Shown piece by piece: positions 1-64,000 of a stretch of DNA of 64,000 nucleotides. Source of the DNA: Eutreptiella sp. 'Long Island Sound 2002' (lineage: Eukaryota > Protista > Euglenida). How positions within the stretch are numbered: the stretch's first letter is position 1; the number at the start of each line of letters is the position of its first letter. A model generated the notes under the pieces. It saw nothing but the letters and a program-made list of their open reading frames with translations. It had not been told where the DNA came from and did not search any database. A program made the translations under genes and the position numbers. The DNA lies in NCBI GenBank assembly GCA_964036045.1, contig OZ038378.1, forward strand, positions 80,538,001-80,602,000, read 5' to 3'.

Positions 1-461
1 ATTTGTGCCGGTGCATATTCAAAGTGGAGCGTAGACACAGCGTGTGGCCGACCCAATAGCCAACCGGCATCCGAGGATGCCAACGTAGGGGGATGACACC
101 TCCCACGTCGCAACCCCATCTTCGGTTGTATGCGCCTCTTATACTTGGAGGCACAAACAAAAAAGGATGCGAACATAAAGACCGGCTTGGGCAGTGCATG
201 CACCGGGACATCAGCTGCCTAAATACCACGACTAAATGGCACCATTGATGCGAAAGAAAGGCGGCATGTGACAGTAACGGTGTACTCATGTGGGTGACAT
301 ACACCGTATAACGGGGGGGGGGGGGGCAACAAAGCTTGTGACCCGCGTTGTACTCATGGTATGAGAAGCTGTGTATCATCTTCATGACAATATGGTGTAT
401 CTTTACATCGATCAGTTTGGGCGGCACACGGGACTGTGTTTGAGACAAAGCTAATACCTTT

Positions 462-923
462 CTAAGAACATGTGACCATATCCTGACGAAAGTTCTGAAA
501 GCACGAAGGGATGCCATTGGGTGCTGTGCGCTGCCGTTCGTCGAACATCCAACAGACAACAAGTTGTGATGGGGGGGGTAACTCGTTTTGTGCAAAGTAA
601 GACAGTGCTGACATGAAGACCACTTGAGTGGTGGCCAACAACTTGCGCATCTCCGCAGTAGAAAATTGTAGTCCTGCAAGGGACGGCAAACCCCACAGAA
701 ACTCAATCGCCTTCCGAACAGGAGCTACAACAATTGCCGTACAATTAAGTAATGTGTTTGATTCATGTGGGGTTGGGTGGAACCACCTACGATAGAAGTT
801 ATTAAACCTTAAAACAAATATAGCGCCCTTCAAACGGGCCCACAAAGGTGCGGCACAGTCATGTGCCCTAGTTGTAGGAGAAGGTGCACGTGGGCACTTA
901 AACGAGAGCGTGCAAGCTTGCAT
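462..923 (-). pseudogene. Possible DDE transposase relic (PIF/Harbinger-like)
   Basis: ORF has 'RAHD' and 'N..VAPVRKAIEFLWG', loosely resembling the HD and N...R..iE..fG motifs of DDE_Tnp_4 proteins; the middle catalytic Asp is not clear. Confidence 0.25.
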
Positions 924-1149
924 TGAATGCTCCGAGTGGGAGCAACTTCCTCATCGTGACCAAACAGGTCAGCATGTGGGCAACAACGTAACAACATCAC
1001 AAGCAGGGGGGGGGGGGTAGAAAAAAATTCTTGGTACCGGCGTACAGCTTTTTTTTCGGGGGGTACCCCCGGAGGGGGGTGGGGGGTACGAAAAAAATTC
1101 GCGCGACAATTTTTTCGGGCCTCCAAAACCTGAAATTTCCTGAAGTCTA

Positions 1150-2340
1150 CCGCACGTGTTGCACTGCCCGCTGCCCCTGGCACTGAGGTAGGGTATTGCA
1201 AGAATTCCACTGCCCACTGCCCCGAGGCAGTGAGGCAATGCATTGCAGGAGTAGCACTGCCCACTGCCCCTAGGCATTGAGGCAGTGTGTAGCAGGAGTA
1301 GCACTGCCCCCTGCCCCCAGACAGTGAGGCAGTGTATTGCAGGAGTTCCACGGCCCACTGCCCCCAGGAAGCCAGGCGGTGTATTGCAAGAGTTCCTCTG
1401 CCCGCTGCACCTAGGCAGTTAGGCAGTTGATTGCAAGAGTTGCCCTGCCCACTGCGCCCAGGCAGAGATGCAGTGCGTTACAAAAGGATCGGGACCTCCA
1501 TTGCCCACTGCCCCAAGGCAGTGCGTCAGTGTTTGACATGAATTCCACTGCCCATCGCCCTCGGGCGGTGAGGCACTGTGTTGTAGGACTTGCACTGCCC
1601 ACTGCCCCCTAGCAGAGAAGCAGTACATTGCAGGAGTTGCACTACCCACTGCCCTCGGGCTATGAGGCAGTGTATCGCAAGAGTTGCACTTACCACTGCC
1701 TCTGAGCAGAGCGGCATCGCATTGCAGGAGTCCCTCTGCCCACTACCCCCAGGTAGCGAGGCAATGTATTGCAGGAGATCCACTTTGCATTGCCCCCAGA
1801 CAGCGAGGCAGTGCATTGCAGGGGTTGCGTTGCCCACTGCCCCCAGGCAATGAGGCAGTGCGTTGCAGGGGTTGCACTGCCCACTGCCCCCTACCAGAGA
1901 AGCAGTGCGTTGCAAAAGGAGCGGGAGCTCCACTGCCCACTGCCCCCAGGCAGTGAGACGATGGACTGCAGCAGTTCCACTGCCCACTCCCCCTAGGAAG
2001 TGGGGCCGAGCAGTGTAGGAGTTGCAGTGCCCACTACCCCAAGGCAGTCAGACAGTGCACTGCACGAGTTCTGCTGCCCAGTGGCCACGGGCATTGGGGC
2101 AGTGCATTACAGTTTTTCCACTGCCCACTGCCCCCCGGTGGTGTGGCAGTGCGTTGCAGGAGATCCAGTGCCCACTTTCCTCTGCCCACAACTGCAGTAC
2201 AGCAGGGCACACCCAGTGCAGTGCAGTGCAGTGCACAGCAGTAAGCAGTGCGGCACCGCACAAAAAGCAGTGATGGTGCAGCGCGGCACGCATGGTGCAG
2301 TGGGCCTACGAGACCCTGTGTGACAGGGCACAGGCGTCGG
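1150..2340. repeat. Degenerate ~43-nt satellite (CACTGCCC...GGCAGTG)
   Basis: Dozens of units like gcactgcccactgccccaggcagtgaggcagtgcattgcaggagt, with an internal inverted cactgcc/ggcagtg. Confidence 0.9.
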
Positions 2341-3829
2341 CAGAGCAATATTGGCCAAGTGCGAGTTTGCGCTGGTCCGGCTATCCAAAAACACACAGGC
2401 ACACAACGCGCACACAACACACACAAGTGTCCCATTTACCTATGCCCGTGGGTGGACATTCCGGCCTTTGCCTTCCGGTAACAACGCCTTCGGCACAGCA
2501 AACTGCAATACAACGCAGCACACCACACCACAAGACACCAGTTCACACCTTACGAGGCCACAACACACCACATCACTGCACAGCATGGCATGGCATACCC
2601 GCAACTTGAAATTGCATTTCGTCAGTCAAATATCGTATAAATCCAAGAAAAAAACCAGCTGTGAAACAAAGAAAAGAACAACCTCCCAGACCCCTCAGTT
2701 CAACCCCCACCCCAAAGGTAGTCCTCAAGCCCCCCTTGAAAAATGTGTGACAAAAGCAAAGACGCACCCCCCCCAACCAACCAACGCTTGCAGGGAGGGC
2801 AGCCCCACAATGCCCGTGCCTATGTCGAAATGTGTGCGTGCATGTGTGTGTGTGTGTGTGTGCACATATGACTAGACATGTACCAAATGTGATGATTTCT
2901 ATGTGTCTATGCGTAACGGAACCCCCCCCCCCCCTCCCACATTGGTATCTTTTACTTGCCGAATGTGTGTGCATGTCTTTGTTCTAGCCTTCTTGTAGCC
3001 CTGCTCTAGTGTGTTAGTTGCTATGAGTGTATGTGCCATGCACCCCCCCAACTCACCGTGATAATTTGTTTTTTGTGTTCTACCCAGGCTATTATATCGT
3101 TCTAGTATTGATCTATTCTAGGCTAGAACATCTAGGCTACAAGTTCTAGCCTAGAACGAGATTGGGTCTTCTAGCGTGTACCAAAGGTCAGAATCGGCAG
3201 CTCGGCTAACTCGAGGGCCACGGTGTCGCGCCTCTTGTAGCGACCCATAGGCATCGCAGCCTCCACCCCTTTGCATCCCCCAGCGTTGGCGTTCTCTAGG
3301 TCAACTCCCCCCACGCGTAGGATGGCCTCCGACTTTGGCTCCCATGCCTACCCCCCCCCCCCCCCGCCCACGAGCTCCCCACCACTGACTACCACTGTCC
3401 CCATCCGAGCCTCTGCTCAGACCGAAAAACAAAAAGCGAAATTGGCTGCACCAGCCCAGGCAACATAGCAGGACCCAAAATACATCCGGGCGCACTTGCA
3501 GGGCCAGTAAGGCAGTTTTGGGAGGCGCCGGGGCCCCGCTATGGCCCTCACACCCACGACCTATGGCCCCCCGTTGTCCGGACCGATGAGATGTGCTTTG
3601 CCAATCGGTCACGGAGCCCATACGGTGCGCACCACACAGTATGCCCTGCACTCTCTGGTCCCTCCAGTAGAGGCAAGTCTCTCTTTTGGGGGGGTGTCTG
3701 AAGTAGCGCCCGAAAGGGAGGGGCTCCAGAGTCACTAGGTCGCGGCACATCGTGCCTATCCAACGGTGCCACCTTCAACCCACAAGCTGGACGCCTGCTG
3801 TAGTGTCCCCTCGTCGCCCCCCCCCCCCT

Positions 3830-4850
3830 TGCACGTGGGGAGCAATTGGTAGTGGATCTCCTGCTGCACACTACCACATGGTTATGCAGCATTTGATACT
3901 GAAGCTCCGTTGGTGCATTGCCGCACTGATTGGGAGCAGTGAGCAGTGCAACTCCGCCAATGCACTCCCACGCTGCTAGGGAGCGGTGGGCGGTAGAAGT
4001 CCACTTGTTCACTGCCACACTGCTAGGGTAGAGACAACAATGTAACTTCTTACGTGCAGTGACACAATGCTTCGGCCCAAGGGGATGTGTCACTCCTTCA
4101 TACACCGCCCCACTGCTTGGCAGCACTAGGCGGTGGACCTCCGTCACTACACTGCGACAATAAACATGAGTAGTGGCAGCGGAACTCATTGAGTGGGGCA
4201 GCATTGGGCCGTGAAATTCCTTTTGTACGCTGCCGCACTCCACGGAAGCAATGAGTAATGGTGCTCCTTTTGTGCATAGGCACTTTCATGGGGAGCATTG
4301 GCTAGTGTGCTCCAGAGTAGTGGACATTGGGTCTCTTTTGGTACACTTTCGTGTTTTTGGGGAGCAATGGGTAGTGGATCTGCTTCAACAAACTACCACA
4401 TTGATGGACAGCAAAGGACGCTGGAACTCTATCAGTGCCCTATCACGCTGCTTGGGAAAAGTGGACTATACGACTCTTTTGGTACATTGCTACAATGTCG
4501 GGACCACGGGGCACTGGAACGCCATCCTCGCGCTGCCATACGGATGGGCGGTAATACATGGCACCTTGTTGCAGAGTATTGGGCATTGGAACTCCTTTGG
4601 TCCACTACCGCACTGCTGGGGCGCATTTGGTAGTGTAACTTCTTATGTTCACTGCCATACCATTTGGTCGCAGTGGCCTCCATACACTGCCACACTGCCT
4701 GGCAGGAAGCGGTAGCCGATCTCCTTCGATGCACTATCAGAGTTTAGTGGATTGAAGAGCAAGGAATCTTGTTCTGCAAACCCCCACATTGTTGGGAAAG
4801 CATCGGGATGTCGAGTCCCTTTTGCACGCTCCCACATTGCTAGGGAGGAG
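3830..4850. repeat. Related satellite array, reverse orientation to 8340-10410
   Basis: Units like tggggagcaatgggtagtggatct are the reverse complement of the agatccactgcccattgctcccca units at 8340-10410. Confidence 0.8.
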
Positions 4851-5129
4851 CTGCCGGTCCATACTCCTTAGGCCACGATAACGAGCAACCCTTTAGGACC
4901 CCCTTGCGTGCACTTTCTTCCCTATTGGCTATGTCATTTTTGTAAATGTGTTTTTGGGTTATAGTCTCTACCGTAACATATGGCGGATAAGAAATATGCA
5001 TGTTTTGCATGTTCTGTGCGCGCACAACTGCATACACAAATGGCATTCTCTATTTGGCATGATAACTAGTTTTGGACGAAATTTGTGCCACCGCTGTTGT
5101 TGGGGCAGTAAAGGGAGGGGAGTTGCGTT

Positions 5130-5340
5130 AGTTACATAATGTACAAAGTTACCACGCAAACATGCCCCCTCCGGTGGTGCGCTCACCTTTGGGGCCGCCG
5201 TTGGGGGGTCCGGGGTTTTACCTGTTCCTCCCGCCCTCTCGGGCTGTTGACCGGAGGTTTACATTATACAATATTGTGATTCTTCCTTTATACTACTACT
5301 TCACTTCATACATACACATCCCATAGGGCAATATAGGTTC
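5130..5340. repeat. Dispersed ~200-nt repeat, inverted copy at ~44965-45175; candidate structured RNA
   Basis: tgtacaaagttacc...cctccggtggtgcgctcacc...ctgttgaccggaggtttaca matches the reverse complement of 45030-45175. Confidence 0.8.
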
Positions 5341-6359
5341 CCACACATTGCGGAGTTTCTCCGAGGTTCTTTATTTTATCTTTCACCGGCTTTGGTGTAG
5401 GCTGTAGCAGGGCGGCGGGGACTCGAACTGCTAACCAGCGGGGCCTTGCCGCCCGGTCCGGGGGGGTCTCTGGGGGGGCAGGCTGGGGGGGGCGGAGGGA
5501 GGGGTGATCAGGGCAGCGCGGGGTAGGTGCCATTGCCTCGGCGCAGTGAGGACCATAGCGGAGGGCTGTGGCCCTACCTCCGGCTTTGGGGGAGGAGGGG
5601 GCAGCTGTTAAGGGGTGGGGGGGGGCTCAGGGCAAGGGGCCTATTGATACGGCTCCTCCGATAGGCTGCGAGGGCGCGCATGGCCCTACCGCCGTAGCCC
5701 GCTGCCACTACCCTGCAGACAATGTGGCGCCGGACCATCGCGCTCTGCTGTCTGGCCACTGCACTAGCCTCTGATGAGCGACTGAGCGAGAAACAGGCAC
5801 TGTGACTGTTTGGCGTCCGCAGTGGGCAGGGCGCTGCCTCACTGCCACACTTATCCCCTCTCACCCACTCACACACCCCACATACCTAACCTGGTCCCGC
5901 CGCGTCGCTGAAGCCCCGGTGTGGGGGCCTCCATGCTGCTGGCTGCCATACCTCAGGCACGGGGCGGGGCACTGGGGCATGGGAGGGGGGTGACACGGAC
6001 CCAAGGGAGTGTCGGGGCATAGGGGGCACACACGGGCGGCGGCAGTCGGCAGAGGGCGCTCCGCGCGGGAGAGGCGCTTGCCAGAGCTTTGCTGAGGGCC
6101 CTGTGTGCGGGGCGGGGGGGGGGCGCTGGGGGAGAGGAGGGGGAAGCTTGGTTAGCCGTTGTCGTTGGGGGTCGCGGACCATTGCCATGGCCAACGAGGC
6201 CGTACTAGGGGCCGCGGGGTCCATGGGGATCGTGCTTGGCACTGGGACGTGCACCCAGCCGACACTGTTAGTACACTGCCTAAGGGCAGTGCCCGAGCCC
6301 TGTCGTTGGGGGCTTCGCACCCGGCACCCAGCCCGTGGGTACAGCTGGGGAGTACTCAG

Positions 6360-7790
6360 TGTGTCATAGTCTATTGTGGTTTGTGATCTGCTATGGTATG
6401 TTGTGTTGTGTGGTGGCGTGGTGTGTTGTGTTGTGGTCACATGAGGTGCGATGTGGTGTGTTGCGCTGTCATGTGGTGTGGTGTGGCGTCATGTGCTGTG
6501 GCCTCGTGTCATATGGTGTGGTGTGCTGTGGTTTGGTGTGCTGTGCTGCGGTCTCCTATGGTGTGTGATTGGTTGTGGTGTGTTGTACTGTGCAGGGGGG
6601 GTAGTGTGTTGTGGTCACATGACGTGCGTTGTGGTGCGGTGTGTTTTCATGTGGTGTGGTTGGTGTTGTTGGTTGAATGGTTTGTTGGTTGCTTGGCAGG
6701 TTGGGTTGTTTGGCAGCTTGGGTTAGTTGTTGGGTGTTTAGCCGGTTTCGGCATGCTGTGTGGTGTCTGCACCCTGTGTTGTGTGGTGCCGTTTGCTGTT
6801 GTATGCTCTGTGATGTCATGTGTGTGGGTACACATGTATTTATTGCCATTCAACGGGAGGGAGGGGGGGATCGTAAGCATGTAATATTTTTGTTCTAGCG
6901 GCGTTCTAGGGAACTGCTCTAGCGACGTTCTAGCGGAGGCGCTGGAACGTTCTAGCCGAGGCGGTAGAACGCCGCTAGAGCGCCGCTAGAACAGTTCCCT
7001 AGAACGCCGCCAGAACACAAATATTAAATGCTTACGATCCCCCCCTCCCTCCCCTGGAATGGCAGTAAATACATGTGTACCCACAGACATGACATCACAC
7101 AGCATACAACAACATACGGCACCACACACCACATGGTGCAAACAACACACATCATGCCCCAACCGGCCAAACACCCAACAAATAACCCAAGGTGCCAAAA
7201 AAACTCAACCTGCCAAGCAACCAACGCACCATTCAACCAACGAGACAGGCAACCCTATCGCACGATACCCCACCACAGCACACCACACCACATGACACCG
7301 TGTTGTAGTCTGTTGTGGTGTGTGATCTGCTATGGCGTGATGTACTGTGCAGTGGCGCGGTGTGTTGTGGTCACATGATGTGCCGTGTGGTGTGCTGCGG
7401 TGTTATGTGGTGTGCTTTGGTGTCATGTGTTGCGGCCTCGCGTCATGTGGTGTGGTGTGGTGTGGTGTGCTGCGCTGTGCTCTGCTGTCCTGCGGTCTGT
7501 TGTAGTGTGTGATCCGCTATGGTGTGTTGTACTGTACGGGGGGGGGGGTTTGTGTGTTGTGCTCAGATGACGTGCGGTGGGTGTGCTGTTTTATCATATG
7601 GTGTGGTAGGGTGTCATGTGGTGGCGTGTGGTGGGGTATTGTGCAATAGGGTTGGTTGTCTGGTTGGGTGAATAGTGTGTTCGTTGCTTGTTTGCTTTGG
7701 CTTGTTGCTATGTTGAGTTGTTTGGTAGCTTGGGTTATTTGATGGGTGTTTAGCCGTTGGGGCATGTTGTGCACTTTGTCCCGTTCCCGG
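6360..7790. repeat. GT-rich repeat with ~650-bp foldback (6645-7297) and direct copy (6360-6790 vs 7300-7780)
   Basis: acacatgtatttattgccattc...gatcgtaagcat...gttctagcggcgttctagggaac (6830-6915) is inverted at 6985-7080; the centre is near 6955. Confidence 0.85.
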
Positions 7791-8339
7791 CGAACCGCCT
7801 GCGAAAAAGTTTCCCTGCTGTGGCATCCCGAGCGAGCCAACTATGAAGGTTTACTGCATTGACGTAGATGACGCATCCTCAAGCGCACCCCCTGCAGCCT
7901 TACTTCTTGAAAGTGACCGTTACCCGACTGATTACGTTGAACGTTAAGTGTTTGGTGACCGCGACCTCGAGAACACACTCCCCGAGGTCCCCGGTGTGGC
8001 CGGGGTATACCCAAACGGATGACACCCATCCTAAATTGGGCTAGGGCGGTGCAAATGTTAGACTGCAATTGCTAGGCCGCATGCCCAACTGTTTGGAGGT
8101 GCCCAACACGTGCTTTTTTCGTCACATTCTAGGGTTTTGGGGTGTTTCGGGGAGCATCATGCGTAGTGCGCGTGGCCGGCAAATTTTGCTAAGGGCGCTC
8201 CAAAAATCGCTCAGAATTTATCCGGTGCCCGCTTGGGAAATCCCCGAGCAGGGTTGGTTTTCTTAGGCAATTCTGAGCATGACGCTAGGCATTTTCGAAA
8301 ACAATATCGCCGGCGATTGGGAGATGCGAAGCAAAGCCA

Positions 8340-10410
8340 TTTAGCGACATGTGGCGAGCTTTTCCAAGTTGAGTGGCAGTGTATGGAATCATGCTGCTTG
8401 CCAACATTGTGGTGGTATACTAAAGGAGGCCCATTGCCCACTGCTCCCGAGCAATGTGGTAGCGTACAAAAGCAAATGCACCACCCATCACACGCGAGAA
8501 GTGTGGCACTACACTGGATATCCGATGCCCATTGCTCCCCAACATTTTGGCGGTAATGGGGGAGTTCCACTATGCACTGCTCCCCATCACTGTGGGGGTG
8601 CCGGAAAGGAGATCCGCCGCTTATTGCTCCCCAGCAATATGGTAGTGCACTCAAGGAGATCCACTGCCCACTACTCCCGAGCGGGGTGGTTGTCCACAAA
8701 TGAGTTCTAGTGCTAGTCTAGCAGCATACTAAAGGGGATCCACTGCCCATTGCTCCTTACTAGCGTGGCACTATATGTAAGGAGTCCTACCGCCCATTGC
8801 TCTTGCGCAGTGTGGCGGTGCACTAGCGGAGTTTCAGTGCCCATTGCTCCCCAGCAATGGCAGTGTGCCGAAGGAGATCTACCACCAATTGCTCCCCACT
8901 GCCACGGCAGGCAGTGTGCTCAAAGTGATCCACTGCCCACTGCTCCCAAGCAAAATGGCAGTATTTTGAAGGAGATGGGCCGCCCACTCCTTCGAGAGAT
9001 GGGCCGCCCACTCCTTCGAAGCAATGTGGTAGTGTGCAGAGGGAATTTCACATCCCAGTGCTTTCCACCAATGTGGTGCTATTCCGAAGGAGAACTCTTG
9101 CTCCTTGCTCCATTGTAGTGTGGCAAGTGCACTGAAGGAGATCTGTTGCTCGGCAGTGTTGTAGTTTATTGAAGGAGCCCCACTGCCCACGTCTCCTTTG
9201 CCAGATGGCAGTGCACGAAAGAAGTAAAAGTGCCAACCGCCCCATAGCAGTGTGGTAGTGGACTAAAGGAGTCCCACAGCCCACTACTTCCGAGTAGTGT
9301 GGGCCTGCAGTGACGGAATTTCATTGTCCTTTCCTCCCAAGCAATATGGCAGTGTGCGGAAGGAGATCCACTACCCATTGCTCCCCAAAGGCATGAAAGT
9401 GTTCTCAAGGAGATCCACTGTCCATTACTCCCCAATACAGTGGAGTTCCATTGCCGCATGCCCCCCATAAATGTGGCAACCAGTTGATATGTGAAATATT
9501 AAAGATTAACGACATTACCTTTAATCTAGGTCACGGCAATGTACCAAAGGAGTTCCACAGCCCACTGCTTCACATCACCCTGGTACTGCACTGACGGATT
9601 CTGAATCGTCATTGCTCCCAAGTGTGGCAATGCGCTGAAGGAGTTCCACAGCCCATTGGGCCGCAGCAATGTGGCAGTGCACTAAAGTAGTTCTAGTGCC
9701 CACTGCTCCGTGGCAATGTGGCAGTGTGCTGAAGGAGTCCTGCAGCCCACTGCAGCCCACCACTGTGGCGGTGCACTAAAGGAGTTCCACTGCCCACTAC
9801 TCCCTATCATTGTGGCATGCACACTGCTCCCGGGGAGAGTGGCAATATACGGAAGGAGACCCAGTGCCCGCTTCTCCCAAGCAATGTGGCATTGTAGACG
9901 AGGCACTGTACCCACCGCTCCCCAGCCGTGTGGCGTGGCGTTGAAGGAGATCCACTACCTACGGCTCCCTAGTAGTGCGGCGGTGTACTAAAATAGTCCC
10001 ACGGCCCACTACTGCCCAGCAGTGTGGCAGTGCACTAACAGATTTCCACTACCCACTGCTCCCTAGCAAATTGGCAATGCAATGAGGGAGGCCCACTGCC
10101 CACTGTTTCCCTGCTCCCCAGTAGAGTGGCAGTGTACAGGAGCAGACCCACCGCCCACTGCATCCCACCACTATGGCAGTATACTTAAGGAGGCCCATTA
10201 CGCATTGCTCGTGAGCGATGTGGTAGTGTACAAAAGCAAATGCACTACCCATTACACCCGAGAAGTGCGGCAATGCACTGAAGGATATCCAATGCCCATT
10301 GCTCCCAGAAATTGTGGTGGTAATGGGGGAGTTCCCCTATGCACCGCTCCCCATCACTGTGGGGGTGCAAGATAGGAGATCCGCAGCCTATTGCTCCCCA
10401 CCAGTATGCC
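8340..10410. repeat. Degenerate ~45-nt satellite (cactgcccattgctccccagcaatgtggcagtg)
   Basis: Recurrent units across 2 kb, same family as 1150-2340 and 3830-4850. Confidence 0.9.
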
Positions 10411-11112
10411 GCTAATTTTATCGCGCCCCCCCGCCAATTCTGGGCAGCGCATATGCTTTATCATTTCGTTTCAGTAGCAGTAGGTGCTTACTAGAGGCGC
10501 ACTGGGGTTGGCTGGTGGTGGCAAAAATGATCGGAGCTGATTTGCGTACTGTTGATACTTTGGAGCAGGAGCAAGCTGAGTATGTGTCATGTGGCTCCTG
10601 TCACATACTAACCATCGGCTGTCGGCCGGGAGGGAGGGGCCTGGGTGCCTGAATGTGCCCACAGGGGATCGACAACAGTGTAGGCGTTGTGGGCGGTCCG
10701 CTGTGCTGTCTGAGCCCGTCTGCAGCATGAATGAGCCAGCTCCACCAGTTGGCTGCTCACGTTGATATGCTTGGCTACGTTGCGTCTGTGCGCCTTTCAT
10801 CCGGGACCGTGTGCCCAGCTGTGTGAAGCAGCCTCTGCCTGGCTGTGCAAATTGGTGTATGCATACCTATGTAATGTGATGCGTGACCAGCCGTGTGCAA
10901 TGAGGTGTCAGCCCCCCCACTCACACCACACAGAATAACATACACTATTCCCAATAGTCGGCCGCACACCACTGCACATAGCGCGGCGTACGTCACTTCA
11001 GAATGACATAACCAGGCACTTCACATTGTCAAAAATCCACTGCACAGAGCCAGACACAGATCAGTCTTCACGTAAAGCACCCCAGACATAGCTTCCCTGT
11101 TCATCTCTGCAG

Positions 11113-11232
11113 GTCAATTTGCACCATGGTGTCCCAAAGGAAGAAATTGAGATTACATCCACAGCTAGCGGAGGGACGTTCCTGCTGGAGTTTACCATGT
11201 TAGGGCGACTGATTGGAGATCCAGTGTTTGAG
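11113..11232 (+). CDS. Probable host-gene exon, unknown protein
   Basis: ctctgcAG acceptor, 120-nt open phase-0 exon VNLHHGVPKEEIEITSTASGGTFLLEFTMLGRLIGDPVFE, GT donor; non-repetitive context. Confidence 0.45.
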
Positions 11233-11883
11233 GTCTGCATTTGTCAGTAGTGGTGTGCATTTTGTGCATATTGTGTGGGGTGTATCTTGGTGCATTTGCA
11301 CGTGCGTGTGTGTGTTTGTGGTTTCCGGCGTTTGTGTGTGTGTGTGTGTGTGTGCGTGCATGCGTGCATGCGTGCGTGTGTGTGTATGTTCTGTCTCAAT
11401 ACTTCATGATGTTCATCTGACCAGGACTTGTCAACCATGCATGTTTCCATGCATCTATTTTTTCCAAAAGGTGCCCAGTGGTGTCATTGGTTAGGCTCTC
11501 GACAGCTGACCTGTTTTCAGTGACAGAAGGTGCACCGTTCACTCAGCTGCCGCCCCAATGTGCTCAGCCTCTTAGAGCTGCACTGCACTGTCATCTCCAA
11601 TGTACTGGTTGTTTGCTACCTGCAGACTTCTTGTGGCATAAGACCTGTCCTTCATTCGACGCTTCATCGGTTGAGGTCTGGGTGCTCAGGCTGATCTTCG
11701 ACCAGTGCCTGTTTGTCATGTTCATCCTGCATGTGTGAGGGTGTGTGTAGGGATATGTAAATTTGTGTGTGTGGTGAGAGCTGTGGTCTGTGTTGACATG
11801 GCCACTGGTTGAGGCAAGTCTCCCCTGTGCACCACTGCATACTGGGCCCATCTACACGAGTAAGTCCATCTGCTTCTTCCTAG

Positions 11884-11968
11884 AACACGGCCAAGCGCGC
11901 TTCAATGGGGCTGTTCCAGAGGCGCAGTTCCCTTGGACTTGTGGGAAATCACATCAACATCACCTCTG
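11884..11968 (+). CDS. Probable host-gene exon
   Basis: ttcttcctAG acceptor, reads NTAKRASMGLFQRRSSLGLVGNHINITS, GTGAGT donor. Confidence 0.4.
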
Positions 11969-12543
11969 GTGAGTGGACTCACAAGGATGCAGGTGACGTT
12001 TGTGGTCTGGCCCTGACCCCTCCAGACAAGGCAAGTTGGGCATGACACCCTAATCGTAGCAAATTGTGCACAGGCGCTTCAGAAAGACACACATTTTTTC
12101 ACATCTTCTTGACTGAGATTCGTGCAGTGCACGTAATCATACACAACAAACACAACACACATAAAATGGCAGTGACATACTCCCTAAAGGGACTGTAGCC
12201 ACCGTCCAACACCACCGGGCTACGTGGCTCAAAAACACGATTCCAAGGGGGCCTATACCACCCACAACCTCCCACTTTTTGTGGTTTGCTCGCCTCAAAA
12301 TCGCTCAAACGGATGCCTAGACCCCTGTATACCCCCCCCCCCCCCTTGCGCATGCACAGCCTTGTCTAAGCACGGGGTGGGCGTTGAACTGCCGTTTTGA
12401 GGAAATTTTGGGACCGCTGTTTTTGTGGTCCAGAATGGAGGATTGGGTGTTTGTAGAGCATTTGTACAGGGAAAGAGGGGCTGAGTCATGTCTGTGATGG
12501 TGCATTCTATTCATAACAACATTGTACCGCACATTGGAAGCCC

Positions 12544-13306
12544 ATGCTGCTGGTTCTGATGTACTTTTCAGCTATGGCTAACAATGTTATTCCCGGTCTG
12601 GCTGTCACATACGTTCGGAGCACCGAGGAACATGCGCTTGCCACCATTATTGCTCCCTCTCGTCATGGCGACAACTACATCCATTTGAAGTACACACGGT
12701 ATGGGAAGGAGATTGAACACAATGCCGCTTTTGATAGACTGCTCTTCCCCATTCGCATCCCCTTGCCATCCCCATTTGAGGGGTCCCCCACATGTGGGCG
12801 CTCGCCGACGCGCAGTCCATCACCACCGGTTCGTACCGGCCCTGCCCCAGCTACAGCCCTGCCTGTCGGTTGGGAGCTGGCCACCACCATGGATGGCATC
12901 CCCTACTACATGGATCACAACCGGGGTATTACAACTTGGGAACGTCCTCAGTTGCCGGCATACTCTATCAGATTGTGGGGAGGACAATGGAGGGGAGATT
13001 GTGCGGGCAGAAGCCGCCCGTGGTGCTTGGGGATTGGGGCATGTTTTTGAGGACAAGCCGTACTTCACAAAGGACATTGTGGATGATAGCTTTGTGCCTA
13101 AGAATAGGAAGCCCAAACGTGTGCCGCAGCCTGCCGCGAAACCTGCTCCAAAGCCAGCCCCAAAGGGCAAGCATGTCCAATTGTTCAAGATGAGGCGGAG
13201 GGTTGGAAAGGGCTTCTATTCCATGGCACCTGATGCCCCCGACAGTGAATATGGACAAGCAGAATATTTGGAGAGTTGTTTGTGCATTGTACCACGCTTT
13301 GTGTAA
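12544..13306 (+). pseudogene. Frameshifted gene: Tudor/SH3-like N-terminus, WW domain, Lys/Pro-rich tail
   Basis: Canonical WW signature LPVGWELATTMDGIPYYMDHNRGITTWERP at ~12859-12948; overlapping ORFs 12544-13050 and 12701-13306; flanked by ~90-nt direct repeats (12347-12440, 13347-13440). Confidence 0.75.
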
Positions 13307-13914
13307 GGTTCCAGGCCCGCGTGTGCTTTGCTGCCACATGTGTCACGCGCATGCATGGCCTTGTCCAAGTACGGGGTGGGCGTTGAACCGCCGTTTTGGC
13401 CCGTCTTCTGGGACCGGGGCCGTGCTTGCGCAAGGAGGGTGGGGTACTAGTGCCATCTTGGCTCCGGAAAGCTACAAGGTCAAATCCAAACAAGTGGGTG
13501 CCAAAAGGGATCAAGAAGTCCATTTGGGAGTGTATGTTGTAATTCGTGCATTTTTTTTTTTGCGGTAAATGCACGTAACAAAAAAATTGGTCTAGTCGTG
13601 TAATGGTTTTTGCGGTAAGTCGCGTAAGCCCGTCGCATGCATTGCCACAAAAAAACATTACTCGGCTTGATGATTTTCTTGTACACACGTTTACCGCAAA
13701 AAAAAAATCTCCACGACGTGACAATTTTTTTTTTATACACATTTTCTGCAAAAACAGAATTACACGACTTACTGCAAAAAGAAATTACACGATGTGACGA
13801 TTTTCTCCTACACGCCTTTACCGCAAAAATGAAAAAATTACACGACTTTACCGCAAAGAAAAAATTGCCAATTTTGCCGACAATGCATGCTTGTAGGCAA
13901 TGTGCCCACCCATG

Positions 13915-14400
13915 GGCCACTTCTGATTTTGTCTCTGTGCTTGGCGTTGGGGACCCCCGAGAATGCAAGGGTGGCATTGCACTTCCGCCCTCTTCTGGGC
14001 CCGTGAGAAGGCAGGGGTGAGGTGGCCACTTCTGGTTTTGTCCCCCCTTTGTTTTGGGACCCCAGAGAATGCAGGGGTGACGTAGCATTTTCGCCATCTT
14101 TTGGGCCCCCGAGATACCAGGGGTGAGACAGCCACGGATTTCGTCCCCCTTTGTTTGGGGATCCCCCAGACTGCAGGGGTGATGTAGCATTTTTGCCCTC
14201 TTTTGGGCCCCCGAGAAGGCAAGGGTGAGGCAACCAATTCTGATTTTGTCCCCCTTTGTTTGGGGATCCCTGAGACTGTGGGTGGATGTAGGATTTCCGC
14301 CCTCTTTTGGGCCCCCGAGAAGGCAGGATGAGGCAGCCACTGATTTTGTCCCCCTTTGTTTGGGGATCAAGGAGAGTGTTAAGGCCACCCCACCTCACTG
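13915..14400. repeat. ~120-nt tandem repeat, about 4 copies
   Basis: Recurrent ccacttctgattttgtcccccttgtttggggatccc...gggcccccgagaaggcaggg; related to 35095-35360. Confidence 0.85.
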
Positions 14401-14526
14401 CAAGGCAAGGAGGCCTCGGCCCAGCAGAGCGTGGAAAGCCCGGAGGCCAGGCCACAGCCTTCCATGGCCACTTCCACAGAGGAGGACACCCGTCCCAAGG
14501 TCCTCATCCGTGGAGAGTGATGCAAG

Positions 14527-14721
14527 GTGCCGGATGGCTACCTAGGAGATGCAACTGGCCAGCTGGAGCGTGACCACCGTTTCATCAATGACCTGGCCAA
14601 GCAACTAGTAGCAGACTTGCGCGCCGCTTGGCAGCTTAACCTCAATTGTGGCGCAAAGCCCACGTCTAGTGACACAAAAACGAACTTGATCTACAAGCGT
14701 GCATTCTGCAACGACTTGTAG
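14527..14721 (+). pseudogene. Possible C-terminal fragment of a RAG1/Transib-like transposase
   Basis: QLVADLRAAWQLNLNCGA...TNLIYKRAFCND aligns by eye with EDVTEAVVNARRLGVGLGA...SLNAISKRAYND of ORF 58874-59611. Confidence 0.35.
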
Positions 14722-16228
14722 CGGGTGCATTTTTTATGGGCTATATTTTCCTCAGCCCGTTCGGAGTACCTATGGTGGAGCGTATAAGATGACTATTATA
14801 TAGGCCCCATACCAATGCCTTGGTGGCCTATGGTCGCACTAGCGTTGGCCATGGCCCTGTCAGGACTCTGTTTCTTGAGCCTGATTTTGTTTTCAGCGCT
14901 GGCACACTAGGTGTTGGCCATGGCCCCGTGAGGACTCTTTTCTTGGGCCTAATTTTGTGTCTAGTGCCAATGACACCATGTGAACCTATGTTATATTGGC
15001 CAAGTCCCAACTGATGGGTGGCCACATAGAGTAATATGTGCTTTGTCTACTCGGCTTCCCATGGTTCAGGTCTCTAGGGGGTGCCGTACGGAACCGGCAG
15101 CTATACGTACTGCGCATGTATTGCAAAAGTTGCATTTCTTTCAATTTTCAATCGTTTTTAATAATTTACACGAGTTACCGCCAAAAAATTGCACGCACTT
15201 ACCGCAAAAAAAATTACACGGCTAGACAATTTTTTTTTTGTACGCGACTTACATTTTTCACCATTTGGGACGACAGACACCTTCTCCAAAAAAAAATCGT
15301 CTCACACCACGTGGGATGCCACAAGAAGTGGTTTTAGTGGTCGACAGCCCGTGGTGCGCTGATTTGGCCCTTCGAAGGTGCCAAAATGCCTTATACATAG
15401 TGCGTTTTGTAATGAAGAATGGGTCAAAAATGCGTCAAAAATTGATTGTCCCAACATTGATCTTGGACAGTTTGGAATGCACAAAAGTGTGAAATGAGAG
15501 CATGTATGTACAATTACCACGGGTCAGCTCAGGTCACCACTGTCTAGAGGAGAGGGACACAGCCCTATATATGTGGGGTCCAGTGGGGGTATACCATGGG
15601 AGCGGCTCCTGGCTATTGGTAACAATGGAGTATTACCGGGTGTTTATACACCATGATGTATCTCGGTCTGGGGGTGCATAGGAGATGCCCTGGGTGGGCA
15701 CATAGTACTGATGGCCTGCACGATGCGGATATGGGGGCGATGAAGGCTGAGGGCCAGGCTAGGCTGGAGCTCCCCAGAACCCCTGGCTACACATCCATGG
15801 ACTTTTGCATGTTCGTTACCGGTTGCAGGGTGCAAGTGGTCCGAGGGGATGAAATGTCAAAGGATATCAGGGGTGGACACCGTGACGGGGCCAGCTCTTG
15901 CTTCGCCGCGTGCATGCTGCTTTGTTTCTTGGTTGCTGCATTGCACCCATAGAAGGCGCCCTTGCTTTGTGCTTGTTGCTATGTTGCCTGGTTGCCATAC
16001 CTTGCCCCTTTACCCCCGGCGATCCAACGGGCCAGCGCTCGTCGCCGTTGCTAGTGCTAACGCTGTGCAGTTGCCACTGCCCCCAAAGCCTGGTTGGCTG
16101 TTATCCCCGGTCTTCTGGGTCCTCCGTCATGCTGTGGGCCAACCCATGCAACCCGGGGACCCACGGGATCAAGCAAGGCAGGAACCACCTGTTGGTGCGG
16201 AATGCCCGGTAACTCCAATAGACGGCAT

Positions 16229-16379
16229 GATAAGTGGTTATGACTATGACTATGACTATGTATGTATGTATGTATGTATGTATGTATGTATGTATGTATG
16301 TATGTATGTATGTATGTATGTATGTATGTATGTATGTATGTATGTATGTATGTATGTATGTACATACATACTTACATAC

Positions 16380-16410
<31 letters not shown>

Positions 16411-16490
16411 CATACATACATACATACATACATACATACATACATACATACATACATACATAGTCATAGTCATAGTCATAACCACTTATC
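16229..16490. repeat. Spacerless palindrome: unique arm-(TATG)n|(CATA)n-unique arm
   Basis: gataagtggttatgactatgactatgacta(tgta)n is mirrored by (cata)n tagtcatagtcatagtcataaccacttatc; centre at 16361/16362. Confidence 0.95.
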
Positions 16491-18408
16491 TATGACCACT
16501 TATGTATGTAATCCTTAACCTGTTCCACATCTTCGATGCCTCACGGGGTAAAGGTAGGAGTGTTCAACAATCAATGACATCAGGGTAGACAGAAGTAGTA
16601 GTCAGGGAAAGGGTTCAGGTATAGTTACAATAATAGGGGCTCCTGCTCCTCTCTCCAAGTAGGTAGGATACCATCCATTACGGTTTCTTCTCCTTTTCAG
16701 GTTTCGACAGAATACGATGTCGGAGCGAGACTAGGAGTCAGTGGGACGCCTCCCTGCCGGGGGGGCTCAGAGGAGAATCCATCAAGCAGGAGTTCATCTC
16801 CCTGGGGTTCCATCATGGGAATATCAGGTGGTCAATGGGGTATTCAACCTGGGGTTCTAACTGGGGTACTTACATGGGGATCAGAAGATCAAAAAGGTGG
16901 GGTACAATCAGGGTGGTATCTTGGGATCATACTGGTATTCCACCTGGGATATGATCGGGGATTCGTACTTGGGATCCATCTGGAGCACCCTAAGAACAAC
17001 AATCCGGGTTCAATCAGGGGTACAAACTGTGAAGTGTCTGGGAATCAGTCACTTCATCATAGTCACTGAAATAAAACTGCAAAGTCATGGCCTTCGGCCA
17101 GGGATCTGCTGTCACGGGGGGCTACCGGTCCCGCCCTGCGATGCAATGCGGGGCAACCGTGACAGCAGGTCTCACAGCCATCACACAACCTAAATAGGAG
17201 CAGAGCTGGATGTTCAACCAGACTCATACATCGATTCAAATGGTGGACGGGTTCCCCTCCCAGATGTCCGGGTCTGGGCTGGGGACGGATTTATCACAGG
17301 GGTCGCTGGAGGTGGGGACGGCACCGGGGTGACCCCTGCCCCGCCAGCAGGCGAAGTACAGCACCGCTGGCCTCCCCCTCTGGGAGCAGCGGTACAACAA
17401 TGTTGGTTTATACTTTGTAGCAACATGTCCGCCACACAATCTCATACTCTGCAGATGAATCTCAGTTATGTTACCCCCTCCTCCCCTCTCACCCATAGGA
17501 TCACGGGACTCCTCCTTCCTTCCTGCTCATTTTGCATCCACAGAGGACTGGGGCTCCAAAGTGTCAGTTCCATCACGATAGAGGTCCCCCTGTCATGGGG
17601 GGACCCGGAGACTTAGACCATGTGTAGGCAGAAATGTCCCCTTAACCCCCCACACGCTCTTGACCTCTTCCCCGAGTGAGTATCTCACAATTTTTTTTTT
17701 TCTGGGGGACGCAGGCAGCGCCGCTTTGAAAATTTTTCGTTTTTATTTTCATCCGGGACCATTATTTCGGAGTTAAAGTGTGCTGCCTGTAGGCTGGGTG
17801 CCCGGGTAGCCAGGGTTCAGTTTCGGCCCTACAGGGGGGGGAAGAGAGGACACCTGGGCAACCAAGAGGTCTGAAAGAGCGTCGTGGGTTCTAAAAATAA
17901 AAAGCTGTCAGATCCTCTCTGCCCTCCCCGCCAGGGCAACCCCCTCCTTGCCTGCCCCCAAGCTTCGGCTTCCACACATTTGACTTTGACAGGTCAGGGA
18001 GTAGATAACGACTCGGAAAATTTTATTTTTTCCGCGAGCTGCTGCCCCTGTTACAGACACTGGGAACAATTACCAGATTGCTTCTGGTTTCTCATGCGGT
18101 GATGAAATAGACAGCGTCAGCCAGAAAAGTTTGTCAGCAGTCAAGGGCACGGCTTGTCACTGTGTTTGGTTTTTCTTTTGCGCGACTGCCTGATGCGGTT
18201 CTTCACACCCTTCAGGAGCCTACGGGCCTATAGCGCTTGGTTTTTCCTCACTTTCATTGTTGGTCGTCAGTTGTCTGCGTCCGCCGTTAGGCTGTTGGGA
18301 GGGCAAGGTATGGAGGTATGGGACACGAATCAGGAAAGGAGGTAACTAGGAAGTGAGGGCCGTGTGTGATTGAATCATGGTCAAGCCGTTACCATTCTGA
18401 TTTGTCGT

Positions 18409-18602
18409 GACGTGCAGATAGTGAGTATCGACGTCCCAGAATGACAAAAGCGGACATCACTCGCAGGGTAATTCCACCCGACAATGACAGCATCTATGAC
18501 GCGCAAATAGTGAGTATCGGCGTCTGTGGGAAGTATGGGGTATGCCAAACAGAGCGAAACTGCCTGAGGCCCAGGGGCATGCAGATAGTGAGTATCGGTG
18601 CC
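18409..18602 (+). ncRNA. Three repeated hairpin motifs, stem-GCA-GATA-GTGAG-TATC-G-stem
   Basis: Copies at 18409-18435, 18498-18524 and 18576-18602; outer stems GACGT/ACGTC, GACGC/GCGTC, GGCAT/GTGCC. Confidence 0.6.
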
Positions 18603-20714
18603 TGTACCAGTCCCACAGAGGTAATCTTTTTGGTTTTCTCTCCACTCCACATGTTCAGCCCCATGACAACTATTTCTCCGGAGTTTGGTCACATTCAAAA
18701 AGGGGGCACCCCTACAAAATTGCGATGGCTACCCTCTCATGGGGACCCGGTAGAAGAACCGGTGGGCCTGTGGGTTCAACCAGACAGCGTCAGGGCCAGG
18801 ATCATGACAATGTGTATTCTGGCCGGGTCCATTGACAACACTGTGTTGGATGAGGTCCTCAAACTGCGTCCCGATATCGAGACTAATACCTGGAGTTCCC
18901 TGGTGGGCAAATTACCGGATGGTGCTGAGAAGGACATCTGCCGCCAGGTTGTCAAATCCAAGAGAGTACCGGAAAGCTTCTCAAACATCTCCTCAAAATA
19001 CTCACTTTTGGATGCCATGCTGGCCACCATTGCAAAAGTCTCAGACAGACCCATGCTTACCGAATGGAGCACTGCACGTCTCAATGCCAAGTCCGAACTT
19101 CGCTCTATCTGGTCAGCCTTTTACAAGGAAATTTTTAGTGAATCCGACGCTCTCTCAGAAGCTCCAGATCAACCCACAGACGTAGTCCCACAGGAACAGG
19201 GTTCGGAGTCCGCTGATGTCTTGGGTGCCATCTCCCTGGTCAACACCGTTGATGATCTTTCGAACAATGAGGAAGATAAACTTCAGTCCTTGGTTGCTGA
19301 GATGTACAGTGAGGATGTTCCTGTTGAAGTTTTGCTGCTGGCAGCCTCGGGGATCAGGAGTAATATTTTGTTCAGGTTGAAGTCAGCCACACCGGTTGAG
19401 GGCAGGTTCTGGAAGGGTGTCATGGTAGCGTTGCTCAAGTGGATGCGTCCTCTTAGGCAGGCAGAAGAGGAAGGGCATCGCCTGCAGGCCAAACTAGCTG
19501 CAGAGGCTAATAGAAAACGCAACGTTATTTCCAGTCCTTCTTCGGGTGCAGATGCGTCCAAGCCCTCTCCGTCCAAGCCAAAAAACTCCAAGAAACCGCG
19601 GGTAGAGGGAGTAGTCAGGGCACTAACGCTGGATGAAACGGCTTCCACTGCACAGGGCAGTAACTCCGCTGAGCCACGACAGGCTAGTGCCTTCATCTCT
19701 GATAATGTTTCACCGCCGGTGCAACAATGGCAAGCAGGGTCTGGGCTGGGCAAAGTTATTGTTGAGAAGTCGCAGTCCACCACGGATCGTTTGAAACCTA
19801 TTCTGCTCACTGGGTTTGAACATACTGATGCCCTTGACTCCTTTTTGGGTTGTGAAGCTGCCTTCGGTCAGTTGTCTCTCGACTACAGAGTCTATCGGGA
19901 CATGCTGTCCCAACTTGCTGAGGTTGTCATGTTTGTTCCGTCCAACAGACTAGATCCCATCCTGGGAGGTAAGTACCGCGACAGCTTGCGCATCAGAGCA
20001 TCCAGGGACCCATTGGGCCGCTCAGACCTCATTGAGGTGAAGGAATTACAACTGGTTGAAGGACCGCGAAAACTTGGCTCTCATATTCCTCAGCCTGCGC
20101 CTGCCAAAGAGGCTCCTCTGAGTACACCCGTTTCAAGTCTGTTTCTCTCGGCATCTAAAATGCAATCCCCGGTGTGGTGTCTGTTTCCGCCCTTCTCCCC
20201 CTCTCATGCCTTCATGTCCATGTGGGGTTGGGGCTTTCAACGAGAGTTAGGGGGGATCATTAGATTCCACTCTCCCCCGCCTGGAATGCCTGATGCACTC
20301 AGGGAGGTTGTGTCTGCTCACGCCATCTGGGGTCTGTCCAAAGTTTACGATGCCGCAGCAAAATCCACCGTGATAGGAGAGGATGACGACTCGCCGGAAC
20401 ACTGGGTCTCGGCTAAGGAGTGTGTAGAACTAGCAGTGAAACACAGAGATCACAGGTTCTACGACGTGCCTGAATGGGCGGCTGAGGAGTTTTCAAAGCG
20501 CAAAACGCTTACCAAGGTCAACAAAGTGCGTAAGAAGCTGAAAACGGGGGACTACTCTACAGTGTCCTCAATTGCCCTAGCCCTTGACGCATCGTGGGGT
20601 CTGTTGGCCAGTGACGGGGTTCCCCCTCCTACTGTTGAGTGCAGTGATGCTGAACACCATCGGGTTTTGATATGTGGTGAACGAAAAGTGTCAGTCCTCA
20701 ATGGACAGGCTTAA
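18441..20714 (+). CDS. LINE-A ORF1, 757 aa, no recognisable domain (true start may be downstream)
   Basis: Long open ORF directly upstream of pol; no APE motifs (ETW, GDFN, SDH) seen. Confidence 0.7.
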   Translation: MTKADITRRVIPPDNDSIYDAQIVSIGVCGKYGVCQTERNCLRPRGMQIVSIGACTSPTEVIFLVFSPLHMFSPMTTISPEFGHIQKGGTPTKLRWLPSHGDPVEEPVGLWVQPDSVRARIMTMCILAGSIDNTVLDEVLKLRPDIETNTWSSLVGKLPDGAEKDICRQVVKSKRVPESFSNISSKYSLLDAMLATIAKVSDRPMLTEWSTARLNAKSELRSIWSAFYKEIFSESDALSEAPDQPTDVVPQEQGSESADVLGAISLVNTVDDLSNNEEDKLQSLVAEMYSEDVPVEVLLLAASGIRSNILFRLKSATPVEGRFWKGVMVALLKWMRPLRQAEEEGHRLQAKLAAEANRKRNVISSPSSGADASKPSPSKPKNSKKPRVEGVVRALTLDETASTAQGSNSAEPRQASAFISDNVSPPVQQWQAGSGLGKVIVEKSQSTTDRLKPILLTGFEHTDALDSFLGCEAAFGQLSLDYRVYRDMLSQLAEVVMFVPSNRLDPILGGKYRDSLRIRASRDPLGRSDLIEVKELQLVEGPRKLGSHIPQPAPAKEAPLSTPVSSLFLSASKMQSPVWCLFPPFSPSHAFMSMWGWGFQRELGGIIRFHSPPPGMPDALREVVSAHAIWGLSKVYDAAAKSTVIGEDDDSPEHWVSAKECVELAVKHRDHRFYDVPEWAAEEFSKRKTLTKVNKVRKKLKTGDYSTVSSIALALDASWGLLASDGVPPPTVECSDAEHHRVLICGERKVSVLNGQA

Positions 20715-23700
20715 CTAAGAAGGTAGAAACGGTGGGGTCCAGACACGTGGGTTTGCTCGGTGTTCCCTCATCACCTGCGGATGCTACCCTCGTAAGGTTA
20801 GCAACCATGGCGTGTGGCGATACTAAATTTCACATGTGTACCAATGCAGTTGTTTTGGGCAGGATGGGCCTGTTGGCGGCCCCAGTCCCTGTGAATTTTG
20901 TTGAACCGGAGTGTGGTCTTCCCCTTTGGGTGGTGGTCATTTCTTTACAATGGGGACGACAGCACCAAGTGCTAGTCAAGTCAGGAAAGGCAGTGGCAAG
21001 ACACCGCAAAGAGATTGTGGATGACACTGCTGGGTGGTGGCAAGATGTCTGCAGAGTCACTGAGTGGGATCCTCTGTCTCGGGGATGGCGGACAGAAAAA
21101 GTTCTGTGTCGATGCGTCCCGCAGGAAAGTGTCATGATGTTACATGTCTGGCTCAATTGGACCCCCCCTCAGTGGTCGTTGTAGTACTATGAAGTGCAAA
21201 TTGTATGCCCCTTTGATTCAGCTGGCCACAGCACCAAGTGAGTCTCGTTGTAGACAGTAAGCAGGGTTTAAAGGGTCTTCTGCACATGCCCTGCGCCGAA
21301 TGCTACACACAGTGATCACCCAATCCCTGGCGGTGCGAGGTGATGTTACGACGATGTTTTTGGATTTCTCTGGTGCCTTTGATGAAATCAACAGGCAAGC
21401 CATTCTGAGGGTTGCTGATATGTATCCGTTTTTACGTGGAGTTGTGCATGAAGTGGTTCATCACTACATGTCCTTCAGGCAATACGTGGTTTCTGCCCTG
21501 GCCCTATCAGAGTCGTATAGTCAAGTGGAGGGTGTCCTTCAAGGGGGGGGTTTAGATCCACTTTTTTACATACTTGCGGTTAATTTGATACATCTTGCCA
21601 TGCGTCAACTGGGGGTTGGGGTTCCGGTATGTGTTCCTCCCTCGGTAGAAATGATTGCTTCTCTGGGCTATGTAGACGACACAGTGGGGTTTTCTAGCAT
21701 AGAGGACAGACAGCGAGTGGCCGACCACCTTCCAGTTATCATTGACTGCGTCGGACAACGGAACAATAGCTCCAAAATGAACGTTCAAGTACTTCAGGTC
21801 AAGCAAGGCTCAGTCTGCAGTGTCAGCAAATCGGTCGTCTGGGACGACAAGCCAGTGTGGTCCACCAGTAGACACCAACACATAAAATTCCTGGGGGGAA
21901 ACGCTAATATTTTAGGAGGGTTCCCTACCATCAAAAATGTAATTACAAGGTGGTCTCGAACGGTCATCAGCAGGCTGCGAGGGTGGCCCGTGTCTGTGGG
22001 TGTGGCACACACTGTGATAGAAGGGCTTGTAGTCAACAGGCTTGTGTTTCGCTGCTGTGTGAATGTGCCAACGGACGTGCAAATTAGTTCAGTGACAGGG
22101 TCCATATGCAGGGTGTACAGACTGGTCTTTGGGTTGGCTCCCAATACTCCACGTGCCTGCATAGTTTCCATTCTAGGAAGAGCTGCCCCAGATCATGTCC
22201 TTTGGGTCACAGTCATCAATGAACTGTTTAAGTCTCTTAATGGGCCCAACGCCCTGCTGGCCCAATCTGCGTTGGCACACTGGTCGAACCCGTGTCTACA
22301 TCGCTTTGACAGCGACTCTCAGCGCATTCGGTCCAGGCTCCAAAGCCTGGGCATTCAGTTTCGCAAACTCGGGTCAGGTCAAGGGGCTAAGTGGTGTGTG
22401 AAACCGCCTCGGGGGGGTGCTTTCCCTACAGTTTGGTATGTTTTTGGTGATGCAAGCCTCAAGGATTGCTGGGGGGGAGCGGCAAAAGTTGTGGACAGTC
22501 ACGGCCATGTGTGGCTGGAGTACAGTGTCTCCCTCTCTGCTATTGGTCTCAGCACCAAGTTGGTAGAAGCCTCTGTTGTTGTCTCTGATGTTGTTGCCAT
22601 TGCCGAATTCGTCTCCTCCCATGGCGTGTGCTTAGAAGAAATCTGGGTGTGCTCTGACTGTTTGTCAGCTGTGCAGTCTCTGCAGTCCATAGACATGGCG
22701 GACAAAACTGCATCAATCATGGACAGGGTCGTCGCACACTTTGTCTTGACGCATCTTCCGGTTCAGATGGGTTGGGTGCCAGCACAGCACGATACGGAAC
22801 TTGATGACTGGATATCATCGTTCAACTCCGAAATGGACTCTGAAGCGAAAGCTGGTGCGCGCGGTGAGCGTCAGGAGGTCTCAGTTCTTGATGTATGGCT
22901 AGACAGAGATTCCATTCTTCGATTCCAAGGTGACAGATTGATTGTCGACCTCAAACGACATTTGCTTAGTCAATCTAATGATGCTCTCCTCAGCGTCTCT
23001 TCCTCTTGCTCACCCACCCCTCCGGAGAGATCATGGCGCATGGTGCTACCCGAATCGGTCTCAGGGCTCAAGTGCGGGGTGCAGCTGCAGTCATTAGGAA
23101 TAGAGCATTGGGGACTCATAAGGGCTTGGAGTGTGTATGCGTCAGCAGACCAGTGGGAGTGGCAGCACAGAGATGCGGAATGTTCACTGTGCTCCATGTG
23201 GTGCCACTCGGTAACACAACATAGATTCCACAAATGTTTATTTACTAAAGTGCGGGTTCTTGCTTGGTCTGGACATGTCTGCGAAATTTTGTGTGCTGCG
23301 GGCATTCCCCGTAACCGTATCGCTCTTCGCTGGGGGGGTGTTGAGATTTTGGAACATCCGGGTCTGTTCATTGTATGGTGTCATCCTGCGAAGGGAGCTG
23401 CCATATCTGATTCCTCGAAATCAGTGAAGCCTCTGTGGCCCATATGGCTGGGGTTAGGCCCAATTAGGGGTATTTCGCTGGTTCTCTCCAAATTGGGTGT
23501 CAGTCAACCACATATCCTGATTTATCAAGTCCTAGAGTGCGCGTATGCCATGGTACACGGTGGGTACGATACAGAAAATGTCCGGCTTCCGTGCCCTCTG
23601 TTTCATTCTCAGTGGACTGCAGGAATGAACTTAGGTGTGCTGCTGGGGTTTCAGACGCCAACTGCACATCTGGACAGTCACACTCCCTCCAACCTGCTCT

Positions 23701-24011
23701 GGGTTCTTTTCTCGTCTGTCAGGGGGAAAGGATACGTAGGGCATGTTCTGGTGAGTTGCAAGGGGACAGTTAAGATGACGGTCTGGCACTCGAAAGTCCC
23801 CTCCGTATGGATCTGCGAATGCCAAGGGAACCTACATTCTGTCGTCAGAGAGGCAATGAGGAGACGACTGGGGGGGGGAGGGTGTGTATTGGTGCCTCCT
23901 GGGTGTGCAATGGCCATGGGAGGGGCTTCGCCAGGATTCGGGACTCCAGCTGTGGCGTTTTATGGTGCGGACAGAGCAGTCGTGTCTGTCACTGGGGTGG
24001 GTTTTTTCTGA
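20681..24011 (+). pseudogene. LINE-A pol: RT + RNase H + CCHC + ~270-aa unknown tail; one frameshift (~21165) and one TAA (21258)
   Basis: Q*AGFKGSS, FLDFSGAFD, GVLQGGGLDP, YVDD, IKFLGG; RNase H VFGDAS...E...SDCLSAV...WVPAQH...NSEMD; CSLC...HRFHKC. Confidence 0.9.
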
Positions 24012-24455
24012 TGCCTCTCACTCCCGTGGTGTTCCCCCGCCTGTGCTGAAACCTGTTCTAGATGTGCAGATTTGGTAACCGTCTCTCTTCAGGGCGTGCG
24101 AACAGGTATCAGCCAGATTCTGGGAGGCACGGATCGACATCGGCTCCCAGCACGACTTATGGGTCATACCACTATGCCTATTCTGGGTCTAAGGGAACAA
24201 AGGAGGATCCATGGGTAAGCAGGGTGGCAAAGGCAAGGGGAAACACATGTACCAAGTCGACATAACACGTGCTTTCAGAAGGGAGTGGCATGGGTCGACA
24301 GTCACATCCTTGCTAAGTCACTTTCGTTCAGAGATTTGATTTGCTTTGTGTTCGGTGTGTAGGTTGTAGGGGCGGCTTGCTGTGGAACTAGGAAGGGGAC
24401 TGGTCCGAACCCAGACAAAGCGGATTTTTCAAATCAAATCAAATCAAATCAAATC

Positions 24456-24658
24456 ATGTATGTATGTATGTATGTATGTATGTATGTATGTATGTATGTA
24501 TGTATGTATGTATGTATGTATGTATGTATGTATGTATGTATGTATGTATGTATGTATGTATGTATGTATGTATGTATGTATGTATGTATGTATGTATGTA
24601 TGTATGTATGTATGTATGTATGTATGTATGTATGTATGTATGTATGTATGTATGTATG
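24456..24658. repeat. (ATGT)n microsatellite, about 50 units
   Basis: Direct reading of the sequence. Confidence 1.
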
Positions 24659-27369
24659 TTGCGGTGTTGCCGTGTTTTGGTGTCTAGTATGTTTTTTCGG
24701 GCGACCCCCTCCCCCCCCCCCCCCCCGGAGATTTGCAGCAAACACTCTGTGGACATGCATTCGGCCGTTGTGCTGTGGTGGTCGTGCTGTGTTTTCTTGC
24801 TTGGTCAGGATGTTGCTGTGGCTACTTCCTTGAAAACGGACCTTCGCTACGCATTTCGGAGATACCTCCCCCCCCTTGACGCCTTCCTTGACTGTTTCTT
24901 TATTGTTGGCGGCTTCATGGCGTGCAGGACATAGCACCCACCTACGCCGTGGGCCAGGCAGACATAGGAAAGATGGTCGTGTTGGAGGACGCGGAGTATT
25001 GGACCTGTGTGTGGGTGGAACAGGGGGGCCTCGATTGGATTATGGTCACCATGAGCAGGCTGGTGCGGCAGCGGTATAGGGGCCCTGCCTGCTACGGGGT
25101 CCTCCGGGACCATCTGCGGTTCTTGGGTCCCTTGCACCGGGCGTGCAGGTGCACGCCCGAGAACATCCCGCAGACACTAGCCGTGTTTGTAGATGTGATG
25201 AAGGAACCACGTGTCCCGGGGCAGGAGGTATGGCCCGTAGCCCTGAGCAACATGTGGCAGTCTGGGCAGGCGGCGGCCATGTGTAAGCTGTTGCGAGGGC
25301 ACGCGACGGCCCTTCCACGGGCGCCGGCAGCGCAGTCGTCCAGCAACCGGCCGGCGGCCTCCCTGGCAATGTTGCATGGTGGGCCACGGGCGTGGTGCTG
25401 GGTCATTGTGGCGCTGGAGCCGCACTCCTCTGCGCTGCGCATGTACGACCGCGGGGAGTCAACCGAGCATGGTCCGCCCTGCGGGCCTGGAGGCCCTGCA
25501 CCTCGGTGCCTTGAGCGGCGACCTTGGCACAGTGCTATACCTCCAGGGGACCGTCTTGGGATCAGCGGCGCTCCAGTTCCACAGGCACTACGGATGAAAT
25601 GCCTTCTGCCTGGTCATGGCTGAGACTATGGCGCCGTGGCTCGGGGCGTTTTCCACCTCCCGCTGGACGGTCGCATGTGATTGGGGGAAGTATGCCAATG
25701 CGTGGCGCCGGTGGGTGGAGCGGCAATTCCCTGCGGAGGGAATGTTGAACCTGCCACAGCTGCCCATTGTGCTTCCGGTCCGGCCAGCCTTCCCTGTGCT
25801 CGCAGTTGCGAGGGTGGTCCCGAAGGCAGCACCGCACCCTCCCCCCGAAAAGGGCCTCAGCTGAGCGTATGGCAACTGCACTAACATCAAGGCGACGCTG
25901 CAATATTTCGGGGGACAACTGGCCACGGAGCAGTGTGGGACAAGCGAGCTGAACGTCTGCCCCTGGTCTAAGCTGGAGGGGGCGGGCCAGTGCCCGTGGC
26001 GGGCCGGCCGACATTTGAAGGCCAGCTGCCTCCACCCCAGGGACCTCGTGGACCACTTGGCGAGGGACCATGGGTCGGACCCGACGCAGCGTGAGCAAGC
26101 GGAGGCCATGATCAAGGGCGTCATGCCTAGTGGACCGTCGGGGCCCTTGGCGGTGGCCAGGGCTGTCTCGTCGACGCTCATGCCGCCTACAGGAGTCCAG
26201 CCTTGAGGAGCGCAGGAGGCGTCATCATCAGCGGTGTTGAGAGGTGCTCATGGGGCTGCGGCGGTGTCTTTGACGGGCGGCAAGGGAGGAGGCTCAGGAG
26301 CTGCCCACAGTGAAGCCACACGGGCTTCCGCAGTGCCCTGTGGGGCGTGGCCGGCGGCAACCTCCTCCGGAGGTGAGCGGTAGGGGTCGGCGCCCGGTCG
26401 TGCCGAGGGATCGACGCACTCGGCGCCCAGTGCCGGGGCCGCCGGCCCTCCTTCTTCCGGCGAACCGGGCCCCGCTGATGATCCGGATCCGGCAGCGATG
26501 CCGTGAAGGGATCCCGCCCATGACGCCCGGAGTGCAGTGTCTTTGAACGTCCAAGGTTCGATGCGGGGTGACGGCGTGTCCACGGCCTCGGGCATGCTGG
26601 ACACTGAGGCGGTTGCAGCGGGCGTTTGAAAGGCAGAAGGTGCCATTCTGGGTCTCTTCCGGAAGACGGGCCTGCAGGACCCCCAGGGCGTGGTACATAT
26701 GGAGAATCATTGGAGTCTCCATGGGTACCATACGCGCCTCGGCGTCCATTCCCAGGCGGCGTCGGCGGCTGCGGTACGTGGCGGTCTCTTGATTGCCCTT
26801 CAAGCGGACGTGTTCGCTGCGGGGGAGGTTGGAGATGTGGTGACCATGGCCCTCGATGGGGTTACCGCAGGTGGGACGTTCACAGTCATCAATGTCCACT
26901 GCCTGGGCAGTGGCGGTGACTCCTCGGCGTCTAAGGCGTTTTTGTGGGCTGACGGGGCCATGTATGCGGCAGCCAAGAGCGCGGGAGGCACGAGGCTGGT
27001 GCTCATCGAGGGGGACTTCAACATATGACTGGAGTCCCCAGGACACCCCACCACGAAGCGGTTTGTGGCCCTATGGGAACAGTGTGGGTTTCAGAGGGCG
27101 GGACAAGCGGCAGAGGAAGACCATCAACGTATGCGTGCACGGCATAAGTGCACTCCTTCTCGCTCAACGCACCGCTGGTTCCGTGGGCAATGTGTGAGCG
27201 CCCGTACCCGGTGCCGGGGAGGTCTCCTGCGGCGCTAGGGTCTGACCACAGCCCCGTGGTCCTGCGCATCCCACTGGCAGTAGCTACCAAGGAGAGGATC
27301 ACACGGCTGGCTTACTCGCACGCTCAGGCCAGGCTGCACCACGGGGGGGCGGCCGGGAACGGTCGTTGT

Positions 27370-30238
27370 ATGCGACACCCCCCAGGCCCCTCCCCCCCTC
27401 GGTTTTGAAAGATAGTGGTGCCGGGGCGGCCAACAGCAAGTGTCCCTACAGAAAACTGTCCGGCGCCGAAGGCGCCAATTTTTTTTTTCATACTATGTGT
27501 TTATACTCAAAATGCTCAAATTTTTGTAGAGAATTCATATTTGGGCTATAGGAGGGCTGCAGGCCCTAATAGCAACCCTAGCCCTAACCCCAACCCTAAC
27601 CCTAATCCTAACTCTAGGCCTAACTCTAACCGTAGGGCTAATCAAGACTGAATATTGGGACCGAGCTGGTGGGGGAGGGAACATCAGCTATGACTGGTGA
27701 GGGACATCAAGAATGATTTACACATTGATGGCTCTTGACAAAGTGAAATCAGCCTGCAAGTGAACCCCATCACCACAAGGCCCACTTTGAAGGCTTTTTG
27801 GACTTCTAAGGGGCCAAAATGCCCCAAAATGGGCTCAAAATGGGCTCATGTCACCCGTTTGTGCACCCCAAATTGTCTAGGATGAGGTTTGGAAAAATGC
27901 GTTTTTGAGCCATTTTTGACCCATTTTTGGTCACAACACAGCCCACTTTCAAGGCATTTTGGGATTTTCGGAGGACCAAACTGGGCCGCCACAAGCTCAA
28001 AACGGTCCAAAAACACTTGTTTTAGCGTTGCACATGGTCTAGGACCAATTTTTGGAAAAGTCATCTTTTTGCCCCTACTGGACCCTGTTGAACCATTTGG
28101 GCACCCACCTTTTTGGGCTTGAGCTTGCAGCTTGCCGCAGCCTAGTGGGCCTAGGTATTGGGGTCTAGGCGTCCGTTTGGGTAATTCTGAGGGGTGGAAA
28201 CCAAAAAAAGTGGGGGGTTGTTGGTGGAGTAGGTGCCCTCGGAATCGCATTTTGAGCCATGTAGCCAAAGATATGGGGTGTTCTTGGTTCGTGGCTGTCG
28301 GCATTTGGAGCTTCTTGGGCCTTTTTGGGCCGTTTCCGAGACATATCATGGAGTTAGAGGGCTGCAAAGAGCTCGTTGACACGGGGAAGTCAAGCCGCAC
28401 GTGCAGTGTACCCGCCGTTTCCCTTCATTTGGCCGTTTTGAATGTGTTCCAGGGCTTTTTTAGTCTAAAATTGGCTATTTTTGGCCTTGAACTGCAGCTT
28501 TTGAGATTGAGGTCCGCGACTTGGGAATCCCGTTCCCGACCGCCACCGTTGAGTTTCTCGCTCAAACTTTGTGTGATTGTACTTCACACCCATAGGTATC
28601 ATCCACCGAAATTTCAGCCGAATTTGAAGCACCACGACAGAATTCTGATTTTTTACCCATTTCGCGCGTGCTGCTGCTTGCTTGCTTGCTGCTGCTGCTT
28701 GCTTGCTGCTGCTGTTGCTGCTAAACCTAGTAGGTCCACCCTAGACAATAAAAAGGGTTATAAAACCAAGACTGGTTCCACCAGCTCGGTGACCTTAACC
28801 CTAACCTTAACCCTGATCAAGACTGAATATTGGGACCGAGCTGGTGGGGGAGGGAGCATCAACTAAGAATGGTGAGGGACACCAATGAGTCACACATTGA
28901 AGGCCGTTGACAGAGTGGAATGAGCTTGCAAGTGATCCCCATCACCACAAGGCCCACTTTCAAGGCTTTTTTGGACTTCTGAGGTGCCAAATTCCCCCAA
29001 AATGGGCTCAAAATGGGCTCATTTCACCCGTTGGTGCACCCCAAATGGTCTAGGATGAGTTTTGGAAAAATGTGTTTTTGTCACATTTTTGACCCATTTT
29101 TAGTCCCAAAACAGCCCATTTTCAAGGCATTTTGGGATTTTTCGGAGGACCAAAATGGACCACCACAAGCTCAAAACGGTCCAAAAACACTTGTTTTAGC
29201 ATCACACATGGTGTAGGATCATTTTTGAAAAAAAAATTTTTTTGCCCCTATTGGACCTTGTTGACCCATTCGGGCACCCACCTGTTTGGGCTTGAGCTTG
29301 CAGCTTGCCGCAGCCTGCTGGGGCTATGTATGGGGGTCTAGGCGTTGGTTTGGGCAATTCTGAGGGGTGGAAACCACGAAAAGTGGGGGGTTGCGGGTGG
29401 ACTAGATGCCCTCGGAATCGCGTTTTGGACCATGTAGCCAAAGATATGGCCTGTTCTTGGTTTGTGGCCGTCGCCAGCCAATCTGCACAAAATTTGGGGC
29501 TTCTGGGGTCTTTTTGGGCTGTTTCAAGGACATATGGTGGAGTTAGAGGGCCGCAAAGGGCTCGTTGACACAAGACAGTCAAGCCGCACGTGGATTGTAC
29601 CCACCGTTTCCCTTTGCTTGGCCGGTTAGAATGGGTTCTAGGGCTTTTTTGGCCCAAAAATGGCTGTTTTGGCCCTAAGCTGCAGTTTTTGAAACTGAGG
29701 TCCGCCACTTGCGACAGCTTTTCCCGGCCGCCACCGTTGAGTTTCTGGCTCATACTTTGTAGGATTGTCCCTCACACCCATAGGTATCATCCACCAAAAT
29801 TTCAGCCAAATCCGAAGCACCACGACGGAATTCTGATTTTTCCCCATTTCGCGTGTGCTGCTGCTTGCTTGCTGCTTGCTTGCTGCTTGCTTGCTACTTG
29901 CTGCTTGCTACTAAACCTGGTAGGTCCACGCTAGACACTAAAAAGGGTTATATAACCAAGACTGGTTCCACCAGCTCGGTGACCCTAACCCTAACCCCCC
30001 CCCTCACCCCATCCGACGCCCCCCTGACCCCCGGCTAGACCCGCCCCCGGACCCCCTGGCAGGACCCCCCTCAGACCCCAGGTAGGACCCCCCCCGACCC
30101 CCAGCCAGATCCCCCCCCGATCCCCGGCTGGAGCCCCCTCCGACCCCCGGCTGGACCCCCCCCCAACCCCCGGCCGCCCCCCCCCCCCCAACTCCCCCCC
30201 CCCCAAGTTTTGACAGATAGCTGGGGGGTATGTCGCAT
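27370..30238. mobile_element. TIR-bounded non-coding insert with two ~1.18-kb tandem units delimited by telomere-like repeats
   Basis: Ends atgcgacaccccccag and ctggggggtatgtcgcat; units ~27640-28815 and ~28816-29995; CCCTAA-like tracts at 27575-27630, 28793-28815 and 29982-29998. Confidence 0.75.
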
Positions 30239-31452
30239 CAGGACCGGTTGTAGTCGCCCCCCCGTGGGCTGCACGCCATACGTCCGGACTCACGGGGGGT
30301 CCGCGAGGCGGCGGCGGCAGTGCTGCAGCGGGCCTGTTATGATACGGCGCTTCGGGAGTGGCGCTGGTTGGATCACGACACAGCCACCATGGGCTCCCTG
30401 GAGGTTCAGCCGGTCTTCAACGTGCCCTATGCCTTTCGTGACGAGGTGTCGCGAGTGACGGGGGTGCGCATGCCATCAGACATGGACCCGCAGTACCCGT
30501 ATGGACAAGCGGAGATGGAGGCGCCTCTGTCCCGGTCCTCACGGATCAGCAGGCCCTCAGGTGGCGAGCCCATGAGTTATGGAACCGGGACGCGGCGGCT
30601 GCAGGGCTCGCCTTCAGAGAAGCAACAGCACCTCCCGCTGTTCCACCCCAATTTGTCCCCCGCCACCAGGAAGGCCCTGCGCGATGCTTTGGACCAATAG
30701 CTTCAGTACCTTGACCAGCGCGTGGAAGAGCACAGGGGTGTCCGCACATGCAACCGGCGCAGGTTTATCAAGGACCACCGGGGCAAGAATATGGATTTAC
30801 AACTCCGGTGGACGGCGATCTGCGGGGCCATCAACATGGTCAGCTACGCTCTCTCCGGCTTATGGTCGGTGCGCGTCCAGTGAGCGTCCGGGAGTGGGAG
30901 AAAGTGCTGATGGAGGCCTCAGAGGTCATTGGGCAGGTCCAGAGGTACTAGGAGGCGCTGTATGCCAAGAGGCCTGTGAACCTACCGGCCTTTGAAAGGC
31001 TCGTCCCGGCCCACATCCCTCGGGGTGTGCCTGACGAGTGGAAGTCGGTAGAGGACTACACCCTACAGGACCTCAACGACGCTGGGAAGCAGGTCGTGGC
31101 GGACGACAAGGCGCCGGGGTCCAATAGAGTCATGGCGGCCCTCGTCGCGAAGCTGCCCTAGCCGCCGCAAGGGCTCCTAGTACACGCTTACCGGGCCATC
31201 CTTCGTGGTGCGGAAGTCCCGGAGTTGTGGCATGAGGCCGTCATCTGGCTGATGCCCGAGGGCACGACCACGGGGGTCTTGGATGTGTATAGCCCAATAG
31301 CGTTGGGACAACAAGACATGAGAATGTTAATGACCCCCCTCATTAGTTGGTTCATGGCAGTCTTGGCTGGTAAGGGACTTGTTGCAGGCTAGCAGTTCGG
31401 AGCCATACCAGGCTCAACGGCGGCAGCCCTGGTGTTTTTGGCATAGCGCAGA

Positions 31453-32826
31453 GTGCAGAGGGGGCAGGAGGAGAATCATGTCCTGGCCTTTGATGTCTTC
31501 AAGGCCTTTGAACCCGCCCCGCATTGGGCACTGGCTTTCCTCCTGCACCACCTGGGGGTCCCGGAGAAGCTTATAAAGCTTTTCCATACCCTTAGCTGCG
31601 CCTCCGCAGTGCGCAATGTCACAGCGCATGGTCCCACCGTGAGCATCCGCTTCCATCGAGGTTTGAGGCAAGGCAGCGCGGAAAGCGCCGTGCTCTACCT
31701 CCTCCTCCTCGAACCCCTCTTGCGGAGCCTTGCACGCAAAGCCCATCCGGATACCCGCCACGCTGTGCCGCCTCTGGTACAAGCATATTGTGACGACCTC
31801 TCGCTGATAGCGCACTCCTTACCGCAGCTCCTGGAGTATGCAGCGGCACTTGCGCAGTACCTCGGAGACATGGGCATGTCCCTCAATGTTGGGAAGAGTG
31901 GGTACGCCACTACCTCTTGCGTCCCCTCCATCATGGTGCACCTGAACCCCAACAACGCGGTAAATCCATGGGTACGTGTGGTGGCCAAGAGTACTGTGCC
32001 GTACCTGGGCCTCAGACTGGATCAGAAAGGAATGGCACCCATGAAGGACAAGCCTTTACTCCGCTGCAAAGGTCTCGTGGGCTGGTGCAAGAACACCTTG
32101 GGGCCGGCGTTAGTACCCCATGAGGTGATGGTAGCAGTGGTGGGTGGCTGTGTGCGGTACGCGGCGCCGTACCCGTCGGACACGGCGGAGCAGGTGGTGA
32201 GGTTGAATGCTGCCATCAAGACTGCGGCCTTGCAGCTTGAAAACCTGCCCAAAGACCTGTCCAACGTTGCGTCCCGGTATGGTAAAGGGCATAAATTGGC
32301 GCATATTCGGGTGCTGTGCCGTGACTCCGTGGTAATTACTTTGGCTCAGCTGACGCATCATCGCTCGGCTGTGATTAAAGATGAATGGAGAGCCCTGTGT
32401 GATGATCGGCACACACAGTACGGGGTGTGCAGTCAGTTCATGATTCCTTCCACGTCGTTCGCGTTGCATGCATCAGACACGTGGGTCGACCGAGTGCTCA
32501 GAGCGATGGGGACGTCTGGAGTAGGACTCCTCATGCCGTCATCAGTGTATTTGTGCGTGCATGCCCATCTGCCGCAAGTGCAATGGGCTGGACGGCGATG
32601 GGCGACCCGGTCCTACACCTTCAAGGGTAGAGACATCTGTGTGATCTGTGCGCCCTGCACGGACGCGGCGGTTAGCTCCCTTACCGATCCGGCGAATGAC
32701 CTCCTACACGCGCGGCTTCCATGCCATGAGCCCGGAAACTGGGCCGTACAAGTTCGGGAGTGTCACGAGGACGATCTGCACCTTCCCAATGCGGGAGTTG
32801 GGCCGACTCAGCTGGACCATGTGTAG
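31453..32826 (+). pseudogene. LINE-B reverse transcriptase core
   Basis: FDVFKAF, RQGSAES, YCDD and YLG motifs. Confidence 0.9.
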
Positions 32827-33865
32827 CTACCGGATCTCCAAGCGGTCTTCCAGTCCCGGATGCCCAGTGCCCCGAGTCATCGTCTGCTTCACCCGGTGCG
32901 ACACAAAAAAGCCACCAAGCGCTCAAGGCAGTCCGCTACGGGCGATCTGTATGTAGTGGGAGGGTATAGGGACAGCGACTGGAACCCGGATTGTCCAGGA
33001 CCTTCCATGCTGTTCGTTCCGCTGGCCGCCCTGATGTTCTTATTGGGGGATGTCTTCGACGGTTATCAGTAACAGGACGATACGGCGTCCATCCAGCTTC
33101 TTACGCCCTTTGCCGGGCGCGGTCTTAGCCCTCCGCCTCTGTTGGTTCTACGCGGGAGGTTGGCGTTTGACAGGGCATGCAAGGCGGTGTGGGGACGAGA
33201 GGAGTGGGCCATAGTCCTACTACCGCCGTCAATCCCTGCCCGTGATGCTGGTGAGAGTGCGGGTATGGAGGTGGTCAGGGTGGACAAAGTACCACATGAT
33301 CCGCACTTTGCTATCACTTCGCTCCGCGAAGGTGGGGTGGTGGAGAAGGGATGGTGGTGGTGTATCAGCCGCTCCGCTCCACGACCATATGGGGAGCGAA
33401 ATATACCACAACCCTGAACGCCATCAAGTCCCACTGCCGATGTGACGTACACTGGGGGCCACATGGAGTGTACCCTTTGTACCCGTATGAAAAGTAGTTT
33501 TGTTCACCATAAATGGTTTTATGAAATTTGAACGGATTTTGCTCTTGCTAGGATACCCATGGGCCATTTTCGTTCAAAAGTGGGGGGCTTGGGTCAACAC
33601 CTTTGAGGTGAGCTTTTTTTGTGGACCGGGGTTTTTTGGGAAAATTGCCATTTTTGCCAGTTTTTGAAAATTATGAAAACATCCTCCCCTGTTCATACTT
33701 CGGTTCATAATTCAATTCATAATTCAAAACTCGTTTTATGAACGCGCCGATCGTTTTATGAATGCGTTTTATGAACGCTTTTTATGAACAGATGCACAAG
33801 CACACAAAAACCGCTCAATTTTCAATTTGTCTTGTACTTGCTTATCCTTGCTTGTCCTTGCTTGT

Positions 33866-34405
33866 TCATGCCGCCCTAAACCTCATGGGTCGGGCTTGTC
33901 GGGTCCTCCCAAAGGGGGACCGTGGCCTGGGTTTCGCCCCCATCGGGGGCCTGGTCATGGGTTTGGGTAGGTGGTTAGGCTGCCGGTTTGGCCAAGGGTT
34001 GCGCTGGGGCATCCACCTCCATGGGTGCGGCCTCAGGGGCAGCTTTAGGCTTGGGCTCAGGGGCCTACTTAGCCTGAGGCTTGGGTTTAGGCGTAGCTCG
34101 CTTGGGGGCCGGCTTAGGCGGCGGGTCAGCATCCGGCTTGGGGTTAGGCTTCTTTTTGGCCTTCGCGGCCTTCTTACCTGCAGCTGCAGCCTTATGCTGC
34201 TCCCAATGGTCAATGCTGGAGCATGAGAGGCATACGACAGATGTCTTTCAAGCCAAAACATCTCCTTTTCCCCTTGGTGTTCCACCCACACGCTCCCCCG
34301 CGCCCCCCCCACAACGGAGGGTACAACCCCCGGGTAGACACCATCCGTGTAGGTAACATACACCTGTTTACCAAGCAGGGGGTCGGGTGAATCATTCCCC
34401 TCCAA
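33866..34405 (-). pseudogene. Tudor-like domain followed by Lys/Pro-rich tail
   Basis: LLGKQVYVTYTDGVYPGVV...VWVEHQGEKEMFW has a Tudor-like pattern; a shifted frame reads AAAAGKKAAKAKKKPNPKP. Confidence 0.4.
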
Positions 34406-35094
34406 AGACGGGGGTTCCTCGCGCTGCTGTTACTGCTGGGGCTGCTTCCCCTTCATCCACTTCCCATGACCACGGGTGTGTGCCTCGTGCGACGATGAGC
34501 TGCTGCCCGATTCGAAGGACTTGCGCTTTCGAGCTCAAGGCTTTTTGGGTTGCCACGGTTTGGGGGTTGGGGGGGGAGGGGGGCAGGGCAGGGGGTTTGG
34601 GCTTCTGGGCGGGGGGTCGGGGCTTTGCTGGGGAGGCGCTGCGGGGGCTGCCGGTGGTGGGGGGGCTCAACCCACATTTGGAAAGCACGATCTCCTTGTC
34701 AGCACACCCCTCCCACCCCAGCTCCCCCACGCTCGCTAGTTGGGTGTATTCGCCGCCCACATGTCCTTTAGGCGGCGGGAGCACTCCCACTCCCGCAGCC
34801 CGGACAAGATGGCGCACCCCCCGTTGGTCGTTGAGGAGAAGCCACAGGGGGCCGACCCTCGTCGGGACCTGACCCCAAAGGGGGGGGGGGGGGGGGCACC
34901 CCCCCCTCCTCTACGGACCCCGAAATTGTCGTAGGGAACAATGTGCTTTGTCGACGCCAGAGGCGCCGCAGATTTTGTTTTAGGCATACGCTAGGGAGAA
35001 ATTTTTTTATTCGACCCCATTTGTCTCTACTCAAAATACTCAAAAATTCGTGGAGAATTCAAAAATGGCTGAAAAGCACAAAAAGGTTACGTAG

Positions 35095-35360
35095 CCGCCT
35101 TGCCCACTTTTGGGCCACTTGTGATTCTGCCCGCCGCTTTGAAGCGGAGGGGCTCCCCGAGACGGCAGGGGTTATGTAGCCACCTTGCCCACTTGTGGGC
35201 CACTTCTGATTCAGTCCCCCGCTCTAAAGCGGAGGGCCTCCCCGAGACGGCAGGGGTTATGTAGTCAGTCGCCTTACCCATCGGTGGGCCAATTCTGATT
35301 TAGTCCCCCGCTCTGAAGCGGAGAGGCCCCCGAGACGGCAGGGGTTATGTAGCCACCGTT
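35095..35360. repeat. ~80-nt tandem repeat, about 3 copies
   Basis: gggccacttctgatt...gaagcggagg...ccccgagacggcaggggttatgtag is repeated. Confidence 0.85.
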
Positions 35361-36029
35361 ATGTCGCCGGAACACATTACCACGTGTGAATATCATGGTT
35401 TGTTGCAAGCAGCCGAGAACACCGATTAATTGCTGTTTGTGGCTTTTGAGGGTCGTCGCTTCCACGTTCAATAGTTGTTGAACATTGTCGTGAATTCAAA
35501 CCTGCAGGGTGCAACACAGAATTATCATCCACTATTGCGCAACCAAAAACCAGCATCCCCTCAAGCTATTCTCACCAACCCCCAAAAAAACGAATGTGTC
35601 CGGCCGTTTGATATTTTTCGCGCTCTCGTGAACTACAACGACAAGAAATGCAGCATCGGTTTTTTTTGTGGTAAAGGTTATGCATGCAGGGCGCCAAACG
35701 TTCCCCAGCGTTGCAGAATTCGAAGGCAGTCCCTATGAAATCCACTGCCAATTCATGCCTTTTTAGTTTTTGGGTGATGCCGGCGTTGTCCATTGGAATG
35801 GGCGTTTCTTGCAAAAGGTGCACAGTGTTTGTGCTGCGGATGCACATTTCGTTGCACCAACTGCAACGGTGGAGAGGTTGTGGCAGTTCTTGCACAATCA
35901 CATTGAACAGCTTTCGCGCTTTGTGATGCATGTCCCCTTGCCAAAGGCAATGCCGCTTCTGCCGTATGCGGCGCTAGGTTTTGCCCAATACCGTGAGCAG
36001 CTCAGGAATGCTCCAAGAGCAAAACGTAT

Positions 36030-36645
36030 GCCCTGCCCTCTTCCGAATTGCGACAGATTTTTCATGCAGACTCCAATGCGGTCGCATATTGCTAGGCATT
36101 TTTTGCGAGGCCATAGGTGGGCCGGCCAAAAGGGTGCGGATAAAGGCGCCTTTTGCTTGTGGTGTGGCAACACAGATGGCAAGTGCAGCACAAGTGTGTA
36201 TGGCAAGAAAATTGACTGCAATTGCACTCTCGCGTACTATCGGCTACGCCTCAATAGCGCGGCAACCGCAACAGCGATGAACCCTAGCAGCAACTTGCCA
36301 GTTCGCTGCAAGGTGCTTGATTGCCGAAAAAATGGCATTGCACCCACGCCATGCCACACCACATGGCACAAGCACACCCCGGTGTGTCTCATGACTATGC
36401 CGGGTGCAGCGAAAAGGAGAAAACACAGGTGTTGCAAGCCTTTGACAATTTCCGGGCCCCATTGCCACCGAAGGCGAAGCCTGCTGCGCCGCCGCCGGAT
36501 GATTCGGATGCTTCAGGCGCCTCCCCTCCCGGCTTCCCGAGAGATATGTCTGTGGTTTGTGACAAGGGGTAGGGAAGCCCTTTGGGCGAACTCAAGGCAA
36601 CATTTAGTACTGCTAACGTGCTGCATTGCAGCAAAACAATCATGA
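36030..36645 (+). pseudogene. Cys/His-rich putative Zn-binding protein, paralogue of 48593-49369
   Basis: MRSHIARHFLRGH...CLWCG...NPSSNLPVRC compared with LRTHIGQHILRGH...CGFCG...NPCTNRPVNC. Confidence 0.6.
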
Positions 36646-38274
36646 GCTATGACCGGTCATAGTGCTTCTTGTTAGCTTTGTGTGTTTGCGCGCTTGGACG
36701 GGGCCTGAAGGAAAAGGTGCTTGGTTTGGGTCAACGAAGGGGGGGGGGGTTCCCCCCCCCTTTGGAGGGGCGTGGGGGTCCCCCCCTATAGCCCCCCAAA
36801 CTGTCGAACACCCCTAAGGGTCACAGATTGGCTGGCGGCGGCCCCCGTGGGAGCAGCACCTGGTACAGGGCGGGCAAGGCGATGCTGGACTCGGCGGTGG
36901 CGAACCGGTACCGGATGCGGACCCCCGCAAGGTCCGCCGGGTTCACTTCCAGGTCCACGACCTCTGACAGTGCCGTACATAAAATGCGTTCAGTAAACGC
37001 GTTCATAAAACGAGTTCATGGTTCATAAACGCGCAGTGCAGAGTCGCTGATATATGGACGACGAATTATGAACGAATTATGAACGTATTATGAACGCACA
37101 TACCTCAAAATCCGGCTCTGGTCTGATGGTGCCCATGGCACCAAGGGTGGTCCCCACATTCGTAGCAGCGCTGGGAGGTGTGCCCTGGGGTGCGCCTTTG
37201 GGGGCTCTGGTGCTGCTGGTGGCCGGGGCTGCCCGGCCAAGGGGCTTGATGGGGCGGGTGATGGTGAGGCCCTCCATGGCCCCCTCGTACAATGCCTCCT
37301 GCCCCGAGTCATGCACCCCCCCCCCCCCCCCGCAAAATCGATTCCCATTGGGGGATGCACTCGAACTTGCGCCCGTAGCGCGCCAGCTTCACCCACCCCC
37401 TTTCCTGACAGTGGAGGAACAACACCTCCCAATAGGAGCCCCGCATCAAGGCCCCCCGCGGCCCCCTAAAATCTTTGGACGGCGTTAAATCCCCAGCCCC
37501 AATTGGTTCGGGGATGGGGCACAGGGGCTTTCGCGGCAGGGGCATCCATGCCCATGCCCCCCCCCCCCCCGTGTACCGCCACGCCCCCCCCCCTCACCCT
37601 TGTTGCGGATGCAGCGCCCCAAAAGGCGGCGAAATGCACAGCGCAGGGTGATGTATGTCACCTCAAGGCTCGAAAAAAGGGGGGCATCGGGGGAGTATTC
37701 ACTGTCGAGCGCTCCTTACGCCCACAGAAGGGCCAGCACGTTGCGCTATTTGGCGTGCCTCAGGCCCCACGCATGCCCCCCCCCCATCAACCAGGGGGTC
37801 ACAATCAACCCCCCCCCCCCTTGCGTCCCCCTCCACCGCCATGTCCTCGATCTCGGGCTTCACCTCCTCGATGTCGGTCCCGGCCTCCTCCTCCTTCACC
37901 CCCTTCCCTCCCGCTGCCTTCTTCTTCTTCCTCTTCTCCTCCTTTTTCTTCTCCGTCTTCCTCTTCTCCTCCTCCTTCTTCTTCTCCTTTTTCCTCCTCT
38001 TCCTCTCCTACTCCGAGGAGTCTCTTGACTCCTCACTCGAGGAGTCGGTGGCGGGTGGGGCGGCGTGCCGAGCTGCGTGGGATTGGTGGTGGGCTTGAGG
38101 AGGCGGAGGAGCTTGAGGTCGAGGTGGAGGTGGAGGTGGAGCTTGAGGCTGAGCAGCAGCTGGAGCATGGGCTGCCATTGGCTACTCCTGTAGACATGGG
38201 GGACGGTGTTGATAAATCATTCATACAAGCGGTTCATAATTCATCAGTTCATAAATGAGTTCATAATTCATTCA

Positions 38275-41200
38275 TGACGTGGCCTGTTCTGCCAACCCCC
38301 GGTTGTTTGTTCGTCCGTAGGCGTTGGATTGGTCGAGCTCAGCTGGTATAGCCGCTTGCCTTTTCTGCCGTGCTGCGGCTGTATGTTATACAACAGCCTC
38401 ATGATCTGGGCAGGGTTCACTCCTCTGATGATCGCAGACTGCGCATCATCGAATGACTCAGGGGTAATCACCTTCTGCCCTCTACGGAACTAAAAGCGGT
38501 GGCGGTACCGCAGCAGTACTGATTCCACTAAAATTGGCATGGTCGCTTGATTGAGCTGCACCCCTGCTTTTTTCTAGATGGGCAGGTGGGGCGCTCGCAG
38601 GATGTCCTTGGGTATGTCTTCCATGTTGCATACAAGCAGGAGCGCCATGTGCAGAAGCGCGCGTAGTGTGAACGTGCCTGCTAGCACCGGGGCGTGCTAG
38701 TCGATGGTGGTAGCGGGTGATGGTTGGTTCACTGCGATGGCGACAGCTTCTGCCGCTGTAACTAGGTATCGCACCCGGTTGTGGATTGTAACGTGGGATT
38801 CACGCACCGCCTGCAGCAGGCATGCTTTCTGCATTAGTGTGTGTTTGCGTAGTGCCATGGTGGGGCGTCATGTATGCTCTTGCACCCGGTTGCTGGACAG
38901 CGGGCAGGCTGTTGGTGGATGTTGCTGCGCTGCCTGGCATCAGACGGGGTTTTTGAGTTCCTGGCTAGTGACTATTTTCTGGCAGCGTGAACCCCGTATC
39001 CTGCTGATTGAAGCGAAGGGCACCATCTTTCTAAGGTGCCGGATGGATGTGGCCTCTGCCGACATCACTGCCTACATTAAGCGGTCCCTTTCACACATTA
39101 GGGATTTCCATGCTTTTTCTTGCTTCTTTTGAGCCCATTGTTGGCTGTCTTTGTATTGCAGTGCATCTGCTTGATCTCGCGCTTGTTCCAGCACCCTCCA
39201 AGCGCGCTGCGCGTCTCTGGCCTCTTGCCCTTCTCGCCGCTGGGCTTCCGGCGCCCCCATGGCGTCTCTCTACCGAGCTAGCCACTCGGTCACTTTGTGG
39301 TTCCCCATGCTGAGCGCTTTTAGCACATCTGACAACATTCCGCGTTCTTGTTCGCGCCAGCTTTCGATACTAACTGCGTGATATGCGGCACTGCTGCCAC
39401 CCACATCAATTATACTGAAGGTCACATGCAGCAGGAGGAACGGGTGAATATGCACGAGCCCGTCATTGTATGCCACTAGCGACTGTGGTCCTAGGGGCAG
39501 TGATCATCGCCCAGTGTTTGTGTCGGCGTCCTTCTCCTGGGGGGCGGGGAGGCACTGAAGTCCGCAATTTTTCGCAATTTTCCGCATTTTTTCCGCATTT
39601 TTTCTCCTTTGCTCCTCTTACGTGCCTAAAGGTGACCCCTGCTGTCAATGCCGAACCATACTAGTGTCCACAATTTTGTAGAACAATGAGACCCCTTTTT
39701 GCCCACGCTTGAAGATGACAACATCCGCCGCCTTCGGTTCATGGTTTAGTTCCATGGTGATATTGAGGGGCGCCTCCCGTAATTGTGTTGCCCATGGACC
39801 TTTTGTATGACTCAAAAAAGATTCGAGCCACTTGTCCAAAGGTGTTGCACCTTGAGCGTTACGGAGGGCTGCTTGCAATGTCGCATTTTTGCACCAATTT
39901 TCCGCAATTTTCCGGCAATTTTCCGCAATTTCCCCGCAATTTTCCCCCAATTTCCCCGCAACTTTTCGCAATTGGTTTTCACCCCCCAGACCGCAACCCC
40001 CCCCCCCCCGCCGCCTTCCGTGCCGTTACACACGGGTAATGAACCTCCTATGCGGTGAATGCTACCTTCATCACATGGGTGAGGAGGTGCTGGTTCCATT
40101 CCCACCGGAAGAATTCATACGCCGTTGGGCCTGCTCCTCGGACGGCATGCGCTCGGTGTAGGCTTCGATAGTACTCCCTTTCCTGGGGTCTGTTGGGCAT
40201 GTGCAGCAGGTATACCCGACATAGTTAGCATCTTGCCGCAAAGCTCAGTACATACAGGTTGCGCGCATCCAGCAGCACGTGCGCGTACGTGCACACTTGC
40301 CCTTGCAATAGAAGCAGTATCCCTCTTGTTTTCTGCTACTTGAACTGCCGCTGAATCTACCTTGGCAGTCGTTCAGGCCCTTTGGTTTCCGCCCACGTCT
40401 CACACACTCCTACGAGACGGGCTGCCCCGCTGTGGGTCTTTCCCGCTACCCGCCGCCACTTGTCGGGTGTGAGACTCGGTACGTTGACGAACATGCATAG
40501 GAGGTGCACGCTTCGCACTGCACCCAGCGACGGCAGTGGCCTTTGTCTTGGCCATCTTGATAAGCTTATTGGCCGCACTGCCTCTTGCCGTCGTTCTCGA
40601 AGCTGCACTACCATGCGGCCCTTTGCACCGACTGCCTCTGTCCGACAGACACAGAGGCTGGCGCGTATCTCTTTTGGAGATGTTTGCGGAGCCCAATGGC
40701 GGCTCCACTCGGTGCACGAATTGATTACGCACTCGTCTGGCGGCGGCATCTTTTGCCGTAGCCACTGGAAGTACCCCCAATGAGCACGGAGCCACCGCTG
40801 GTGGTGTGTGGCAGCCGGCATGAACCTAAGCAATTCCTCCCACGACATGGTCCAGGTCTGCTCCCGCTCACGGGCGTCTTCTATCGGATACACAAGGATA
40901 CCGGTGTGGCGCATGAGGGTTCTGTCGGCCGCCAGTGTCAGCGTGGTTGGGCCGCATTCGAATTCTCCGCACAGAGCAGTCCATGGGCTTTCTGGCGGTC
41001 TGCGCGATATGGCACTTCACTTGTCGCCGCGTGCATCGTTCTCTCGCCCCCTGTTTGGCCACCCCTGGACTGTCGCATACCGTGGGGGTGCATTGCCAAT
41101 CTGCTTCTAGTATAGCTGAAGCTGCTCTGTGTAGGGGCCACGTCCTTTCCAGCTCTATGGACGCATCTATCTCCTCACCGTGAATTGAGGGCAGCAACCC

Positions 41201-42965
41201 ATTCCACGCTCGGACCATATGCGGCTTCCAGTCGTGGTGCTTTATGCTTCGTGTTCTTGTATGTGGAGACTAGTTTGTGGCGAGGAACATCCCTTGTGCC
41301 TGGAGGCTAACAGAGTATTCGGTGGCAGATCGTCATCTGCGGACTGGGTCTATTTCCTTTCGGCACCGACCGTCTGGTCGTCCTGCCGAGGACCCGTAGG
41401 CCATCTTTGTGGGCCATCTGTGCCCGCACGCTGGCTACTGACTGCCCGCTACCTGGAGGGTCAGGCGGTGGATACCATACCGTGTCTCCCGGACTCTCGA
41501 CTATTTCATCTCCCCAAGGCGGCATCATGGGTGCGTGCGGCGTGTGTGGGAAGAGCATGCTCACACTGAGGCATCCCGGCATACCTCCAGTGCCATAGTG
41601 GCTGATGTCCAATATGGGTCCCTTCCCACCGCCTTTGCCGCTCGGTCTCGCCGGCTGCCGCACCTGAAGCAGCACCGGGAGGTCATGCCTCCTAGTGAGG
41701 CGCACGTCCGCTCTTGATCTTCTTAGTGTCCGCTGGTGATGGTCAATGCCGTCCATGATCTTCTCAATTGATAATAGGTGCACAATGAAGATGATGGTCT
41801 ATAAGTTCTTGTCGTCCTTGGTGCCTGTTGTGATCCTGTCAAACAGCTCGTCTCGTTGTGGCAGCCAAAGGCGTTGTCAAAGTCTTTGCGCACTTACCCT
41901 GCATCCGCTCCAGCCATTCCGTAGACCTCTAGCACTACAAGCCGCTGGCTCTTTTTGCTAACGTTCGTGTATACCGGCCGCCTGTCGTCTTCGTGGTCGT
42001 CGGAGGAATCCCGAGCGCGCATGCTCGCGCGCTTGATGACCTTCACCATCGCTTGCAGCCCTTGTGGGGCTGGCACTCCCCCTGCCACTGGCCGATCCTC
42101 CTTGAGCGCTTCGCGCACTGCTCGCTGCAGAGCCGCCTCACGGGTTCGCGGCCCTTGGCCCTTGCTGTTTCAGCCATGATGTCGCGGATCGTGCTCTTGA
42201 GCTCCTCCTTTTGCCTGTCCACACCAAGGCCGATGGAAGGGGGATGGTGCTCCCCACGTACTCGGTAGTGTTGCGTCGGAGGCCTCCCCTTGCTTCGGGC
42301 AGTGTCAAAAAAATACTCCGTTGGTTGTGAGACTTGTTGTCACACTTGTCCCGCCTGGCATTGTAGGGCAGGACGAGTAGCCCCACTGTGACAACAGCTC
42401 TCAAGCCGAAGGCCATGGTGGTTTGGTGCATCCCTGTAACCTCCCACCGACATGGTATCTTGGCCGGGGGGCCTCCCCTCATTTCAATGAATCTGTGACC
42501 TCCCCTGCAGGCGGGAGAAGTAGGGAACAACGCTCCCTTCTCGCCCGGGCTCGTGATTGGGGGGCCTGCCCTTCCTTCAGGAGGTCCCCAAACAGAGTCT
42601 CCTGGGCCCACGTCGGGCGTCCGGGGGGCCATGGTGGCCGCCATGCCGCATCACTCGGTCCCCATCCCATGATGCACCTGTGCAGAAACACACGGTGTGT
42701 ATGGGCTGCGGGGAGACAGCAATCGCAAGCCTTGGAATGGGCTGGTCCACAGGGAGACCCGGGGTACCCTCGCAAACCGCCACCTCCCGGTGGAGCCCGC
42801 CCTGTACCATCGTGCCTCCCCCATGGCCGCCGGCGGGGGATGGGGCGCGTGATCTCACGACCGAGCCGCCGCGGTTGGACTCGGTCGCACCCCGGACCGC
42901 ATGTCAGCCAAGGGGATTACACCCCCACACCACCATGAGGTCACAGCTCCTGCGCGGTCGTGGGG
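38275..42965 (-). mobile_element. LINE-D: heavily decayed APE-RT non-LTR element, 3' truncated
   Basis: APE start FVNVPSL...LVGVCETW (~40500-40390); RT-like PI*KKAG...MPILVESVLLR and DAQSAIIRG (38600-38400); many TAG/TAA stops. Confidence 0.65.
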
Positions 42966-42968
42966 GTT

Positions 42969-43000
42969 ATACATACATACATACATACATACTTACATAC
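42969..43000. repeat. Short (CATA)n tract
   Basis: acatacatacatacatacatacttacatac. Confidence 0.95.
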
Positions 43001-46000
43001 CACCTCGTCGGAGATCACAGCACCACAACAGCCGTAGACGGGTTAGAGGCCGAAAACAGTAAACTAACGTCAGGCAGCTAACGGGTAAAATACGGTACGC
43101 AAGATACACAGAGCAGTCAAGCATAGGAACAGCACAGAGAAACGAAGACACGAGACTACGGGAAGCGCAAACGGACAACACACGGAGAAATCGCCTTGCT
43201 TCACATTACAGACAGATGTCGTGAAATTGAGCACGAGTGCCGAGGTAGTTATGTTGTATGCGGAGCACACTATGCACAAAAAAGTATGGGTAGGCAGACA
43301 AGTTAGCAAGCGAGTGCCTTGGCGTCAGGTCTTGAGAAAGAAATGCACATGACGGCACCAAGGTGCAGTGCGCACCGCCGACAAGGCGGACGATAGTGCG
43401 GCAAATGTGCAGGAGGCACCAATGTGACCTCAACTAGAGGAAGAGATGCACATAATGGCACCAAAGTGCAAAGCAGTCCCGGCATTAGTGGGCCTCCCCC
43501 TAGGGTGGCCTCGGGAACGAGATCCTGTATGCGGCCGGAGGTTGTCTCCATGCCTACAGCCCCCATGGGCGCCCTGCGGCCAAGTGAAGGCCCTCGTTTC
43601 CCCCTCGGGGCGGGGGGGGTCCCGCTCGAGCAGTGGCAGAGAGCCCCTCTGCGGTATAGTGATGGCGGCGAAAATGACTGTGCGACAAAAGTGTGGGAGG
43701 CACGTGTGTGACCTTAGGCCCTCGGCTCCTCACCGCAAACCAAGTCGACGCTGTCGGAGGGCCCAAACGAGCCCTAAGCGTGATGGTTCCACCCTAGGCA
43801 AACAAAGACACCTGTGGGAGGCGCGATTGTGACCACAGCCCTTGTGCTGCACGCTGCAAGCGTAGCAAAGTGTGTGGGAGGCTCCTATGAGACCTCACAC
43901 CCTAGACTCCACGACAACACCACTGCGAACCCTAGAATGGGCGGACAGCCACCAACGCGCTACGATGGCAACACCAAAATACGCGGAGCACTGCTGTGCG
44001 GTGCACTGCAGTGGGCACCACAGGTGCAAACCATGCAACACTGTGCAAATCGGCGATGCTGTCTACAATACAATGGGCTATATCACCAGCCAAACCCAAA
44101 ATGCAGCAACACCGGATGCCGTGTGCATGAACGGTACACAATGTTCAGGCTTGGCGGGAGCCAGAGACCATGTTGCGTCAAGGCGGCACACTGCTGTTCA
44201 GCGAGCTGAGATGCTCTGCGCTGTGTCCCGTATTCAGGCCTTTTCTGTGTATCATGCCCATTACATGGCCCCCGCACCGTTCACCGGTCAAAATAACCCT
44301 ATTTGAGAAGCTAATGCGAATCAAGGCTAGCGGAGAGACCTGCATCATCCGCTGGCAGGATGTGCAAAGTGCACAGCATGACCAACCAATGGACGACTTC
44401 AGTGATCGGCAAGCACTCCCGCAGAGATCCTCGACACGCACCTGTTGGCTAAAGGCCTAGTGGACGATGGTTTGAGAGCCGCGGTGGCGCAGACGAACCC
44501 CCACTTGATTGCGTTGTCATATTAGACTGCGCTGGCGCACCTGCCGAGATGGATAGCAGCAAGGGTTGCCGCGGGGTACTCCGCTGCTATGTTAGTGCTC
44601 AACACGGGCGACAACTTCCTCGTATCTGACAAGCTAGCATGGCGGCCGTAGTGGTGCCACGGGCTGGAGGCGCCGGGCAGCGCCTCATCGGCGATCTGAA
44701 TCGTGACGCCCTGCCGAATCTGTTGGGTGGTCTTGTCTGGATGCCGCTGGCGGTGAGAGTCAAAACTTAGACCATGTGGCCATGGACAAAGCCTCGGTGG
44801 ATGAGCAAGGTCGGATAATTTGAGAGAAGGGGAGGCCCCCAAGCCACGGGTCTATATGTGTGGGGGGCACCATCCCTTCTGGTGCCTCCACGGATACAAA
44901 ATTTTGGACATTCCGAGAAAGAAGGGGAGGTCCCCCAAGGCACTTGTGCGCGGGGGCCGCCATCCCTCCAAGGACCCTGGTTGCCCTTCGGGATGTGTAT
45001 TTATTTAGTAAAGTAGTTGTACAAACAAGGAAGCACAATGTTGTATCATGTAAACCTCCGGTCAACAGCCTGGGAAGGCTGGAGGAACGGGTAAAAGCTG
45101 CGGATCCCGCAACGGCAGCCCCAATGGTGAGCGCACCACCGGAGGGGACATTTCTGTGGGGTAACTTTGTACATAGTTAATAACGTAATAAGTAGTGCTT
45201 ACTGCCGTAAATAATGCTTAAGGGGTTAAGGGCCTCCCCGAGGCCTAGTTAAGTGCGCCCCCCCAGAGCCGGACTCAACCGGCCGCTTTGAGGCGAGCCC
45301 AGAGTGTGGGTATTACGGGCTAGACGTAAGTGCTGGTGGTCACGCCTCTTCGCATCCCCGCGGGCATAAACTGCCCAAGTGGGCCCTAAGGACCCTACTG
45401 CATGGGAATTAAGCCGCGGCGGGCCTTAGGGTTCTAGTTAAGAGGACCCACCTTGAGTCGTAGCTACTATTACCCTGGGGTTATGTCCTTCGGTACTGCC
45501 TACCTACCCTGCCCGCTGCTGCTTAGGATACCCAGAGGGAGCAGAAAGCACCCCGGTGCAACAGCTCGCGCAGGCGAGGCGTCCCCTAGTGACCTAGATT
45601 AAACCCAATATAGTTAATATCTGACCAAAAATTAACATGTTAATCTCAAGTTTGCATTTTTTGTATGGGGGGTTAGGGGGTTTGCGTTGAAAATTTTGAC
45701 CCCCATGGGGTGCCTTACGGGCTTGGGTGTCATTTTCCCCCGGGAGTTGGAGAGGGGGTCCCACCCATGTGGTTCGTTCAAAATGTTAAAAGGGCTCTCG
45801 GCTTTCATTGTTGTTTTTGCTTTTTGGATTAGTATTTGAAAAGTTAAAAAGACTCGCCAGCATTAATATTAATCTCACAAATAGTAACTGTATTCCCCAA
45901 AGATTAGCCCTTCTAACAATGGCACAACATAACATGTAATGCATTATGTGTGTGTTCATGTATGTTGTCCATGGCCATTGTCCCCCGTTGGGTCCCCATG

Positions 46001-46859
46001 CGGGCCCTAATACCTCATGGGACCCCGTAGTGGGGTCCCACATCTTCGCGTGGCCGAATGGGGGGTTAGTGGGGTTAGTGGGGTTAGTGGGTTCGGTGGT
46101 AGGGTTCGGGTTCAGGGGGTTAGTCTGTTCGTTTGTGGGGGCGGGGGTTCGGGCTTTTTCCTGCCCAACCGGGCCTCGTCCCGGTACCGCTCGGCCTCCT
46201 CGGGTGTGGGGAAGAGGAGGGGCCGGGCCATCTCGTAGAGGGTGGTGCCGCCCGGCTATTCTACCCATACGGCACCATATTTCCCTCCGTGGATACCACG
46301 CACGGTGCCCCCCTCTACCCTGGTGGGGTAGGGTACGTGGACGACCGTCCCGCTAATCAGATTCTCGGGACGGTCGTCCTTCTTCTCGGCACCCTTCGGC
46401 ATGTCGGTCTTGGTCCGGGAGGGGGGGGGGAGGTGGCGGTCTTGGGGGGGTTGGTGGGTTTGGGGGCGGAGACGGCCTCGGTAGGCCGCGCGGCGGTGGT
46501 GCTCGGGGGTTTGGGCTTTTCGTTACGGGGGATCGTTGCGTTGTTGCTCTCCGAGTGTGACTCGAAGGCGAACCGTTCCTTTCGCTTTTTTGAGGGGGGT
46601 TGGGGGGGTTTGGGTTGAGGCTTGGCTGGGGGGGGTTGGCGCGGTGGTGGTGGAGCCCCCCCCTGCCCCCCCCCCTTCTCCTTGTCGCTAACCCCACCCC
46701 CTTATCCCCCCCCTCCCCCCCGCATACCCCACCTCCTGCATGCCACCCCGCTCGTTGGGCCGAAAGTGACGCGACGTCACCCAAACGCCGGTCAGCACAC
46801 GCGAGGTCTCCCAGTCATGGAGACCGCGCAAGAGAGCAAGGCCCAAGGGTGGGTCTCGA

Positions 46860-47439
46860 GCTATGATGGGGTGGAGGTTCCTACTAGGGGTACTTCCTGG
46901 GATCGCTCGGCGTCTCGCCAGGCCACCCGCATGGGCCTGGCATGCGTCGTTTGATCACGAACGACGTCTATGACCTAGAGACATAAAGAAAAATAACAGA
47001 TATTTGAATTGATTTCTTTGGCGACTTTTTTGACTTTTCGACTTCAATATTAACGCTTGACTTTTCAAATTGCACGCGGCGGTTCAAAAATTAAAAATTA
47101 ATTTCGAGACAAAAAAGCTGGCACCTAAAAATTAAACGAAACAAACAAGCACCGTACCTCAAACGTACCGCTGGTGCCTGTTGCCTGTACAGCCCCCATG
47201 GCATCTCGGAAGTGAGACGCTGCGGTGGGGACCACCTCGGGGGCTCCCGCACTGGCCATTAGGGCCGATTGGGCCGCCAGCTTGGCCACGTTGGCGGCCA
47301 CCGCGGCCGCCTTCACCGTCCGGGAACCGGGGATGAGGCCCTCGTACGAGGGCTGACACCCCGAATCACAAATGGGTCGGGGCAAGGCGAGGACACTACC
47401 TGAGTCGACCCCGAACACCAAGGCCTTGCCTTGCCGCAA
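46860..47439 (-). pseudogene. Spliced unknown gene relic with GT-AG intron 46975-47157
   Basis: GAG|GTACGG donor, T-rich tract and ctctAG acceptor; in-frame join ...GTSGTFE|VIDVVRDQTTH...; TAG further downstream. Confidence 0.45.
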
Positions 47440-48160
47440 CTGCTTGACTCAGCCCAGGTGGGTCCACTGCCGTAGCAGCACCTAGTAGTGCGCCGTCCCA
47501 AAACGGACGGCACGGGGGTCATACAACAAATGCAATGCGGGCAAACTGCCCACACTCGTGGCCTCGGGCATGGGGGCCAAGGGCACACCTCGGAGGGGTT
47601 TCCATACCCAAACCTCCCCCCCCCTGGAGGCATCCTTACCCCGGTTGCCTCTATTTTCCCCCTCCTTTCGCCGAATCAAACACCGGATTAACCTCCAGAA
47701 AATCCACATGATCGTCATGTGGCTATGTGCGGGGGAGGAAAAAATGAGTTGATCCCCCGCACATCCTGGCTCCAGCACCTGGGCTGACCAGCAGATCGCC
47801 CCTGCTTTCCGGGCCGTGGCGGTCTGGGGGCAGAGGGCTTTGAGGAGCCACTGGGGGATGGGGCGGGGATGGGGGGGGTCAACAACCTCAACTCCCTCCC
47901 AGGGGGGGGACGCCGGCACCGGACCCTTTACGCCGACGCCCCCCCCCCCTCCCTGGAAATTGGCTGGAAAGTGCCGGACCATGGGCGCCGAAGGCGCCCT
48001 AAAGAAATTTTTCTTGACTTAGTACAGGGTGAAAAAATGGCTTTCCACCCCATTTGTCTATACTCAAAATGCTCGGTTTTTGGAGGAGAACCCAATAGTG
48101 GATGAAAACCAAATTGGACAAAATATGAATACCATCCTTGTGCAGAGTTATGTCAGATCT

Positions 48161-48230
48161 GGGCCATACCCTAGTGGTAAAGCAGTGCCTCTGCAATTGG
48201 GGATCCTGGGTTCAAACCCCGGTGGGGGTA
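48161..48230 (+). mobile_element. tRNA-derived SINE head or tRNA pseudogene
   Basis: A-box-like ccctagtggtaaagc and B-box ggttcaaaccc; anticodon and acceptor stems pair poorly; T-run downstream. Confidence 0.65.
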
Positions 48231-48592
48231 ATCTGCAGGGTTGTAGGTAGGATCAGGGACACCATGGGACAGTTTTTGTTTTCGTTTTTTTTGCCTTTTT
48301 TTCGCTTTGACTTTGTCCCCTTTGACTTTGTCCCCGGATTGTGCAAGTGCGCGGCGAGCATTGCCAATTTGTGACCCTTGAGAGCAACGTGGAGAATAGG
48401 TGGTACCAACAAACCGGCACTTTGAAGGCATTGGCAGAGTGGTGCATTCATTGTGCTCCCTCTGTAGTGCCCACTGTACCAAGGGATCCCTATCCCTGCA
48501 TGCCCACTGCCCCTACTAATGATAAGATGGCATCATATTGTGGCCCGAACAGTGTGAGTTGCCGGATTTGCCAAGAGAACGTGCCACATTGA

Positions 48593-49369
48593 GTGCTGCG
48601 CACGCACATTGGGCAACACATTCTACGTGGTCACCACATTGAAGGACAGGGGGCCCGGTGCGCCAATATTTGCGGTTTTTGTGGAGCACGGGATGAATGC
48701 ACAATCTGCTTGCCGTTGCAATCCCAGTCTACACGGAATCACATGGTGGTGGCGGTAAGCTCTTGCCCATCGGAGCCATTGGCAATCTCTTGGGCCCGAA
48801 TGTCAACGGCAACCAAGGCCAACCCTTGCACCAACCGACCCGTAAATTGCCCCCAATGCACAACCACGGTTTGGTTGTACAGTATGGCTGCCCATTTTGC
48901 CGCCCTCCATCCCAACGATCCCATTCCACATGGCTTTCGTGTCACCGAGGAGGAGGAAGCATCCGTTCGCGGATGGAACGTTGGTGCCCTCAACAGCGGG
49001 TCGAAGAGGCAAAAAGTCGATGGTGATACGCCCACTCCTTCCATCACACCTTTCACCACAGCCAACAACAACAGCTCTTCCTCGTCCTCGTCCTCGTCCT
49101 CGTCGTCCTCCTCCTCCTCCTCCTCCACTACAACTCCCCCGATGCCACCAACGACATCTCATACTCCACCCTTGCCACCCTATGAATCGGAGGCCACTAC
49201 ACAGGGGGATTGTGGGACACGCCCATTGAAGTCTACCGGGAATCGGGCAAGAGACAAGAAGCGCCTTGACGCACTACTCGAGGCCAAAAAGAAGAGAGCC
49301 CGGGAAGCAACCGATTCGTCTAGTGGTGACGAGGACTACTTTGATCGTCCGGTGGACAAGCCCTCTTAG
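48593..49369 (+). pseudogene. Cys/His-rich putative Zn-binding protein with Ser-rich and basic tail
   Basis: H..QH..., CGFCG...C, CP, PCTN.PV.CP.C...W...M..H....H pattern. Confidence 0.65.
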
Positions 49370-49799
49370 CGCCCCTTCCATCACCTTCCTCAACCCCACC
49401 ACTCCAATCACCCATGTTTTGAGGCCCCAAGCAGGAGAACCCCACGACGGGCACGCGGCGCGTTGGTGCACACGATGTACAGCCGGTGTGCGGGCATAGT
49501 ACGTGCACACGTTGTGGGCACGCAAAAATGACTACCGCGATGAGGGGGTCATTTTAAGCCATATATGTTGGGGTCGGGTGGCCGCCTCCCCTTCAGCCGG
49601 CCCCAAACCCCCCCCAGACCTAGCCCTCCCCCCCTCCCCCCCCGAGTCAGGCCGGCAGCAGCCGCCACCTGCCCTGTGCGCCCCCTGGGGTCAGAGGTGC
49701 AGCCTGTGAGGGGCAGACGCACCACTGCCACACCAAGTGTCCCCCCCCCCCCGCCGCGCCCATGCTTGCTCAACAGGTAATGGAAGACAACGTTAAAGG

Positions 49800-52700
49800 G
49801 GAGCGGGTGCCCCGACGGTGCCCCGCGCAGGTGACCTCCCCCTCTCCCAGGGTGGCGACCCCGGAGGGGCCTTAGGGCCTGGTGGCACCCGGGCAGCACA
49901 GCACGAGGGGGGGCTCAGGCTCAACGGCCCCCGGGCTTGGCCCTAGCGGCCAGCCCCACCTCCAGCACGCGCACCGAGCGGAGGGGCCTTAGGGCCCACG
50001 GGGCAACGCGATACATACCATCGCCCCCTCAGGCATCTCGACGCCTAGCCACAGCACCACACAGAAGTAGGCCCTTTAGGGGGTTGTTGAGCCAGCCCCA
50101 GCCGGTTCGCCGCCCCGGGCTACACACACACGCCCGCACAGCATAGCGCATGCGCGCGAACGCGGCGACCACGCGCGGCTGAGCGAACAAGGGAACCATC
50201 CCCCCCACGCGGAGCGACGCGGGCAGGCAGACCCGGGTGCCAACCAGATGCGCTGGTAGCGGGTTAGCCCCCATCCACTGTGTGTGGGTTGGCGCCCTGC
50301 ACCCCACCCAACAGCGGCATGCATGTCACGGGCAGTGACACGACATGCCGCACCCTTTCGCCTCACTCTCGGCCGCGGAGCAGCAGGAGCAGCTCCGCCC
50401 AGCTGCTGTATTCCCCATCTCGGGCGCTGTCTGGAACGCGGCGCAAGCGACAGTGGAGATCACAGCGCGGCACCACGAGGCGAAGATCAACGTCATGGGG
50501 GTACCGGTACCGCGCAGCCCCACGCTGGCGTCCGTTGCAGTGACGTGGTGTGCGCTGGCCAGCCCGTCGAAGCCTCCGAGACTGCAGCCGTACGACCTGA
50601 GCGTCCTGGAAGAGGGCCTGTCGGGGTATTCGTGGCGCACATACCAGACGTGCATGGAGGAGCTGATGGAGTACGCGTTGCGGGACGCCGCGCCCCGACG
50701 GTCTGACCTGGTGCACGCAGCAGCGAGGCACATGGAGGCGTGGGGCAGCGACCAGATCCGCGTCCTGGCCTTCGAGGACCTCCTCCTGCTGCTGGGGAAC
50801 GTCACTACGGTACAGCCGGTCACACTGCGGGTACCGCTTCTGCACTGGCTGGCCTCCTGGACTGCATCGCGACACGGGCTGAAGCTGGCGTGGGAGACCC
50901 CCACATTCACAACCTCCTCCGCAGGTCTCAAGCTTCCCAGCCCGTGCCCCTTGACTCAGCGGGAATGGCAGAATGAGCTTCGGGAGCGAGAGAAGGATGG
51001 GAGCCTGGCCATGCCCGACGCTCTGACGCGCTTCCAATCGATGGAGAGGGGCCACACTCAGCCACAGGGGCCCGGCCAGAGCGACACCCCGCAGTAGCTG
51101 TAAATTCTGCAGGGGCCCGCACCTGCCGACCCCGAGAACATGCTACGTGAGCTGGATGCGCTTGGTTGTGTCCCAGGGCCACAAGTTGGGCAGGTCGCCG
51201 CCGCGGTAGCGGCCCTCGCCCGACCGTACGGTACCTCAGCCCGCGTGCTGCAGAACTTGGGCCTGGCATCAGTCCCAGCGGCCCTGGTCACAGCCGTCAA
51301 GGCAGTGTGGTCCTCGTGCCCAGCGTCCACCCAAGCGCGCATGACGGCCGACCTCCAGCCCCTCCTGGACCACGTTCAGCAACGCCACGGCTCAGCGGTT
51401 GATGGGGCAGGGTGCGACGCACACTCGAAACCGTGGACAAGACCATCACGGGCGCGGCGTCTCTGGGTTATACCAGGTGGTCACAGGCAGGGCTGGCTGT
51501 GGCCTCCACCGACGACCTGCCCATCTCCGCCTTCCAGCACATTGGCAACGTGAGCGACGAGCAGGAGTTCCGTAAGGGCATTTTGGGGCTCGTACGGGGC
51601 CTAGACCGCATCGCGCAGCACGACGTGCTGCTAGAGGCCACCAAGAGGGCCCTCGCTGTCTCTGAGGGGGACAGCTTCCAGTGGTTTCTAGGGAAAGGCG
51701 CTAAGCCTGGGGCTTCCCCCCCAGCAGCGGCTCAGGCCCCGCACCCACCCTCAACCCGTCCGACAGACGCGACCCCCCAGCGACCGCCGCCAGCCGCTCC
51801 GCGACCGTGGACTGACCAGCCGCTGCCCGCCAGCGAAGCAGGACCTGACCGTGCGCCGCCCACCAGGGCGGTGCGCATTTCTGGCCTCCGCGATCTGCGA
51901 GCCCCAGAGGTGTCTGTCGGCCTCAGTGCTCTCTTCCAGACGCCCGTCTACCTGACGCCCCCCGACCAGCAGAGGGGATACGGGTTCGCGGTCATACCGG
52001 CGGCCGTGTTCGAGAACCTCTTCTCGGACTACCCATCCCGCTGGTACGAGTCTGACGGCATGTGGGGGGTTACGCTCGACAGTCGCAGGCAATCCAACGG
52101 GGAAGCCTTCCACGCGGACCTCACAGCTCTCACAATGCCCCCTCCCCTGCGCCCAGGCCCCTCGCCGGAGCAGGACCCGAAACGCAGGCGGATCGACGAG
52201 GGACATCGCCCACCGACATCTTGGGCCCGCGCTGCACCGGGCCTCCCAGGGCCACCACCGCCCTTGGCCCCTGAACGGCCCCCCCGCACGCGCCGCACGT
52301 GGCCCTGCACACCCGCCCAGACGCAAATGGGGCCCCATCCATGCAGATGGCCCAGGGGCAGCCCTGGCCGACCCGCCGCAGGAAGTGACTACTGGTACCG
52401 CTCACCCTCCCCCCTAATTGCACCCCAGATCATGGGGTCCTCCGCGTGGCCCACGCCCTTGCTAAGACCCACCCCAAGCCGACGACACGACGCCCTATCA
52501 CCCTACCCGCTGCCCCGGCGTCCGAACCCCCCAGCGCCCTGCACTCGTCCAGCATCTGCACCGTCTGCGGCACTTGGGCCTTGTCCGCGCCCGGATCCGT
52601 AGCCTCCATGGCCTGCCCGGAATGCGGCTCCCCGGCGTCACTGCAGGCCTTCGCACTTCAGCCCCCCATGCCAGAAGTCCCCAGCGACCCCGTACCAGCG

Positions 52701-55700
52701 GCTCTCAGCTAGACGCCCCCCGAAGCCCGTAACTCGGTCCTGGAGGTGACACAGGTCTGGATACGCGCGGTCAGCCAACTGCCCCCCTTGGCGGTCGCCA
52801 CCCCCCCAGTCCGGTGTGCGGACATGTGGGTCTCATTCTGGGATGAGGCCCCTCCCATGCGGACGGAGCCGCTGTCGCCGCCCTCGTACGCCCGGCGTGG
52901 CCCGCAAGAGCCGTGGCTACTACGGTCCGCCGCCCCCGACATGCACGTGCTTTCGTCCGCCTGCGCCACGTGTGGCAGGATGCGGGCGTCAGTGGCGGCT
53001 GTGGGCGCGCTCCTCGACACTGCCCCCCAGCCTCATCTCTTCTGCGTCGCGCAGGCAGCACATCACCCCCTGCTCACAGCCAGCGTGGCGGAAAGGGCGC
53101 ACCTGTGGGACGGCTGCCGCCACTTCCCAGGCGGTGTCGCCCTGTGTGGGTGGCGCTGGGCGAACTGCACAGGACTGCCTCCACCAGCATCCGTCCTACC
53201 TGTGCCCTCGTGGGCCTCGCAACTGCCAGCGCCCAACGCGCCCCAAGCCAACCCTGAACCCGTCAGCTTTTGGGTGCTGGGCAACAACTTGGCTGGTGCG
53301 GCTCATCAACGTGACATAGTGGGCCCACTGATAGAGGCCGTGGACCCCACGTACGTGCTGCTGCTGGAGACATGGGACCCGGCTGCAGCTCAGGCGCTGG
53401 TGCCCCCGACGTACGCCCTGATCCAGGGTACAGTGACGGGACAGCGACGCGGCCTGGCGGTGGGGATCCGACTGGCGGACATCCTCCCTATGCACCCGCC
53501 CGCGGTGGTCTACGACTCACGAGATTGGCTGGGGGTCCTGTGCCACGCCCGACACGTAGGACGGGTGCTCCTGCTGGACGCACACTTCGACCCCCACGCA
53601 CCACACGCACAGTGGCGCGCCACAATGGACAGCCTCCTCACCTGCGCACACCACGTCCGAGCAACCGTGACGATCATTCAAGGCGACCTGAACTCCGACG
53701 ACGATGGCGCAACGCCATTGGCTGTCACACTCCGACGGGACCCGCGACTGCAGCGCTACGTACGGGTGCTGCCCCCGCGCACGCCAACCAACATCGTCAG
53801 CATCCAAGGGCGCATCCGCGCCACCGCCATTGACCACCTCTTCGTCAACGGCCCCGTCCGCAGCAGCGAACACCACCTGGTCCCCACAGCCAGTTCCCAC
53901 CTGGCGGTGATGGCGGATATAACCCTCACCAGCACTCGCTATGCCCCACTGGAAGCATCTGCGCTGGCGCCTTGCCCCACCAGCGGTTATGGACGCCGTT
54001 CGGGCGCTCACCAGCGCCGTCTGGGGCCACGTGGCCGTCACCACAGCCCCGCCGGACATGTTCATCGCTGCCCTGCACCACCTGGCCCGCAAGCGCCTGC
54101 CAGCGCCCATGCCAGACAGCCAGTACGTCCGGCGCTTGGCGCACCACCCACCGCCCTACGACGACGGCTTCCTCCAAGCGCGGGCGGAGGAGCATCGACA
54201 GCGGGCACAAGATCTTCACCGCGACCGCGTACGGCTGGCATTGCGCTCGGTGCAGATCGGGCGCGAGACCCGCCGGGCCTTGTGCCTGCCCACCGTCCCG
54301 CTCAGGCCGTACACAGGCATACTCCCGTCCCCAGGAGCAGTCCTTTCCAGCAGGGAAGAGCGACTGGCAGAAGTCACGGCCCAGGTCTCATACGCCACCC
54401 GGTACAGACACCTCCACATCAACAAGGAGCGCTTCGCCATCCAGTCAGTCCCGCCCCTGCAGCAGCGCACGCCGTGGTTTGCAGCCGAACTCCCGATGGA
54501 CCAGCTGCACCATGCCCTCCGGCGCGGTCGGGACCCCGATGCCAGCAACGACCGGGAGGCCCTCCTGGCTGAGCTGAACGAGCGGCCGCTCTATGGCACG
54601 CCAGACGTGGCCCTGCAGCTGGAACGACGGACGTCACCTGCCACGGCCTTGGACAATGTACCAGGTACAATCACCCACACCAAGTCCGGGGGCACCGTAG
54701 CGGGAGTTCGTCACATGCACTGCAGCTTCCAGCGAAACGTCGACTCGGTGGCCAGAGATACCATCCGCTATCGGTCGTACAAGGGCAAGGGCCCGCTGCA
54801 CCTGGCAGGATCGCATCGGCCGGTGGCAGTGGAATCCAACCTCATGCGCTCCTACTGGGGGGTCGGGCGCACGAGGCTCAACTACACCCTGGAGCTGTCC
54901 GGGGCCCTGACGCCCGACCTCCTTGCGTACCGCACGGCAGTTTCAGCCACCATGATGGTCCTCTCTACGCGAGCTTCGGTGCTGCGGGCGCTGGAGCTCT
55001 CTAGAGTATGCGCTGACGCTGAATGGGACGAATCAGATGCCTACCTGCGCAACCAGAGGGAAGATGATGAGGAGCTGCTGCGTCTACTGCCAGGGGTACG
55101 GAACTTCGGTTCCTAGTGTGACGCGTTCTACTCGCGTCAGCGGATCCACTCAGTGACCGACGAGGGGCTGGCCCCGAGGTACAGCCCTGGCGAGGGCAGG
55201 GAGCAAGGGGACTCCTTTGCAGGGGAGGGTTTCCAGGCCCTGCAGTGCGTCCTGAACACCTGCATGCTCACGGGGGCGTCGCTGTACGTCCCCGACGTTC
55301 TGCGGCCGGGACACTCGCTACCGATGGAGCACCAGGCGTACTCGGACGACCGGCGGGTCCAATCAGACACTATGACGCGGGTGGTGGCGCTGGTTGCGCG
55401 GTGCATGGACGTGTCTATGGCCGCCGGCAGGGTGGTTCACCCCTCCAAGTTGGCCTTCCACTGTGTCCGCCTAGACGCTGCAGGATCGCGCCTGATAGAA
55501 TGCGAGGTAGGGCTGGCGGGCCTGATGACGACCAAGGAGACGCCAGTGGTGTTGCGGGTACCGCTTTTGGCGGAGCTCCCGCTGACGGCGGCCGTGGGGC
55601 GGTTCCTCCGGGCACTCCCGGGGGCCTCGGCGTCAGCTACGCGTCAACGACTGCCCCCCTTGCTGCGGCTCCGGGCTATGCTGGCGTATGGAGTCTCCAG

Positions 55701-58062
55701 TGGAGACAACCTGCTGCGGGGCCTCCTGGTGCCCGGCCGTTGCCTGGCTGCCCATCAGGTGCAGGTGCACAAACCCTATCGCCGCGCGTTCTGCCTGCCC
55801 AAATGGACCCCGGTGGAGTTCCTAACGTTGGCGCTCGAGGAAGGGGGCCCTGGGGCGCCGAGCCTCCGCGACCGCTGCGAATTGCTGCTTCTGCAGTCGT
55901 ACCTCCAGTCGTCATGGTCGCGCAACGCCGCAGCAGCGTCAGCCGTGCACTATCGGGTCAGCACGCCACCCATCCGCGGCTGGGAACACGAGGGGGTCGC
56001 CCTTCAATGCGCCCTGCGCGCCCGAGGGGTCAACCTGACCGCCCTGCCGTCTGGCGTAGCGGAAACCAAGGCTCTAGAATTCGGGTCCTTGGCGGACCTG
56101 GGCGGAATCCACAGTGTTCACGTGTCCTACGACGGGGCGTACGTGGAAGGAGTGACGGCTTGGGCCGTGGTGCTGTGGCATGACGCTTTGGGGTACTTCT
56201 ACGGGTGCGGTCGCGCACTGCGGACCGCGGGCAGCGACGCCACAGTGGCCGAATGGATGGGACGGTTGGAAGCTATGCATGCCTTGCAGCGCTGGGGAGG
56301 GACAGTTCACTACGTCGCTGATTCGACGGCCACCCTGGCCTCGACGTACGACCGTGCCCCCGCGGCGGGCACGTTGGTGGAACCATGGTACCGAGCGCTT
56401 GCGCCGCTACGCGTCTCCAGCCCCTCCGTGGACGTGTGGGTCCCCTCCTTGCCCCGGGCCCAGCATCCGCCGTCGCAGCTCCACAGCCTGCACCGCGCAG
56501 CACACGACCTCGCCAAGCGGGCAGCGCAACGCCCCAGCAGCGCTTCAGTGCCGTGGCCCCACCTGCTGGCTGGAAGGGTCGTGGCGCACTGGCACGACGC
56601 GCTGATCATCAACGTCAAGGAAGCTGCATAGGAGCTGTACCAGACTGGCACCCGGCTGGCACTATTCCGGAGTTAGCCTGCAGCCCTCGTACACCCGTGG
56701 CACCCCACGGTGCTGCGGGCACTGTGCACTGACAACCTCCCCCTGCTGCAGTTGCAGCGCATGACCCTGCTGCGCCTGCTTGAGGTTCGCCGGCCGCCGC
56801 AGGGGTATGGCGCATCCGACTGCCCTTTCTGTCACGGCCCGACTCTGGATCTGAGCGCCCACCTGGCGGGGGGGTGCAGGGCCTATTACCTGATGCGCGT
56901 TGACATGTTCCAGACCCTCCTGTACCACCTGGTGCGGGTGACCACACCGCGGCATGCCCGCAGCCACCGGGGACTGGCGGTCTGCGACGCCACTGGGACC
57001 CAGTACACTATCCTGGACCCTGTGCAGCGCACGGCAGCGCTGGAGCCCCCCGGCGTGGACATCAGCCCGAGCGGCCACGCCCAAGCGAACCCGGGGCGAC
57101 CAGCGCTCGGGCACGACGCCGACAACACCGTGCAGAATGTTCTGGCGGCGGCGGCCCACCCCGATCACACCCTGCAGTGGGCCCTGGGGCGTTCTGGCCT
57201 GGAGCCGTCGGCGAATGGAGCGGGGCCACGGCTGTCCTTCGGGGACGAAGTACTACTCCAATATGCATTGCGGGCACTGGACCGATGGGTGCTGCGCGTC
57301 CGCTATGGGTTACAGCAGCCCCTTCCGGCGCTAAGCGGGGTACTGGGGCGACCGGCCGCAATGGTGTATATGTGTATTCACGAGTTAGATATAGAATTCG
57401 CCCTCAGCCAGCCCACGGAAGCGGCAAGCGCCGCCCGTGTGTATCTCATAGACACTGACCATGAGTGGGCGGTGCGCCACACTCATGCGGACCATCTGCA
57501 CACGACAAGCCTAGCGCCGCGGAGGTGCGTCCTCTGGGACCCACGGACACCATGGACGAATTAAAGAGTGAAGCCCGACCAGTGCCCGTGCCTGCGACCA
57601 AGGAGGGGACGGGGAGGAAGCAGGGTGGACGCGCGGGCCCTGCTGGGAGGGGGGCTGGGCGCCACGGCCAGCGCCGAGGGCGAGCCTCCGCGCCCACCCC
57701 ACCCTCAGGGCAGAACGCACCGGGGCGCCCCAGTCCGTGGGCGCCGGCACGAAACCAAGGGGCGCGCCACGAACACACCACCGATGGGGTGGGGGGGAGA
57801 GCAAGGAGGCCAGAGCGATGACACGCAACACAGGTACGGGCGGGCAAGGCGCCGCGCGCAGCGCGGTGGACCCGGACGTGCCTTACACGTAGGAAGAGAA
57901 ACGGCGAGAGCGCGCCGGAGCGACACGCGCGAGCCCCAGTGCGCGTGGTTCATGCGAATTACAGCGTGTCACGCAGCCCCTGCCGCCCGTGGCCTGCAGC
58001 CTAGGGGGCACTGGCCTAGCGCCGGGACATAGCGGCAGCAACCAACCAACCAACCAACCAAC
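49800..58062 (+). mobile_element. LINE-C: near-complete RRM-ZnF-APE-RT-RNase H-CCHC element with (CCAA)n tail
   Basis: RNP1 RGYGFAV; CTVC/CPEC; APE LLETW, QGDLN, AIDHLF, SSH; RT HRPVAVES, EQGDS, YSDD; RNase H SYDGA, AEW, ADS; CPFC...H...C; (ccaa)n at 58038-58062. The 5' boundary is approximate. Confidence 0.9.
52446..57564 (+). pseudogene. LINE-C pol, broken by TAG at 52710, 55114 and 56629 and one frameshift near 53940
   Basis: ORFs 52446/52746 share a frame; ORFs 53941/55153/56710 share a frame. Confidence 0.9.
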
Positions 58063-58873
58063 CCCCCTTCTCCCCCCACCCTGAGATTGGCTGCAAAGTG
58101 GGAGGGAGTCGGTGTATGGCCCGTTGCTACGTCCCCCCCGTGCTCCCTCCCCCTCCTCCCCGTCCCCTTTCCCCTCGTCCACCACCACTTCCCCCTCCCC
58201 CTCATCCTTGACCCCCCCCTCAGGCTAGCCTGTACCCGCCCCTTGGCTCCTCTCCCTCTCTCTTCTCTCCCTCTTCTATCTCTTATTTTTCTTCTTCTCC
58301 TTCTTCTCCTTTTTCCGCCTATCCCAGGACTTTTCGCTTGCCTCCTCGGATGGGCGTGCGGGCAGTGGAGGGGGCGGAGGTGGACTTGGTGTTGGCGGAG
58401 GTCTTGGAGCGGCTGCTACTGCCAGTCGCTGCTCCAGTTGTGGACAAACGCACATGCAAAAAAACAATTTTTTTTTTAATTTTTCATCCCTCGAGTTAAT
58501 TTCTTGAACTTAATATTCTCGACCAAAAATTAAATTAATATATTAAGTACTAATGGAAGCCACTGTTAATATTATTGTGGAAAAATTAAGCAACTCGCGG
58601 CAAATATTAATCGGAACGCACAAGCAAGCGTGCACAAGCAAAACACACCAGGGCTGCATTGTTGGCTTTGAACATGTCGGCCAACATCTTTTGCGATGCC
58701 AAGGCGTCCATGGCAAGGAGAAAACAAAGCTGGCGGTGGGGAACCAAGGGTGGAGGGCGGCGGGCTACCGGTGGCCATGAACTTGGCCGTGGTGCCTGGG
58801 GCGGTATGGGGGGTCCCCTAGTTGTGCAACGGGAGGTCAAATTTTAAAAACCACCACTCCCACACTTGCGAAC

Positions 58874-60508
58874 CTACCTCCCCTTCCGTTCTAGTTGGGT
58901 TGCCCCCGGCATCCCCCCCCCCCCCCCCGGGCGCGAGTGGTCATTGTATGCGCGCTTAGAGATGGCGTTGAGGCTCTCAACAACATCCGCGCACACGGCA
59001 CCCAACCCAACCCCCAAGCGGCGTGCATTGACCACGGCCTCGGTGACATCCTCCTCCAAATAGAGGACGTAGCTTGATTGGCACGCCTCCTTGCAACAAT
59101 GTGCTTGGTAGGCGCGTGCCACCTCGGCCACACGTAGGTCCCCGCGGGGCCGCTTGTCCGTGTACAACTCCCGGAGGAGGTCACGCATGGCCACGACGGC
59201 TTGCCATTCACCATCCTCCGGGATGTAGTCCAACAACGGACCAAGTTCGTCCCACAAGAGGAACAATGCATCTGCCTCCTCCCCGTCGGGTGCCGTCGAC
59301 GCACCCAACTTCACACTCGTGCGCGCCTGGTAGAGGACCCGTTGCAGGGCGTTGACATTCTCCTTGGGGAGGTCCACGAGGCGTGTCTCGATGAACGCCA
59401 CTTGGACCCGGCCTATGGCTATGCAACAATGGAGGATGCGTGGGAAGACCACGCACCGGTCAACCACAATGCGTGGACCCCCTATGCATCCTCCATTTTG
59501 CAAGCTACGGCCGGTCTTCTTGTAGCGGAGGCGGGCTGCCTCCTCACAGTCCAAGGTGCACCGGGTCGCCACATTGACCAATGCCGCCGCAACCTTGCCC
59601 CACACCCCCATATTCTAAATTGAGCCCACCAAGGGCGAGGTTGACACACCGATGAGGCGCCGCACCAAGGGTTGGTCTCCCCCGATGACCAACCCGCTTG
59701 GCACGCAGCGCGACACCGAGTAGAACTTCTTGCAGTCTTTTATGAACTGCAATATCTACAAAAAAGAAACGGATTAATATTTGCATTGATTTCTTGAGAT
59801 TACTATTAAGTTAATTTTTCAGGTGGCGTTAATCTTAACCAAAATCTAGAAATTGATCTCCGAAAATTAACGCAAAAAAAGCAAAAAAAAAACAAACGAC
59901 CAATTGGCCACAAACCTTCAAGTTGTCGGCCCATATCGTTGCAAGTGCCGCCATGTCCTTGTCCCTGCACACGGCCATCCCTATCACCCACTAGTACGCA
60001 GGTGTGCGGCCCCGTGCGCCGTGGTTCAGGAGCCCAACGGAGAGTTGGGTCGAACTACCACCGGCGCACGGGTACGCATCCCCACACACCATGAAGGTCA
60101 GGGGCCTCGTGCAATCAATAGTGTCCACTAGCGATGGACGTGATTGGACGTACCGGGCCTATGAGGGTAGCAGCCAACAACGCCCACTCGCCGGGGGATC
60201 GGGGATATTGCTTCACCGCCTCCTTCTGCTTGTCGCAAGTATGGGAGGGGTAGGTAGCCAACGTCCGTGGCCTCGGACCATCCGGCCCGGGCCAAGGGAG
60301 ATGAAGCCGCCCACTCACCAAGGAGTTGGGCGACCAAAGGGTCCCGCAAACTCTTGGCCCCACTCAAACGCACGAGCGTCATGTTAAGCTCGGTAAGGGT
60401 GTCCCGAGAGAAGGCCATAACAAGATCTATACCATGTAACATGGTGGTGTGGAGTGGGGGGGAATGCGGGCAACTGGAGGGGGGGGTGTCCAAGACAGCC
60501 ACCAACAC
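58874..60508 (-). pseudogene. RAG1/Transib-like DDE transposase relic with GT-AG intron 59756-59915
   Basis: D1 FMVCGDA (60080), D2 GGDQPLVRRLIG (59677), ILHCCIAIG, E in GLGAVCADVVESLNAISKRAYNDHSR (58978); in-frame splice ...WADNLK|ILQFIKDC...; TAG at 59993 and 59617. Confidence 0.75.
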
Positions 60509-60789
60509 AACATTGGAACCTCTCTACTACACCGTTGTGCGTAACACCCCTTATGGGTCCTCATATGCCTCCCCACCCTACGGCTCACGGTGGCAAGGCG
60601 TTAGTACCTTCCTTGGAGCAGAGGACCCAGCCCAAGGCTCAACGGATGGGGGGCCTGGCACACGGCGGCCCAGCAGGGAGTGTCTCACCCGCGGCCACCG
60701 GCTGGGAAGGGCCAACGGACGGCTGGGTCTTCTTAACCCTCCCCCACACGACGGCAGCAAAACCCGAGTTCCTCCAGTCCTGCGTGGGC

Positions 60790-61870
60790 CATGGGGGATA
60801 GGGTAGCCCGGGGGAGGGTCAGCCGCGCTTGGACGTCCAGGGTCCCCACCGGGTGACAGACGCAGCCGAGTCCTTGTGGTCCTTCGTTGGCCGTCTATGG
60901 GATAGGGACGCGCCGGGGGTGGGGTATGCCCTTTCTTCCTTTCTTTGTTCCTTTCTCCCCCCACACAGCAGCGGACACACCCGAGTTACGCCGGCTCCGC
61001 CCAGGACCTTCGAGACATAGGGACACCGCGTGGGGGTCCATGCACGTCCCAACATACATTCCTTCTCCAAACAGCGACGGATACACCTGAGTCCCTCAGG
61101 TCCCGCCTGGGCATATTGGGGGATAGGGACGCACTGTGGGAGCTATTGCAGGTTACCCTCTTTGTCCCCCCACACATTGTTGGATACACTTGATTCACTT
61201 CGGTCCTGCGTGGGCCCTTTGGGGGATAGGGACGCCCCTTGGGAGCAATCGCTTGTTGCCCTCTCGGTCCCTTCAGATAGCGGCCGAGAGACCCGAGTCC
61301 CTCCAGCCATTCCTGGGCCGTTTGGGGGATAGGATTGCCCCGTGGGAGGAATTGCACGTTTTCCTCTCCGTCTCCCCACATAGCGGGGGATACACCCGAG
61401 TCCCTCCAGTCCTCACTTGGCCGTTTTGGGGATAGGGACGCCCCGTGGGGTGGGTCGGAGATCACCGCCTGGCCTGGTACTAGCCACACAGCGGTGGATA
61501 CAACCGAGTCCCCCTGGTACTGCCTGGGCCGCCGAGGGATATGGACACTGGTGGGGGGTTCAGGAGATTGGGGACTTCCAACTCTTCCCCACACTGCGGC
61601 GGATACACGCGAGCCCCCCTGGCTCCGCCTCGACCGTTTGGGGGATAGGGGCGCCCCGTAGAATAACCACCCTCCGCTTCCTCCCACATAGCGGAGGATA
61701 CACCCGAGTCCCTCCGGTCTTGCCTGGGCCGCCGTGGGGACAGTGATGCCCCATGGGTCTGCCGCGTTCACCGGGCATCTCTCCCGCACGACGGCAGAAA
61801 CCCGAGTCCCCCCAGGCCGGCCTGGATCGGTTGGGGGACAGGGACGCCCCAGGGGACACCCCACCGGGCG
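60790..61870. repeat. ~104-nt structured tandem repeat, about 11 copies
   Basis: ggggatagggacgcccc-type cores at about 60797, 60900, 61016, 61121, 61223, 61326, 61430, 61535, 61641, 61736 and 61833. Confidence 0.85.
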
Positions 61871-64000
61871 ACGGAGTTGGACAACCAGCAAGAGACAGGC
61901 GCCCGCAGGGGGGTTAGGTACGCCGGGCCCTTCTGCGTTCCTCACGCAACGGCAGGTACACCCAGTTCTTCCGGCTGTGCCTGGGCCACCGGGGGGGGCG
62001 GACACATTGGGATTTTCAGTAGCCCCTTCGCAGAGGCGGAGGCCACCCATTCCATCCGGTCCATCAAGGGCTGCTTGGGTAAAGGGGCTCTCTTGTGAAG
62101 GACGTGTAAGGTCTACGGGCCTCTCCTCCGCGCATGCAGCAACATATGTTTTGGAGACGCCCCGGTCCGCACCGGGCCTTTGAGGGGTTAGAGGTGCCCG
62201 TGGGGGCCGTGGATGACGGACCTACCGCGCAATCCCTAAACCCGACACAATGGGGGCTCCAGAGGCAGGACCCTAGCCTCACATCCCTAGAGGGCGACCC
62301 GGGGGCTACCAAGACCGGGAGAGAGCAAGGGGGCGATCACACTACCTACTCCCCACGCGCTATCGTGGACCCTGGATCCCCCCGGTTCTACATGGACCGT
62401 ATGAGGACGAGGGTACCATGTTGGGGGCTTATGCGCCTTCCACGCTTTCCTCCACTCAGAGGAATATGCAGTCCGCCGCTTTCGGCGAAGTGTAGACCAT
62501 CGGATGCGGGGCGGGCCACCCCATGTGAGCGACCCCCCCCCCCCCCCCCGCACCCTCTTGGGTGATGAGGAATAGCCGTAGTTAGGAGACCTTCATCGGG
62601 TCCGCGTTCTAGTCTACCGCCCTCCATCACAGAGGGAGGGCTGCGGAGTACCGGGGTACCCCCGTCCTTGTAGGACCCAGAGAACGCAAATTGAGTCACC
62701 CAATCGACTTGGCCTTCCCCGGAACCCGCCTACCAGGACTGGCCGTTGCTCGAGGCTATCCAGCGGGGGCAATTATCGGCGCATCAGCGCCTGTGCGACA
62801 CCTGGTCGGTGGCCAGTGACAAGGCCACGCTCCAGGCCGCCGCAGACACCCTTCCCGAGGTCGCCCGAGGGTGGCCGGAGCATGTGCCGGACGCGCTGCG
62901 CTCGGCCCGGGGTCAGGGGGTGATCACTGCTATCACCTCCATGGGGATCATCTTGACCCCCCGCGGGCTATGTCTCACCGCGACGGTCACATGATCGTAC
63001 GTTGCCGAGGCATTCGTCTCCCAGGACGTCCCCCTCATGGTGGCCGCTGGGGGGTCCCTAGTCGAGTACTTGGGGAATACCATGCATCCACGTCACTCGG
63101 ACCTAGCCCGTAGGGTCGCCTTTGGGTGTGCCCTGTTTGACACCCTAAGGCCGCGGAAATGCTTGGTGCGGATGCTGAAGGTGGACGAAAACCTGGCCGA
63201 ATCGGCCAGCGCGCCACAGGTCCATCATAGCACAATCAACGGGCATTGCGTCCCATAGCCCCATGCCTCTCCTCAGGCTGCCAAGCCCACTGGGCTCGCC
63301 CGGGGGCCAAGGACCAAGTACGGCTTCTCTGGGCCATGCCCAACCGGCCTACAGAGGTCCTGCATCACCCGTCCCGCACCAGGAACGAATTGTGGGCTGG
63401 GCTTATGGTATGGGCTTCCCGGCAAGTCGGCGGCGCTAGTGTGAGGGTACCGGAAACCCACTACCAAAGGGGTGGATCGGCCTTTGGAGGTTCTACGGGG
63501 CGCTTTCGAGGCCTCAACCCTACCGATTACCACGGTAGAGGCTATGGGGGATTTGTTGGGCGATATCACGCCCTCTTGGGCCGCTGCCCCCGTTCTAGCA
63601 CTACTCGCGAGTCGGAGCGGCGACCCCGCCTCTTCGCAATGTCCTGGACGCGGGTCTCCTCGCGGGCCGGAGGAAGTGGAGTCAAGGGAGACAATGCCGA
63701 CCCGGTAGGCGTGGACGCCACGCCGGTGGCCGACGCAGAACCCGAAGGGGACAACGGCCGCACGCAAACCTTCGTGAACGTGCACGGGGTGCACCCTACG
63801 GCCACAGACCCTTGGCGAGCTTTGGAAGCTCCCACATACCCTCCGGCCACGCTGCCCCTTGCCTTCCCGCAGGGGGGAAGGTTCCCCCCCCCCCCCCGAG
63901 GGAAAGTCTCCACTGGGGGATTCCCCCTGTAATATTTTGGGGGTCAACCGCACCATCGAATTTGGGGCCAACTCCATCTCTCAATACAACGCGGACACCC

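Follow-up and report, generated by a model that had tools for sequence, protein, structure and literature searches.

A strand-symmetric excess of C>T changes at CAG/CTG and CG sites in the decaying repeats of a euglenid suggests methylated cytosines

The window, a stretch of 64,000 nucleotides, contains repeats whose reading frames are broken by TAG and TAA codons. What kind of mutation has broken them? A preliminary description of this DNA proposed a RIP-like defence, in which a RID/Masc1-type process detects duplicated DNA and riddles the copies with CpA>TpA changes. RIP goes with a gene of the RID/Masc1 type (DNMT4) and with a host that passes through a premeiotic dikaryotic phase. Judged by its sequence, the window comes from the nuclear genome of a euglenid (Discoba), not of a fungus, and is rich in repeats. 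The 24-mer spliced leader of Euglena gracilis has 3309 exact copies in the 2.28-Gb genome, and the reversed 24-mer, used as a control, has 0. In the window, CA and TG are both over-represented (1.28 and 1.26 obs/exp, respectively), and CWG has an obs/exp of about 1.1 both in the young LINE-A and in element C (Table 1). It follows that the long-term depletion of CWG has been modest. For CpG, the obs/exp is 0.71 over the whole window, 0.59 over the LINE and 0.30–0.37 in satellites, which does not bear out the earlier statement that CpG stays abundant.

Table 1. Features of the window and the evidence for them; positions are counted from the first nucleotide of the window.
Feature	Position	Strand	Evidence or remark
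47-bp satellite, 21 units, CAG/CTG-rich	1158..2176	.	TRF
TAA private to the window's copy of LINE-A	21258..21260	+	TAT in 25/30 copies; T>A transversion
LINE-A ORF2 (reverse transcriptase), young LINE	21261..24008	+	RVT_1 match
1.2-kb tandem duplication, non-coding, 86% identity	27621..29996	.	self-BLAST
Element B, old decayed retroelement with reverse transcriptase	30269..33473	+	RVT_1; genomic copies 75–87% identity
Element C, GC-rich repeat, long TGA-free frame	53625..57561	+	copies 83–97% identity; homologues P0121–P0126
TAG in frame, just upstream of ORF 58874–59611	59615..59617	-	CTA on + strand
TAG, frame differs from ORF 58874–59611	59991..59993	-	CTA on + strand

LINE-A has at least 40 genomic copies with 94–98% identity, and for each of elements B and C a genome search found at least 40 copies. 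No Pfam family matched element C, and 16 further ORF pieces, from elements B and C and the 58.9–62-kb region, matched no Pfam family except RVT_1. The TAA at 57562 is probably the genuine terminator of the element C ORF.

All 15 stops on which the RIP proposal was built are indeed TAG (12) or TAA (3). Thirteen are on the plus strand, and the remaining two are minus-strand TAGs that begin at 59617 and 59993. The possible TGA near 14519 is not a stop, as the triplet there is GAT. Ancestral residues, taken from homologous proteins or sister copies, polarise 11 stops: ten of those listed and one extra, 56674, which was absent from the earlier list; 51095, 51101, 52710, 59617 and 59993 were left out of this set. 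Element B has seven premature stops, with TAG at 30698, 30949, 31159, 31390, 31444 and 32824 and TAA at 33070, and the 119 homologous proteins that cover them have, in the same order, Q, W, E, W, Q, W and Q. The stops of element C at 55114, 56629 and 56674 come from W, Q and Y, respectively. Hence, Q gave rise to the TAGs at 30698, 31444 and 56629 and to the TAA at 33070. The TAGs derived from W are preceded by C at 30949, 31390 and 55114 and by G at 32824; the TAGs at 31159 and 56674 derive from E and Y. The proposed origin of the stops from CAG, CAA or TGG holds for 8 of the 11, in which C>T or G>A altered a Gln or Trp codon, and fails for the other 3, which are transversions. A CWG context (CAG or CTG) is found at 6 of the 11, provided that the ancestral Q codons were CAG.

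The tally of stop types exceeds chance only weakly. The 29 new stops across the 30 LINE-A copies are 15 TAG, 11 TGA and 3 TAA; the expected shares for the LINE ORF2 are 0.40, 0.35 and 0.25, respectively, and a context-free model gives nearly identical ones. Since CpG and CWG decay equally fast, and since TGA makes up so much of the new LINE stops, the preponderance of TAG and TAA is weak evidence. CGA>TGA changes, earlier described as rare, happened at 3 of the 7 CGA codons in the LINE copies. In addition, tracing frames through TAG and TAA is partly a matter of ascertainment, because a frame census of element C found another frame with four TGA and no TAR. At the level of codons, CAG became TAG at 7 of 18 positions in the LINE copies versus 1 of 19 for CAA to TAA (p = 0.019).

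The mutation spectrum was taken from the LINE-A family, with singleton changes polarised on 30 copies by majority-rule states (947 events in 4317 columns). C>T changes were found at 111 of 455 CWG sites (0.244 per site), at 67 of 299 CG sites (0.224, 2.8 times the CHH rate) and at 110 of 1382 CHH sites (0.080). The odds ratio of CWG versus CHH is 3.1 (p = 4e-16). The trinucleotides CAA, CAC and CAT, together CAH, have a rate of 0.069 versus 0.26 for CAG (odds ratio 3.6, p = 3e-9). In CCG, the outer C changed at 4 of 68 sites (0.059), significantly less often than CWG (p = 8e-4). Both strands are affected, as follows. On the sense strand, C>T has rates of 0.225 at CAG and 0.20 at CTG, and G>A has rates of 0.288 and 0.262. 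The flanks do not matter, as every base at −1 and +3 gives 0.22–0.28 at CWG. A Dcm-like specificity for CCWGG was rejected, since CCWGG has 7 changes in 26 sites (0.27) and the remaining CWG has 104 in 429 (0.24). The CWG share is homogeneous among the LINE-A copies (p = 0.16) and follows their other mutations (rho 0.52). Individual copies show no bias toward one strand (p = 0.13), and the changes do not cluster, with 169 adjacent same-type pairs versus 164 expected. What is observed is thus a sequence context with strand symmetry and flank independence, the sparing of the outer C of CCG, and an even spread over copies.

The T>C changes show a second context effect, a 1.5-fold increase after C. 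They are not raised at TWG or TG, and biased repair restoring CWG or CG was rejected on that ground.

The 1.2-kb duplication, which lies in the window, is an independent replicate of the signature. Its C/T differences fall at 14 of 44 CWG sites (0.32), 16 of 56 CG sites (0.29), 25 of 319 CHH sites (0.078) and 1 of 15 CCG sites (0.07), and CWG differs from CHH with p = 3e-5. The strong statistics come from this duplication and one LINE family. A drift from TG to TA had also been described in the satellites; the 47-bp satellite gives a faint indication of it, with C>T at 27 of 247 CWG sites versus 21 of 356 CHH sites (p = 0.03) in units that are not independent. In three small DNMT-bearing families (L038–L042, L044–L053 and L054–L058), CWG (8/795) and CHH (20/2755) do not differ significantly, the 160 events being too few.

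We propose that the decay of the repeats probably reflects 5-methylcytosine that deaminates in a clock-like manner at symmetric CWG and CG sites. Transposon copies and the other duplications decay by ordinary, clock-like point mutation, in which C>T proceeds about three times faster at CG and CWG than at the remaining cytosines. The cause would be spontaneous deamination of 5-methylcytosine maintained on both strands at CWG and CG, and a CHG-type, CWG-preferring methylation activity on these repeats would be implied. The stop-creating products would be CAG>TAG, plus CTGG>CTAG read from the opposite strand, so that TAG stops would appear at Gln and Trp codons. Since stops would expose only this share of the signal, the signal resembled CpA>TpA. 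This reading predicts plant-like CAG/CTG DNA methylation in the host. The earlier suggestion of non-CpG methylation in a non-fungal genome fits a symmetric CWG excess that equals the CpG excess, with the methylation itself inferred from mutations. For E. gracilis, "almost the default state" is how CG methylation has been described (bioRxiv 10.64898/2026.05.21.726589), and no report of CWG methylation in Euglena was found in the literature searched.

How do other explanations compare with methylated-cytosine decay? It is in keeping with RIP that 8 of the 11 polarised stops arose when C>T or G>A altered a Gln or Trp codon, as is the assignment of DNMT4 to E. gracilis by Cuypers et al. 2020 (PMC7463849), DNMT4 being related to fungal RID (PMC9998398). 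However, CAA, CAC and CAT mutate at the background rate, CTG is as raised as CAG, and single copies have neither bursts nor strand-coordinated runs. RIP indices are judged by TpA/ApT > 0.89 and (CpA+TpG)/(ApC+GpT) < 1.03, both being required, and only 3 of 127 1-kb segments pass both; the values for LINE-A and for elements B and C are 0.60–0.74 and 1.22–1.32, respectively. Moreover, the repeats are not AT-rich (52–67% GC), dozens of near-identical LINE-A copies coexist, and the host is a euglenid. Given a C>T excess that lies at CWG plus CG and not at CpA, the proposal of CpA>TpA hypermutation has to be given up, and a RIP-like defence is extremely unlikely. APOBEC-like editing of retroelement cDNA, or reverse-transcriptase errors upon insertion, would be expected to leave traces among LINE singletons, which do include retrotransposition errors. 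Yet sense-strand C>T and G>A are raised equally, copies lack polarity, and the duplication, which is not a LINE, has the same pattern, making this origin exceedingly improbable. There remains the reading of TAG and TAA as Gln codons, with the "stops" being sense codons of a variant genetic code. Long TGA-free frames that hold only TAG and TAA stops, and four stops that align to Q, are what such a code would give, but the other stops align to W (four), E and Y, and 21258 is TAT (Tyr) in sister copies. The majority state of LINE-A ORF2 is free of in-frame TAG and TAA, and its copies gain TGA stops too. The chance of a variant code is negligible.

Motif-specific errors at modified bases are possible in long-read assemblies, and systematic miscalls at modified CWG sites, in assembly or polishing, might mimic mutation. 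A published 2.37-Gb assembly of E. gracilis was made from PacBio Sequel reads with Illumina polishing (PMC11252322). Against an artefact, proteins predicted independently from other assemblies have Q or W where elements B and C have TAG, so the changes in these elements are real differences between copies. An artefact of this kind, which we regard as very unlikely, would itself indicate modification at CWG. A mutation bias toward CWG and CG that does not involve 5-methylcytosine, caused by a sequence-specific deaminase or by a polymerase or repair bias at CAG/CTG, is harder to dismiss, as the spectrum reveals context and not chemistry, and the T>C increase after C attests to another context effect. 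Nevertheless, the CWG rate equals that of CG, which is reportedly heavily methylated in E. gracilis (same bioRxiv report). The two-strand symmetry and the spared outer C of CCG match maintained CHG methylation (PMC9256654), and the flat T>C rates at TWG and TG give no sign of a biased-repair artefact. We consider such a bias unlikely.

If methylated-cytosine decay is accepted, which enzyme would write the CWG mark? The genome has at least 55 matches to C5-methyltransferase domains. Among them are bacterial-type methyltransferases that form a low-copy family, have no introns and are joined to chromo-like and PHD domains. An M.HhaI-like catalytic domain is N-terminal in these proteins, and the reader domains are C-terminal of it; the match to the chromo-like domain, with E = 1e-3, is below Pfam's cut-off. 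The intronless methyltransferases match TIGR00675, a model of the bacterial "dcm" superfamily. In the ESM Atlas, the DNMT-chromo-PHD protein found generic methyltransferase clusters only (scores 0.83–0.86). Chromomethylases have a different layout, in which a BAH domain accompanies a DNMT1-type catalytic domain with a chromodomain inside it. An exon-by-exon search, which is insensitive, found a single BAH match, away from every PF00145 match, and nothing that matched DNMT1-RFD. More tentatively, and with considerable doubt, the host might keep symmetric CWG methylation on its repeats, as dense as that of CpG, by a non-chromomethylase enzyme, for which the low-copy chromo- and PHD-bearing family is one candidate. 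CHG-type methylation would then have arisen independently outside the green lineage.

Plants, in which chromomethylases write it, are the best-known case of non-CG methylation in a fixed symmetric context. If a euglenid has a CWG footprint about equal to its CpG footprint, this layer of transposon control would be older, or more often reinvented, than thought. Alternatively, the CWG layer may have come with the green-algal plastid donor. In either case, the "heavily CpG-methylated" epigenome of Euglena would be read differently, and a published nanopore protocol for E. gracilis, which uses a 5mCG-only model (PMC12455990), would miss the CWG mark. For annotation, TAG-rich broken frames in this genome denote ordinary decay and neither a variant genetic code nor a RIP-like defence.

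The signature may be compared with four known systems. Plant chromomethylases CMT3/ZMET2, which favour CWG over CCG, act symmetrically on CAG and CTG in transposons and repeats, spare the outer C of CCG and have an effect similar to that of CG (PMC9256654). The present case differs in that the host is a euglenid (Discoba), the methylation is predicted from mutations, and a BAH-chromo-methyltransferase gene was not detected by the insensitive exon-by-exon search. The decay of methylated CpG in E. gracilis is matched by the raised C>T at CG, 2.8 times that at CHH, and by a CpG obs/exp of 0.3–0.7, but does not by itself explain why CAG/CTG has an equally large excess. Bacterial Dcm (CCWGG) likewise hits the inner cytosine of a CWG core, and the TIGR00675 match recalls it; in contrast, Dcm needs C at −1 and G at +3, and neither is needed here. 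In ascomycete RIP (RID; Masc1 in MIP), C>T transitions also pile up in repeats and make TAG and TAA stops. The context in RIP is CpA, whereas here it is CWG plus CG, and the changes are clock-like and strand-symmetric, in repeats that have not turned AT-rich and that persist as many near-identical copies.

The polarised mutation spectrum rests on one family, LINE-A, a young LINE whose ORF2 lies at 21261–24008 on the forward strand and which is present in at least 40 copies with 94–98% identity. Thirty copies were aligned with their flanks, and only singleton departures from the majority base were counted as events, so that their polarity is safe. The alignment yielded 947 singleton events across 4317 columns. 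C>T changes occurred at 0.244 per site in CWG (CAG 0.26, CTG 0.26) and 0.224 in CG, versus 0.080 in CHH and 0.069 in CAA/CAC/CAT; for the outer C of CCG the rate was 0.059. That is, the C>T excess is threefold and equal at two symmetric contexts, CG and CWG, and the outer C of CCG is spared. The odds ratio for CWG versus CHH is 3.1 (p = 4e-16); CAG differs from CAA/CAC/CAT (p = 3e-9), as does CCG from CWG (p = 8e-4). At the codon level, CAG>TAG affected 7 of 18 codons versus 1 of 19 for CAA>TAA (p = 0.019). These data demonstrate context-specific decay at CG and CWG. Three small families lacked the statistical power for a context test.

Two further features of LINE-A were observed. Columns preceded by C carry T>C singletons about 1.5 times as often as the others (132/554 versus 243/1545 columns, p = 2e-4; window 19761–25500 with 30 sampled loci, L001–L030), with no such increase at TWG or TG. 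The window copy is bordered on both sides by perfect microsatellites, (TATG)26/(TACA)25 at 16257–16462 and (ATGT)51 at 24456–24659.

The LINE spectrum is matched in non-coding DNA. A 1.2-kb tandem duplication (27621–28806 versus 28796–29996), within the interval 21258–60160 of the preliminary description, shows unpolarised C/T differences of 0.32 in CWG, 0.29 in CG, 0.078 in CHH, and 0.07 in CCG (CWG versus CHH, p = 3e-5). A 47-bp satellite shows a similar tendency (0.109 in CWG versus 0.059 in CHH, p = 0.03), its units not being independent. At the left edge of the duplication lies an interstitial telomere-like (AACCCT)n tract, 27563–27635.

The preliminary description listed fifteen in-frame TAG or TAA stops as reachable from Gln and Trp codons. 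Thirteen are found at the listed positions on the forward strand; the remaining two are TAGs on the minus strand, with 59617 and 59993 as their first bases (CTA when read on the forward strand). At 14519, where a possible TGA had been noted, the sequence reads GAT. To trace ancestry, the two longest ORF pieces were searched against a protein collection, giving 119 homologues for element B, an old decayed RT-bearing retroelement (30269–33473), and six for element C, a GC-rich repeat (53625–57561). The homologues were aligned to the frames of the window, in which each stop was written as X, and an unbiased tblastn was also run. The context of decay in elements B and C was assessed through their stops alone.

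Ancestral residues at stops (window positions) and locations of the four-paralogue C5-methyltransferase family (contigs of the searched genome)
Feature	Position	Element	Ancestral residue	Basis
Stop	30698	B	Q	homologous proteins
Stop	30949	B	W	homologous proteins
Stop	31159	B	E	homologous proteins
Stop	31390	B	W	homologous proteins
Stop	31444	B	Q	homologous proteins
Stop	32824	B	W	homologous proteins
Stop	33070	B	Q	homologous proteins
Stop	55114	C	W	homologous proteins
Stop	56629	C	Q	homologous proteins
Stop	56674	C	Y	homologous proteins
Methyltransferase L033	C5:14.45 Mb			
Methyltransferase L035	C9:66.31 Mb			
Methyltransferase L036	C23:36.73 Mb			
Methyltransferase, C18 copy	C18:13.915 Mb			

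At 21258, where the young LINE in the window has TAA, 25 of 30 sister copies have TAT. The residues from homologues and sister copies therefore place 8 of the 11 polarised stops (the listed 51095, 51101, 52710, 59617, and 59993 being left out) at Gln or Trp codons changed by C>T or G>A; the other three are transversions. Six of the 11 are CAG>TAG or CTGG>CTAG, provided that the Gln codons behind the TAG stops were CAG. The TAA at 57562 is probably the natural stop of the element C frame, since a homologue ends at its position. Element C (window 53.5–56.6 kb) also recurs in the searched genome at 17.8–19.1 Mb on contig C20, where at least 17 copies with about 83% identity to the one in the window share one orientation and are spaced mostly ~45–75 kb apart (maximum ~175 kb). 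The arrangement suggests a large tandem array whose long units contain element C.

Taken alone, the stop tally is weak evidence. The 29 independent new stops in ORF2 of the 30 LINE copies comprise 15 TAG, 11 TGA, and three TAA; the family's own rates predict shares of 0.40, 0.35, and 0.25, and a context-free model predicts nearly equal ones. CGA>TGA changes, previously described as rare, affected three of the seven CGA codons in these copies, and all four stops in another frame of element C are TGA. Nor is CpG abundant, as had been stated: its observed/expected ratio falls from 0.71 for the window as a whole to 0.59 in the LINE and 0.30–0.37 in satellites.

The listed stops are real and most have the supposed Gln/Trp ancestry; the mechanism proposed for them, RIP-like CpA>TpA hypermutation, is wrong in context, tempo, and host. 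RIP changes CpA to TpA irrespective of the next base, acts on single duplicates in strand-coordinated bursts, and leaves AT-rich products. Here, CpA outside CAG changes at the background rate and CpT within CTG is raised. The decay is clock-like; the CWG excess per LINE copy is proportional to other mutations (heterogeneity p = 0.16), and the copies show neither per-copy strand bias (p = 0.13) nor clustering of changes (169 versus 164 expected). Dozens of near-identical LINE copies persist side by side. Both RIP indices were passed in only 3 of 127 1-kb windows, with values in the repeats of 0.60–0.74 for TpA/ApT and 1.22–1.32 for (CA+TG)/(AC+GT). The window, located 80.5 Mb into contig 1 of an assembly of 2.28 Gb, has a GC content of 57%, with tandem repeats and decayed retroelement frames throughout. 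The host is not a fungus: the 24-nt spliced leader of E. gracilis, in use as a primer for that species (PMC5654406), occurs 3309 times in the assembly (reversed control, 0), which identifies Euglena gracilis or a very close relative.

Two other sources of the LINE spectrum were considered and rejected. The CWG excess is indifferent to the −1 and +3 bases, and the target is therefore not a Dcm-like CCWGG site. Editing of cDNA is rejected because C>T and G>A are equally in excess on the LINE sense strand. The actual process is ordinary decay biased to CG and CWG.

Matches to the C5-methyltransferase model PF00145 occur at 55 or more places in the genome, several of them full-length and intronless, with M.HhaI/HaeIII as nearest solved relatives. 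A low-copy family of intronless bacterial-type enzymes has four paralogues with 47–56% identity, with a catalytic domain at the N terminus and, after it, PHD fingers and a weak chromo-like match; the C18 copy is broken by one TAG and a frame break. Another 24 loci (L037–L060) are multi-copy open frames of 340–520 aa matching only the N-terminal half of the model (positions 2–170 of 324), and 21 of them group into four repeat families with 2–9 sampled copies each. Transposon-borne methyltransferases have been described for E. gracilis (bioRxiv 10.64898/2026.05.21.726589). A further full-length bacterial-type gene, L034, on the small unplaced contig C1090, may represent either contamination or an unplaced repeat. 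Searches of the genome found one BAH match, unrelated to any methyltransferase match, and no RFD match; being made exon by exon, they neither show nor exclude a chromomethylase. DNMT1, DNMT2, DNMT4, and DNMT5 have been assigned to E. gracilis (PMC7463849), its DNMT1 branching among chlorophytes (PMC12344493).

Deamination of maintained 5-methylcytosine is the most likely cause of the decay at CG and CWG. The base would be maintained at symmetric CG and CWG sites, and its deamination would raise C>T at both and spare the outer C of CCG. From the mutation spectrum we infer CWG methylation in the repeats of the host. For E. gracilis, methylation at CG has been described as nearly the default (bioRxiv 10.64898/2026.05.21.726589), in an account silent about non-CG contexts. 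A nanopore study in E. gracilis used base calling with the 5mCG_5hmCG model (PMC12455990) and was therefore blind to CWG methylation; in the literature searched, we found no report of non-CG methylation in Euglena. The CG and CWG footprint is of a known kind, its CWG part being the one without a report found for the euglenid lineage. The plant enzymes CMT3/ZMET2 methylate CHG and intrinsically favour CWG over CCG (PMC9256654), and decay in the euglenid host is likewise high at CWG and low at the outer C of CCG.
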